Source of the DNA: Octopus bimaculoides
Taxonomy: Eukaryota
Direction of reading: 5' to 3'
Assembly: GCF_001194135.2 (NCBI RefSeq)
Contig: NC_068989.1
Location: forward strand, 18,752,196 to 18,815,899
DNA length: 63,704 bases
Shown one piece after another: positions 1-63,704 of the stretch (position 1 is its first letter; each line of letters begins with the position of its first letter). The notes under the pieces are model-generated. The model saw only the letters and a program-made list of their open reading frames with translations, made no database searches and had not been told where the DNA came from. The position numbers and the translations under genes were made by a program.

Positions 1-39
1 ACACAGACAGACACACATTCTCATTTTTATATATATAGA
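1..39 (-). mobile_element. 5' end of a non-autonomous Helitron-like element running off the window edge
   Basis: Reverse complement starts A|TCTATATATATAAAAATGAGAATGTGTGTCTG, the same terminus as at 37649 and 9366. Confidence 0.65.
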
Positions 40-212
40 TAAACAGTATTTAGTTTTTTTGTTAAATCATTTCATTGCACTCTTGCAATCTCTTCAGTAA
101 CTTGTTTCTCCACTTCCATTTATTTATTTAAATGGAAGTGGAGAGACAAGTTACTGAAGAGATTGCAAGAAAGCAATGAAATGATTTAACAAAAAAACTA
201 AATACTGTTTAT
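39..212. repeat. Near-perfect palindrome (foldback/MITE-like), arms 39-122 and 129-212
   Basis: 84-bp arms are reverse complements with 3 mismatches and a 6-nt loop. Confidence 0.9.
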
Positions 213-933
213 AAATTAATAAAGGACTGAACCAATGCGTGTGTTTATTACCGGCATAATGCCTCTCCCAAGGTTTAATTGTATTTCAAATAAAGAATAA
301 TAGCCTTCTACCCTCAACTGCAAGATTTTATGCAATAAATACCATTGTTAAACTTTCATAATTGTTCATCTGCACAATACAGTTTGTCAGTGAGTTCAAT
401 AACCTCTCCATAACCAAGAGGATGTCAAATGCAAGGAAGAAGGCCATAATTTTGCAGAAAAGTAATTGTTTCATGTATTTACTTCTGTTAATATTCGATA
501 CACTTTTGTAGTTAATAGTCATACTTTACTCAGGTTAATTAAGGAATGTAGTCAAAATAATTAGTGGATCCAAATAGTGACAGCATCATACTGGATGCTT
601 TATGGCACTCTACTGTGCACTAGTTTACTTTAGTTCCTTAATAGTTTTATTTGTAAGAAAAACACTTCACTTTCATGGGGGTCCCAGAGATGAAGGTAAA
701 CCCTAAAATGTTTTGCAGATATATCCATTGATCAATCCAAGGCTATAAAAGATGTTACTTGCCTAAGATGTTGTAGAATATAAGACTAAGTCCTGAAGCA
801 TATGGTTGTTATATGAATTTCTTAATCACATAGCCATATGTATGTGTGTGTGCCTGTGTGTACTATTTTTAATTTAATAATTAATTTTTTTTTCCATTGT
901 TGTATTTTCCAGGTCCTTTCAATCAAAAGTATA

Positions 934-1023
934 ATGGAGCCATCTAAAATATATTTAACTTTGGTCCAGATCCTTACACTAACTTGTATTTTAAACCAGC
1001 ACACTGTCCATTCTGATTTATGG
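934..1023 (+). CDS. CLCC1: CLCC1-like gene, probable first coding exon (signal-peptide-like MEPSKIYLTLVQILTLTCILNQHTVHSDLW)
   Basis: Acceptor ttttccag at 912, ATG at 934, hydrophobic N-terminus, donor TGG|gtatga at 1024 in phase 0, joining the next exon in frame. No direct similarity to CLCC1, so the link is inferred. Confidence 0.55.
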
Positions 1024-1926
1024 GTATGAAATGTATTTTATGTTCATTTAACTTTTCTTCTTTTTGAAAATGATTTTTTTTTAAGAGTCGATGGGCAGTG
1101 CCTTTAACCTTTGAAGTCCTTCTCATACCAATTGGATGTCTTCAGCTTGAATATCTGTAGGGAAATAAGGATCCAAAGTTTGATCCAAATTCTTGCATCG
1201 AAGTTGTATCTGTTGAAAGTACCCATGGGATAGATAGCATATTGTGCCTGCCACCTGGCAAAGGCTGTCTTTTGGTCATCATCTTCATGCACACACATGT
1301 GAAAAATATACCAAAAGTTGGATAATATTGTTAGTAGTACAATGGGAAATATTCTCAAATATCATTATTAAGATTTAACATCTTAACTCCATACTGACAT
1401 AGTTTGGCTAGGTAAAGACTGTCTTCAATGTGTCTCAGTTCTCTGTGGTCCAGATATTCAGTTATGACTTCATAACTCATACCTAAGTGTTCTTTAGTCC
1501 CTTTTTGCCGTAATTCATGTATAAGTGACTGAAATTTGGGATGTAATTCAACTGTATAATATCACTAAATTTAAGATGCTAGGCTAGCTACAGGGCATAG
1601 AGTCATAACTACAAGCATTATTATAGTTATCTGTTCACAGAATTATGCTCGTTTCAATTAGCTTGGAATATAACAAGTCCCAATCTTGCTTCAAGTCTTC
1701 CAACAAATGCTATTATTTAAATTTTCAAAAAATGCCTCCTTTCCTGTATTGAGATAATAGTATATTACAGAGAAATTTGACAACCAATTTTAGTTGGTAC
1801 TGTAATGACCGCAACTATTTTTACTGTGTTTCATAGACAGATCATATTGTTTACTCTGCAAAAATAGAAAAGATTATTTTTATTTACATGTTTGGTATAG
1901 TAGTAAATATTGTTTTTTATTAACAG

Positions 1927-2016
1927 GAGAGAACTATAAATATTGAACAGTTTTCTCAAGACCTGGTAGTGAAACAATTTGTGAGAAAGTTGCTGTCAAA
2001 ATTACCAGATGTAAAG
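1927..2016 (+). CDS. CLCC1: CLCC1-like exon 2 (ERTINIEQFSQDLVVKQFVRKLLSKLPDVK)
   Basis: Acceptor ttttattaacag, donor AAG|gtaatg, phase 0-0. KQFVRKLLSKLPD resembles the recalled CLCC1 lumenal segment FRRYLNKIL...GLPD. Confidence 0.7.
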
Positions 2017-2459
2017 GTAATGTAAAAATTTATTCAAAACAAAAAGGTTGGCAGCTAAATCTTATTTTCCTTATTACTTACTATAAAAGTGTTAGAGGAA
2101 GCACTTATAGATAGCTTACAATGTAAATTTTCATTTTCATCTCCTATTTTAATGGCTAATCCAAATTGAAAATTCCACCAAATTTATACTGCTTGTTGTC
2201 AGCATCAGTTGTTTTTGCCCACTAATAGTATTTGTTCTTTCCAAATGTCTATTGTTAAGCCAAATCTAGGCAGAGAATCCCTCTTCAAGAAGATAAGCAC
2301 CCATCTCCTCTTGTTGAATTTTGTCCATCCTAGCCTTTCTAAACCTGAATTCAGAAGCCTCAGGAAATTAATGATACTCCAAATATACACATATCACCTT
2401 TGGATTTATTGCACTCACCAATCCAATCTTGAATTTCTTGTTCTAACACTGCCAACTTC

Positions 2460-2830
2460 CTAGAATCTGCAAACAAGCAAAATTATAACAATTTTAGAAC
2501 ATAAAAGCACAACCAAAACTGCACCACACAGATCCAGCACCTTGATAGGTACACCCTAAAAAATTAACCTTGATATCACCTATCTACACATTCTTTCTGA
2601 CTCACAACTTGAATTCAGATCACTGCACTCACCTATCACATTACTCATGAAATGTACACAAAAAATACTTGATTTCCACAACACCAGAAAAAGACCCCTC
2701 CATTTTAACTACCATTGACTTCAGCAAAGCTTTTGACTATTTCCTGCTAGCCACTATAATCAAAATACTCAATGCCCAGTTAAAAAAACATCAAAAAATA
2801 CTTGCTTGCAAAACTACATCTCAATTATAA
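2460..2830 (+). mobile_element. Highly degraded LINE reverse-transcriptase remnant
   Basis: TIDFSKAFD RT motif encoded near 2710-2740; surrounding frames are broken. Confidence 0.5.
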
Positions 2831-3227
2831 TTAATGAAAACATTTGAACAAGTAAATATGACTGATGGTCAAAATAAGTCTGACTGCCAGTTGGTGGTAA
2901 ATATAACTTTTATGAGTCGTTTGGCCAGCCAAATCGAAGATGAGTAACTGTGCTTGATAAGGCAGTAGTTATTGATGTACAGTTGTTGCACCAAGAGAAG
3001 AGTTATTAGATAGCATTAGATAGTGATGACAGGTGCAAGATGGTTGTGTGGCTAAAAAATTTGCTTCACAACTATGTGGTTTCAGTTTCAGTCCCACCGT
3101 GACACATACCTTGAGTAAGTGTCACTTTACTACCAAAGATCAGATTCACTCCCCTTGACATACTATTGGGCTGGTAAAAAAAGTGCATAGCATTTTTTAA
3201 GTAAAATTCATTAACGATATTTAGATA

Positions 3228-3633
3228 GGCACAGGAGTGGCTGTGTGGTAAGTAGCTTGCTTACCAACCACATGGTTCCGGATTCAGCAGTCCCATTGCG
3301 TGGCACTTTGGGCAAGTGTCTTCTACTTTAGCCTCAGGCTGACCAAAGCCTTGTGAGTAGATTTGGTAGACGGAAACTGAAAGAAGCCTGTCGTATATAT
3401 ATATGTATGTATGTGTATATGTTTGTGTGTCTTTGTTTGTCCCCCCCAACATCGCTTGACAATTGATGCTGGTGTGTTTACATCCCCATACCTTAGCGGT
3501 TCGGCAAAAGAGACCGATAGAATAAGTACTAGGCTTACAACAAAATAAGTCCTGGGGGTCAATTTGCTCGACTAAAGGTGGTGCTCCAGCATGGCCGCAG
3601 TCAAATGACTGAAACAAGTAAAAGAGTAAAGAG
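3228..3633 (+). mobile_element. tRNA-head SINE family A with internal (TA)n/(TG)n and GTAAAAGA tail
   Basis: Pol III A/B-box-like head. Copies at about 11300-11665(-), 22232-22640(+), 36625-36905(-), 49078-49381, 50845-51616(+), 58300-58650(-), 61240-61915(-). Confidence 0.85.
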
Positions 3634-3922
3634 TTGTACATACCTTTACTCAGCTATATATTTCCCATTTTGTTCCACTACCTTTCAGCATCTTTGAGGC
3701 AGCTTCATGATCTCATCAGCCTAGAACTTAACATCTTTCTAGGTCATGGACTAGTCTAAGTAGTTTTCACACTCTTTTAAAGAATTGAAGTTCTTCCCAT
3801 TAAGAGAATTTTGCAGGGATCAGAATAAATGATAATTCGAAGGTTTAAGCATCACCTTCTTCAGATGCAAACCTGCTGAAGGAATTCATCTCATTTTCCC
3901 CAGGACCTTTTTAGTTTTATGT

Positions 3923-4213
3923 TCATCATCATCATCGTTTAACGTCCGCTTTCCATGCTAGCATGGGTTGGATGATTTGACTGAGGACTGGTGAAACCGG
4001 ATGGCTACACCAGGCTCCAATCTGATTTGGCAGAGTTTCTACAGCTGGATGCCCTTCCTAACGCCAACCACTCCAAGAGTGTAGTGGGTGCTTTTACGTG
4101 CCACCCGCACGAAGGCCAGTCAGGCGGTACTGGCAACAGCCATGCTCAAATGGTGTATTTTATGTGCCACCCACACAAGAGCCAGTCCAGGGGCACTGGC
4201 AACGATCTCGCTC
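3923..4213 (-). mobile_element. 5'-truncated RTE-clade LINE 3' end with (GAT)n tail
   Basis: Same sequence as the 3' UTR of the RT-bearing copy at 28620-29697. About 20 copies in the window, e.g. 7589, 9420, 14004, 16040, 19196, 30414, 39505, 55146 on (-) and 4662, 20000, 27530, 43985, 57370 on (+). Confidence 0.85.
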
Positions 4214-4661
4214 GGTGTTGTAAATAATCCATTTCTCATAACACATGATCATTTTTTTCAAAAATGGATTATTTTTGTTTCATCTGAGAATCACAGATGG
4301 AAATGCACTCTATTAAGTTTTTCTTCTGTTAAGTTATGAGGCACCCAAATATCATAGCAATTCATGTAACCAAGTGTTTTTAAATGCTTTATAATGCTCA
4401 CATGAGGTATATGGAGAATCTCCGTGATGTCACACTTTGTGTAACATGGATTATTCTTTATTAAAGTCTCGATTTGTTCATTATCGCTTACTGTAGACCT
4501 GCTGAAACGTTTATGATCTTCCCGGCCAAGATTTTCTGTTTTTTAAACCTGGCAAACCACTTGCAAACAACACTTTCAGCTATGACACCATCTCCATAAA
4601 CAGTATACATCTTCTTTGCTGTTTGTGCAGCGTTTTTGCCTTTTCAGAAATCCAGGCTTGT

Positions 4662-4972
4662 AAAAAGCACCATTCAAGCATGGTCAATGCCAGTGCCGGC
4701 TGACTGGTCCTGTGCTGGTGGCACGTAAAAAGCACCATTCAAGCGTGGTCGTTACCAGTACCGCCTGACTGGCCCTCGTGCCGGTGGCACGTAAAAACCC
4801 CCCACTGCACTCGGAGTGGTTGGCGTTAGGAAGGGCATCCGGCTATAGAAACTTTGCCAGATCGGATTGGAACCTGGTACAGCCTTCTGGCTTGCCAGTC
4901 CCCAGTCAAACCGTCCAACCCATGCCAGCATGGAAAGTGGACATTAAACGACGACGATGATGATGACGATGA
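4662..4972 (+). mobile_element. RTE LINE 3' end, inverted relative to the 3923 copy
   Basis: Internal gcacgtaaaaagcacc subrepeats and a GAT/GAC tail. Confidence 0.85.
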
Positions 4973-5842
4973 CAAGAGCATTAAATGACGAAAATGCTTT
5001 TCACTTTCCCTCATTTTCAATTTTACCATAAGAACAGTAGAAGTAAATAATCTACACAAAATTCAAATAGATCTGTTGAGATCTCCTCTTTCAGAATATA
5101 TATATATATATATAAAAATCCAAGGCTCTGAAAGATTTCAGAACATTTATAAAGAGACAGTCTTACAGCTGTTTCTGGGATATTTTATATATCCCTTCAT
5201 CAGAGACGGTGCGAGAGAATGGTTAAGCAATAGTTATTCTAGAGAAGATATGAAATAGAGAGTGAAGGAATGAAAGTAGACATGAGATATGCAGGGATAT
5301 TGTATCTGCAGTCCCACTGTTTAAGCAGAATGGTATGCATATAAGTTACATGTATACCATATATATATATGTCATTTTCTTGTCACATGATAAAACAGAT
5401 CATGTGATTAAACATCACCAATTGAAAAACACTGTGAACTTTTTTTACCAACCCAATATTTTTCATTTAATGTCTTGGGTAGAGATCTCTCCTCTATCTA
5501 TGTCGACCCAATATTGTTACCATATAACTTATTTCTTTCTTTTCCTTTTTTTTTTTAACTTACTAATAAGATTCTACATGTTAACAGTTACTAGTTGAGG
5601 GAGGTGGGCTTTATGTTGTGGATATCTGTTCTAGGACTTGTTATATATATTGGTCTGTGTTTGATGTTGTCAATATCAACATTCAGCAGTGTTCAGATAA
5701 GTAGATCTTTACAAGGTGAAAATATTTTGTGGGATATTATGTTAGAAAGTGGTAGTAAATCTTTTCATTTTCTTCTACTTTAGAATATTAAAGCAACAAA
5801 CAAATATTAGTACAATTTACAGTTGTAAATATTGTTTTACAG

Positions 5843-6070
5843 CAGTCAACAGCTGATCGTGAAGAATCTCAAAAGAAAACTGACTACCAATTATTTTTTG
5901 AATTGTCAATTATTGACCACAAAATCCTACATGAGTTTGTGAATGGCCATGCCAACTTTGATGATGTTGTAGATGTATTGTCACATATGGTCAAAGATAT
6001 TACACCTTTTAATAGTACTTATGGTGAATCAACTTACATTAGAGGATATTTTGTGGACTCAATTGAAATG
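5843..6070 (+). CDS. CLCC1: CLCC1-like exon 3 (QSTADREE...ILHEFVNGHANFDDVVDVLSHMV...YFVDSIEM)
   Basis: Tandem acceptor tttacag|cag, donor ATG|gtatgt, 228 nt open, phase 0-0. Resembles the CLCC1 EIQKFLNG...LDDALSDIL segment. Confidence 0.75.
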
Positions 6071-6779
6071 GTATGTATATTTTCAGACCCTTCCAGATGT
6101 TTTATGCTATAAACATTTTCTTTTTCATTATTGAGTACAAACAGAAACTGAAAGATTACCTATTAGAAGAATGGATGAAAATAAACAACAGTGGTTTATT
6201 ATTATGATAGTTGGATAGCAGGACTTGTGTATTATGTGAATAATAAAAAAGAAAGGAGTTCCATTGCCCACAATGATTTTTGTAATTAGTTAATAATAGC
6301 GAAAGAGCAGCATCCATGGCCTTCTTCATGACTTTTGTGAGTAACGGGAGAAAGGGTGCAAGCTACTCTCAGACCTGAGATGAACCTAAATGACTGCAGC
6401 AAAGGGGACTCTGCTAAAACCACCCATGGTCCAGGTGGTGGTGTTAAACTGAGCTATCAATTAAGTCTACCAGCTGCTAGGAAGAAGAAAGGTCCCTTTG
6501 GCAGGGTTCTACACAGTTTCTGTCTATTAAATTTGACTTTGTGAAGTTGAAGCAATAGTTGAAGATACTCACCTAATGTACAGTGCAGTGGGACTGAACT
6601 TGAAATCACATAGTTGTGAAACAAACTTAACCACACAGTCATGCCTGCACATGTAAGGAGTTGGGGTATTGACAGAACACATGGAAGAACAGAAGAGAAT
6701 TCAACAAGCCGGAATGATTAGAATGAAGGATTGTATGTAATGTATTGTAAGGGGCTTAGAGACAAGAATATAGTAGATG

Positions 6780-7535
6780 TACAAAGTGGTATCAAAAAGT
6801 ACCTGGACTAGTTTTGTTTAATAAAAAAATAACTTATTTACCTAAGTTTTAACATTATCTCCTTCAAAATAGTCACCTTGCACACCAATACACCAGTCCC
6901 AGTATTTCTGCCTCTTTTGGAATCCGGCCTGGACGTCGTTTTCCATAGCGAGTTGAGGTACTTCTGCAATTCACTCTGGATGTCAACAATGGTGTTAAAA
7001 CAGCTCCTTTAAGCTGCATTTTCATCTTGAAGAAGAGATGGAAGTCTGCAGGTGTTAAATCTGGCAAATAGGGTGGGTGTGAAAGTGATACCGTATTGTC
7101 TTTGGCTATAAATTCACGAGTGGGGAGAGCTTGGTGACAGATAATGCATTGTCATCATGAAGAATCTAATTCTTCACACTCCACAGATCCAGTTGCTTTC
7201 ACCAAATGTCCTTCAAACACTTCAAAATGTCATTGATTGTCCCCTGACGATGCTCATGCACAAGCTGATGAATTTTCTCCACATTTCTGTGGGTGATGCT
7301 TGTGGTAGGTCTTTCACTCGAAACATTGTGTATGACCCATTGCTTCATTGCTGTAAGTTTGCTGAAGCGTGCTCAATGTTTTTGTAGCAGACTTACAGGA
7401 TCACAAAAACACAAATTTCACAACTTGCAATGTAAACACAACAATGTCACTTGGCACACTGTCTCATGAAAGTCATTGCTAGTTCTCACTGCACATGTAC
7501 TACAGAACTAGTCCAGGAAACTTTTGAGGAGAGAT
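6780..7535 (-). mobile_element. Internally deleted mariner element
   Basis: TIR cores tcaaaaagtacctggactagt and actagtccaggaaacttttga. The minus strand encodes PDLTPADFHLFFKMK (YSPDLAP motif) and GDYFEGD. Confidence 0.8.
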
Positions 7536-8038
7536 ATAACCTACATGGTTCAATGAAGAGAGGTATGACTAGCATGATTCAATGAGGTTTCATCATCATC
7601 ATCGTTTAACGTCCACTTTCCATGCTAGCATGGGTTGGACGATTTGACTGAGGACTGGTGAAACCGGATGGCAACACCAGCCTCCAATCTGATATGGCAG
7701 AGTTTCTACAGCTGGATGCCCTTCCTAACGCCAACCACTCAGAGAGTGTAGTGGGTGCTTTTACGTGTCACCCGCACAAAGGCCAGTCAGGCAGTACTGG
7801 CAGGATTTAGTGAGAACAGATGTAACCAACATGATCCAGTATGGAGAAGTGCAACCAACATGGTCTAGTGAGGACAAATGTGACCAGCATGATTCAGTAA
7901 GGACAGGTGTGACAATATAGCTCACTGAGGACTGGTGTGATAGTATGAGTCATTAAGGACAGGTGTGACAGTATGGCTTGCTAAGGTCAGGTGCAACAAT
8001 ATGGCTCACTGGGGACAAGTGTGACTGGCTTGGCTCAG
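7530..8038. repeat. Degenerate ~27-bp tandem array interrupted by an RTE tail copy
   Basis: Recurrent unit approximately tgaggacaggtgtgacagtatggctca on both sides of 7589-7803. Confidence 0.6.
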
Positions 8039-8348
8039 AAAAGTGAAGGTTTAAGTCATTTTCTTCATCTTGAGATGTTGATTTCTTCTCTTAGCTCTAT
8101 GTTGTAAAGTTGTGTGTTATCTCTGCCTAGTGGGTTTATTTATACAAAGCTCAGCCTTGATTAAACAAATGATGAAAAGCATTCCATGTCATTTTATATA
8201 AAGGATTACATTGTTCAGTGTAATGGTTGCTAAGCCTTGCTGGTAAAGCAACCATATATAGGATCCTGTAGGAGATAATTACACGTTAATTACAGGACAT
8301 ACATTGGGGCTTGGTTTAGAAGCAGGAATAATATTAGATCGTCTAAAG

Positions 8349-8635
8349 CAGGGGTTTTCAAACTGTGGTCCCCGGACCACAGGGGGTCCGCAAGGACAAA
8401 ACAGGGGGTCCGTGGACAGCAAATACTTTTTATGGGCAATTTGATTTTATATATGTTTTTTAATCGAAATCTTTTAATTGACAATAAACTTATTTGTTAA
8501 ATACTGTTAAATAAATAGATGTAAAAATATATGTTAATTTAAGCAAATATTTATGTGTAAATTTCATAAGCGTTTATAAGGGTAAAGCCTGAAATATAAA
8601 GGGGTCCGCAAGTCAAAAAGTTTGAAAACCCCCTG
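8349..8635. mobile_element. hAT-family MITE
   Basis: TIR CAGGGGTTTTCAAACT; perfect 8-bp TSD GTCTAAAG (8341-8348, 8636-8643). Confidence 0.9.
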
Positions 8636-9128
8636 GTCTAAAGCACAACATGAAAGAAAGAAAACCTTCAGTTGTCCTTATTAATGAAGAAAGATTTATT
8701 TCCCTTTGTTGTGATACACACGTCAGAAGTGTGACAGTGTAGAACAACAAGACACCAACAACATGAAACAAGCAGAGGAGGGAGCCTCTACATAGTCACT
8801 TGAGTTGCTGGCAATAACAATCAAATCTCCCTCAAATCANNNNNNNNNNNNNNNNNNNNNNNNNNNNNNNNNNNNNNNNNNNNNNNNNNNNNNNNNNNNN
8901 NNNNNNNNNNNNNNNNNNNNNNNNNNNNNNNNNNNNNNNNNNNNNNNNNNNNNNNNNNNNNNNNNNNNNNNNNNNNNNNNNNNNNNNNNNNNNNNNNNNN
9001 NNNNNNNNNNNNNNNNNNNNTTTCCTGTTTATCGTTTTTGCAGAGAGACATACGAACAAGACGATTTACGTCGTGGTTTTTAAAAAAATCACGATTTTAA
9101 TACCGTTTCAGGTATCAGATATTTATCA

Positions 9129-9366
9129 CTAACAGCTAAGCCCGGTTTCACCCGGTCAGAGAACGACGCGAAGGGAGAAACGAAGATATAAAAAAGAGGA
9201 AGAAGTGGAGGAGATATGATGTTGCTGTGGGCTGGAAGTTAAACATTTATTTTGACTAAAACACAACCGGGACCATGTGTAAAATTTGAATGAAATTGGT
9301 TGTGTAGTTCTGGAGTTTTAGGGATTCACACAGACATACATTCTCAATTTTATATATATATATAGA
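9129..9366 (-). mobile_element. Short non-autonomous Helitron-like element
   Basis: Minus strand: A|TC 5' end, subterminal hairpin CCGGGTGAAACCGGG, 3' end TTAG|T (variant of CTAG). Confidence 0.65.
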
Positions 9367-9589
9367 TTATCATTTACTGTTCATTGATATATGTATGTAT
9401 AAATATATATATATATATATCATCATCATCGTTTAACGTCTGCTTTCCATGCTAGCATGGGTTGGACGATTTGACTGAGGACTGGTGAAACCAGATGGCT
9501 CCACCAGGCTCCAGTCTGATTTGGCAGAGTTTCTACAGCTGGATGCCCTTCCTAACGCCAACCACTCACATATTTTTTTTTTTTTGCAG

Positions 9590-9724
9590 TGTTTTTTAGT
9601 TGCTGTAGGTGTGATAGTGGTCACCACTTTCCTGTTTAACCTGTTTACAATGAAAAGGATCTTCAAACTTATAACAGTGACGTTTTTTATCAATATTATG
9701 TGGAATTGGTTCTATCTGTATGAG
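9590..9724 (+). CDS. CLCC1: CLCC1-like exon 4, TM1-TM2 (CFLVAVGVIVVTTFLFNLFTMKRIFKLITVTFFINIMWNWFYLYE)
   Basis: Acceptor poly-T-gcag, donor GAG|gtaata, phase 0-0. Two hydrophobic helices ending in WNWFYLY, matching the CLCC1 hallmark WNWMYLY. Confidence 0.9.
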
Positions 9725-9985
9725 GTAATATATTTCATGTAAACTATTCTATTGCATGTGTGTGTGTGGGTGATGGCTGTATGTGAATGTGTGTGTTTGG
9801 AAATGTGAATATCTGTGAACATACATGTTTTCTGCAAGTGCATGTTATAAATTAATGGTGTATGTATCTTTGTCCAGTGATTTACATGTACCTTGTCTCT
9901 TTTGCATCATTATTTCTTCTCACTTATTATTATTATTATTATTATTATCATTATTATTATTATTATTATCATTATTATTATTATT

Positions 9986-10306
9986 GTTCAGTACTTTTAT
10001 TTTTATATCGTGCTTTCACTTCACTACCGTGCGCAGCTCTGTGTGCCTTGGGTATGTGCTGTGATTTGCTGTGATGCTCTTATGGTTACTGTATTGAAAG
10101 TGTTTTGCGTAGAATGTGTGCAGTGCCCAGTAGTGCAATTTTCTGTATGTTATATATATTTGTAAGTCCTGGTGTTTTTGTTATGTATTTGTCTGAATAT
10201 TTTTTTTATTATACCTAAGGCACCTACTATGATAGGAATTGTTTCTGTTTTTAGATTCCACATTCGAGTTACCTCTATTTCCAGGTCTTTGTATTTTGAA
10301 AGTTTT
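9986..10306 (-). mobile_element. R4/Dong-clade non-LTR retrotransposon 3' fragment in (TAA)n
   Basis: Minus strand encodes KLSKYKDLEIEVTRMWNLKTETIPIIVGALGII...IALLGTAHILRKTLSIQ* (RLE-type C-terminus). TAT/TAA microsatellite on both sides. Confidence 0.8.
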
Positions 10307-10314
10307 GATTATTA

Positions 10315-10349
<35 letters not shown>

Positions 10350-11064
10350 TATAAAGTTAGATGATTTTCCCTAGTTTATGATTTAATCGTTCTTCATGGT
10401 GGGAATAATGAAGTTCTCATATTCACACAAAATCGTAATTGGGAATTTCTACTATGCACCTCTATATAGTTATTGAGTAAATCAACAGAGTGGCTATTGA
10501 GAAAACTCAACAGGAAGACCCTGTTAAGTCAAGCATCCAGTCAATTTGACACTCTGTATTTAGATTATACCTTTTCTGTTGCTACGGTTGTTGCAGTTGT
10601 TTAGCTCCAGGCCAATTCTGAGATTTAGCACACTTATTTCAAAGGCATTCCAGCCATGGCCAATCCAGTTTATTTTTATTTTTCAGACAGTGTATCTATT
10701 TGTTAAGATATTAGATGTGATTTGAGAGATATTTGGCTGTTATTTCTAATTGATCAAGTGACCACAGACTCTCTCATTGGCTGGTGCCTAGTTTGTCAAC
10801 ATGGTATTTATTTTGTCATTCATAAATAAAGAAAACTATAAGCTGAATCTCACAGAATTTGAACTCCCAAATCATAACTCCAAACTTTCTAGCAGCAAAT
10901 ATCAATTCTGGCATGCTTATCTCTATGGAAAATCTCAACCAAGCAGTAATCTGTAATATCTTAAATTTAACAAACCCATCTAATGATAATCAAAAAATTA
11001 ATTTTACAATTCTTTACTATTAACAATTGCTATTTTTAATTGACATTTATACCTGTATTTTCAG

Positions 11065-11241
11065 GAGGAAAAAGCAAAAACTTATCATGCTTTGCAACAA
11101 GGACCTCCTAAAGGCTGTGTAATGATGGACAAGTCTTTTAGAACACTGCTTGCAGAATGGTTTTCAGTTAAAAAAGATGACTGTCTTGCATATCTAGTTT
11201 ATGTTGATATAAATCCATTTTTCAGAGTGCGCCCTTACGAG
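11065..11241 (+). CDS. CLCC1: CLCC1-like exon 5, lumenal loop (EEKAKTYHALQQGPPKGC...EWFSVKKDDCLAYLVYVDINPFFRVRPYE)
   Basis: Acceptor gtattttcag, donor GAG|gtatgt, phase 0-0. Keeps the two conserved Cys and the DxC..Y.....VNP...V.P..A pattern of CLCC1. Confidence 0.9.
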
Positions 11242-12831
11242 GTATGTATAATATTTCATAGTCTTTGGGTGGGTTGAATTTTTTTCTTGAGAATATCTTT
11301 TATTTTTACTTGTTTCAATCATTAGACTATGGCCATACTGGTGCACCGCTTTGAAGTTTTAGTCAAATGAATCAACCCCAGTGCTTTTTTTTAAAACCTG
11401 GTATTTATTCTATTAATCACTTTTGCCAAACCACTAAACATGGGAATGTAAACACACCAACACCAGTTATCAAGCAGTGGTTGAGAACAAACACAGACAC
11501 AAGATACATACATGCACACATACACACACGACGAGCTTCCTTCATTTTTTGTCTATCAAAACACTCACAAGACTTTGGTCAGCCCAAAGCTATAGTAGAA
11601 GATGCTTGCCCAAAGTGCCATGCAGTGAGACTGAACCCGAAACCATATGGTTGAGAAGCAAGCCATGCCTGTGTCTAAATTCACCTCCTTCATAGCTAGT
11701 TAATTCTGACTTTCATCTTATGGCTCTAGTTGTAACCAATAAATTGTTTAGAATATACAAACCCACACATCTTGATTCACTAGACATCCTATGATTAATG
11801 AATGTTTGGCTAGTAAATTTTGTTGCAGTTCATCATTCATCATTCACTCAGTATTGTAACATTAACCATTTCAAATTTCTTGACAGCATACTATCATTCT
11901 ATTTAGTATTTGAAATGTGTGGGCCCCAACAGAAAGCTTATATAAGGAAATTTGGATGTTTCATCGAGTGATTATATAAAAACATCCATGCTCCATTTTT
12001 TTATTACTACCCACTTTTCTGTCTCTCAAATATGTAAATATGCATCATATTTTTATGTCTCAATTTGCATGTCAAAGAGGCTATACTTTAAATATTACTT
12101 AAGATATTAATTTTTTTGTCAATTTTCTACCAATTAAATGCACTATCCAGCTTAACTGACATCCTAATTGGCCCCACCCTGTAGTGTATATCCAGTCCCC
12201 AATGAGCCAATTTCTATATAGAAACTCAATCTGCTACAAATAACAGCCAAATTTTCCCCAAATCACACCACCACTTCAAAGAAAGAAGGATTATGTAGTC
12301 TTAGATAAATAAATAAGATTGTATGATCAGTGTAAGTCTTCATGATAAAGGCTGACTTTGGTCTGAACAACAACCCAAGACCCATTTCCATCTTTAGCCC
12401 ATAAAGCTGCTGGGATTTTCACTTACATAGCATGGACTGCTGAGAACATTTTATGAAAATGACACTACCATGCACACATGAAAAACAAAAAATAGTTAAA
12501 ATATCTTCTTACTATATATTGGTGGCAAGTTTTACATCATCTGAAAAGTCATTAGTTGAACTAATACATTTCAACAAATGCCCATAAATTAAATGCATCC
12601 ATCTGGGTCACAATTATGGCCCGTCATGCTTTATGTGTTAATAACCATGTCACAAAGTGCAGATCAGAGAATATATGCAATGACTAATGTTTGTTCACAT
12701 CCAATATGATAATAGAATATCAAAGAACTGCAGCATTGAAGAAACAGTTACAATGTATTGAGATTGCAGAAATCTAATCTTATAATGTTTGTAGGTGCTT
12801 AAATCATTTAATATCATGATAATAATAATAA

Positions 12832-13378
12832 ATGCCAGTGGCTCTCATGGCTTCTGAACATAACTGACTGGAGCTGTTATCATGTACATTGTTTTGTTAA
12901 AAAAGATGGGCTACAGCAAATATTTTGTTCAATACCACAGATTTGCGTGTCAGTGTTTGACCTTAACCAGCTGACCACGTCCCTTAGTGGCTGACGATAT
13001 GTGCATCTCTGATCACAAGCAGAAGTAGTGGGGGAGCATCATAGCTATGTATTGAGAGGAATTTTGGGGGGTTTGGATAATTCACCTCTGGAAACATGGG
13101 TGTTTTGTTCAACATCCTTAAACAACCCTTATTCAGGGTCTTTTGAGCAGGATGGGCTACTCAACCTGAAGAAAATTCTAACTGGACCCCACTTGCAAAG
13201 GTCCTGTGCTGTTTATCTTGATATGAGATCACCATGTCGCACACATATGGTTGTGATGCATGTGCCTGGTGTACCCTTATCAGACGGGTAGTCATGATGG
13301 GTTTACTGGGCTTCATATATTTTACCTCAGTGTCACTTTGATGGCATGCACTGCTCTCTCACTCAATAATAATAATAT
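12832..13378 (+). mobile_element. Second retroposon family 3' end with (AAT)n tail (probably RTE-related)
   Basis: Closely similar copy in opposite orientation at about 60032-60545. Confidence 0.7.
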
Positions 13379-13436
13379 AACACAAGAGTTAAAAGAAATT
13401 TAATCTTATTTTTGTATGTTTTTTTTTTTTTTTCAG

Positions 13437-13706
13437 GCTCTAAGCATTAGTTTGACCAATATTATATTCAGACCACTGCAGTACATTGGACAGCATATTA
13501 GCACCTTCATCCGTGATATATGTGCACCTCTACCACTCTACATGCAGCCAATTATAATATTGCTGATGTTCTTTTCGATGCTGGTTTCACTGATGATCCT
13601 AAGTGGTTACTCTTTTTCTACCTTCTTTTTCTCTATCAGTAAAAGGAACAACAACGACAGCAACCAGGCTGTTCTCAACAAACTTGTACAAAAATTGGAG
13701 TTCTTA
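13437..13706 (+). CDS. CLCC1: CLCC1-like exon 6, amphipathic helix plus TM3 (ALSISLTNIIFRPLQYIGQHISTFIRDICAPLPLYMQPIIILLMFFSMLVSLMILSGY...)
   Basis: Acceptor poly-T-cag, donor TTA|gtatgt, phase 0-0. Aligns by eye to CLCC1 [33 protein letters not shown]. Confidence 0.9.
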
Positions 13707-14484
13707 GTATGTGTTTTTTTCACTTTTACTAATATTTTAATGAACCTCTTTGTTTTCTTTCTGTTCAGTTTTTGTAGCAACTCTGAGTATATTACACATA
13801 TACATACACTTTGATGATTATATACATAACACATACAAGCACAAGTTCATCACCAGCACCATTATCACACGAACCATTATTGTCATCAACACTTCGTCAT
13901 CATTGCTAAAGCAACTAAGACACCTCACATCAGTAAAACCCCAAAATGGAGGCATAACAAACTTGTCTCCTTCAAAAGCACCGACAATCATTGATGTCAT
14001 CATCATCATCATCATTTAACATCCACTTTCCATGCTAGCATTGTCGGACGATTTGACTGAGGACTGGTGGACCAGGTGGCTACACCAGGCTCCAATCTGA
14101 TTTGACAGAGTTTCTACAGCTGGATGCCCTTCCTAACGCCAACCACTCCGAGAACGTAGTGGGTGCTTTTTACATGCCACCGGCACGAGGGCCAGTCAGG
14201 TGGTACTAGCATCAACCACACTCAAATGTTTTTTTTTTTATGTGCCACGGGCACAGGAGCCAGTCAAGCAGCACTGGCAACGATGGTGCTTTTAACATGC
14301 CACTGGCACAGGTGCCAATCAGGTAGTAATGTCATCAGTCATGACAACGATTTCACTTACCTCAAGCACAGTTTATTGGCCAATGATTGAAGGGTACTCT
14401 TAAATGGGCTGGTTATGCTGCACTGGCATAGACCACAGTTATTCTCACTTGGCTTGCCTAGTCTTCTCAAGCAAATTATATATA

Positions 14485-14849
14485 TGTAGTGAAACTACCT
14501 CCCACCATTAGATACAAACTACTATCGCCATTACATACAATCTTCTCATTTAAATATAAATAAATGCGAGCGTTTTAGAGAACCCATTCCTTGTCCATCA
14601 CGTGACTGATCATTATTCGAATCGGCAACTTCTTCGAACCGTTCCCGCCAGAACGCAAACTGACCATGCTAGCATTGCCGATTCGAATAATGGTCATCTA
14701 TGTTATCGTCGTATAACATATCATATACATCACCTTTGATATATATATTTGTATGTTCGACCGTGTGACGCGTTTAAATAAAAGGAGTCCTCTGTTTTTC
14801 CATTCGTCACCATATCCCCTTTTATGAGTTCGCACGGTCGTCCCTTACA
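14485..14849. mobile_element. Solo LTR (365 bp)
   Basis: TGTA...TACA termini, TATA TSD within (TA)n, internal TATAAATA and AATAAA, CpG retained. Confidence 0.7.
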
Positions 14850-15489
14850 TATATAATATATGTTTATTTTTAAAAAAACAGAAATCACCATCTGATTGAT
14901 TAGTAAACCTTCACTGACCAACATACTCTGTCCACAGTCCACCAATGCACTGTCTCCTCTCCTTGTCACTTACAACATATTATCACTGGTCCATTAAACA
15001 TTATCTCTTCTCTCTATCACTTGTAAAATTTCTGTCCATGGTTCTTGTTTCTCTGAACTACCAAACTATGTACTTACCTGATCACCAATCTAACCCATTT
15101 TACCTGTCTTTTCTGCTCTCTTTACTTTTTTTCACACTCCAATTTTTATACCAGTTAAATCTTTCTTCCCTGGAATAGCTGTCCTTGGAACTTCCACTCC
15201 TTTCCACATTTTCCTTAACCTTTTAGTGTTTAAACCAACTATATTTGGCCCAAATATTTTCAAACTGGCTAGATCCAGCCTGTCATATGTCCTCTGCAAT
15301 ATCAATCTAAAAATAAGCAATTACTTCATAAAAATCTTGAAATTACAAGATCATCATCCTTATCATCATTTGTACATCCATTTTCCATGCTGGCATGGGT
15401 TAGATGGTTTGACTGGAACTGATAAGCTAGAGAGCTGCACCAGGCTCCAGTCCATTTTGGCTTGGTTTCTACAGCTGGATGCCCTTCTC

Positions 15490-15900
15490 ACTTTACTGAC
15501 AGCATCTCTGTACATGGCTTGTACAGCTATCACAAGACACTCATCTATCACTAGCCCCCTTAGAGCCCATCATATCACACAGCAGGCTAGTCTATCGGAG
15601 GCTTTCTCTAGATCAATGAATGCCAGATATAATGGTTTATTCTTAGCTAAGTTGCAGTTGCCTGACTAAGAAAATAGCATCAGTAGTGCCTCTCCCCAGG
15701 ACGAAGCCTGACTGCATTTTGTCTAACCTAATTTCACCCCTAATTAATTAGATTATAACTCTCCATAATTTTCATCACCTGGCCCAAGAGTTTGATGCCT
15801 CTATGATTGCTTCTAAGGCATCTCCCCTTCCCTTGTAGCAGCTAACAATTATGCTGCTACACCAGTCATTGAGTATTACACCTTCCTGGACTATGTGGTT
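15490..15900 (-). mobile_element. RTE reverse-transcriptase fragment
   Basis: EGVILNDWCSSIIVSCYKGRGDAL, LYLAFIDLEKA and AVQAMYRDAVSKVR on the minus strand, frameshifted. Confidence 0.8.
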
Positions 15901-16581
15901 TGGAAACAGGTAAAGGCTTGCTTCAGGAAGCGTATCTAGCTGAAGAAATTCTAGCGCAACAAATCTTACCTGACCCATGCAAGTATGAGAAAATAGGCAT
16001 TAAAAATGATGATGATGACTATTGCACAAAAGGTTACGATACATCATCATCATCATTGTCGTTTAACCTCCGCTTTCCATGCTAGCATGGGTTGGACAAT
16101 TTGACTGAGGACTGGTGAAACCGGATGGCAACACCAGCCTCCAATCTGATTTGGCAGAGTTTCTACAGCTGGATGCCCTTCCTAACGNNNNNNNNNNTGA
16201 TTTGGCAGAGTTTCTACAGCTGGATGCCCTTCCTAACGCCAACCACTCAGAGAGTGTAGTGGGTGCTTTTACGTGTCACCCGCATGAAGGCCAGTCAGGC
16301 GATATCATCTCATCCACTTCTATCAACCTACAAGAAACAGTAAGCATCTAAAAGTTGTTTTTGTTTTTTTTAATACTTTGATATGTAGCATTTACCATTC
16401 AGTTTCTGCACTTTTCCAGTCTAATGTTACTCAACTGATATTTTCCAAATAACTCTGCACTACTGGCTTAAGATTATTCTTAATTTTTCTGATATACTTC
16501 TTCCAGGATAATTGTTTCTTTGCTTATTTGTTGATATACATATATATGCAAATATATATCTACATACACATGTATTTTCAG

Positions 16582-16719
16582 GAAGATAGGCAACCAACTA
16601 AAGATCAAATCGAAGATGTTGCATCATTATTAAAGAAGTACATAAAGACCAATGAAGACATAAAATCTTTGGACTACAAAAGTAATGACTCGGCCACAAT
16701 GGCTAGTGGTGATGCTTAA
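16582..16719 (+). CDS. CLCC1: CLCC1-like probable last coding exon (EDRQPTKDQIEDVASLLKKY...ASGDA*)
   Basis: Acceptor gtattttcag, phase 0, open to TAA. Low-complexity cytosolic tail; the link to the gene is inferred from phase and position. Confidence 0.6.
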   Translation, partial: EDRQPTKDQIEDVASLLKKYIKTNEDIKSLDYKSNDSATMASGDA

Positions 16720-17974
16720 TCTTATGGCTACATAAGGATCCTAATTTAATATCATCCTACTAATAATGAAATAACAGCAAAGCCTGGACAATATGTACTA
16801 ACATTGAAATATTCTGTAAAGTGTCTGATTGAGAAAATATGTAATAAGAATGCAAATGCAAGCTCTAAGAAGGACCATGAAACAGAAAAAGCTCAAACGG
16901 ACAAAAGCATTAGAGTACCACCAAGAATGGTCACTGTTGATTTAGTGCTTGAGCAAGAATACTCATGACTTCATTATGTTAACAGAATATGTTCTCAAAA
17001 TGCATAACATCTGCACTGATGATACTCAGCACTGTCCAGACCCATTATCTAATATCAGCTAGGGTTGGAAGTAAACTGTGCACTACTTTCAAAAATAATC
17101 TCAACCTGTCTGACTATAATAACTTCCTTTACTCAGCTGTCTCCCATATTTTCTGTGTACATTGGCTAGCTAAACCCATGATGAATTGTTTTGGTCACAA
17201 TACTTCACCTGCCTTTGCTACTCTGACTGGATATCCATTTGTTCTGTGTCCTTAACTTCACCTATAAGTTCTGCACCAACTTGTCATTGATTTCATTTCT
17301 AGGGTGATTTCAGCAGCCTTTCTCATACTCTTTTTCCTTCCGGCCAACACTATTAGCTGGACAATAGGATTCATCAGTTCTCTTTATATTATGTGGCAGC
17401 AGGCTTTTACTACTTAAAACTTCTCCAACAATATAACTGGACAACAGAGTGCTTGGATAAAGAAAGGTAAATTAATTATTCTATAAAAAAAAAACACATC
17501 ACTTTTGATATGTGACAATTAGTTACACATTACAACCTCTGACTCTAGATGTGCTGCCTCCTTTCCCTGCCTTTTTGATAACTACACCAGTGGTCTCTGT
17601 TCCTTGGAGTTAGCTATTATTGTACGACTTTCTCCTTTCAGATACTCCCAACTCATTCATCTCACCTCCTATCAACACAGTACATCCAGTACATTAGTCT
17701 TCTGGAATTCTCTCTTCACACATTTTGCTCTAACTGTCTACTTACATCTATTGAAGAAGTACATTAACTACATCAATCTTTACAGTCTCAGAAAGCTTGT
17801 AACGGTCAGAAGCAAAATCCTTCCTCCAGATCAATATAATAACAAGAAAAGAAAACCCATTGGTTGGGTGTGATATTTCATCCACTGTTTGGGTACCTGT
17901 TTCATGTATATACCTGAATAGTTTGAAAAGTTGTAAATAATCTAGAACATGAAAAAACTACACCTTGTTGGTGC

Positions 17975-18818
17975 TGTGGAGAACATTTGTTCTCAGCCAC
18001 CAAGACAACTACTCCCAATTTTGGTTGCCACATAGCATCAAACTACCAGTGGAGCTCAAAACAATTGAGTGCTGTTACACCAAGAAGATTGTCTCTGTGC
18101 AACAGATAAGCCACTGGGAGAGTCTGAAAGAAGTGAGGCTCTACTCCATAGAGCAAAGGTGCAAAAGATATGCAGTGGTGTCATTGTACCCCAGAGCAAC
18201 TTATGGATACATAAGAGGTGTAATGAACTTGAAGGAAGGTTAACAGAGAAAGTAGTATTTGTGTGTGGTATGTGTGCCAAGTACAATAAACACTAAGAAT
18301 ATACACGAAATAGATTTCCTCAAATGTCCAAGAGAATCCTTGGAGGTAGTAGACCGTTTTTGTTACCTGGATGACCAAATTAGCAGCAATGGGGGTTGCT
18401 CTGAAAGTGTAGTTTCTAGAATAAGAACCAGCTGAGCAAAGTTCAGATATTTGTCCTCATCTTGTCTGTTGTTAACACAACGTTTCAGTTGATATACCCT
18501 CCAGCCTTCATCAGGTGTCTTGGGGAAATTTCGAACCCGTAAATAATGTACATAATTCCTCATCTCTTAAATATAGAACTGTTATTACCTTTGTTGGTAA
18601 CAAAGTGCTTGTCTCTCAGAGTGAAAGGCAGACTGTTTGATGCCTGTGTACAGACAATTATGCTACATAGCAGCAAAATATGGGCTGTGACTGCAGAAGA
18701 CATACAAAGGCTTAAAAGAAATGAAGTCAGCATGCTCTGCTTGATGTGCAATGTCAGTGTACATGTAAAACAAAGCGTGAATGTTTTGAGAGAAAAATTG
18801 GCTATAAGAAGCATCAGT
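17975..18818 (+). mobile_element. Degraded RTE ORF2 fragment with Cys/His finger, interrupted by a Penelope-like fragment
   Basis: WIHKRC...FVCGMC, FCYLDDQISS.GGCSESV.SRIR, LLPLLVTK.LSLRVKGRLFDACV. Confidence 0.8.
18475..18518 (-). ncRNA. Minimal type-I hammerhead ribozyme motif in a Penelope-like repeat fragment (about 18451-18573)
   Basis: Minus strand ACAC-CTGATGA-aGGCTG...CAACT-GAAACGTT-GTGT: core boxes present, stem I ACAC/GTGT, palindromic AACGTT stem III, imperfect stem II. Confidence 0.6.
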
Positions 18819-20869
18819 TGAGCACTGGAGTTGATGTAATCGACTTTCTTCCTCCACCAAAATTTCAGGCCTTGTGCCTATAGTGGAAAGGGTAGTTAGT
18901 ATCTGGTTGAGAAAATGTCAATGAGAATGCAGAGACAACCTGTGAGAAGGAACCTGAAGATGAAAAAAACTCAAATTTTCAAAAATATCAGAATAGTATC
19001 AAAAATCTCAATTATCATAGAAACCTATAAATACCAACACAACCTTATTACTGAAGTGATTTAATGTTTTTTTTTTGTTTTTTTTTGTTTTGTTTTGGAT
19101 TTGGGGATGGTTCACAATAAAATTGTAACAATTCAATTTATAAAGAGTATAAATTTTTGATATGGATATTTTTGAATAAAAATAAACTCCATAAATCATC
19201 ATCATCGTCATTATCATTTAACATCTGCTCTCTACGCTGGCATGGGTTAGACAGTTTGACTGGAGCTGATGAGCTGGAGAGCTGTACCAGGTTCCAGTCT
19301 GGTTTGGCATGGTTTCTACAGCTGGATGCCCTTTCTAATACCAACCACTCTGAGAGTGTAAGGGGTGCTTTGTGGTCACTAGACCTGCTAGAAATTGCAA
19401 TGAAATGTCCATCAATCACACATCATACTTTCTTTTAAGAAAGAATACATTTGATATGCTAAATCTGAAAGAAAAGAGTAGATGACTGAAAAAACTTAGC
19501 TTCATAAGTCTGCAGTGTCAAACTAACCTAAGTCTAAGCAACAGTGACAGCAGTCATTTGTGTATGTAATTAGCTGTTTAGGATTATGGAGTTTTCCAAG
19601 GTCAGTTTAATGTAAGCCTACTACTATTCACCTCTAACAGTTCTGTATAACTCTGACAGTTGAAATAAAAACAACTCATTTTAAATGGGGCTAGTGTACT
19701 CTTCCCATACCTACTCTGCTGGTACAAGGGCTGAATCATTTGCCACCAGTTAGTCTCATCACCTTAATGTTGGATTAAGGCCAACTGATGCCCTAAGCAA
19801 AGCCCAACAGTGGTTTCCTCTTAGCTTTTTATTGCCTAACTGACAACACATTGATTTAAGATGTTAGTGCTAAATATGATTTAATAGATTAAAAATTGAT
19901 TTTTCTTCCAGGCTTGATCACACAGCTGTATTGAATATAGCCGTTTGATTAACCATTAAATATCAGTAATCAATATAAACAAATTATTGGCACGTGAAAA
20001 GACATTCGAGCGAGGTGGTTGCCAGTGCCGCTGGACTGGCTCCTGTGCAGGTGGCATGTAAAATACACCATTTTGAGCGTGGCCGTTGCCAGTACCACCT
20101 GACTGGCCTTCGTGCCGGTGGCACGTAAAAGCACCCACTACACTCTCGGAGTGGTTGGCATTAGAAAGGGCATCCAGCTGTAGAAACTCTGCCAAATCAG
20201 ATTGGAGCCTGGTGTAGCCATCTGGTTCACCAGTCCTCAGTCAAATCGTCCAACCCATGCTAGCATGGAAAGCGGACATTAAACGATGATGATGATGAAT
20301 TAGAGCAACAGCAAAAAATGTTAATTTTCGTCATCATCATTTTATTCTTGTTTTCTTTGCTGACAAGATTGCAAAGGTCTGCACAGTTGGAATCAGTGCG
20401 TATTCAGTGGGTACTGCTTGTCGAGACAGGTTTGAGGGTATCTTGTTTGGATCTCACTTTTGGCTTGGTTTCTACAACTGGATGTATTTCTAATGCTGTT
20501 TACATTTTCATGACACCAGTACCCTAGAAGCAACCATGTCCTCAACATGAGTAAACTAGCTATCAGTTATGATGACGAGGGTTCCAGTTGATCTGATCAC
20601 TGAAATAGCCTGCTCGTGAAATTAATGTGCAAGTAGCTGAGCTCTCCACAGACACATGTACCCCTAACGTAGTTCACAGAGAGATTCAGTGTGATACAGA
20701 ATGTGACATGGTTGGCCCTTTGAATTACAGGCACTACTAATTTTTGCTAGCTGAGTGCACTGGAGCAAGGTGGAATAAAGTGTCTTGCTGAAGGACACAG
20801 CACACTGCCAGGAATTGAACTCAGAATTTTATGATCATGAGCCAATTAATCTAACTACTAAGCCACACA

Positions 20870-21330
20870 CCTTCATCAATGTGAATAAAAGAACGTCACA
20901 AACCCCACATCTCTGCTTGCTTGTCAGCTTCTTTATCAAGTGTAAATCATGAATGATTGAGGCACTGAAATAAGTGACAAGTGGGATGTGTGTGATAGGA
21001 GTTCTCAGCATTCTGAAATTGGCCTTGACAAAGTATTGAAGGCCGATCTCAAAACACTGAGCCTTATGATGGTGATGACAAGGGACTGAGATATCTGGCA
21101 CACTGTTGTACTGAAGAAGACCTATGCACCACAACAGAATTGATACCGGTGCTGATGCCACTTAAAAAGCATCCAGTACACTCTGTGGAATGGTTGGTAT
21201 TAGAAAGGGCATCCTGCTGTAAAAACCATGCCAGAACAAACAATGGAGCTTGATGCGGCTCCTGGCCTTACCAGCTCCAGTCAAACCATCCGACCCATAC
21301 CAGCATGGAAAACAGATGTTAAATGATGAG
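20870..21330 (+). mobile_element. Old RTE 3' end with ORF2 C-terminus
   Basis: Encodes VLKADLKTLSLMMVMTRD.DIWHTVVLKKT followed by a degenerate GAT tail. Confidence 0.7.
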
Positions 21331-24300
21331 GTATGTATTGTCAAGGCAATGTGATTGAGATAGCAGGACAATGACAGAAATTTGTGTGACCCAGAGTATG
21401 TAGGGGGAAAACAGCAAGAGTATAATGAAAGAGTGATTACAGGCTGTAGAGGAGAGAGGGCATACTGGATACAAGTGCTGCAACCAATTCACAAGCTTCA
21501 AGGTGAGCCAGAGAGGTCAAGTGATAATGGTGGAGGCAGAGAGAATGAAAGTTAAACGAGATCCTGTATCAGTGAAGAGCGGGAAAGAGCATCGGGTAAA
21601 TAGAGAGATAGAGTATAGCGGTATCTTTAGTTACACTGGATGCGTAGCACAGTAATATTGAAAAAAAAGGGAAAGAGTGATTGAGAGATGAGTAACAGAT
21701 ATGGGTGGAAGAGTGCTGTGTATGACCAACAGAAGATGGAAGAATAAAGGTTTGGGTGGGGAAAGCAAGTGAAATAAAGGCATCAGTAAAAGAGACATGG
21801 GCGACAGTGATATGAGCTATAGACAAATGAGTAATCAGGATGTGTGGTGCGAGTAACATCAGATAAGTGTCAAGCCATAGATGGACAAGAAGCTATCAAA
21901 GAGACAAGTGACGCCGACTTGACCGCTGATACATATATATATATATAAAGGGCATTACTACAGAATAATGCCACACACTAGACTTCCCAAATAAACACAT
22001 TTTAGTACCGAATGCGAGGAAAACAACTTTTGAAAGAGACCAACATTTAAAAAAAAATAAACTCAACTATATATCGACCGATTTCACGAATAAGTATATT
22101 CTTGGGAATAGAAATTTCCCTTACAAATTTTTTTGCACACTAGCTTCCTGATAAAATTCTTGTAAAAGATTTTATCCTTTTTTGATTTTATATATATATA
22201 TATATATATATAGGAGTNNNNNNNNNNNNNNTGGCTGTGTGGTAAGTAGCTTGCTTACCAACCACATGGTCCCGGGTTCAGTCCCACTGCGTGGCATCTT
22301 GGGCAAGTGTCTTCTACTATAGCCTCGGGCCGACCAATGCCTTGTGAGTGGATTTGGTAGACGGAAACTGAAAGAAGCCTGTCGTATATATGTATACATA
22401 TATATATATGTATGTGTGTATGTGTTTGTATGTCTGTGTTTGTCCCCTCAACATCGCTTGACAACCGATGCTGGTGTGTTTATGTCCCCGTAACTTAGCG
22501 GTTCGGCAAAAGAGACCGAAAGAATAAGTACTAGGCTTCCAAAGAATAAGTCCTGGGGTCGATTTGCTCGACTAAAGGCGGTGTTCCAGCATGGCCACAG
22601 TCAAAAGACTGAAACAAGTAAAAGAGTAAAAGAGTAAAAGAATATATATATATATACACACATACATACATGCATACACACACACACACACATACACATC
22701 TACTTTCAAGTTGGCATCACTGACCTCTTTAATGGCCTTACTTTGCAGTTACGTCACATCTTTATACAGCTGTCCCCCTCCATATGTTTTACATAGCCAT
22801 ACCAATGAAGCTTTCTCTTCTGTTATTTAAAACTCTGTGGTGTGTATCTATCCTTCTGTTGATGCTCAAAACATAGACTTATACTGTTTAATGGTTGATC
22901 TAAGCCTGCCTCATCTGCACCAGTATCATCATTTTATGCCTGCTTTCCATGTGGGCATGGATTGGATGTGTTGTCACAGTTTGAGTCCTTATGTGGAATT
23001 ATTGCCCTCCAAATATCCCTGAACAAACCAAACCAAAAACCCTTCACCTCTTTCTTACTGTCAGACATGGCCAGGCTATCGCCCTTACTGATAGAAATGA
23101 TAATAAGCAAGCATTTTGAATTTATCTCCCTCCACAGTAACCACCTGCACAGCTTTCATGAAGCCAAATTTATGGAAGAACAGGACCAGCATGTTACTAG
23201 TGGTCCTGGTCTCTTGAGATCTTCAGAAAGAGAGAGCAATAGTTATTGCACTTAACTTCAGCAAAAACCTTTTCTCTATGGTAGAAGGTCCTACAGTCTT
23301 TCATCCCCTCAGTAGGAAATTCCCTGTCAGTATGTTGTGCTACCCTCCACCAAGGTCCAATCGATTCACTTCTCTATATATTATATTCCCCTCCTACCCA
23401 AGCTTCACTCTGACTATTTACCCTCTCCTTCATTCTCATAATCTCAACCTTCTGGTAATTTATCCCTATTCAGCATTAAGAAGGACATCTAGCCATAAAA
23501 ACCATGCCAAAACAGGCCTCACCAGTGTTGACGCCATGTAAAAACCACCCAGTTCACTCTGTAAAGTGGTCGGTATTAGGAAAGGCATCCAGCCATAAAA
23601 AACCATGCAAAAACAGACAGTAAAACTTGATGCAATCCCTTGGCTTGTCATCTCCTAAACCGTCCAACCCATATCAGCATGGGAAAACGGACATTAAACG
23701 ATGATGAATATCAATCTCATCGATCTTATAATGCAGGTGAAGGTTATAGGCATGAATCCTTTCTCTAGACAAACCATTAAAACAAAAATATTGTAGAACG
23801 GTTTACCTTTAGCACAAAACACAATTTTACTCTTTTAGTGACTGTATCAAACTAACAAATTCTAAAGTGGATGCTCGACATGCTAGAAACAGCGACCAAA
23901 TCACAATCCAAAGGAGAAGGTCACATTGGAGGATGTAGTCTAAACAAAGATATGATCACAACAGTTAAAAATGCCTCTGATCATAGATCTTACTCAAGCA
24001 GGGCTAGCCAACAGGGATAGTCCGTTTCTTAAATTTAATTATCCACTGTTTTAATCTGTTTCTTCCCTTTGGATTTTTAAATCGTTTCTTCCTCCAAAAG
24101 AATTGAAAGCTTTGTTTTAACAAAATTGAAATACAAACGATAAATTGTATTTCTCATTTCCGTCTATGCATCATGGAGTGGTTTCTACAATGAAAATAAA
24201 AAGTTGTTTTGTTTTCCTTGTCAGACAATGGTTAATAGAGACTAGTATTTAAAAAAAAAATACTTAAAAACTCGTCTCATCACGCTCACACAAAGCATAA

Positions 24301-26481
24301 TATAAACACATCAAATCCTTAATAGACTTGCGCGCTACGAAGCCTGCACATACTTAAATTAATTTACATTTGATACATACATACATCTTACATACACATC
24401 TACATCCACTTGCCTTTAAGACATGCGAAGGCTTGGCAAGTGATATAGGAAACAGGAAAACACATTCGCGCATAACACTGTATATAACACACATCGCTTT
24501 ACACTTCTATACACTCTGATCTTTATTTCTATTCTACCTTGAGTGGCGAATGCATCCATCATGTTTATCCTGACAAGATTTATTCTACTTATAGGCAAGT
24601 CACGCTATTTTATTTCAATTTTATACAATTACTCGACTAATGTAGACGAAAGAAAGGGGTCATTTTCTCCTCCTTACAATTTCTGCTGTTTTTTTGAAGG
24701 ACTTTCGCCTTCTTTCTTTTTCAAGAAAGTTGTTCCCGAAAGTTATGGCGGACAGTTCCTCAAAAAATTCCTCATTCTTTGAAACCAAAGAATTTCATAG
24801 AACTTGACATGTAACCGAATAGGTCAGTTTTTTGTTTCTTTAACAGACCTGGAGAAATAACATCCTATATGTTGGTTTAGAACATGTTCTGCATATTTGT
24901 CATTTATTTACCTTTTTCGTTTTTTTCCTCTGTGATATGGAACCATTCTAGACTTCAGATATACATATGTATCTCTTATCTCGCGCAAGTATACACACCA
25001 TTCGCGTCTAAGTTGCATAAACATCATCCCTCACTCAATCAGCATCTTTCCCTCTCTGTCACATTCTTTCTCTCACTCACACATGCACGCGCACGCGGTA
25101 GTCCCTATATTATCGCTGGACCTACTGAAAAAGCTACCAAGTTCTACTGTCTTAGAAAAGGATATGTTGGGTATAATGTAGTCCAGGGTTCCTTGCACAT
25201 AAGGAATAGATGAGATGGTCACGGTTGAAATATCTTTGATTATAGAACTGTTCGATCAGAGTTGATAACACATATATCTGCGGTAACTAATGTTTTTTTT
25301 GCGTTGGCAAAAAGTACTAGAAATAATTTAAACAGCGGAATGAAATTTTATATCACTCAGCATAAAATTCATTCCACTTATCTTACTTATTACTTATCAA
25401 CGGGCATGCATGCACAATACATTTTAAAGCACGAACCTATGCGGTCGGCCGACCTGCTAGAAATAGCACACAAAATATTCCTCAGATCATTCTATGCCGC
25501 CTTAAAACCTAGAAGGTCGTATCAAAATGATACCTTTCTACATACACCATATCTGAAAAAAGAAAAAAAGACGAGATATGCATGACTGGAACAGTTTTCA
25601 TTCGTATCTGTTAGACTCAGTAATAACCGATATTTTATTTATGTGGGGAAGCACGTGTCGGCCTGTGTGTGTATATGACTTACATTTGTATGCAGATGCA
25701 TTACGCATGTTACAGTTGTGTATGAAAGGGTTAAAACACTGCAAAATTCCTTCTGGTATTTAGTTACTTCTCGATTTTTTTTTTTTTGCCTTTTAATCCG
25801 CCCCTCCGATGTGAACAAGTTGTTCAGTAGATCCAATTGAACTATGTTGCTTTATAGCAAGAAGTAGACACAAATCAAGCGTTGTTAGAAAACAAACCTT
25901 CCCAGAAAAATACGATGCGAAAATAAGAAAATCGACCTTGACAAGATTTGAACTTTTAGCACAAAAGCTATTTGTCCAGAGCTCTACCAATTCTGCCATT
26001 CAGAAAGTTTTTTTTTTTTTTATATCTACTCGAGCTACACTCCTAATCTTAACGCCTGCTATATCAGTCTCGGTAAATTCCTCATTCTTTGTGTATGAAT
26101 ATATGGGGCTAATGCAGTTTCGCACCCCTCCTTGAAAAATGGGGGGGAGGGGTTAATTTTTTTCGGATTCCTACGTTTTAGATGTCGATCCTGGATCTAC
26201 TGAAACTGATACGACAGACATTTGTGGTTTCAAATATAGGCGCAGGCGTGGCTCTGTGGTAAGAGGTTTGCTTCCCAACCATATGGTTCCCCGTTTGATA
26301 ACGGAGCAATCACCATGTATGTTTGGTGCAATCTTCTGACTTGCCAAACCATCCAACCTATGCTAGCATGGAAAAACGGACGTTAAATGATGACAATGAT
26401 GTTTTTGTGTTTGTCCACCACCACTACGTGACAACTGTTCTTGGTTTGTTTACATCCCTGTATCTTAGTGGTTCAGTAAAG

Positions 26482-26731
26482 CAGGGTTGTGGAGTCGAAA
26501 CAAAAACTTCGACTCTGACTCCTGTACTATTGGTACCTCTGATTCCAACTCTGACTGACTCCACTTTATGTAATTAAGTGATTGTGGTCTACATATTGCA
26601 TAAAGCATATGCATACACTTGTACTTTGAGTAGGCCTATATGTTATAACTGGTTTATATTAAAGAGTAAAGACATTGTGAGTCGGAATCAGAGTCAGTAT
26701 AGTTTTACCGACTCTGACTCCAGCTGCCCCT
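26482..26731. mobile_element. Degenerate MITE with GGAGTCG/CGACTC subterminal repeats
   Basis: Starts CAGGGTTGTGGAGTCG, repeated gactctgactcc motifs, right TIR eroded, no clear TSD. Confidence 0.45.
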
Positions 26732-28619
26732 TAAGCCTTGCAGTAAAGGAGACCGATAGAATAAGCAAGTATCAGGCTTAAAATATCAGTACTGGGATTG
26801 ATTTCTACAACTAAACCTTTCAAGGCAGTGCTCTATGATAGCCACAGTCAAGAATTCTAAAAATTGGAGGGCAGTTTTTTAAAACAATTCCTGTTGAAAT
26901 GAATAATTACCTATAACTTCAGTTTGGATCCAACCGTAATGACTCCCATATTCTGAGTAGCTCATTTTTGGTGTATATATATATCTATAATATAGTATAT
27001 GAGTTTTTTTAGGTGCAAGTAAGCCTTGATCAAAATCACTCTAGCCATGATCATCCCATCCTTTATTTAGGCATAGTGTAATCTGTAACTTCATTATCCA
27101 ATGTGTCCTCCCTTTTGAGGGTAATAGCATGTTTTAAAGGAGATTTGTCTGCTATTTTTAGCAGGTTGAGTGACCATGTGTAAGATCTCTTGCTGGCCCA
27201 CATCATTTGTGCAGTGGAGTAATTTACCCTTTAGCATTCAGATGTAATGCTAAATGTCAAATGTAATGCTTATCTAGTCACATTCTTTTGAATTAATCAT
27301 GCATTATCTCATAGCTTCAGGATTTCAGTAATGTGATTAATTATTTTTAGAATGACATTGTAGGGAAGGTGTGAGAGGCTGGATTTAGTTAGTTTAAAAC
27401 TGTACTAATTGTTAGTACCTATTGCCTTCAACTTTTATAAATGACTCGCTGTTTAAGGGTGATCCAATCAATACTACAGATTCCAACACTCAAGCCAAGT
27501 GAGACCATAACCCATGGCCTATGCCAGTGGTGTAACCAGCCCTCTTATGCGTACCTTTCCTTCATTGGACACTAAACTCTGCTTGCAAAGACCTGTTGAG
27601 ACAAGTGAAATCGAAATCAAATTCGATGACAGCACCGCATGACTGGCATCCGTGCTAATGGAGCACTAAGAGCACCATCCGAGTGTGATCGTTGCCCAGG
27701 CCACTGATTGGGTCCCGTGCCAGTGGCACATAAAGCACACCATTCGAGCGTGATTGTTACCAGCGTTGCCTTACTGGCACTTGTGCCAGTGACACATGGA
27801 AAACACCATTTGTGCGTGGCCATTGCCAGTACCGCCTGACTGGCACTCATGCTTGTGGCACGTAAAAGCACCCACTACATTCTCGGAGTGGTTGGCGTTA
27901 GGAAGGGCATCCAGCTGTAGAAACTCTGCCAAATTAGATTGGAGCCTGGTGTAGCCATCTGGTTCACCAGTCCTCAGTCAAATTGTCCAACCCATGCTAG
28001 CATGGAAAGCAGATGTTAAACGATGATGATGATGATGATGTTAGTGTTGAGAATATCAAGTGAGAATATTTAATTTGTGCTGTCAACCACACCAGAATAT
28101 ATGGACTTTTTGACATGTCTTGACATGTTGTGTAAACAAAAGGGTCATATCTGTGCTCAGACTTTGCTGTAGATTAGGGGATTATTGCCTTGCCATAGGA
28201 AATTTACCTCAACAAATTTCGTCTGACCCATGTAAGCATGAGAAATTGGATGTTATATTGATGATGGTGATGATGATGTAGTTTAGTTGCTTAGGTAACA
28301 ATGCTGAATTTTAGTGAGTTTGTGTAATGTAGCTTTTAAGCTTTGTGCTTTTAGGTTTAGAATATGTCGCTAGGTGTTTGTCTGTGTTTGCTGTTGATTG
28401 AGGCTGTGTGTGAATGATTTAACAACACCTTGGAGGAGTTTACAAAACAGTTTAAAACTGATCTTGCTTCTCATATTGATTTCAAATTATTGCACAAGGC
28501 CAGCAATTTCTTAGGAGGGGATAAGCTGATTACATTAACTCTAATGTTCAACTGATACTTATTCTATCAGCCCTGGAAGGATGAAAGGCAAAGTTGATCT
28601 CAGAGGATTTTGAACTCAG

Positions 28620-29697
28620 CTTCCGTTACCTAGGCGACCAATTCAGTAGCAGGAGTGGATGCTCTGATAGTGTAGCTGCTAAAATAAGAATAGCCTGGGC
28701 AAAATTCAGAGAGCTCCTACCTCTGCTGGTTACAAACGGCCTCTTGCTCTGAGTAAAAGATAGACTGTGTAACGCATGTGTGTGAACAGCCATGGTACAT
28801 GACAGTGAAACATGGGCTGTGACTGCTGAGGATATGTGTAAGCTTACAAGGAGCAAAGCGAGTATGCATACACGACAGAGTGTAAGTGCCCTGCAAGAAA
28901 AGTTGGATTTAAGAAGCATCAGATGTGGTGTGCAAGAGAAACAACTGTTGCGAATAAATGAGGACAACTGTGTGAAAAAGTGTCACACCCTAGCAGTTGA
29001 GGGAACCTGTGGAAGAGGTAGACCCAGGAAAACCTGGGATGAGGTGGTGAAGCACGACCTTCGAACATTGGGCCTTACTGAGGCAATGACTAGTGACTGG
29101 GACCTTTGGAGATATGCTGTGCTTGATAAGACCTGACATGCCAGTGGGTGTAACCAGCCCATTTATGAATACCCCTCATTCATTGGACAATAAACCTTGC
29201 TTGCAAAGACCTATTGAGGCAACTGAAAACAAATCAAAATCGCTGACGTGGCCGATGACAGTACCACCTGATTGGCACTCATGCCAGTGGAACGTTAAAA
29301 GCACATCCAAGCATGATCGTTGCCAGGACCACGGATTGGCTCCCATGCCAGTGACATGTGAAAAGCACCATTCGAGCGTGATCATTGCTAGCGTCGCTTT
29401 ACTGGCACATGAAAAACAACATTTGAGGGTGGTTGTTGCCAATGGCGACAGACTGGCTCCCATGCAGGTAGCACGTAAAAACACCTTTTGAGTGTAGTCG
29501 TTACCAGTACCGCCTGACTGGCTCTCGTGCCGGTGGCACATAAAAACACCCACTACACTCCCAGAGTGGTTGGCATTAAGAAGGGCATCCAGCTGTAGAA
29601 ACTTTGCCAGATCAGATTGAGCCTGGTGCAGTGCTCAGTCAAACCGTCCAACGCATGCCAGCATGGAAAGCAGACATAAAACAATGACGATGATGAA
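28620..29697 (+). mobile_element. 5'-truncated RTE LINE: RT C-terminus, 3' UTR and (GAT)n tail
   Basis: IRIAWAKFRELLPLL, ETWAVTAEDM, GRGRPRKTWDEVVKHDLRTLGLTEAMT, then the UTR shared by the short copies. Confidence 0.9.
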
Positions 29698-30365
29698 TGT
29701 AAAGACAGACAAAATGCTGATGGTTCTGCCAGCTTACTGCCATAATCTTGCTTCTTGTATTGGCATCATGCAAGACCTTGTTTGGCTACGTCTTTATCAT
29801 GGCCATTTCTTATTTGAGTTTTGTTTTCCAAATATATAAAATGCTTTGGCCATCTATTTGTCACTTGTGGTTATGAAGCTGCAGCAGAAAATGACCGTTT
29901 GCAAATGAGCCAAGGAGTTCCATAGCGCAAAAAAAGAGGTTGAATCTAATCTCACTGTAATCAAAGATGAGCATCTGTGTGAAACAGACATTTCCAGCAT
30001 TATCCATGCATTTGCTCATATTAAATCTGAAAGATGTAACTTTAACCTGCAGTTTCCTAAGCAATTAAAGCATTTCTTTAAATATTTCTATGTGCATTTG
30101 CATGTGTATGTGTGCTTAATCTATAACATATGTTACAAACTTGGGAGTGAAGGCATGTGTCATAGTGATTAGGGTATTCAGCTCACAATCATAAGGTCAT
30201 AAGTTCAATTCCTAGTGGCATGTTGTGTCCTTGAACAAGGCACTTTATTTCATATTGCTCCACTCAAGTCCACTCAACTGACAAAAATGAGTGGTACTTG
30301 AATTTCAAAGAGCCATTCTGTGTTATGCTGAATCACCCTGAGAACTATGTTAAAGTCATAACTCC

Positions 30366-30415
<50 letters not shown>

Positions 30416-30934
30416 CATCATCATCATTGTTTAACGTCCGCTTTCCATGCTAGCATGGGTTGGACGATTTGACTGAGGACTGGTGAAACCGGATGGCAAC
30501 ACCAGGCTCCAGTCTAATTTGGCAGAGTTTCTACAGCTGGATGCCCTTCCTAACGCCAACCACTCAGAGAGTGTAGTGNNNNNNNNNNNNNNNNNNNNNN
30601 NNNNNNNNNNNNNNNNNNNNNNNNNNNNNNNNNNNNNNNNNNNNNNNNNNNNNNNNNNNNNNNNNNNNNNNNNNNNNNNNNNNNNNNNNNNNNNNNNNNN
30701 NNNNNNNNNNNNNNNNNNNNNNNNNNNNNNNNNNNNNNNNNNNNNNNNNNNNNNNNNNNNNNNNNNNNNNNNNNNNNNNNNNNNNNNNNNNNNNNNNNNN
30801 NNNNNNNNNNNNNNNNNNNNNNNNNNNNNNNNNNNNNNNNNNNNNNNNNNNNNNNNNNNNNNNNNNNNNNNNNNNNNNNNNNNNNNNNNNNNNNNNNNNN
30901 NNNNNNNNNNNAACTATGTTAAAGTCATAACTCC

Positions 30935-30983
<49 letters not shown>

Positions 30984-31329
30984 ATACAAATAATATATGA
31001 GTATATGCGTATATACGTACATGCATGTACATACCTACATCTACATGTATATATAGATGCATATCTGGGTACAGGACGTAGCAAAAAAACATGGACAAAA
31101 TGATAAACGGAGCACAGAAAACACACAGGCCACATAGAGAACATTTCCTTCATCAGCTTCCACCATTCTAAAACTAAACGTTTCGAAGAGTTAGGGCAGG
31201 ACACATTGTTAGAATGGCTCTTCCCACAGACCACAAATTAAATTTAAATTAAATTTGTAACGTGGAGGTATGTAGTAGTGGACAGAAAACGAAACAGTGA
31301 AAATAAACAAGAAAGGCTACATATATATA

Positions 31330-31945
31330 TAGGTTGTCATTGATTTACAACCACAATTGGTTCCAACTGACTGGTCGTAAGTTGGCCTATAGGCCTACTT
31401 GGCTTTGTTTTATGTTTTTACATTCTTAAGGTACATTCTCAGGTAAAAGCCATATGCACCATTCTATATTATACTATTATACTGGCATTAGTCAAAAATT
31501 TCAGAGTCTCAACCAGTCATCTTATAAACAAATACGAGGTTGCCTCGATGTCTCTGTGACAGGATAGCCATCCAACACAGTGGCAATCGATAACCAAACC
31601 TAGGGGAAACGTTTGTTAGCTGACATCATCCATAGATGGGTTAATTTCTAAGAAATTAAACCCATTTGATTTCAACTGGACTATTTATTATTGTTGCCTG
31701 GAGCTGGCGCGCCAATTGTTGTGGAGTCAAATAGATCATAAGTCGATGACTATCTGTATATATGTGTGTGTATGCGTGTATTATGTTGAAAGACCAACAA
31801 TGGTACTTGTGTGTTGGGAGTGTGTGTATGTGTGGGATGCGTATGCAGTTATTCTCCAACATAATTGCCATTTCTTCTCTAGCTTCCATATCCTCAAAGT
31901 AATAGACTTAGACCGAATAAGTGGTTATTTCTCTGCCTCATAACA
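31330..31945 (-). mobile_element. Gypsy-type LTR retrotransposon remnant: 5' LTR (31945-31717), PBS, decayed gag start
   Basis: TGTT...AACA LTR ends followed by TGGCGCGCCAGC (11/12 to the recalled tRNA-Arg PBS TGGCGAGCCAGC). Decayed RLPLCW resembles the gag motif KLPPFW. Confidence 0.55.
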
Positions 31946-32093
31946 TTTCCTCACCATATCCTCTTTTTGTTTTAAGGAGCGCTCTTGTCCACTTCTCTCT
32001 CTCTCTCTCTCTCTCTCGCATTTACAATTTTTTTTATATATAGTTGGTAGCTGAAAGAATTTATAGAATGTCAGAAAAAATACTTTCTTATTT

Positions 32094-32630
32094 CTTTATT
32101 TCTTTACTGCCCACAAGGGGCTACACACAGAGGGGACAAACAAGAACAGACAAATGAATTAAGTCGATTATATCGACCCCAGTGCGTAACTGGTACTTAT
32201 TTAATCGATCCCAAAAGGATGAAAGGCAAAGTTGACCTCGGCGGAATTTGAACTCAGAACGTAACGGCAGACGAAATACCGCTAAGCATTTCACCCGGNN
32301 NNNNNNNNTGAAAGGCAAAGTCGACCTCGGCGGAATTTGAACTCAGAATATAGTGGCAGACGAAATACCGCTAAGCATTTCGCCCGGCATGCTAAAGTTT
32401 CTTATTTCTTTATTGCCCACAAGGGGCTAAACATAGAGGGGACAAACAAGAACAGACAAATGGATTAAGTCGATTATATCGACCCCAGTGCGTAACTGGT
32501 ACTTATTTAATCGATCCCAAAAGGATGAAAGGCAAAGTTGACCTCGGCGGAATTTGAACTCAGAACGTAACGGCAGACGAAATACCGCTAAGCATTTCAC
32601 CCGGTGTGCTAACGTTTCTGCCAGCCTGCT
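32094..32630 (-). mobile_element. SINE family B (ggtacttatttaatcgaccccgaaaggatgaaaggcaaag core, Meta-domain-like), duplicated across a gap
   Basis: Further copies at about 35674-35906, 48615-48760, 58651-58797, 59640-60035, 62370-62860. Confidence 0.8.
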
Positions 32631-33376
32631 GCCTTTCTGGTATTTGGTTATGTCACTTTACTTTTCTGAATTCAAATCCTACCTATGTCTATTTCACTTT
32701 CTGAAATATGTTGATATAATTGACTAAACCCTGGAATATGATACTCTGGCATGACCAGTGTCCAATGACTGGAACAAGTAAAAACATACCCCAGCTTTGG
32801 TTACTGGTTATCTCCAGCCTATAGATTTTACTTGGCTGCACCTCTATCCCAGTTACCATCTTTCTGCATCCCATCAGCACATGAATTTCAAAATAACTGA
32901 AAACCCTTTTTAGTGATTGCTCTGCCGGCAAGAAATAACAGCCAAACCTCCCACAAATCACACTTTACCATCTTAGAAAAGGACAAATTGTATAATGTAG
33001 TCCTTACAAAAAAAAGTAGAATGATTCATGCCTCTGATATTAAGTTTGATCAATTTGAGCTGACCTGGGGCTCGACTGCGACTGTTCCAGTTATTATTAG
33101 TCACCCTCAAAATTATCCGTGAATACCCGTCAGAGTGTAAGTATCTTGAGAGAAAAGCTGAACATTNNNNNNNNNNATTTTTTTTTTTTTGTGATGAAAT
33201 GAAAGCATTTTGTCAAGTTTGTTTATGAGTTAAATGTAACTAACAAGTAAAAGAATAACAACAATACGCAATTCAAGAAATTCTTCATTTCAGGGTTATT
33301 TTATTCATAGATTTTCAGAAAATGCCATGTTCAAAATTATTCATACCTTAGGTTTACTGAATCCAACATCTTTCTT

Positions 33377-34383
33377 TAATAGTCAATAGCATTGCCTTTG
33401 TTTTTTATGAGTGCTTCTAGATGCTTCTTGTATGTGTGCACATGCTTCCTGCATATCTTCTGTGGGATGTTCACTCACTCTTCCTTGGCAAAAGCCTCAA
33501 GCTGGGTCAGGCTGGTCGGTTTCCTAACCATCACTCTGGTCTTCAAGTTTCGCCACAATTTCTCGATCGGATTGAGGTCTGGACTCTGACTTAGTCGTTC
33601 TAGAACGTTGACATCATTGTCCTTGAACCATTTCTTCAGTACTTTGGTGCTATGTTTCGGATTATTATCCTGTTGGTACTTCCAGTTGTGGCCAAGTTGG
33701 AGTTTCTCAGCAGATTCCTTCACATTTTCATCAAGGATCCTGATGTAATCCTCCTTTCTCATGATTCCTTGGACCTTGAAAAGGTTCCCTGTACCACTGG
33801 AAGAGAAGCATTCCCATAGCATTGTTTCCACCACCATACTTGATGGTGAGCACAGTGTTCTTTGGCTTGTATGCTTCCTCTAGACGTATTCACCATCCAT
33901 ATGACCAAATAACTCCAACTTCATCTCATCAGACCACAGGCTGGTTGGCCAAAAGCTGGGATCTTGCTTCAGATGACCTCTAGCAAAGGCCAGGTGAGCC
34001 TCCAGATGTTTCTTCCTGAGCAGTGATATCTCCGAGGCCTATGTCCATAGAGACCTCCTATGTGCAAGACTCGCTAAATGGTGGAGTGAGGCCTTCATCC
34101 CTGCCTGGTCAAGCATTTCAATTAAGGCCTTGCTTGTGGTCCAGGGGTTGTTGTTGACCTCTCGGCAGATTTTCCTGGCAAGTCTGGGAGTCACCTTATG
34201 CTTCCTGCCACACCCTCTGAGGTTTTTAACAGTGTTGAACCTCTTGTGCTTGTTGATTATGTTCTGGATGGTTACCACAGAGACACCATATTGCTTTGAA
34301 ATGGCCTTGTAATCCTTTCGCTCAGTGTGGGTACACACAAGACATTGATGTAGGTCCTCACTGAGCTCGTTTTTCTTGGCCAT
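33377..34383 (-). pseudogene. Tc1 (DD34E) transposase pseudogene
   Basis: HTH N-terminus MAKKNELSEDL...GRKHK, WSDEMKLELFG, QQDNNPKH...SPDLNPIE with exactly 34 residues between D and E; frameshifted. Confidence 0.9.
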
Positions 34384-35606
34384 GTTGATCAGAAACTGAG
34401 AATGACCAGAACATTTTTCCTCTATTTGTACTCTTCTAAAAATAACTCTAGGACAAAAGTTAAACTGATTAACTACTAAGTTGTCAATTCAAACATAACT
34501 GCTACTATCATTGTTATGTAGTGTGTGTGTATAAAACAGTCACCAAGACATGAAAGGAGTTGATCCCACTGGAAAACAAAAGCCAACACCTGAACTAAGG
34601 ACACCACTGAAAGATGGATGTAAGCTCACACGGAGAGGAGAAAAACAGTTACCTTTTAGCCCAAGGTCAGACTTATCGAGTAGACATTTGATCAGAAGGT
34701 GCTCCAGCCATGACCACCTCACCTTTTTGTATGTCGGAAACTAAATTATTGAGTGTGTCCCTTTCCCTGCTGAAAGTTATAGAATATGATTTGAGAGAGA
34801 TTTGACTACTCTTCCTAACAGGTCTTGCAATCATGATGGTGATTCCTCATTGACTGTTGGAGGTGGATATGGAAATGATAGTTCCATAAGGTAGTTGATG
34901 AGATCAGGAGGTCACCTGTATGGAGTGCTATATGTTGGTTTTATTTTAAAAGGAAATCGCACTTTACAGAATGAGAATATATGTGATAGACAGAGATTTA
35001 ACTGTGTCACCATAACTCCACAGTGTATAAATGACTAGATTCTAAAAATTAGACAAGTGGCTTCATAAACACATTTATGTCACTGTGGGCCACCATACAA
35101 CTGACTTCTGAGATGCCAGATTCTAATGATTGATTGTCTAGTTGTTCTTGGAGCTCTGATGGACAGGGGTGGAGATGGGCTTGTACAAATGTGAAATTAT
35201 CTTGTATTATTATTAGTAATGTTGTGTCACTGAAGACCTGATCTTTGGACCCATCTGAACTACATTCCTGGCAATAATGTGTATTAATTCTCCTCCAAGT
35301 CTTACTTGAACTTGAGTTAGACCTGACGGGGGGAGGGGGAGGGGGTAGACATCATGGAAGCATGAGATGTGGAGGAAGGTATACTGGACTGTTGATAAGG
35401 TTGTTGTTGTTGTTGTTGAACCGTAGGTCAACTTTGATTGAGATCCAGGGGGGATCCAGGATTTTTTTTTGGGGTGTTGGCCCAAAAGTTTTTTTTAAAA
35501 TACTATATCAGGTGGGAATCGCAATTCATAACAAATGGACCCCTTTTTACGTATTCTAACTTTGCTGTAGCAGACCATATGCATATGTAACAGTAATAAA
35601 ATAACA

Positions 35607-35631
35607 ATGTTATTATACTTGCAACAATGCA
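35607..35631 (+). CDS. Candidate first coding exon of the Cys-module surface protein (MLLYLQQC+A)
   Basis: Acceptor tttgctgtag at 35570, ATG at 35607, strong phase-1 donor CA|gtgagt joining 36425 in frame. The resulting signal peptide is weak. Confidence 0.3.
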
Positions 35632-36024
35632 GTGAGTATTGATTTACCTATGGAAAGTAGTGGCAAACTACACTTATTTCTTTACTGCCCACAAGGGGCT
35701 ACACACAGAGGGGACAAACAAGGACAGACAAACGGATTAAGTCGATTATATCGACCCCAGTGTGTAACTGGTACTTATTTAATTGACCCTGAAAAGATGA
35801 AAGGTAAAGTCAACCTTGGCAGAATTTGAACTCAGAACGTAGCAGCAGATGAAATATGGCTAAGCATTTTGCCCGGTGTGCTAACATTTCTGCCAGCTCG
35901 CCGCCTGGCAAACTACACTTGTGTACCATAACTTATTAACAGGCTCACTTTATAATCCAAGTTAATGAAAACAACAAATCCATCATTAATGTTCAAGTGT
36001 GTATTTTCAAAATTTAAGCCTTAA

Positions 36025-36320
36025 TCCTGATTTTTCTGGTGTCAGCTCTGTTAGAAAGAGTGTTGCCTGGGCAGCTAGGGCAACACCCCTGCATCCGCCA
36101 CTGAGATCTACATTATAGTGTTATCTGAGGGAGATTTGGCTGCTATTTCTAACTGTTTGAGCAACCACATAGAGTCCTGATTTTTCTGGTGTCAGCTCGG
36201 TTAGAGTGTTGCCTGCGCAACTAGGGCAACACCCCTGCATCCACCACTGAGATCTACATTATAGTGTTATCTGAGGGAGATTTGGCTGCTATTTCTAACT
36301 GGTTGAGCAACCACATAGAG
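36025..36320. repeat. Local tandem duplication (150 bp + 146 bp)
   Basis: Two adjacent near-identical units starting tcctgatttttctggtgtcagctc, with no N-gap between them. Confidence 0.85.
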
Positions 36321-36424
36321 GCTTCTTCATTGGCTTGACTGTTGTTATAAAAAAGGTTCTGATGTTGAGATGTTATGGAAAAGGTTCTGATGTTATTATA
36401 CTGATGCTGATGTTTCCCTTGTAG

Positions 36425-36548
36425 CTTATTGCACTACTCTGGCACTGGGTAAATGTGATATTGAAAGGGCCAAAGATATCTTGAAAAAACTGAAAGAAAT
36501 GACAAAGGTGCCTCCAAAATTCGATGATTCTGATATGGAACTGTTGCT
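36425..36548 (+). CDS. Cys-module protein, module 1 exon A (xYCTTLALG-KCDIERAKDILKKLKEMTKVPPKFDDSDMELLL)
   Basis: Acceptor tttcccttgtag, donor CT|gtaagt, 124 nt, phase 1-2, open frame. ALG|KCD looks like a signal-cleavage boundary. Confidence 0.75.
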
Positions 36549-36966
36549 GTAAGTATCTTGACTCCTTTATGTCTTCCTAGAATATGTATATATGTATATG
36601 TTTTTAAATGAAATTCTTTTATTCTTTGTAAGCCTAGTACTCATTCTATTGGTCTCTTTTGCCACACCGCTAAGTTACGGGGACGAGAACACACCAAGAT
36701 CGGTTGTCAAGCAATGGTGGGGGACAAACACAGACACACAAATGCACACACACACACATATATATATATATACATATATATATNNNNNNNNNNNNNNNNN
36801 NNNNNNNNNNNNNNNNNNNNNNNNNNNNNNNNNNNNNNNNNNNNNNNNNNNNNNNNNNNNNNNNNNNNNNNNNNNNNNNNNNNGTAAGCAAGCTACTTAC
36901 CACACAGCCTTTAATTTTAATTTTCTTTTTTTTACTTTCTTATTAATACTGATGGTTGTGGTCAGC

Positions 36967-37014
<48 letters not shown>

Positions 37015-37648
37015 CACTCACCCACTCACTCACACACACACACACACACAACTGCATGGGGAATTCAAACTGAGAACAGGGAAAGCATTACCAGTCTTTC
37101 TGCCTTTGCTACAGCTACTTCAAACATACATGCTCAAGATATGAATTATTTAGTAGAAAAACAATCAGACTGGTAGAGTTGGGAGACAAAGGAAAGTACT
37201 TCAATATCTCAATCCCTTATCAAACATATGGAAGAAAAGATAATTTATCTCCCTACATCTCAAAAAACAAAAATCACATATGGAAGAGAAATTGTTGACA
37301 GTACAAGCCAATGTGTCTAATAAAATATTCTTGGATATATGAGCACCACTCAAAAATGGTACATTTGAGCATTTGTAGAAGGTCACAAATTGTTCAAAGC
37401 TAAAATATTTTCTGATTCTGAGATGACCTAGCTTTAGGAATGCAATTTTCTAAACTCTTTTATGTATTTCATGGATTCTAACAATGCTTTATGTATATAT
37501 ATATCTGTCTGTGTATGTATCAAACTGCACTCTTGGTTCAAATATTCTTTAAGTTCCTTAAGAAGCATTTCCACTTCTTAAATCATAATTATTACCTGAA
37601 CATTAATAAAAAATATTATCAAAGTTTTGTACTCTACTACCACAAACA

Positions 37649-39213
37649 TCTATATATATATAAAAATGAGAATGTGTGTCTGTCTGTCTGTCTGTGTGAA
37701 TCCCTAAAACTCGAGAACTACGCAACCAATTTCATTCAAATTTTACAGATGCCTTACTTAGGGTTCCAGTTGTGTTTTAGTCAAAAAAAAATTTTAACTT
37801 CTTCCAGAGTTCGAGCCCACAGCAACATAATATCTCCTCCACTATTTAAGTATTACGTGTCAAAAGTGAAACGAAAACACTCATGTCAAATACTTTCACT
37901 TTAAAAATGAAACTATTCTACTAACTGAAACAATCACATTTCGATACTGTAATGACAGATNNNNNNNNNNNNNNNNNNNNNNNNNNNNNNNNNNNNNNNN
38001 NNNNNNNNNNNNNNNNNNNNNNNNNNNNNNNNNNNNNNNNNNNNNNNNNNNNNNNNNNNNNNNNNNNNNNNNNNNNNNNNNNNNNNNNNNNNNNNNNNNN
38101 NNNNNNNNNNNNNNNNNNNNNNNNNNNNNNNNNNNNNNNNNNNNNNNNNNNNNNNNNNNNNNNNNNNNNNNNNNNNNNNNNNNNNNNNNNNNNNNNNNNN
38201 NNNNNNNNNNNNNNNNNNNNNNNNNNNNNNNNNNNNNNNNNNNNNNNNNNNNNNNNNNNNNNNNNNNNNNNNNNNNNNNNNNNNNNNNNNNNNNNNNNNN
38301 NNNNNNNNNNNNNNNNNNNNNNNNNNNNNNNNNNNNNNNNNNNNNNNNNNNNNNNNNNNNNNNNNNNNNNNNNNNNNNNNNNNNNNNNNNNNNNNNNNNN
38401 NNNNNNNNNNNNNNNNNNNNNNNNNNNNNNNNNNNNNNNNNNNNNNNNNNNNNNNNNNNNNNNNNNNNNNNNNNNNNNNNNNNNNNNNNNNNNNNNNNNN
38501 NNNNNNNNNNNNNNNNNNNNNNNNNNNNNNNNNNNNNNNNNNNNNNNNNNNNNNNNNNNNNNNNNNNNNNNNNNNNNNNNNNNNNNNNNNNNNNNNNNNN
38601 NNNNNNNNNNNNNNNNNNNNNNNNNNNNNNNNNNNNNNNNNNNNNNNNNNNNNNNNNNNNNNNNNNNNNNNNNNNNNNNNNNNNNNNNNNNNNNNNNNNN
38701 NNNNNNNNNNNNNNNNNNNNNNNNNNNNNNNNNNNNNNNNNNNNNNNNNNNNNNNNNNNNNNNNNNNNNNNNNNNNNNNNNNNNNNNNNNNNNNNNNNNN
38801 NNNNNNNNNNNNNNNNNNNNNNNNNNNNNNNNNNNNNNNNNNNNNNNNNNNNNNNNNNNNNNNNNNNNNNNNNNNNNNNNNNNNNNNNNNNNNNNNNNNN
38901 NNNNNNNNNNNNCTCCACTGATTCACTTGCAAAGTGTTGAGTAAAATTATTTCGTTGCAGACCTCCTTTGGGTCTTTTTATTATCACTACGACACACATA
39001 GTCCCCAGTTGGTAACATTGATTTCAAGGCCCTCCTAGATGAGAGACTGGCATTCCACTTAATGTCTATGTTCCATGCTGGCATGGATTGGAGAGTTATT
39101 AATGTAGAAATATGGTATCGTAGCAACTAACAGTTGAGGGTTGCGTAGTCTAGACGGCGTTTTTAGATTTCATTATTCTCTTTAACCCGGGCAAAGCTGG
39201 GTATTTCTGCTAG
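37649..39213 (+). mobile_element. Helitron-like element (or two ends) spanning a gap
   Basis: A|TCTATATATATAAAAATGAG 5' end; 3' hairpin ACCCGG-GCAAAG-CTGGGT then CTAG|T. Confidence 0.65.
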
Positions 39214-40463
39214 TTAACTATAATTTAATATAACACCTTTAAAGTTAGTAAGCATAATAAAACCCATCATTGCATGCAGCTGCTCTGATATCAACAATCA
39301 TCCTTTAGAATCTATATGGTTATGGATATTGCATACTAATGTTTAGTTATTACCACTAACAACAACTCTAAAGCTTATGTTAGTATCACTTGATATTCCT
39401 TTTAAATTGAGGTTTTATTGACATTCATTCTTTAAAAACCTGGATGGAAGCAAACAAGCTTCTTTAACTTCATTCATTTGGTTGTTAAAGGAAAATTCAG
39501 TACTATCATCATCGTCATTTAATGTCCGCTTTCCATGCTAGCATGGGTTGGACGATTTGACTGAGGACTGGTGAAACCAGATGGCTACACCGGGCTCCAA
39601 TCTGATTTGGCAGAGTTTCTACAGCTAGATGTCCTTCCTAACGCCAACCACTCAGAGAGTGTAGTGGGTGCTTTTACATGCCACCGGCATGAAGGCCAGT
39701 CAGGAGGTACTGGCAACGGCCACACTCGAAATGGTGTATTTATGTACCACCTGCACAAGAGCCAGTCCAGGGGCACTGGCAACAATCTCGCTCAAAAGTT
39801 CTTTCATATGCTGCGGGCACAAGTGCCAGAAAGGCAACGCTGGGCACAGGTGCCATCACAATTTCGCTTTCGCTTGCCCCAATAAGTCTTCGCACGCTGA
39901 GTTTCATGTCCAATGAAGGAGACGACGTTGGCATGGGTGCTAGTCATCGAATTTAACTTGATTTCGATTTCACTTGCCTCAACAGGTCTTCGCAAGTGGA
40001 GTTTAGTGTCCAATGAAGGAAGGTACGCATAAGTGGACTGGCTGAGGCCAGAGCAAGTTAAACACCTCTAACAAAAATTTTTACAGACAATGAATAAATC
40101 AATAAATTCATTGTGTATAAATATACTTAATTAAATCAGATTAAGATAGAATCATTTTGATAAAAGCTCAAGTTATATTAGAGCTGATAAGATCCCAGTA
40201 AGAATGGAAATTAGATTTTAATCCTCCCATCACTCTTTTCCTGTCTTCCTTTCTACCTTTTTAACTTAAACTTTTTAGTCTCAGCATTTTTTTATATCAA
40301 GACCAGAGTTGGTGATCTTGCACTTTATCTGTTCATTCATCTTATCTCTGTATACTATTAAATATCTCTTTGAGAAACCTTCATGTTGTTCCTTTTTAAG
40401 TGTTTACTATGCATTCCAAAGGTAATTGAAAATTCTTTCATGTCATACCAATCTTTCTTTCAG

Positions 40464-40563
40464 AATGCCAAAATTTCTCAACTAAATTGAAAGAAATTAA
40501 AGTCTGTCGTGCAAAATTAGTCCCTACCAAATTATTTACCAGTGGCATAGAAGAATTTTGTAG
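40464..40563 (+). CDS. Cys-module protein, module 2 exon A (ECQNFSTKLKEIKVCRAKLVPTKLFTSGIEEFCS)
   Basis: Acceptor ctttctttcag, donor AG|gtaagt, 100 nt, phase 1-2, C-x12-C-x17-C. Confidence 0.8.
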
Positions 40564-40714
40564 GTAAGTAATAGGATTTTTCAGTCTCATCTGACCAACT
40601 CAGTTTGTTGCTAACCAACAACCAAACAATTGGTTTTCTCTAAGTGCATTTAAGTGCTGCTCTAGTATATTTCTTCATTTATATATAATTCACATTCAAA
40701 TTGATAATATTAAT

Positions 40715-41178
40715 TTCCTACAATTGTTTGCATTGCTCTCTGACAAAAGTCAAGACACATATAATAGACTTTTTGCCAAAATAAATGAATTACTGCAGAA
40801 TGAGGGACCTGATAGTATAATTATGGATTTTGAAAAAGCACCCATAATGGATTTCTGGAATTTGGCATGCTGCCTGTTTCATTTAGGACAAAATGTGTAC
40901 AAGCATGTTGTGCAAGAAGGACTAAAATGCAGATATCACGAAGATGACAGTTTTAGTCTCAAAATGCGGTGCCTTTTTGTCATTGCTTTACTGCCGGTTG
41001 ATGATGTTGTAGATGGATATGAACTAATTGTAGATGATGATGATATTCCAAAGTCAATTGTATCCTATTTTGAAAATAATTATATAGGACTACCTAGAGC
41101 AGCGAACCACCAGGGGTCTGCAGACCCCCAGTTGATTCGCAAAGGTAGCACTGGGTGTCCGTGAGCTAAATTTAAAAC

Positions 41179-41254
<76 letters not shown>

Positions 41255-41790
41255 AGGACAAGCATATTAAAAGGGGTCCGTGAGAAAACTTATTTAAATA
41301 AAAAGTTTGGGAGGCCGCTGTTGGGAACCACTGACCTAGAGAAAGAGGACAGAGGAGGCGACACCTTGAACTTCCATTTCCATTATCTATATGGAATGTT
41401 TGGGATTGATGTATGACGTTGATTGCTCATACTACAAATAGTTTAGAAACCTACCACAGCGCGCTGAAAATGACAGTGAATATTAGTCATCCAAATATTT
41501 GGAAACTTATTGATGTGATTAAATGTGAGGAAAGGTTTGCCAGTACCAAATTACAGAAGTTTATGCAAGGAGTAGAACCAAGCCAAAAAAAAGTACATGG
41601 AAAAATGTGATCCAAGCCAAAAAATTTTTCTAAAAGCAATTACACACAATCTTAAATTTTAAGATAAAATGAATATGTAATACAGCAAACCTTAAAATAA
41701 ATTTTTTTTTTTTATTCAGATATTCATTCTTCCATTTTTCTATGTTGACGAATTGACTGGGGACAAATTAAACTATGACAAATTTCCGTC
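40715..41790 (+). pseudogene. MULE (Mutator-like) transposase remnant
   Basis: FALLSDKSQDTYNRLF, IIMDFEKA, CLFHLGQ, YFENNYIG, FPLSIWNV, TNSLETYH, HPNIWKLI. Confidence 0.85.
41100..41333. mobile_element. hAT MITE nested in the MULE transposase
   Basis: Perfect 8-bp TSD ACCTAGAG (41092-41099, 41334-41341); right TIR GGGAACCACTG; internal (TA)n. Confidence 0.85.
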
Positions 41791-42021
41791 AACGAATTGA
41801 CTGGACACCATCTCTTTCTCTTTCTCCCTCACCGTCAATGAATTGACTGGACACCATCTCTTTCTCTTTCTCCCTCACCGTCAATGAATTGACTGGACAC
41901 CATCTCTTTCTCTCTTTCTCCCTCACCGTCAACGAATTGACTGGACACCATCTCTTTCTCTTTTTCTCCCTCACCGTCAACGAATTGACTGGACACCATC
42001 TCTTTCTCTCTTTCTCCCTCA
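41786..42021. repeat. Five-copy 46-48-bp tandem repeat
   Basis: Unit ccgtcaacgaattgactggacaccatctctttctc(tc)tttctccctca, starting at 41786, 41832, 41878, 41926, 41974. Confidence 0.9.
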
Positions 42022-42348
42022 TCTATATGACTGAAACACATTTTCTACTTCCGAGAGATAAGCTTTATTCTGCCCATGTCACCATTATTCCTAGTCAGCT
42101 TTCAACTTTCTGTTGTTTCTATAAATAACTGAATTTTTTCAATTTAAACTTTTTACTTTTTATGGTTTTGGTCAGAAGGAAGGGACTGTGCCCATCACCA
42201 TCTTAGGACCCTTCAATAGAAAGGTCAGGTTGATGTGGCTGATGTTTAACTTGAACTTCTTCAAATCAGCGTCTGTAGAAGGAAATTATTAAAGGTTGAC
42301 ATACTTGGGAGGAAAGATTGGGGAAAGTGATTAGTGTAGGGTCTAAAA

Positions 42349-42696
42349 CAGTGGTTCTCAACTGGGGTCCATATAGCCCCTGAGGGCCCATATAAGATTT
42401 TAGGGGGTCCACACAACAAAATAGTAAATTGGGGATCCACAATTGTATTTTATAGGCTCCTAAAAAAATGTTGCTAAGATGTATGTATTAGTATGTATTG
42501 CAAGAAACAGCTAGGTTTCTTTCTCTAACATTCTACATAGTTCAACCTACACAAGTAAGTGTGTAACAAACAAAATAGGAATTTTGAAAGAAGTTTCTAT
42601 ATAACTAGTTTTTAAACATTGAATGGCTATGGGAGTCCACCAGAATGAAATAGTAATCAGAGGGGTCCATGGATAAAAAACGGTTGAGAACCCTTG
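42349..42696. mobile_element. hAT MITE
   Basis: TIR CAGTGGTTCTCAAC / GTTGAGAACCCTTG; TSD GTCTAAAA/GCCTAAAA. Partial relative at about 50700-50845. Confidence 0.85.
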
Positions 42697-43242
42697 GCCT
42701 AAAAGAAAAGGAACTCAGTTTATCTGATTGGCGAGCTTGACATGAGGTGACCATAACTGAGTAAACTCTGAGGTGTTGAGACCATTGTAGAAGAGGAAAA
42801 ATGAAGAAACTGATCTTCTGTAGGTTAGAACTTGGAGTATTAATGACTGACTCCATGCCAATTAATCAAATAACCTTTCTTTGGATGTTGTTGACTGGAA
42901 CATTTATATGTATAGCAAGTAACAGCACCATCTCAGATATGGAAGCAGTATTCTACTATGGGTCTTATTTAAGTTTTGTTGAGAATCAAGCTATTGATTA
43001 GAACTGAAATATATTTTCTGGACTTCAAGAGGGAAGTGTGTGTGTGTGTAAAGTTTTAATATTTTTAAATCTCTTCAGTTTGATAACTTTACTGCTAGGT
43101 TGGTAGTAGAAGTTTACTTAGCTGTTTTGGTTCTGTTGTTAATTGAATAAAGAAATTTGGAAAGGCAGACATTGAAAACCCAAATAAACTTGATCAGTTC
43201 TCCATCTGAAACTGAATCTTTAACCACAACATAAACCCTTCA

Positions 43243-43332
43243 CAAGTCTCTTCATAGAACCAAGTCTCTTCACATAACCAAGTCTCTTCACACAACCAAG
43301 TCTCTTCACATAACCAAGTCTCTTCACATAAC
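43243..43332. repeat. 18-bp tandem repeat, about 5 copies
   Basis: Unit accaagtctcttcacata, flanked by the direct repeat aaccacaacataa(a/g)ccctt. Confidence 0.85.
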
Positions 43333-43824
43333 CACAACATAAGCCCTTGAGTAAGTGACTTACTCACATTTGTACTACAGTAGTATATAGGATGCCACCT
43401 ACAGCACTCACCTCTACTAGTGGAAGTTTTTGGGACTTGTTCTCTCCCTTTCCACAACACTATCAAGATGACCACCAGGAAACTAAAGGATACTTTTGTA
43501 CACCTTACAACATGCTAACAATCCCATATAAGCACTTCTGGTCCATTACTGGATCTTCCTACCCACCTCTCCTCAATCAAGACAGCTTATTTAGCAGCAA
43601 TCCCTGCTGATTAAAAAAAAAACTACATTTGCCTTATGATTCATTTCTAACTGTACATTTCATGCATGTCACAAACTTTCTCCCAACTGTTCCTTCTACA
43701 CACCTCCAGTCTCAAAACCATTGGCACACAATCACAAAAGAAACTTTTAATTGCTCCTACCCAACAATGTAACCAGTTCCTTCTAAATTTTATGTTTGTA
43801 ATAAATGTTGTTATTTAATTCCAG

Positions 43825-43928
43825 CGAGTATGATCATTGTACACACATTTACAATTCATGTCCCGAATTGGAAAATCTTCCTCTAGGAAACTTTTTGAGT
43901 GTTGCAGCAACTGAAATATGTAAACTAG
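43825..43928 (+). CDS. Cys-module protein, module 2 exon B (EYDHCTHIYNSCPELENLPLGNFLSVAATEICKL)
   Basis: Acceptor ttaattccag, donor AG|gttagt, 104 nt, phase 2-1. Joins both neighbours in frame and supplies 3 Cys. Confidence 0.8.
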
Positions 43929-44523
43929 GTTAGTTTATATTTCTTGTGTTACTTATTTTATATATTAATTAATCAGAAAGCAAAATTGTGATGGCACCTG
44001 TGCCCAGCGTCACCTTCCTGGCACTTGTGCCGGTGGCACGTATAAAAACATTCAAGTGAGATCGTTGCCAGTGCCGCTGGACTGGCTCCTGTGCAGGTGG
44101 CACGTAAAATACACCATTCTGAGCATGGCCGTTGCCAGTACTGCCTGACTGGCCTTCGTGCCGGTTGCACGTAAAAGCACCCACTACACTCTCGGAGTGG
44201 TTGGCGTTAGGAAGGGCATCCAGCTGTAGAAACTCTGCCAAATCAAATTGGAGCCTGGTGTAGCCATCTGGTTCACCAGTCCTCAGTCAAATCGTCCAAC
44301 CCATGCTAGCATGGAAAGCGGACGTTAAACGATGATGATGATGAATCAGAGGAGGGGATGGCTGTGACCATGACTATTATAGGTCATCACAGATTTGTGA
44401 CATTGACATGGCTTGATGCTTACAACAAGGAGCTCTGCTCAATACATAAAGAGTTATAAATAAGTGAAAAAGATAAATTAGATTGTGTCACTACTATCTT
44501 TGTTGTTTTTTCTTTCTTTTCAG

Positions 44524-44620
44524 AATGTAAAACGAAAAGTGAACTACTGAATCAGATGAGCAACTGTTGGGGCTTTTTGAAAGCTAATAATGATATTACT
44601 AGAAAGACAGCTAAAAGTTG
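44524..44620 (+). CDS. Cys-module protein, module 3 exon A (ECKTKSELLNQMSNCWGFLKANNDITRKTAKSW)
   Basis: Acceptor ttctttttcag, donor TG|gtaagt, 97 nt, phase 1-2. EC-x12-C as in module 2. Confidence 0.8.
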
Positions 44621-45328
44621 GTAAGTCATCCATTGTCAAGTGTAGGAATGTATTACCATAATTTCATATAATTTACAAAGGAAAATAAACTATTTTGCTT
44701 CACTATTTGCCAGTGTAGATTGTCCTTAGTTTTCATGGACTCTAAATTCCTTGTTTTCACTTTCATATTTTGTGGCTTTGTTAAAGTAAGGATTTTACTT
44801 GAAACTTTTCTCTATCTACAGGTAAGTGTTTTGACCCTGGGCACATTCTCATACTCACATTAATACCCACAGTACTAGTGACAAGCCATAGGAAATCCTG
44901 GGTGGCTGTTTGATTTGTTATAAAATTCATTCATTTGTACTCACTACATGAAGATAAAGTATTAATTGATGTCCTAATGAGATTCATCATCATCATTGTT
45001 TTAAAGTCCACTTTCCCATGTTTGCGTAGCTCAGATGGAGTTTATTGAGATGGAATTTCTACAGCTGGGTGCCCTTCCTGTCACTAACCCACGTCTGTTT
45101 CTGAGCAATATTTCTCCATGGCCAGATATGTTTTCACAGAATATTGGAAATAAAATTACCCTGCTAGTATGAATGACAATCATTTACAACTATTATGCAA
45201 TGTCAGGACATGTCTTGACATCACATAACAGTTATACATGACTGTTACTGTCATACAAGAAATGTAATTTTATTTCCAATATTCTGTGAGAACACACCTG
45301 ACCATGGAGAAATAATATATATATATAG

Positions 45329-45651
45329 TGGAGGCGCAATGACCCGGGTGTTGTGAGTGTTTATTGAGCGAAAACACCCAAAGCTCCACGAGGCTCCGGC
45401 AGGGGATGGTGGTGAACACTGCTGTACTCTTTCACCACAACTTTCTCTCACTCTTACTTCTTGTTTCTGTTGTGCCTGTAATTCAAAGGGTCATCCTTGT
45501 CACACTGTGTCATGCTGAATATCCCCGAGAACTACGTTAAGGGTACACGTGTCTGTGGAGTGCTCAGCCACTTGCACATTAATTTCACGAGCAGGCTGTT
45601 CTGTTGAGCAGATCAACTGGAACCCTCGACATCGTAAGCGACGGAGTGCCA

Positions 45652-45662
<11 letters not shown>
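45329..45662 (+). mobile_element. SINE family C with (AAC)n tail
   Basis: TGGAGGCGCAATG head. Relatives at about 20580-20870, 30150-30360, 62466-62836. Confidence 0.75.
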
Positions 45663-45685
<23 letters not shown>

Positions 45686-46536
45686 GGCTTCTTTCAGTTT
45701 CCATTTACCACTCACAAGGCTTTGGTCAGCCTAAGGATGTAGTAGAAGACATTTACCCAAGTTGCCACACTGTGGGACTGAACCCAGAGCTAAGTGGTTT
45801 TGATAAGTAACCTTCTTAATAAACCATCTGCACCTAACCATGTCTTTATGATATTTTACATGAATAATTGCTATGATGGTGCCTTGACATAAGGCAAAGA
45901 ATATAATCCCCTGCTACTTGCTTCAGTTTACCTGGTTGACATCTACAACTACTACTTTTCATCTGTAATAGTAAAAGTAATAGTTAGGTAAAGATTTAGT
46001 TTCAGATGAAGAACTGATCACGTTTATTTGGGTTTTCAATGTCTGTCTTTCCAGTAGAGAAGGCTATAAAACACTAGTGACTACAACAGCATGCACAGGA
46101 AGAGTACTTTGCTGTATATTGAGACTTGTATATCTTGGTTTGAACAGGCTTTGAAATCCTGACTTTATAAGCTGTAATTGAACATCTTCAGAATGATTTA
46201 TACTTCTTGTTATCAACACCACCACCATCATCATTATAATTGTAAATGTGTTACTGTCATATAATCAGTATCCTTCATTTCCAATCTTCTGTGAAAACAT
46301 GTCTGGTCATGGGGACATATTGCCTTACCTTGAAACAATAGAAGGGGCATCCAGCTGTAGAAAATTTGCCTTGACAAATTCTGTCTGATTTATGCAGAAT
46401 GAGTATTTTACAAATATTCATATACTATTTTATTATATTATACAGATATATGTAAAAATACATACCTGTTTATCTCATTGATTTTTGCTATTGAAAATTT
46501 CCGTTTTATTCCTACATTTTTATCACTCTCTCCCAG

Positions 46537-46661
46537 GAAATATAATGAATTTTACCAATGTATTTCATCTAAATCAAGACCAGGCTGTTCTATAACACAA
46601 AACCAGGCATTAAGGATTTTTCCTCTTTTTAGCCATGAGAATGCTCTTGAAAACAATAGTG
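46537..46661 (+). CDS. Cys-module protein, module 3 exon B (KYNEFYQCISSKSRPGCSITQNQALRIFPLFSHENALENNS)
   Basis: Acceptor ctctctcccag, donor TG|gtaagc, 125 nt, phase 2-1. Lies inside ORF 46478..46711. Confidence 0.8.
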
Positions 46662-47539
46662 GTAAGCACTGTTTTTTTTTTATAGTTAACTCACAATCTT
46701 ATATAAACTAAAAGAGCAAGTACAAACAGTCAAGTGCATAAGATGCTGAAGAATTAACACTAAGATCAGAAGTTTCTATCCTGACACTAAATCATGTCAT
46801 TGTCTCAGTCTACTTAACTGTAATTAGGTACCACATAGCAAGTGACTGTAACATAATGAACTTCACAAATGTTTCCATTAGCTTTTGTAGTACTAAGTTC
46901 AACTCTTGTAGGTACAGGATGTAGTTTGGAGAGGAATGGGGGCTCCACCAAGCTAACTCTCTAACTTTCTAATTCAGTACGGCTCTGGCACTCATTGTTG
47001 ATTTTCAATCTGTTTTTAACCAATCAACCAATTATAGAAATAAAAACAAAGCTGACCGACAGATCTAGGCTTTTAATTTAATACTTTATATCTTCCACAA
47101 AGATATCATGGTGTGCTGGAGTTTGTTTCCAACATATTAAGCGTTTAAAAGAACTTTAAAAAAATCTGGAATAGGGAGGCTATATGGGCATGTGGGTATT
47201 TTGAACAGGTATACGGGTATTTGAAAATACTTCATGGAGTGATGACCATACCCTGCATAGTTACAAGCTGCCCTTTGACAAGACATAGCACCCATTCAGT
47301 CACCCTACCAGGGATACAGCATGGTGGATTGTGAAAAGGTAGCAGAAGAGCTTAACTGAACCAATGGTACTGAATGGAGGAATCCTAGATGACCAGTGGT
47401 CAGGATCACCAAGCTTTATCAAGAAAGTAACTGCAGCGCTTCCATAGGGGACCAACCACCTTCATGGTTGTATAATCAGCTAATGAAAGATTCACTCAAG
47501 CTCCTGATTCAAATTCATAATAATGGAATTAGATGGTGA

Positions 47540-48052
47540 CAGAGAGTCGTGAGAATCTCTTTCCAAAATTCCTCAAAACCTCTATAAAGCACTCTTTGTT
47601 GACCATCCGACCAGAAGGTAGCCAGTGGGTGTAGGTATGTGCATGTTGTCAAAAATGGGTAAATGGGTATCACCATAAGCTTCCTGGTGGATTTGCTTTG
47701 CCTGGTCTCTTGTGCTAGTGGAAATCAGATGCTTGGCTCACAAAAGTTATTTCATAAGTTTCTGTGGAATTTTTGATGAGTTCAACACAAAACTTTATTA
47801 TTGCACAGAAACCTTCCAAATTGTCTTCCTGACTGCTTTCTGCAAATTAGTCAGCTATGAAAAACAGTGTTTAATAAGGTGTGTAGAAAGTGATGTTAAA
47901 GCCTTCTCATTCAATCTGGAATAACAGAAGTTGGCAGGTCAGCTTATTAGATGTATAGTAATGATATACTAAAATTACAATAATCAAGGACAGTTGTAAC
48001 TGCTGCTTCTGAAAGAAAGTCTCAAAACTTCTGGAATGCACCTCGTAAGTCA
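47540..48052 (-). mobile_element. Degraded mariner transposase fragment with one TIR
   Basis: Minus strand TACGAGGTGCATTCCAGAAGTTT terminus, IKFCVELIKNSTETYE, HWLPSGRMVNKECFIEVLRNF. Confidence 0.7.
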
Positions 48053-48126
48053 GTATACATAGATTAGTTTGTTTGGGGGTTTTTTTCCAGCAGTTTATAT
48101 AAACGTGTATAAATGTACAGATCCAT

Positions 48127-48339
48127 TTAACCCTTTAGCATTTAGATTACTCTGTCAAATGTAATGCTTTGTTTTGACTTAATCATGCATTATCTCCATA
48201 GCTTTGGGATTTTAATAATGTGATTGTTTATTTTAAGAATGACATTGTAAGATAGGTGTGAGGGGCTGGATGTGGCTAATTTGAACATGAAACAAGTAGG
48301 ATATTTGGACTGGATGTGACTGATTTAAATGCTAAAGGA
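48127..48339. mobile_element. piggyBac-like MITE (TTAA-CCCTTTAGCAT...ATGCTAAAGG)
   Basis: TTAA plus CCC terminus with an inverted right end. Partial copy at about 27226-27405. Confidence 0.65.
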
Positions 48340-50571
48340 TTGGTAGAATGTTGTGTCGTGAGGGATATTTTCTCAATCACACACTTCTTCAAATCATTGC
48401 TATTCTATTTGAAAAATGGAGGAACACATTGAATGCACTGTTTGCGAAAAGATGCAACGGTCACAGTTAGAATAGAATGCAGCTCGAACAGTAGATGTTT
48501 CACTGAGATTGCAAAGGCCAAACTATGCAGAACCTTGATAACCACTGAGGTTTGAAGAGAGATTAGTATTAATATAAAGAGATTGATATCAACGTGAAGA
48601 GAGAATCATTAGTAAGCCGGGCAAAATGCTTAGTGGCATCTCATCCGTCTTAATATCAATTCCACCAAGGTCAACTTTGCCTTTTGTCCTTTCAGGGTCA
48701 ATAAAATAAGTACCAGTTGAGCACTGGGGGGTGGGGGTCAATCAAATCAACCTATCCCTCTCCTGGAAAGCAATATGAAGACAGAACTTCTGTACTATCA
48801 TATATTTCTTAAAATACATAAATGTATATAAATGAGCAGATTCAGAGCATCATGCTGCTAATCTATGAAGCTCCTCTTATGGACTCGGCTATCAGTTGAC
48901 ATAGTAATTGATTACAAAGAAGTGTAATGTAGGGTGTCCATGTAACTGAAAATCCAGAAGATCCAATCAATGAAATTATTTCATGAGTAATATATAAAAA
49001 CCGCCTCTCATACCTCCTGACTTTACGGTCTCATAAATGTATATATTTACATTGTAGACTCACATGTATTTATATACTCTTTTACTTGTTTCAGTCATTT
49101 GACTGCGGCCATGCTGGAGCACTGCCTTTTTAGTCGAGCAAAATGACCCCAGGACTTATTCTTTGGAAGCCTAGTACTTATTCTATTGGTCTATTTTGTT
49201 GAACTGCTAAGTTACGGGGACGTGAACACACCAGCATCGGTTGTCAAGCGATGCTGGGGGGACAAACACAGACACATATATATAGGTGCAGGAGTGGCTG
49301 TGTGGTAAGTAGCTTGCTTACCAACCACATAGTTCTGGGTTCAGTCCCACTGCGTGGCACCTTGGGCAAGTGTCTTCTACTNNNNNNNNNNNNNNNNNNN
49401 NNNNNNNNNNNNNNNNNNNNNNNNNNNNNNNNNNNNNNNNNNNNNNNNNNNNNNNNNNNNNNNNNNNNNNNNNNNNNNNNNNNNNNNNNNNNNNNNNNNN
49501 NNNNNNNNNNNNNNNNNNNNNNNNNNNNNNNNNNNNNNNNNNNNNNNNNNNNNNNNNNNNNNNNNNNNNNNNNNNNNNNNNNNNNNNNNNNNNNNNNNNN
49601 NNNNNNNNNNNNNNNNNNNNNNNNNNNNNNNNNNNNNNNNNNNNNNNNNNNNNNNNNNNNNNNNNNNNNNNNNNNNNNNNNNNNNNNNNNNNNNNNNNNN
49701 NNNNNNNNNNNNNNNNNNNNNNNNNNNNNNNNNNNNNNNNNNNNNNNNNNNNNNNNNNNNNNNNNNNNNNNNNNNNNNNNNNNNNNNNNNNNNNNNNNNN
49801 NNNNNNNNNNNNNNNNNNNNNNNNNNNNNNNNNNNNNNNNNNNNNNNNNNNNNNNNNNNNNNNNNNNNNNNNNNNNNNNNNNNNNNNNNNNNNNNNNNNN
49901 NNNNNNNNNNNNNNNNNNNNNNNNNNNNNNNNNNNNNNNNNNNNNNNNNNNNNNNNNNNNNNNNNNNNNNNNNNNNNNNNNNNNNNNNNNNNNNNNNNNN
50001 NNNNNNNNNNNNNNNNNNNNNNNNNNNNNNNNNNNNNNNNNNNNNNNNNNNNNNNNNNNNNNNNNNNNNNNNNNNNNNNNNNNNNNNNNNNNNNNNNNNN
50101 NNNNNNNNNNNNNNNNNNNNNNNNNNNNNNNNNNNNNNNNNNNNNNNAAATTTTCACATTGAGATTATGAACCTCGTACATAAAAAGTCATAAATTAAGG
50201 CATTTGCCTCTTAGGATTTTTCATTACACAATATGAGGCACTCGTCCTCTTAGGTTTTTTCGCCCGATATAGCCTTCGCTTCTCTCAAGCAAAACGATGG
50301 GTCTGGGTCGGGCCACTTTTCAATACTGAATTCGCCGAGGGGGAAGGAATTCACCAACGCACTTATGTGCCTACTCGACATGACCTCCGCAGACACCTGC
50401 GGAGGCCAGTCCGGATCCTTAGTACAGGTGTGGACTCCCTCTCTCTGACGCTTCCTTTTATTCACAAATTTCTGCAAGCTATTTACCACACAGCCACTCC
50501 TGTGTCTATTGTACTTACATATGTTTATAATTGCTTTTCATCATATATGTATTACATATTATTCTAACCAG

Positions 50572-50653
50572 GTAATATACCATCTGCTAACGACTGTGTT
50601 ACTAAGTGGAATATATTACAAGATTTGAAAGAATGGACAAATGAAATATGCAA
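50572..50653 (+). CDS. Cys-module protein, module 4 exon A (xNIPSANDCVTKWNILQDLKEWTNEICK)
   Basis: Acceptor attctaaccag, donor AA|gtaagt, 82 nt, phase 1-2. Ends on Cys plus a split codon, like module 2. Confidence 0.75.
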
Positions 50654-51016
50654 GTAAGTTTGAAAATCTAAATATTCACATTTTTTTACTCTCTTTCTTA
50701 CCAGTGATTCTCAACAAGAGTTCATATAAGATTTTGTGGGGTCCATGCCAGCAAAATAGTAAATTGGGGATCTACTTACAGTAGTATTTAAAAGGCCCAT
50801 GAAAAAAAAATGTTATTTAGATGTATTTGTTGCAAGAAACTGCTAGCGCAGGAGTGGTTGTGTGGTAAGTATAGGTGCAGGAGTTGCTTACCAACCACAT
50901 GGTTCCGGGTTCAGTCCTACTGCGTGGCACCTTGAGCAAGTGTCTTCTACTATAGCCTCAGTCCGACCAAAGCCTTGTGAGTGGATTTGGTAGATGGAAA
51001 CTGAAAGAAGCCCGTC

Positions 51017-51076
<60 letters not shown>

Positions 51077-51364
51077 CTGTGTTTGTCCCCCAACATCGCT
51101 TGACAACTGATGCTGGTGTGTTTACGTCCCTGTAACTTAACGGTTCAGCAAAAGAGACTGATAGAATAAGTACTAGGCTTACAAAGAATAAGTCCTAGGG
51201 TCGATTTGCTCGACTAAAGGCGGTGCTCCAGCATGGCCGCAGTCAAATNNNNNNNNNNTCAGTCCTACTGCGTGGCACCTTGAGCAAGTGTCTTCTACTA
51301 TAGCCTCAGTCCGACCAAAGCCTTGTGAGTGGATTTGGTAGATGGAAACTGAAAGAAGCCCGTC

Positions 51365-51424
<60 letters not shown>

Positions 51425-51669
51425 CTGTGTTTGTCCCCCAACATCGCTTGACAACTGATGCTGGTGTGTTTACGTCCCTGTAACTTAACGGTTCAGCAAA
51501 AGAGACTGATAGAATAAGTACTAGGCTTACAAAGAATAAGTCCTAGGGTCGATTTGCTCGACTAAAGGCGGTGCTCCAGCATGGCCGCAGTCAAATGACT
51601 GAAACAAGTAAAAGAATATGTGTAAATAAATTAGGTTGCTTCTAGTTTATTCCCATTTAATTGAACATT

Positions 51670-52148
51670 AATCATCATCATCATTATTTAGCATCTGTTT
51701 TCTATGCTGGCACGAGCTGGACAGTTTGACCGGAGCTGTTAAGGCCAGAGGCTGCACCAGGTTACATTGTTCTGTTCTGGCATGTTTTCTGTGGCTGGCT
51801 GCCCTTCCTAACACCAGCTACTCCACAGAGTGTACTGAGTGCTTTAATGTGACCCCAGTACGAGTGCATTTTATGAGGCACCAATGCCAGTATCAGTTCT
51901 GCTGTGGCTGATGGGTCTTCTTCAGTACAGCAACGTGCCACATATCTTGATCATCTCCTTCATAAAGCTTAGTGCCTTGAGATCAGCCTTCAATACTTCG
52001 TCCCATGTCTTCCTGGGTCTCTCTCTTCCATAAGTTTCATCCACTGACCGGCACTTCTGTATGCAACTGTCTACTTCCATATGCATCACATGACCAAGCC
52101 AGTGCAGTCTTCTCTCTTGCACACTGCATCTAATTCTTATGCCCAACA
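51670..52148 (-). mobile_element. RTE 3' fragment with ORF2 C-terminus
   Basis: IRCSVQERRLHWLGHVMHM...RPRKTWDEVLKADLKALS. Confidence 0.8.
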
Positions 52149-53704
52149 CATATCTTAATTAACTCAAACTCTATCTCAGGATATTGAGTACATCATTACA
52201 TGAACACACATTTATATAAGAATGTGAATGTAAGAATGTATATTTTGCAAAATTTAATTTAATGTATGTATGGCTGTGTGGTTAAGAATTCTGCTTTGCA
52301 AACAAGAAGTTTTGGATTCAATTCCACAGTGTGGAACTTTAGACTTCTATTACCCCAGGTTGAAAAACGCGAGTAAAACGAACAAAAAGTGTTTAAATCA
52401 GCATACACTTTAGCGTTTCGATTCACTGCCAGAAGAAACGAATTATCTCCCTTAGACTGGAAAAAAAAGAGACGTCACTTTCCATTATTATTATTCAAAC
52501 TTAAAAAAAACGTAAATAATTTCAAAACTTCTCTCCTAGCAAAAAGAGACTGAATGCTAGCGTATATAACTGAACTGGTGACACATTTAATCATTGACAT
52601 TAACATGATAACAATTACTCTCTCTCTCTCGAAACAATAATTCAATTAACGTTATTATGACGATCAGTTGGTGATGGTTGAAAAGTATTAATAAAGTACT
52701 CGAAGTCTGCTTTGCCTTTCTTTTACCCAGAGTCAATAAAATATAGGACCAGTCAGGTACAGGGATCGATTTAATCAACTAAGTCCTTCCCCTAAATTTC
52801 TGGCCTTGTTCCTATATTGGAAACAACTAAAGGCAGTGGAGCATCAGATAAACATGTCTTGCAGTAGTTTTTCTGGGGTGTTTTTTATTCTGAGTTCAAA
52901 TCCTATGGATGTCAACTTTGCCTCTCATATTTTGGAGGTTAATAAAATACAATATCGGTCACGTTCAGAGCTGTTGGTGTCAATTAAACGTCTCCTACCA
53001 AAATTGATAGTCTTGCGTCTAAATTTGAAACAATACACCGAGGTTGACTTAGCCTTTCATCCTTTTGGAGTCATTAAAGCAAGAGTCAGTTCATTACTAG
53101 AATGGATAACATCAATTTACACACTCTGAAATAGCAAACCTTGTGTCAAAATTTGAAGTAATTATCATTTCATGACTATATCAGAGCTTTCCAGTTTTTA
53201 CATAGTTCAATGTATTCTTTGTGTTATTTCTAAAATCATTGAAAGAACAGAGTGAATCTGATAATAGGCAAACAAACAAATTTATTTATGGCTAGAACAG
53301 TTCCACAATCATAAAAAAATAAAGGATATTCTAAATTGTCTTCAATTCACTTTTTGCACCTCTGGTTATGCCAAATTGAACATGGAATCAATTACGAAAT
53401 TTCCATTCACACACTGTGGACACTAAGCTCATTGAAAGATTTTCTGTTCGCATTGGTGAAATATCTGCCAGTCTTTCCTTCCACAATGATATGCAAATAG
53501 AAACATCATTGGATGACTTAGTTATACCTACACAATGAAACTAATAAGAGGTAAAGTATCTTCTGCTGACCTTAGATATATGTATATTCAGTTTCTTAAG
53601 ATATATATTATCAAGATATATATAATCATGATTCTGGGTTCAGTCCCAGATCAACCAAAGCCTTGTGAGTGAATTTGGTAGACAGAAAGTGAAAGAAGCC
53701 CATC

Positions 53705-53781
<77 letters not shown>

Positions 53782-53782
53782 C

Positions 53783-53815
<33 letters not shown>

Positions 53816-53832
53816 GTTTTAGGGAAAAAAAC

Positions 53833-53991
53833 AAGTTTCATGAACTCATCGATGAAAATCCACTATCACATGATATTTATCACTATCTTATGATATTTAC
53901 TTTGTTTTATATTATACTCATTTATTGTGCTTTTAATTGTTAATTTTTCTATATGTGATAGTGGATTTTCATCGATGAGTTCATGAAACTT
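53833..53991. repeat. Perfect 39-bp inverted repeat with 81-nt spacer next to a gap
   Basis: Arms 53833-53871 and 53953-53991. Confidence 0.75.
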
Positions 53992-54370
53992 AGNNNNNNN
54001 NNNNNNNNNNNNNNNNNNNNNNNNNNNNNNNNNNNNNNNNNNNNNNNNNNNNNNNNNNNNNNNNNNNNNNNNNNNNNNNNNNNNNNNNNNNNNNNNNNNN
54101 NNNNNNNNNNNNNNNNNNNNNNNNNNNNNNNNNNNNNNNNNNNNNNNNNNNNNNNNNNNNNNNNNNNNNNNNNNNNNNNNNNNNNNNNNNNNNNNNNNNN
54201 NNNNNNNNNNNNNNNNNNNNNNNNNNNNNNNNNNNNNNNNNNNNNNNNNNNNNNNNNNNNNNNNNNNNNNNNNNNNNNNNNNNNNNNNNNNNNNNNNNNN
54301 NNNNNNTGACATTAAAATGCTGATAATGTCGATGTCTTTTCTGTTAACTGAAGTTATACTTTTATTCCAG

Positions 54371-54513
54371 ACAAGTCCAGGAGTCCAAAGATTGCATTCT
54401 AAAAAATTTAAAGGATAAGAAGAAAATAATGAACACAATAAATTGTAAATGTTATCCTGTAAATGACAACTTCCCTAAGTTTGATGTTTTGGACCCTGAT
54501 CACAAAATAAAAG
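54371..54513 (+). CDS. Cys-module protein, module 4 exon B (QVQESKDCILKNLKDKKKIMNTINCKCYPVNDNFPKFDVLDPDHKIK)
   Basis: Acceptor cttttattccag, donor AG|gtcagt, 143 nt, phase 2-1, open frame. Confidence 0.8.
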
Positions 54514-54598
54514 GTCAGTGGTTTGATATTATCAAATATATCATTTTTCTTACATTTCGTTTTGTTAGTGTTTGTCACTCACTCTCTCCCTCCCTTCC

Positions 54599-54650
<52 letters not shown>

Positions 54651-55144
54651 TGGTTGTAAGTCATTATGGCATTGTATTATCTCTGGATTCATATACATAA
54701 ACAACACAGATAATACAGAAATAATTATAGTATGTAATACATAGATATTATGGAGATAACACAAATGATATGGAATTTGTATATGTAATATGTAAGTAGT
54801 ACATAGATATTATGCAAATTGTACATAAATAATAATTAAATAATGCATTAGCTGTGTAAATATTACGGAAGTAACACATATTGTTTGTAAATAATATATA
54901 ACTGTTATGAAAATACTGCATAAATAATTTGAAAATACAATGGCTTGCATATTCATTCTTTATATGTTCTGCCAAATTCAGAAATGAATATGCAAATCAG
55001 TGTTGTGTTTTGTCATTGGAGAATAACTTCTCCTTTCAAACAAATTTGCGTTCATAACACACTCATTTCATTAACATAATGGAACTTTGGGACACCTGAT
55101 ATTTCGACATTATTTTGTCTCATCAGTCAAGAGAACCCCAGACT

Positions 55145-55175
<31 letters not shown>

Positions 55176-55578
55176 GTTTAACGTCCGCTTTCCATGCTAG
55201 CATGGGTTGGACGATTTGACTGAGGACTGGTGAAACCGGATGGCAACACCAGGCTCCAATCTAATTTGGCAGAGTTTCTACAGCTGGATGCCCTTCCTAA
55301 CGCCAACCACTGAGAGTGTAGTGGGTGCTTTTACGTGTCACCCGCACGAAAACGGCCACGCTCGAAATGGTGTCTTTTATGTGCCACCCGCACAAGCCAG
55401 TCCAGGGGCACTGGCAACGATCTCGCTCGAAAATCCTACGGGAGCCAGTCAGGCGGTACTAAATAATGATATATTTGCTGATGTCTGCCTACCAATAATA
55501 AATCATCACAGAAATATGTAATTTATGAATCATATGTCATTTCTATTTGCACAGTTAATGGTTGATTTTATATTGCAG

Positions 55579-55652
55579 GCTTTACACCCAAATTTGAAAT
55601 CAATATATTACAGACCCTTTTTTTTTCTCTCCTTGCTGTAAAATATTTATAA
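55579..55652 (+). CDS. Cys-module protein, terminal exon with GPI-signal-like tail (GFTPKFEINILQTLFFSLLAVKYL*)
   Basis: Acceptor ttatattgcag, phase 1. Small residue, spacer, hydrophobic run, then TAA with no cytosolic tail. Confidence 0.75.
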
Positions 55653-55674
55653 TCTTATGTTTAATCCTCTATTG

Positions 55675-56178
55675 CAGGGGTTGCCAAACTTTTTCAACCA
55701 TCGACTCACTTTAGCCCCTTCTCTTTCTGCATCAACCCCCTTTAGCCACTTCTCCTTCTGCATCGACCACCCTTCTCATTCAAAATATCTTAATGCCCTG
55801 CTCTGCCATACCATATCTTAAGCGCATACCAAGTACTGATGCTATCAATTAAAATGTTAGCCAAATTATACATGTATATTAAGAAATTCTATTGAAGATG
55901 ACTCGCTTTTTACATTTAAAACTACGTGTACGAGTATACAGTATTAAACTTTCAATTTTTATGAAATTGCTTCCACAGTTAGAAAAATGCATCATATTGC
56001 TGGAATATCTTTTATTAAAATTGACAACATCAATGTGACGATATGGGCATGGCACTGACTAACTATTTCAAGCAGTTCATCTGGGTGAGCTGGTCTTTCA
56101 CACACCGATCCCCATTCGACCCCCTGTAATTCCTCGACGATCCCTAGGGGATCCCTCGGACCCCTTTTGGTGACCCTG
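55675..56178. mobile_element. hAT MITE in the putative 3' UTR of the Cys-module gene
   Basis: TIR CAGGGGTTGCCAAA / TTTGGTGACCCTG; perfect TSD CTCTATTG (55667-55674, 56179-56186). Confidence 0.85.
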
Positions 56179-58125
56179 CTCTATTGTACTCTATAGTATG
56201 GTACTCTACATTTATCTACAGTGTCATATTTTACTGTAAACTGTCTATTGGGTGGTTCTACATTTATCCATAATATGGTTTGCTATAATATATCTTTAGT
56301 AATCTATCTATAGTGTGGTCAAAAAAAAAAAGGCTCAAAAGTCTTTCCCAAGACATAGGCTCATAAGCCTGGTTTCCTGGATTCTGTGGTGTATATATTC
56401 CCCCACCCACTGGACGAGATGTCTTTTCATTACAGTGTTACTCATTTTTGCCAGTTGAGTGAACTGGAACAACATGAAATGAAGTGTTTTGCTCAAGAAC
56501 ACAATGCATCGCTCAGGCCAGGAATTGAAGCCACAATCTTACAATCCTGAGTGCAACTCCCTAAACACCAAGCCACATGCCTCCACCATAATTCAGTACT
56601 CTACACTTATATATAGTGCAGTACTTTACTGTGCTCTATCTATAGTGCTGTACACAACAGCAAACTATTTATGGTATAATGATGTCTGGTACTCTACACA
56701 TTACCCCAGCTTACCTTTAGTAGGGTCCATTCAGTTGCAAGCAGTTGGGTTAAGTTTCTGGTTTGAGGATATTTTTCATTGCCTCCCCACTTCATTAGTC
56801 TCAGAGGCCTTGTAAAGGGTCATTGGCCCTGCGTTCACTCATTGATGAAAAGATTAAAATAAAAAAACAATAGCAATATTTCATTAAACATGACATGGGA
56901 GAACAAATAACAGTTCAAAATATGATTTTGTCTTTTAGATCATCATCGCCATCATCATTTAATGTCTGTTTTCCATACTGGCATGGATTGGACAGCTTGA
57001 AACCATCTGGAGAGCTGCGGGCTTTTGTTGAGCTCCGGTGGCTGCTTTGACATGGTCTCTATGGCTTGGTGCCCTTCCTAACACCAACTACTTTACTGTG
57101 TGTACTGAGTGCACTTTTTCATGCCACTGGCACTAGTGAGGTTGCTAAGTAGCTTGCAAGATAAAAAGAAAACAAAAACAAAACCAGGATTAAAGCCTCT
57201 CACCTTCATTGAGTTGGGGAGTAGTTGAGAAGGGGAGATGACTTTATGTCATGTTGAGAGGCTTCAGCATAACAGAGAGAGAGACAAGCACAGATGTCTT
57301 GCTATAAAGGAGATACATGGCTGCCCAGCATTTTATAAGGGTGGGTGGAAGTAGCTGAAAAGAACACTCTCTGAGTGGTTGGCGTTAGGAAGGGCATCCA
57401 GCTGTAGAAACTCTACCAAATCAGATTGGAGCCTGGTGTTGCCATCCGGTTTCACCAGTCCTCAGTCAAATCGTCCAGCCCATGCTAGCATGGAAAGCGG
57501 ACGTTAAACGATAATGATGATGAGATGTCAAAGGGATTTTTTTTATTTATTTATACTTTTTTACTTTTTTTCTTACAGTCATATCATCATCAAGTCCTGC
57601 AGTATTTGATGGGAAAATGGTCAGCCGGCTCTACTCTGTTACATTGCTATTGGTTACCAGATTCACAATACAACTGTGAATAAGTCTCCTTTAGAATCTT
57701 GGTGCTTTAGAGGGAGTGTCTGCGTATGTGTACGTATGTGCATGAGGAGATAAATTCATAAGTTTGTGTTTTGAGTTACAGTTCCATCTAAGTATTATAT
57801 AGTTGTGTGTTTGTGTTTTTGAATATGTGAATATTGTTGTTGTTTAGTTTAAAGTAAGTCTTACTCTAGCAAACCCATGACCAAAGGTATTCCAGCTGTA
57901 ATCAGCCCATCTTTAATTTTTAAGACATAGTGTATTGTGAACTACATTATCAAATATATGTTGTTTTTTTCTATCTAAGATAATAGGATCTGGTGTGAGA
58001 AAAATTTGGCTGATATTTCCAGCAAGTCAAATGACCATGAGGAGGCTTGCTTATTGATTCATGCATGGATGTTTATGTATCAAGGTGTTTATAAAAGTGT
58101 GTTTGAGAGAGAGAGAGAGAGAGAG

Positions 58126-58173
<48 letters not shown>

Positions 58174-58465
58174 TGAGAGAGAGAGAGAGTGTGTGTGTGT
58201 GTGTGTGAGAGAGAGAGAAATCAATATATAATGAAAATAAATAAAACGTATCAAACTTTGCTTGTAGTTTTCATCATTATCATTTTAATTCTTTTTTATT
58301 CTTCTACTTGTTTCAGTCATTTGACTGCAGCCATGCTGGAGCACTGCCTTAAAGGGTTTTATTCTTTGTAAGCCTAGTACTTATTCTGTCAGTCTCTTTT
58401 GCAGAGCTGTTAAGTTCCGGGGACATAAACACACCAGCACCAGTTGTCAAGCGATAGCAGAGGGG

Positions 58466-58512
<47 letters not shown>

Positions 58513-61463
58513 ACAAGCTTCTTTCAGTTTCCACCAGCCAAATCCACTCACAAGGCTTTGGGTCAACCCAAGGTTATAGCAGGAGACACTTGCCCAAGGT
58601 GTTGTACAGTGGGACTTAACCCAGAACCATGTGGTTGGGGAGCAAGCTTCTTATTTCTTTACTGCCCACAAGGGGCTAAACATAGAGGAGACAAACAAGG
58701 ACAGACAAAGGGATTAAGTCGATTACATCGACCCCAGTACGCAACTGGTACTTAATTTATCGACCCCGAAAGGATGAAAGGCAAAGTCAAGCTCGGCAAG
58801 CTTCTTACCTGCTTGCATGTGACAGGCAGAATTCACTGAGACAGATTTCCTATGTCTGGATGCCTTTCCTGTTACCAACCTTCACTTTTTCCAAACAAGG
58901 TAATAATCGTCTAGACCTCAAACAACATGGACATAGCTATGAACTATTTTTCAGTTTTGATCTACCAATTTCACTCACAAGCTATTGATTGACTTGCATG
59001 GCTTTACTACAGAACATTAGCTGACAATGTTCAAGCAAAGGGGGCCAAACCCCTAAACCATGCAGTTCTGAAGCAAACTTCTTAACTACATGGCTACACC
59101 TGTACAGAACCATCTTAACAGCATTATAAGCCCTGGGAAGTTCAAGCACTGGGCCCTATAGTATATATTTGACAGCAAACTACAGCATATATTGATCAGA
59201 ATTTGACCCTTAATGTCTTAAGACAGCACTATGCCTGTCTCTATCCTTTTGATTTTGGTCAGTGGTGTGTGGCAGGGATGGCAAATTATTTAAATGTCTT
59301 ATGATGTTTAGTTATGTCTCTTTATGTTCTGACTTCAAATCCTATTAGGTTTGGCTTTGCTTTTCAGCCTTTCAGGGTTGATAAAATAACTAATTAGTAA
59401 TTTACTTTGATCAGTTTAGTAAGTATACTCCTTCATGTGCAAGTATAAAAAATATGATCCTGCCTAAGCTAACTTTCTTTTCTTCGGTCCCAGATTGATA
59501 ATATAAAATAAAGTACCAGGCCAGTGCTGGAGTTGATGGAGTTGGCTAACTCCCTCAAAATTGTTGTTGGCCCTGCGCATAAATTAGAAACCAAATGTGT
59601 TAAACAGCAGAAACATTAGAGGACTAGAAAAAAAAATATCTTATGGCAGTTCTTCAGGCTCTTTACATTCTGAGTTCAAATTCCGCCGAGATCGATTTTA
59701 CCTTTCATCCTTTAAGGGTCAATGAAATAAGTACCAGTTGAGCACTGGGGTCGATGTAATCAACTCATCCTCTCCTTCCAAAAATTGCTGCCCTTGTGGC
59801 AAAATTTGAAACCATTATTATTATAATTAAGGTGGCAAGCTGGTTGAATTATCAGTACTTTGGACAAAATACTTATTGGCATTTCATCTGTCTTTATGTT
59901 CTGAATTCAAAATCCACCAAGGTCAACTTTTCCTTTCATCCTTTCAGGGTCAAAAAATAAGTTCCAGTGAAGCACTGGATGTAATCAACCAGCCCCCTCC
60001 CTCAAAGTTTCAGGCCTTGTGCTTATTGTAGAAAGGATTATTATTATTATTATTGAGTGAGAGAGCAGTGCATGCCATCAAAGTGACACTGGAGTAAAAT
60101 ATACGAAGCCCATTATACCCATCATGACTACCCGTCTGATAAGGGTACACTAGGCACATGCATCACAACCATATGTGCGTGACATGGTGATCTCATATCA
60201 AGATAAACAGCGCATGACCTCGCAGGTGGGGCCCAGTTAGAATTTTCTTCAGGTTGAGTAGCCCATCCTACTCAAAAGGTCCCTGAATATGGGTTGTTTA
60301 AGGATGTTGAACAACACACCCATGTTTCCAAAGGTGAATTATCCAAATTCCAAAGAATTCCTCTCAACACATGGCTATGATGCTCCCCAACTACTTCTGC
60401 TCGTGATCAGAGATGCACATATTGTCTGCCTCTAAGAGACATGCTCAACTCATTATGGTCAAACATCTGACAAGCAAATATTTGCTGTAGCCCATCTTTT
60501 ATATCAAGCAGTTAAGACCAGAAGCTATGAGAGCCACTGCCTGGTACTGCATCAGGACATGGTACTGCATCATTGTATTCTTTTCTCCAACTTTCTGTTG
60601 TGTCAGAGACAGTTGTTGTTCCATTCCTTTTAAAGAGTTTCAGGAACCATCAGGTGAAGATACAGGAACTAAAGATCACAGTGCTGTGAGCCATTATATT
60701 CTTGTTGATGACCCATTATTCCATTTGTTTCCATGTGAGCCTGAATAATAAACTACTAACATGTATACAGTGGTAAGGCATCAAAATAGAAACACCATTT
60801 TGCTCAAAGAAACTGCATTATCAGCATCATCATCTAAAATTCATCTGTGCTCTTGAGCAAGACACTTCATTTCACTTCGCTCAAGTTCTCTCAGCTGTAG
60901 AGTTGCAACACCACTAGTGCCAAGCTGTATCGGTCTTTACCTTTCCCTTGGTTAACATGCTTGGTGTGAAGAGGGGAGACTGGTATGCATGGGCGACTGC
61001 TGGTCTTCCATAAACAACCTTGCCCAGACTTGTGCCTCGGAAGGGAACCTTCTAGGTGCAATCACATGGTCATTCATGACCGAAGAGAGTCTTTACCTTT
61101 ACACCTTACTGCCCAAAGTAGGATGGTTCATCAAGATCCTTAACTCGCAAAACAAAAGAGACCCCCAACAAGTGAGCGGGAATAGGAATAGTTGCAGCAT
61201 TTCAATGATCATTTTACTATGTCTCTGTATATCATATACTCTTTACTCTTTCACTTGTTTCAGTCATTTGACTGCGGCCATGCTGGAGCACCGCCTTTAG
61301 TCTAGCAAATCAACCCCGGGACTTATTCTTTGTAAGCCCAGTACTTACTCTATCGGTCTCCTTTGCCGAACCACCAAGTGACGGGGACATAAACACACCA
61401 GCATCGGTTGTCAAGCAATGCTAGAGGGACAAACACAGACACACAAACACACACACGCACACG

Positions 61464-61514
<51 letters not shown>

Positions 61515-61717
61515 TTATACGACAGGCTTCTTTCAGTTTCCATCTACCAAATCCACTCACAAGGCTTTGGTCAGCCCGAGGCTATAGTAGAAGACACTTG
61601 CCCAAGGTGCCACACAGTGGGACTGAACCCGGAACCGTGTGGTTCGTAAGCAAGCTACTTACCACACAGCCACTCTNNNNNNNNNNNNNNNNNNNNNNNN
61701 NNNNNNNNNNNNNNNNN

Positions 61718-61752
<35 letters not shown>

Positions 61753-62465
61753 TTATACGACAGGCTTCTTTCAGTTTCCATCTACCAAATCCACTCACAA
61801 GGCTTTGGTCAGCCCGAGGCTATAGTAGAAGACACTTGCCCAAGGTGCCACACAGTGGGACTGAACCCGGAACCGTGTGGTTCGTAAGCAAGCTACTTAC
61901 CACACAGCCACTCTTGAGGAGCTTACTTTGAAAATTGCTATAAGTGCATATTTGGTCGATTTCATGATAACCATTAAAACACAATCAGCAAACTGATGGG
62001 TTCACACACGTGAAATTTTTTTTAGTCAAACTGGGATAGATGCCATATAGACAGTAGGCGAATCTTAGTCTTTTAATCAAAATCAGATATATTCAAGATG
62101 TTGTTTTCAACAGTTACGCAAAAGTCGTTCCGATGCATATATCTGGTTTTGAAAGTAAGCTCTTCATATATTCATAACTCATGCTGTATTGTTATTCTGG
62201 TGGTCATACTGACTGTCTGGCTAAATGTAAATTGATATAATAGGTGAAGACATAGCAAGATAGTTAAGAAGTTCACTTTACAGTCTTTAGTTTCGAGTAC
62301 GGTCTTGTGCTGCACCTTGAGCAAGTATCTTCTGTTATGGGACCAGACGGACCAATCTTTAGGGGTCGATAAATAAAGTACCAGTTACGCACTGGAGTCG
62401 ATGCAATCGACTTAATCCCTTTGTCTGTCCTTGTTTGTCCCCTCTATGTTTAGCCCCTTGTGGGC

Positions 62466-62836
62466 TTGTTGTTGGCACTCCGTCGCTTACGACGTCGAGG
62501 GTTCTAGTTGATCCAATCAACGGAACAGCCTGCTCGTGAAATTAACGTGCAAGTGGCAGAGCACTCCACAGACACGTGTACCCTTAACGTAGTTCTCGGG
62601 GATATTCAGCGCGACACAGTGTGACAAGGCTGACCCTTTGAATTACAGGCACAACAGAAACAGGAAATAAAAGTGAGAGAAAGTTGTGGTGGAAGAGTAC
62701 AGCAGGGTTCGCCACCATCCCCTGCCGGAGCCTCGTGGGGCTTTAGGTGTATTCGCTCAATAAACACTCACAACGCCCGGTCTGGGAATCGAAACCGCGA
62801 GTCCGCTGCCTTAACCACTGGGCCATTGCGCCTCCA
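62466..62836 (-). mobile_element. Young SINE family C copy nested in a family B SINE
   Basis: 12-bp TSD CCCCTTGTGGGC at 62454-62465 and 62837-62848; CpG intact. Confidence 0.85.
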
Positions 62837-63704
62837 CCCCTTGTGGGCAATAAAGAATTAAGGAACTATGGAAGGCTATCATATGTGTACTCACTGTATC
62901 CGACTTCTTTGCTTGTCACCATCTGAGTGAAACGATGGTGCGATGTTTGCACTCCTTATTGACATTACAGCCGGTCGTCCTATGCTTTTTAAAGACTAAC
63001 TGAATAAAATATCACTAAACTTTTTTTTTTTTTTAATATACCAAATACTTAGTAGCATTTGTTTTCAATCTGCTACAGTCAACTTTCAAGTTTTCCGTGT
63101 TTGCTGTGAATGTCTTTCTGTGTAAAATATTTGTTATTACTATTAATCGCACGTTGTCAGCTATTAAGTTACATAACTAGATATCAATGTAAGGGAGATC
63201 ACTCTATTTCGTGGAAGTACAGCAACTTGATAGCAGACGCGCTAGCTTTCGCTAAATGAATTTCGACGAAGTTGCTCATTTACCATTACTGCTGAAGCGG
63301 CTTTCACCTGGCTGCTCGACTTGCTGGAAATAGCAGCCAAATCTCCCTCAAATCACGCCCTGTCAATTTCAAAATGACATTGGATAATATATTTCGAGGA
63401 ATTGTGTTAAGCTGATAAAGCAGATCTATGATAGTAGCTGGAATGCTTTGATTATTGATCTATTCGATAGCAACACATGCACGCGCGCACATGTGTATGT
63501 GTGCTTGTATGTATCTGCGATGGTTTTTGGTAAGCAGCGTCGATTTTTTTTTTTTTTTTAATTTGTAAATAATGATAATAATACTATTTTATAAGCTTAA
63601 AGCTTATAAGCAATCTACTTGCAATGAGCGAAGAAAATGGTCTAATAATAAGGCACATAAGCTGAGTGAACTGGAGCAACGTGAAATAAAATGTCTTGCT
63701 CAAG

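What the first reader, a model, noticed from the sequence alone, without database searches (positions are those of the whole stretch)
35607..55652. Hidden four-module, Cys-patterned, probably GPI-anchored surface protein gene
Seen: eight short exons spread over 19 kb, each with canonical AG/GT sites, splice into an open frame with alternating phases (A exons 1-2, B exons 2-1), apart from one phase break after the first exon. Each A+B pair is one ~65-75 aa module with up to six Cys (module 2: C-x12-C-x17-C-x5-C-x6-C-x19-C), and the protein ends in a hydrophobic tail with no cytosolic part. The ORF track misses it almost entirely. Inference: a lineage-specific, exon-shuffled receptor, adhesion or ligand-binding protein resembling the small helical disulfide domains often annotated DUF19/T20D4.11-like in invertebrates. 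I cannot assign it to a named gene. This is the best candidate for an undescribed system in the window.
Basis: partly seen in the sequence, partly recalled or inferred. Interest (0 to 1): 0.75.

Follow-up and report, generated by a model that had tools for sequence, protein, structure and literature searches.

The report
Real octopus cysteine-rich surface protein gene

Summary
The finding is largely right. The spliced product matched predicted proteins at E 1e-118 (Octopus sinensis LOC115216338, 342 aa), at 100% identity (O. bimaculoides LOC106870553) and at E 5e-76 (Argonauta hians).

Its first (35607) and last (55579-55652) exons are false. The true first exon is at 24561-24594 and has a conserved GC donor. 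The true last exon is at 57579-57679.

The protein has a signal peptide, 16 conserved Cys, an all-helical prediction and a C-terminal GPI-type signal. Pfam, PDB sequences and Foldseek give no relative; DUF19 reaches only 13-14 bits against a cut-off of 23.2, and GFRalpha/GAS1 gives nothing.

The four modules are not detectably similar in sequence. The introns do alternate strictly between phases 1 and 2.

Within Octopus dN/dS is about 1.7. The gene is therefore real, annotated and uncharacterised, and belongs to an orphan family. Its function is inferred only.

The parts
24561..24594 (+). Coding exon 1: ATG plus the N-terminal part of the signal peptide (MFILTRFILLI). It ends in phase 1 with a non-canonical GC donor (TATAG|gcaagt).
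   Evidence: tblastn of P0010 residues 1-11 gives 100% identity. Sequence read. The same GC donor is present in O. sinensis and Argonauta hians.
36425..36548 (+). Coding exon 2 (phase 1 to 2): end of the signal peptide, the predicted cleavage site ALG|KC, and the start of module 1.
   Evidence: tblastn hits of P0010 and P0012. Splice sites. Colinear with O. sinensis 17555-17678.
36784..36883 (.). Assembly gap that hides coding exon 3 (110 nt in O. sinensis and Argonauta, phase 2 to 1; encodes about DNPFYRDLLECPLSEAKPLYKSYEEAMKNALQHYEN).
   Evidence: Exon 3 is not found anywhere in the readable window. The O. sinensis interval holding exon 3 maps between window 36614 and 36921.
40464..40563 (+). 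Coding exon 4 (phase 1 to 2): first half of module 2, CQNFSTKLKEIKVCRAKLVPTKLFTSGIEEFC.
   Evidence: Identical to the start of the older O. bimaculoides model P0027.
43825..43928 (+). Coding exon 5 (phase 2 to 1): second half of module 2.
44524..44620 (+). Coding exon 6 (phase 1 to 2): first half of module 3. It holds the internal Met at which the current RefSeq model P0011 starts.
46537..46661 (+). Coding exon 7 (phase 2 to 1): second half of module 3. It carries the family's most conserved motif, IFPLFSHEN.
50572..50653 (+). Coding exon 8 (phase 1 to 2): first half of module 4.
54371..54513 (+). Coding exon 9 (phase 2 to 1): second half of module 4.
57579..57679 (+). Coding exon 10, the true last exon: VISSSSPAVFDGKMVSRLYSVTLLLVTRFTIQL plus the TGA stop. 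It encodes the GPI-type C-terminal signal and lies outside the finding's coordinates.
   Evidence: tblastn hits of P0010, P0011 and P0012. Acceptor and sequence. Hydropathy.

Best explanation
The region holds most of a genuine ten-exon protein-coding gene of Octopus bimaculoides (RefSeq LOC106870553, the orthologue of O. sinensis LOC115216338). The gene spans window 24561-57679 on the + strand.

It encodes a protein of about 340 residues. The parts are an N-terminal signal peptide, an ectodomain of about 290 residues predicted to be all-helical and held by 16 conserved cysteines (up to 8 disulfides), and a C-terminal serine run, spacer and short hydrophobic end typical of a GPI-attachment signal.

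Shown: the gene, its exons, its conservation and exon structure across octopods, the absence of detectable relatives, and a raised non-synonymous rate.

Inferred: the protein is exported, clipped after ALG, disulfide-bonded, and transferred to a GPI anchor at one of the serines, so that it sits on the outer face of the cell membrane. There it most likely acts as a binding or recognition molecule. Because its surface evolves faster than neutral sequence within Octopus, its partner is probably also fast-evolving (a gamete, a pathogen or a chemical cue).

The nine introns alternate strictly between phases 1 and 2. This suggests the ectodomain grew by repeated duplication of a two-exon, phase 1-1 unit whose copies have since diverged beyond recognition.
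For: - Homologues. The spliced chain hits P0010 (E 1.1e-118, 91% coverage), P0011 (100% identity) and P0012 (E 5e-76).
- Exon mapping.
- Conserved structure. O. sinensis and Argonauta have the same ten exons, the same phases 1,2,1,2,1,2,1,2,1 and the same GC donor in intron 1. The chance of that phase pattern is about 1e-5.
- Synteny. The window is colinear with the O. sinensis locus over 20.5 kb of aligned sequence.
- Transcription. A homologue at 24% identity (P0013, E 6e-24) sits as an uninterrupted 343-aa ORF on contigs of 1.1-1.7 kb from sequencing-run assemblies, most simply spliced mRNA.
- Conserved cysteines. Sixteen Cys columns are conserved in all full-length members.
- Topology. Every orthologue has exactly two hydrophobic segments, at the extreme N- and C-termini.
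- Secondary structure. Both AlphaFold models are all-helical; residues 21-110 reach pLDDT 70-87 in the second.
- Rate. dN/dS is 1.67 (bimaculoides-sinensis), 1.70 (bimaculoides-vulgaris) and 1.77 (sinensis-vulgaris). The tail exon alone gives 0.69. Non-synonymous divergence of 10.9% exceeds the intron mismatch rate of 6.7% (binomial p 1.4e-5), while synonymous divergence equals it.
Against: - Exon 3 is not visible in this assembly, so an intact O. bimaculoides gene is inferred, not shown. The current RefSeq model here is only 171 aa.
- No signal-peptide or GPI predictor could be run. The hydrophobic end contains an Arg in Octopus, and in P0013 it is followed by six polar residues.
- The dN/dS>1 test within the coding sequence is only borderline (Fisher p 0.052), and the three pairs are not independent.
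- The intron comparison uses only blastn-alignable segments and so understates neutral divergence.
- Against Argonauta dN/dS is 0.21, although dS is saturated at about 1.7-1.9.
- No expression data for Octopus could be examined.
- The structure models are weak (mean pLDDT 38 and 57), so 'new fold' cannot be claimed.
- The function is pure inference.
Confidence: 0.85

Rival explanations
1. The chain is a chance concatenation of short open frames in repeat-rich intronic or intergenic DNA and is not a gene.
For: Such chains are expected by chance. Hundreds to thousands of AG/GT-bounded, phase-matched pairs with 6 or more Cys occur on both strands and in random sequence. The region is full of SINE, MULE and LINE debris.
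Against: E 1e-118 and 5e-76 matches of the spliced product to proteins of three other octopods, with identical exon boundaries and phases.
Confidence: 0.01
2. Exon 40464-40563 is a remnant of the MULE transposase that follows it, not a host exon.
For: It lies 52 nt upstream of firm MULE homology (40616 onward) and in the same reading frame. There is a colinear weak match SGIEEFCR*VI against SGIDDAKRILI. The HMM envelope reaches back to 40535.
Against: The local alignment is not significant (shuffle p 0.15-0.2). The exon is 79% identical to O. sinensis and 63% identical to Argonauta residues 89-124, at the same place in the protein and with the same splice phases.
Confidence: 0.02
3. In O. bimaculoides the gene is a decaying pseudogene or a truncated gene, as the 171-aa RefSeq model suggests. 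On this reading the raised dN/dS reflects relaxed constraint rather than adaptation.
For: Exon 3 is unseen. RefSeq gives only 171 aa. A dN/dS of 1.67 is not significantly above 1 within the coding sequence (p 0.052).
Against: - All nine visible exons are open, with intact splice sites and all expected Cys.
- The missing exon falls exactly in an assembly gap.
- The same raised ratio appears between O. sinensis and O. vulgaris, which have complete genes.
- The non-synonymous rate exceeds the intron rate (p 1.4e-5), which relaxed constraint alone would not produce.
Confidence: 0.1
4. The protein is a very divergent member of the DUF19 (T20D4.11-like) or GFRalpha/GAS1 helical disulfide domain families. 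On this reading it has two domains of about 140-150 residues with 8 Cys each.
For: Both kinds of protein are helical, disulfide-rich and extracellular. GFRalpha and GAS1 are GPI-anchored (established knowledge).
Against: - The score is far below the DUF19 cut-off of 23.2.
- None of the octopod sequences gives the hit.
- Cys-rich profiles attract Cys-rich queries.
- The GDNF/GAS1 domain never appears, even at E 10.
- Profile searches of PDB sequences and Foldseek against PDB, which holds GFRalpha structures, find nothing.
- The two halves do not resemble each other.
Confidence: 0.12

Closest known systems
Predicted orthologues: O. sinensis LOC115216338 (XP_029641424.1, 342 aa), O. vulgaris CAI9727890.1, Argonauta hians LOC115216338-like (341 aa), O. 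bimaculoides LOC106870553 (XP_014772165.2)
   Same: Same gene. Identity is 100% to the O. bimaculoides model, 76-78% to O. sinensis and 45-48% to Argonauta. The ten-exon structure, intron phases, GC donor, Cys framework and termini are the same.
   Different: All are automatic predictions named 'uncharacterized' or 'hypothetical'. The O. bimaculoides model lacks exons 1-5. The O. vulgaris model has a different, probably wrong, C-terminus, although the canonical last exon is intact in its genome. No paper cites any of these identifiers.
GFRalpha / GAS1 (GPI-anchored receptors built of helical, disulfide-rich GDNF/GAS1 domains, Pfam PF02351)
   Same: Overall design: a signal peptide, several helical cysteine-rich units and a GPI-type end. 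The GFRalpha and GAS1 features are from established knowledge; those of this protein are.
   Different: No sequence or fold similarity was detectable. There are about 4 Cys per unit here, against the 10 I recall per GFRalpha domain.
DUF19 / T20D4.11-like domain (Pfam PF01579), nematode extracellular cysteine-rich domain
   Same: Extracellular and cysteine-rich, with a similar size to half of this ectodomain. One sub-threshold colinear hit from P0013.
   Different: 13-14 bits against a cut-off of 23.2. There is no hit from the octopod proteins. This protein has 8 Cys per half, against the 12 I recall for DUF19.
Fast-evolving GPI-anchored or secreted recognition proteins of gametes and immunity (for example Juno/folate-receptor family, Ly6/uPAR proteins such as Bouncer)
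   Same: GPI-type anchoring, many disulfides (the folate receptor also has 16 Cys, from memory), and dN/dS above 1 between close species.
   Different: No homology. Ly6 proteins are beta-rich, whereas this protein is predicted to be all-helical. No expression or binding data exist here.

Membership tests
Octopod LOC115216338 / LOC106870553 orthologue group | Full-length sequence similarity with a conserved Cys framework | tested here: met
   E 1e-118, 100% identity and E 5e-76. Sixteen conserved Cys columns.
Octopod LOC115216338 / LOC106870553 orthologue group | Same exon-intron structure and syntenic position | tested here: met
   Ten exons, phases 1,2,1,2,1,2,1,2,1, and a GC donor in intron 1 in O. 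sinensis and Argonauta. Introns are colinear with O. sinensis.
DUF19 (Pfam PF01579) | Score at or above Pfam's gathering cut-off (23.2 bits) | tested here: not met
   No hit for P0010, P0011, P0012, P0025, P0027 or their halves. P0013 module 4 gives 13.2-14.3 bits, E 0.036-0.078.
DUF19 (Pfam PF01579) | About 12 conserved cysteines in a domain of about 130-157 residues (recalled from the Pfam description) | tested here: not met
   There are 8 conserved Cys per half of about 140-150 residues.
GFRalpha / GAS1 (Pfam PF02351 GDNF domain) | Match to the GDNF/GAS1 domain profile | tested here: not met
   The family is never listed, even at E 10, for any member or half.
GFRalpha / GAS1 (Pfam PF02351 GDNF domain) | Fold similarity to solved GFRalpha domains | tested here: inconclusive
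   The best Foldseek hit against PDB has E 0.78 and is a generic helical repeat; there is no GFRalpha hit. The model has a mean pLDDT of only 57.
GPI-anchored proteins | N-terminal signal peptide | tested here: met
   There is a hydrophobic N-terminus in all four orthologues, with small residues at -3 and -1 (A-L-G|K; V-H-G|V). This is judged by rule only; no SignalP was available.
GPI-anchored proteins | C-terminal signal: small omega, omega+1 and omega+2 residues, a polar spacer, and a terminal hydrophobic stretch of 10-20 residues with no cytosolic part | tested here: inconclusive
   The end reads SSS(S), then PAVFDGKMVSR, then LYSVTLLLVTRFTIQL. Analogous ends occur in Argonauta and P0013. 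The features fit, but no predictor (NetGPI, big-PI) or experiment was available.
Ly6/uPAR three-finger proteins | Beta-rich three-finger fold of about 80 residues with 8-10 Cys | tested here: not met
   The prediction is all-helical and there is no Pfam hit.

The most novel reading that the evidence does not exclude
The gene founds an undescribed protein family, seemingly confined to cephalopods: a GPI-anchored, eight-disulfide, all-helical ectodomain with a fold not represented in PDB. It would have been built by serial duplication of a two-exon phase 1-1 unit. Within Octopus it would be under diversifying selection because it takes part in species-specific recognition (gamete, chemotactile or immune).
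Probability: 0.25. Interest if true: 0.6.

Novelty: new variant of a known kind. Interest (0 to 1): 0.42.

Why it matters
Cephalopod genomes hold many lineage-restricted genes whose roles are unknown. This one has a clear cell-surface design, a conserved cysteine framework and a non-synonymous rate above the neutral rate between close Octopus species. That makes it a reasonable candidate for a species-recognition or host-defence molecule and a concrete target for expression mapping and structure work.

For annotation there are two practical results:
- The O. bimaculoides RefSeq model (171 aa) is truncated. Nine of ten coding exons can be placed, including a first exon with a GC donor that GT-only rules miss.
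- The tenth exon is lost in a nominal 100-N gap.

The case also shows that a sequence-only reader can recover most of a real split gene. It shows equally that the splice-and-phase pattern carried no statistical weight until orthologues were found.

Tried and rejected
1. I first judged the chain a chance artefact, on the null counts and the absence of Pfam hits. I also read exon 40464-40563 as part of the neighbouring MULE transposase pseudogene. Both views were overturned.
2. My first homology search joined three 'good-looking' open frames (5792-6109, 16570-16716 and exon 2). It found only a genomic ORF from a related species for the first piece. Exon 2 alone found nothing through the search's shared 5-residue-word filter, although it is 78% identical to the O. 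sinensis protein.
3. I looked for exon 3 in the readable sequence, both in 36401-40600 and in the whole window. Nothing rose above noise.
4. I tested module-to-module and half-to-half homology with hhalign. All probabilities were below 1%.
5. AlphaFold with 3 sequences gave pLDDT 38. With 6 sequences it gave pLDDT 57. Foldseek against PDB returned only generic helical repeats at E >= 0.78.
6. PDB profile searches gave only weak hits: poxvirus A41/OPG170 at E 0.04-0.055 over 32 residues, treated as noise.
7. Literature searches for the gene and protein identifiers and for the sequencing run of P0013 returned no papers. A keyword search returned nothing relevant.
8. I could not name the organism behind P0013.

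Full report
**Origin and layout.** The window is 63,704 bases with 38% G+C and twelve N runs. It is eukaryotic DNA dense with repeats: self-BLAST shows SINE-like families and microsatellites throughout. A protein encoded here is 100% identical to Octopus bimaculoides XP_014772165.2, so the window comes from that species.

**Rebuilding the observation.** I enumerated every AG...GT interval on the + strand between 35000 and 56500 that is open in the stated phases. Exactly one exon pair reproduced C-x12-C-x17-C-x5-C-x6-C-x19-C: 40464-40563 plus 43825-43928. With splice-site filters and phase continuity the chain extended to 44524-44620, 46537-46661, 50572-50653, 54371-54513 and a terminal 55579-55652 ending in TAA at 55652. 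An upstream phase 1-2 exon at 36425-36548 cannot join 40464 in frame.

**Is it more than chance?**
- On the pattern alone, no. Phase-matched AG/GT pairs of 60-80 codons with 6 or more Cys number 1216 on this strand, 3567 on the opposite strand, 139-1760 in other parts of the window and 112-459 in first-order Markov sequence.
- Pfam found nothing in the modules.
- Exon 40464-40563 sits in frame just upstream of a MULE transposase pseudogene (40616-41134 and 41338-41592).
- At that point I judged the finding an artefact.
- The decisive test was a search with the spliced product. It returned O. sinensis LOC115216338 isoform X1 (342 aa, E 1.1e-118, 65% identity, 91% coverage), O. bimaculoides LOC106870553 (171 aa, 100% identity) and an Argonauta hians protein (341 aa, E 5e-76). 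The gene is real.

**True gene model.**
- tblastn of the orthologues onto the window, together with the sequence itself, gives ten coding exons. Nine of them are visible.
- E1 is 24561-24594 and carries the ATG. Its donor is TATAG|gcaagt, a GC-AG intron.
- E2 is 36425-36548.
- E3 is not visible.
- E4 to E9 are 40464-40563, 43825-43928, 44524-44620, 46537-46661, 50572-50653 and 54371-54513.
- E10 is 57579-57679 and ends in TGA.
- An older O. bimaculoides model (P0027, 249 aa) equals E4-E10 exactly.
Its GTGAGT donor lies in a 17-nt stretch that O. sinensis lacks.
It is replaced in all orthologues by E10.

**The gaps.**
- I fetched the O. sinensis locus (L002) and solved its exons exactly. I then aligned it to the window.
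- The two loci are colinear over 20.5 kb of aligned sequence.
- O. sinensis 17400-17744 aligns to window 36267-36614, and O. sinensis 20053 onward aligns from window 36921.
- The interval between, which holds O. sinensis exon 3 (19896-20005), therefore corresponds to a repeat plus gap 36784-36883. Exon 3 is not found anywhere else in the window.
- So the nominal 100-N gap hides about 2 kb, including a 110-nt phase 2-1 exon.
- The other four gaps in the finding lie in introns 3, 7 and 8, where O. sinensis has no coding exon.
- The 10-N gap at 51249-51258 is flanked by a 338-bp perfect duplicate, an unmerged overlap.

**Conservation of structure.**
- Argonauta hians (L004) has the same ten exons and the same GC donor in intron 1.
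- Its intron phases are 1,2,1,2,1,2,1,2,1, as in O. sinensis.
- The chance of that phase pattern is about 1e-5 under typical phase frequencies.
- Each exon pair is a phase 1-1 unit of 68-78 codons. That is the classic form of shuffled or duplicated extracellular modules (established knowledge).
- Sequence does not show that the units are related. hhalign probabilities between the four modules and between the two halves are all below 1%.
- Some traces remain: a C-x12-C at the start of E4 and E6, a C-x17-C ending exactly at the E4 and E8 donors, and CxTK at three module starts. I read these directly from the alignment and did not test them further.

**The protein.**
- The alignment of the octopod proteins with P0013 shows 16 conserved cysteines and the motifs NCWGF and IFPLF(S/D).
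- Hydropathy finds exactly two hydrophobic segments in every orthologue, at the very N-terminus and the very C-terminus.
- The N-terminus fits the -3/-1 rule for signal peptidase (ALG|KC).
- The C-terminus reads SSSS, an 11-residue spacer and a 16-residue hydrophobic end with nothing after it. That fits the rules for a GPI signal better than a membrane-spanning anchor (rule-based; no predictor was available).
- AlphaFold gave mean pLDDT 38 with three sequences and 57 with six. Both models are entirely helical, and residues 21-110 reach pLDDT 70-87 in the second.

**Relatives.**
- An exhaustive HMMER profile search of 1.84 billion representatives found only four proteins. Two are octopod members. 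One is P0013 (343 aa, E 6e-24). The last is a weak hit to a basic repeat protein from a metagenome (P0014, E 6e-4).
- P0013 has the same signal peptide, Cys framework and hydrophobic end.
- It occurs in eleven near-identical versions on contigs of 1.1-1.7 kb from sequencing-run assemblies. That is most simply spliced mRNA from another, unidentified, probably cephalopod species.
- Pfam gives no hit for any octopod member. For P0013 module 4 alone it gives DUF19 at 13.2-14.3 bits against a cut-off of 23.2.
It is still far below threshold, is unsupported by the other members, and involves two Cys-rich sequences.
- The GDNF/GAS1 domain never appears.
- PDB sequence profiles give only E 0.04-0.055 hits over 32 residues to poxvirus A41/OPG170.
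- Foldseek against PDB gives nothing better than E 0.78.
- No paper mentions the gene identifiers.

**Rate of evolution.**
- I extracted coding sequences from the window and from the O. sinensis, O. vulgaris and Argonauta loci. I then applied the Nei-Gojobori method.
- dN/dS is 1.67 for bimaculoides-sinensis (dN 0.118, dS 0.070, 301 codons), 1.70 for bimaculoides-vulgaris and 1.77 for sinensis-vulgaris (7 non-synonymous changes against 1 synonymous).
- Against Argonauta it is 0.21, with dS saturated.
- Six of the seven exons tested singly (E4-E10) give 1.5-2.9, except E6 (0.95) and the tail exon E10 (0.69).
- Within the coding sequence the excess is borderline (Fisher p 0.052).
- Synonymous divergence (6.7%) equals the mismatch rate of aligned introns (6.7% over 20.5 kb). 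Non-synonymous divergence (10.9%) exceeds it (binomial p 1.4e-5).
- Caveats: only alignable intron segments are counted, and the three pairs share branches.
- Because all cysteines and the core motifs are kept, the simplest reading is a conserved scaffold with a rapidly changing surface.

**Interpretation.**
- Shown: a real, conserved, ten-exon gene encoding a secretory-pathway protein with a fixed cysteine framework and no detectable relatives.
- Inferred with moderate confidence: GPI anchoring and a helical disulfide-stapled ectodomain.
- Inferred with low confidence: a recognition or binding role with a co-evolving partner, and an origin by serial duplication of a two-exon unit.
- The gene limits, the first and last exons, the claim that the gene is undescribed, and the specific family resemblance do not hold.

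**Verdict.** The feature is real and already present in RefSeq as an uncharacterised prediction. Its family is an orphan with a familiar overall design. Interest is moderate. It is useful for correcting the O. bimaculoides annotation and as a candidate fast-evolving cephalopod surface protein. It is not a new kind of system on present evidence.

Noticed in passing
window 40616-41134 and 41338-41592 (+): A MULE-family DNA-transposase pseudogene lies in intron 4, starting 52 nt after exon 4 and in the same frame. Its closest proteins are 71% identical: an O. bimaculoides MULE protein and, oddly, a prawn (Macrobrachium nipponense) protein. O. sinensis keeps only the two ends of the insertion.
   Followed up: partly
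window 24594/24595; L002 3034/3035; L004 1037/1038: Intron 1 of the gene uses a GC donor (AG|gcaagt). The donor is conserved in O. bimaculoides, O. sinensis and Argonauta hians, so GT-only exon rules cannot find the true first exon.
   Followed up: yes
window 50911-51248 and 51259-51596: A 338-bp, 100% identical direct duplicate flanks the 10-N gap at 51249-51258. It is almost certainly an unmerged contig overlap in the assembly, not biology.
   Followed up: yes
window 5792-6109 (+): A 106-codon open frame is 79% identical to a 101-aa ORF (P0001) on a 1.1-kb contig from another sequencing run. The similarity runs through the whole open frame. It could be a conserved exon of another gene or a shared repeat.
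   Followed up: no
window 33478-34488 (-), 4294-4643 (-), 6876-7151 (-): There are open frames with motifs typical of Tc1/mariner transposases, recognised by eye only. The first is two long ORFs of 134 and 149 aa in intron 1. There are also LINE reverse-transcriptase tail fragments near 28786-29133 (+) and 51925-52158 (-).
   Followed up: no
protein P0014 (JGI metagenome contig, 292 aa): A very basic repeat protein carries four copies of YKKKCPKYVKNWKKIRACRARKV. The repeat matches the family's exon 3/4 junction motif YENECPxFxxKxKxIxxCRxKLV with the same C-x12-C spacing (HMMER E 6e-4; hhalign probability 23%). It may be a compositional artefact or a distant relative.
   Followed up: partly
protein P0025 (O. 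vulgaris CAI9727890.1); locus L003 37070-37170: The O. vulgaris model ends in an unrelated 54-residue tail taken from an exon 9 kb further on. The canonical last exon is nevertheless intact in that genome, so this is a likely annotation error or an alternative isoform.
   Followed up: partly
window 35673-35897 and 32051-32248 (+), among others: A SINE-like repeat has an open frame reading LFLYCPQGATHRGDKQ... and recurs up to 18 times in the window.
   Followed up: no
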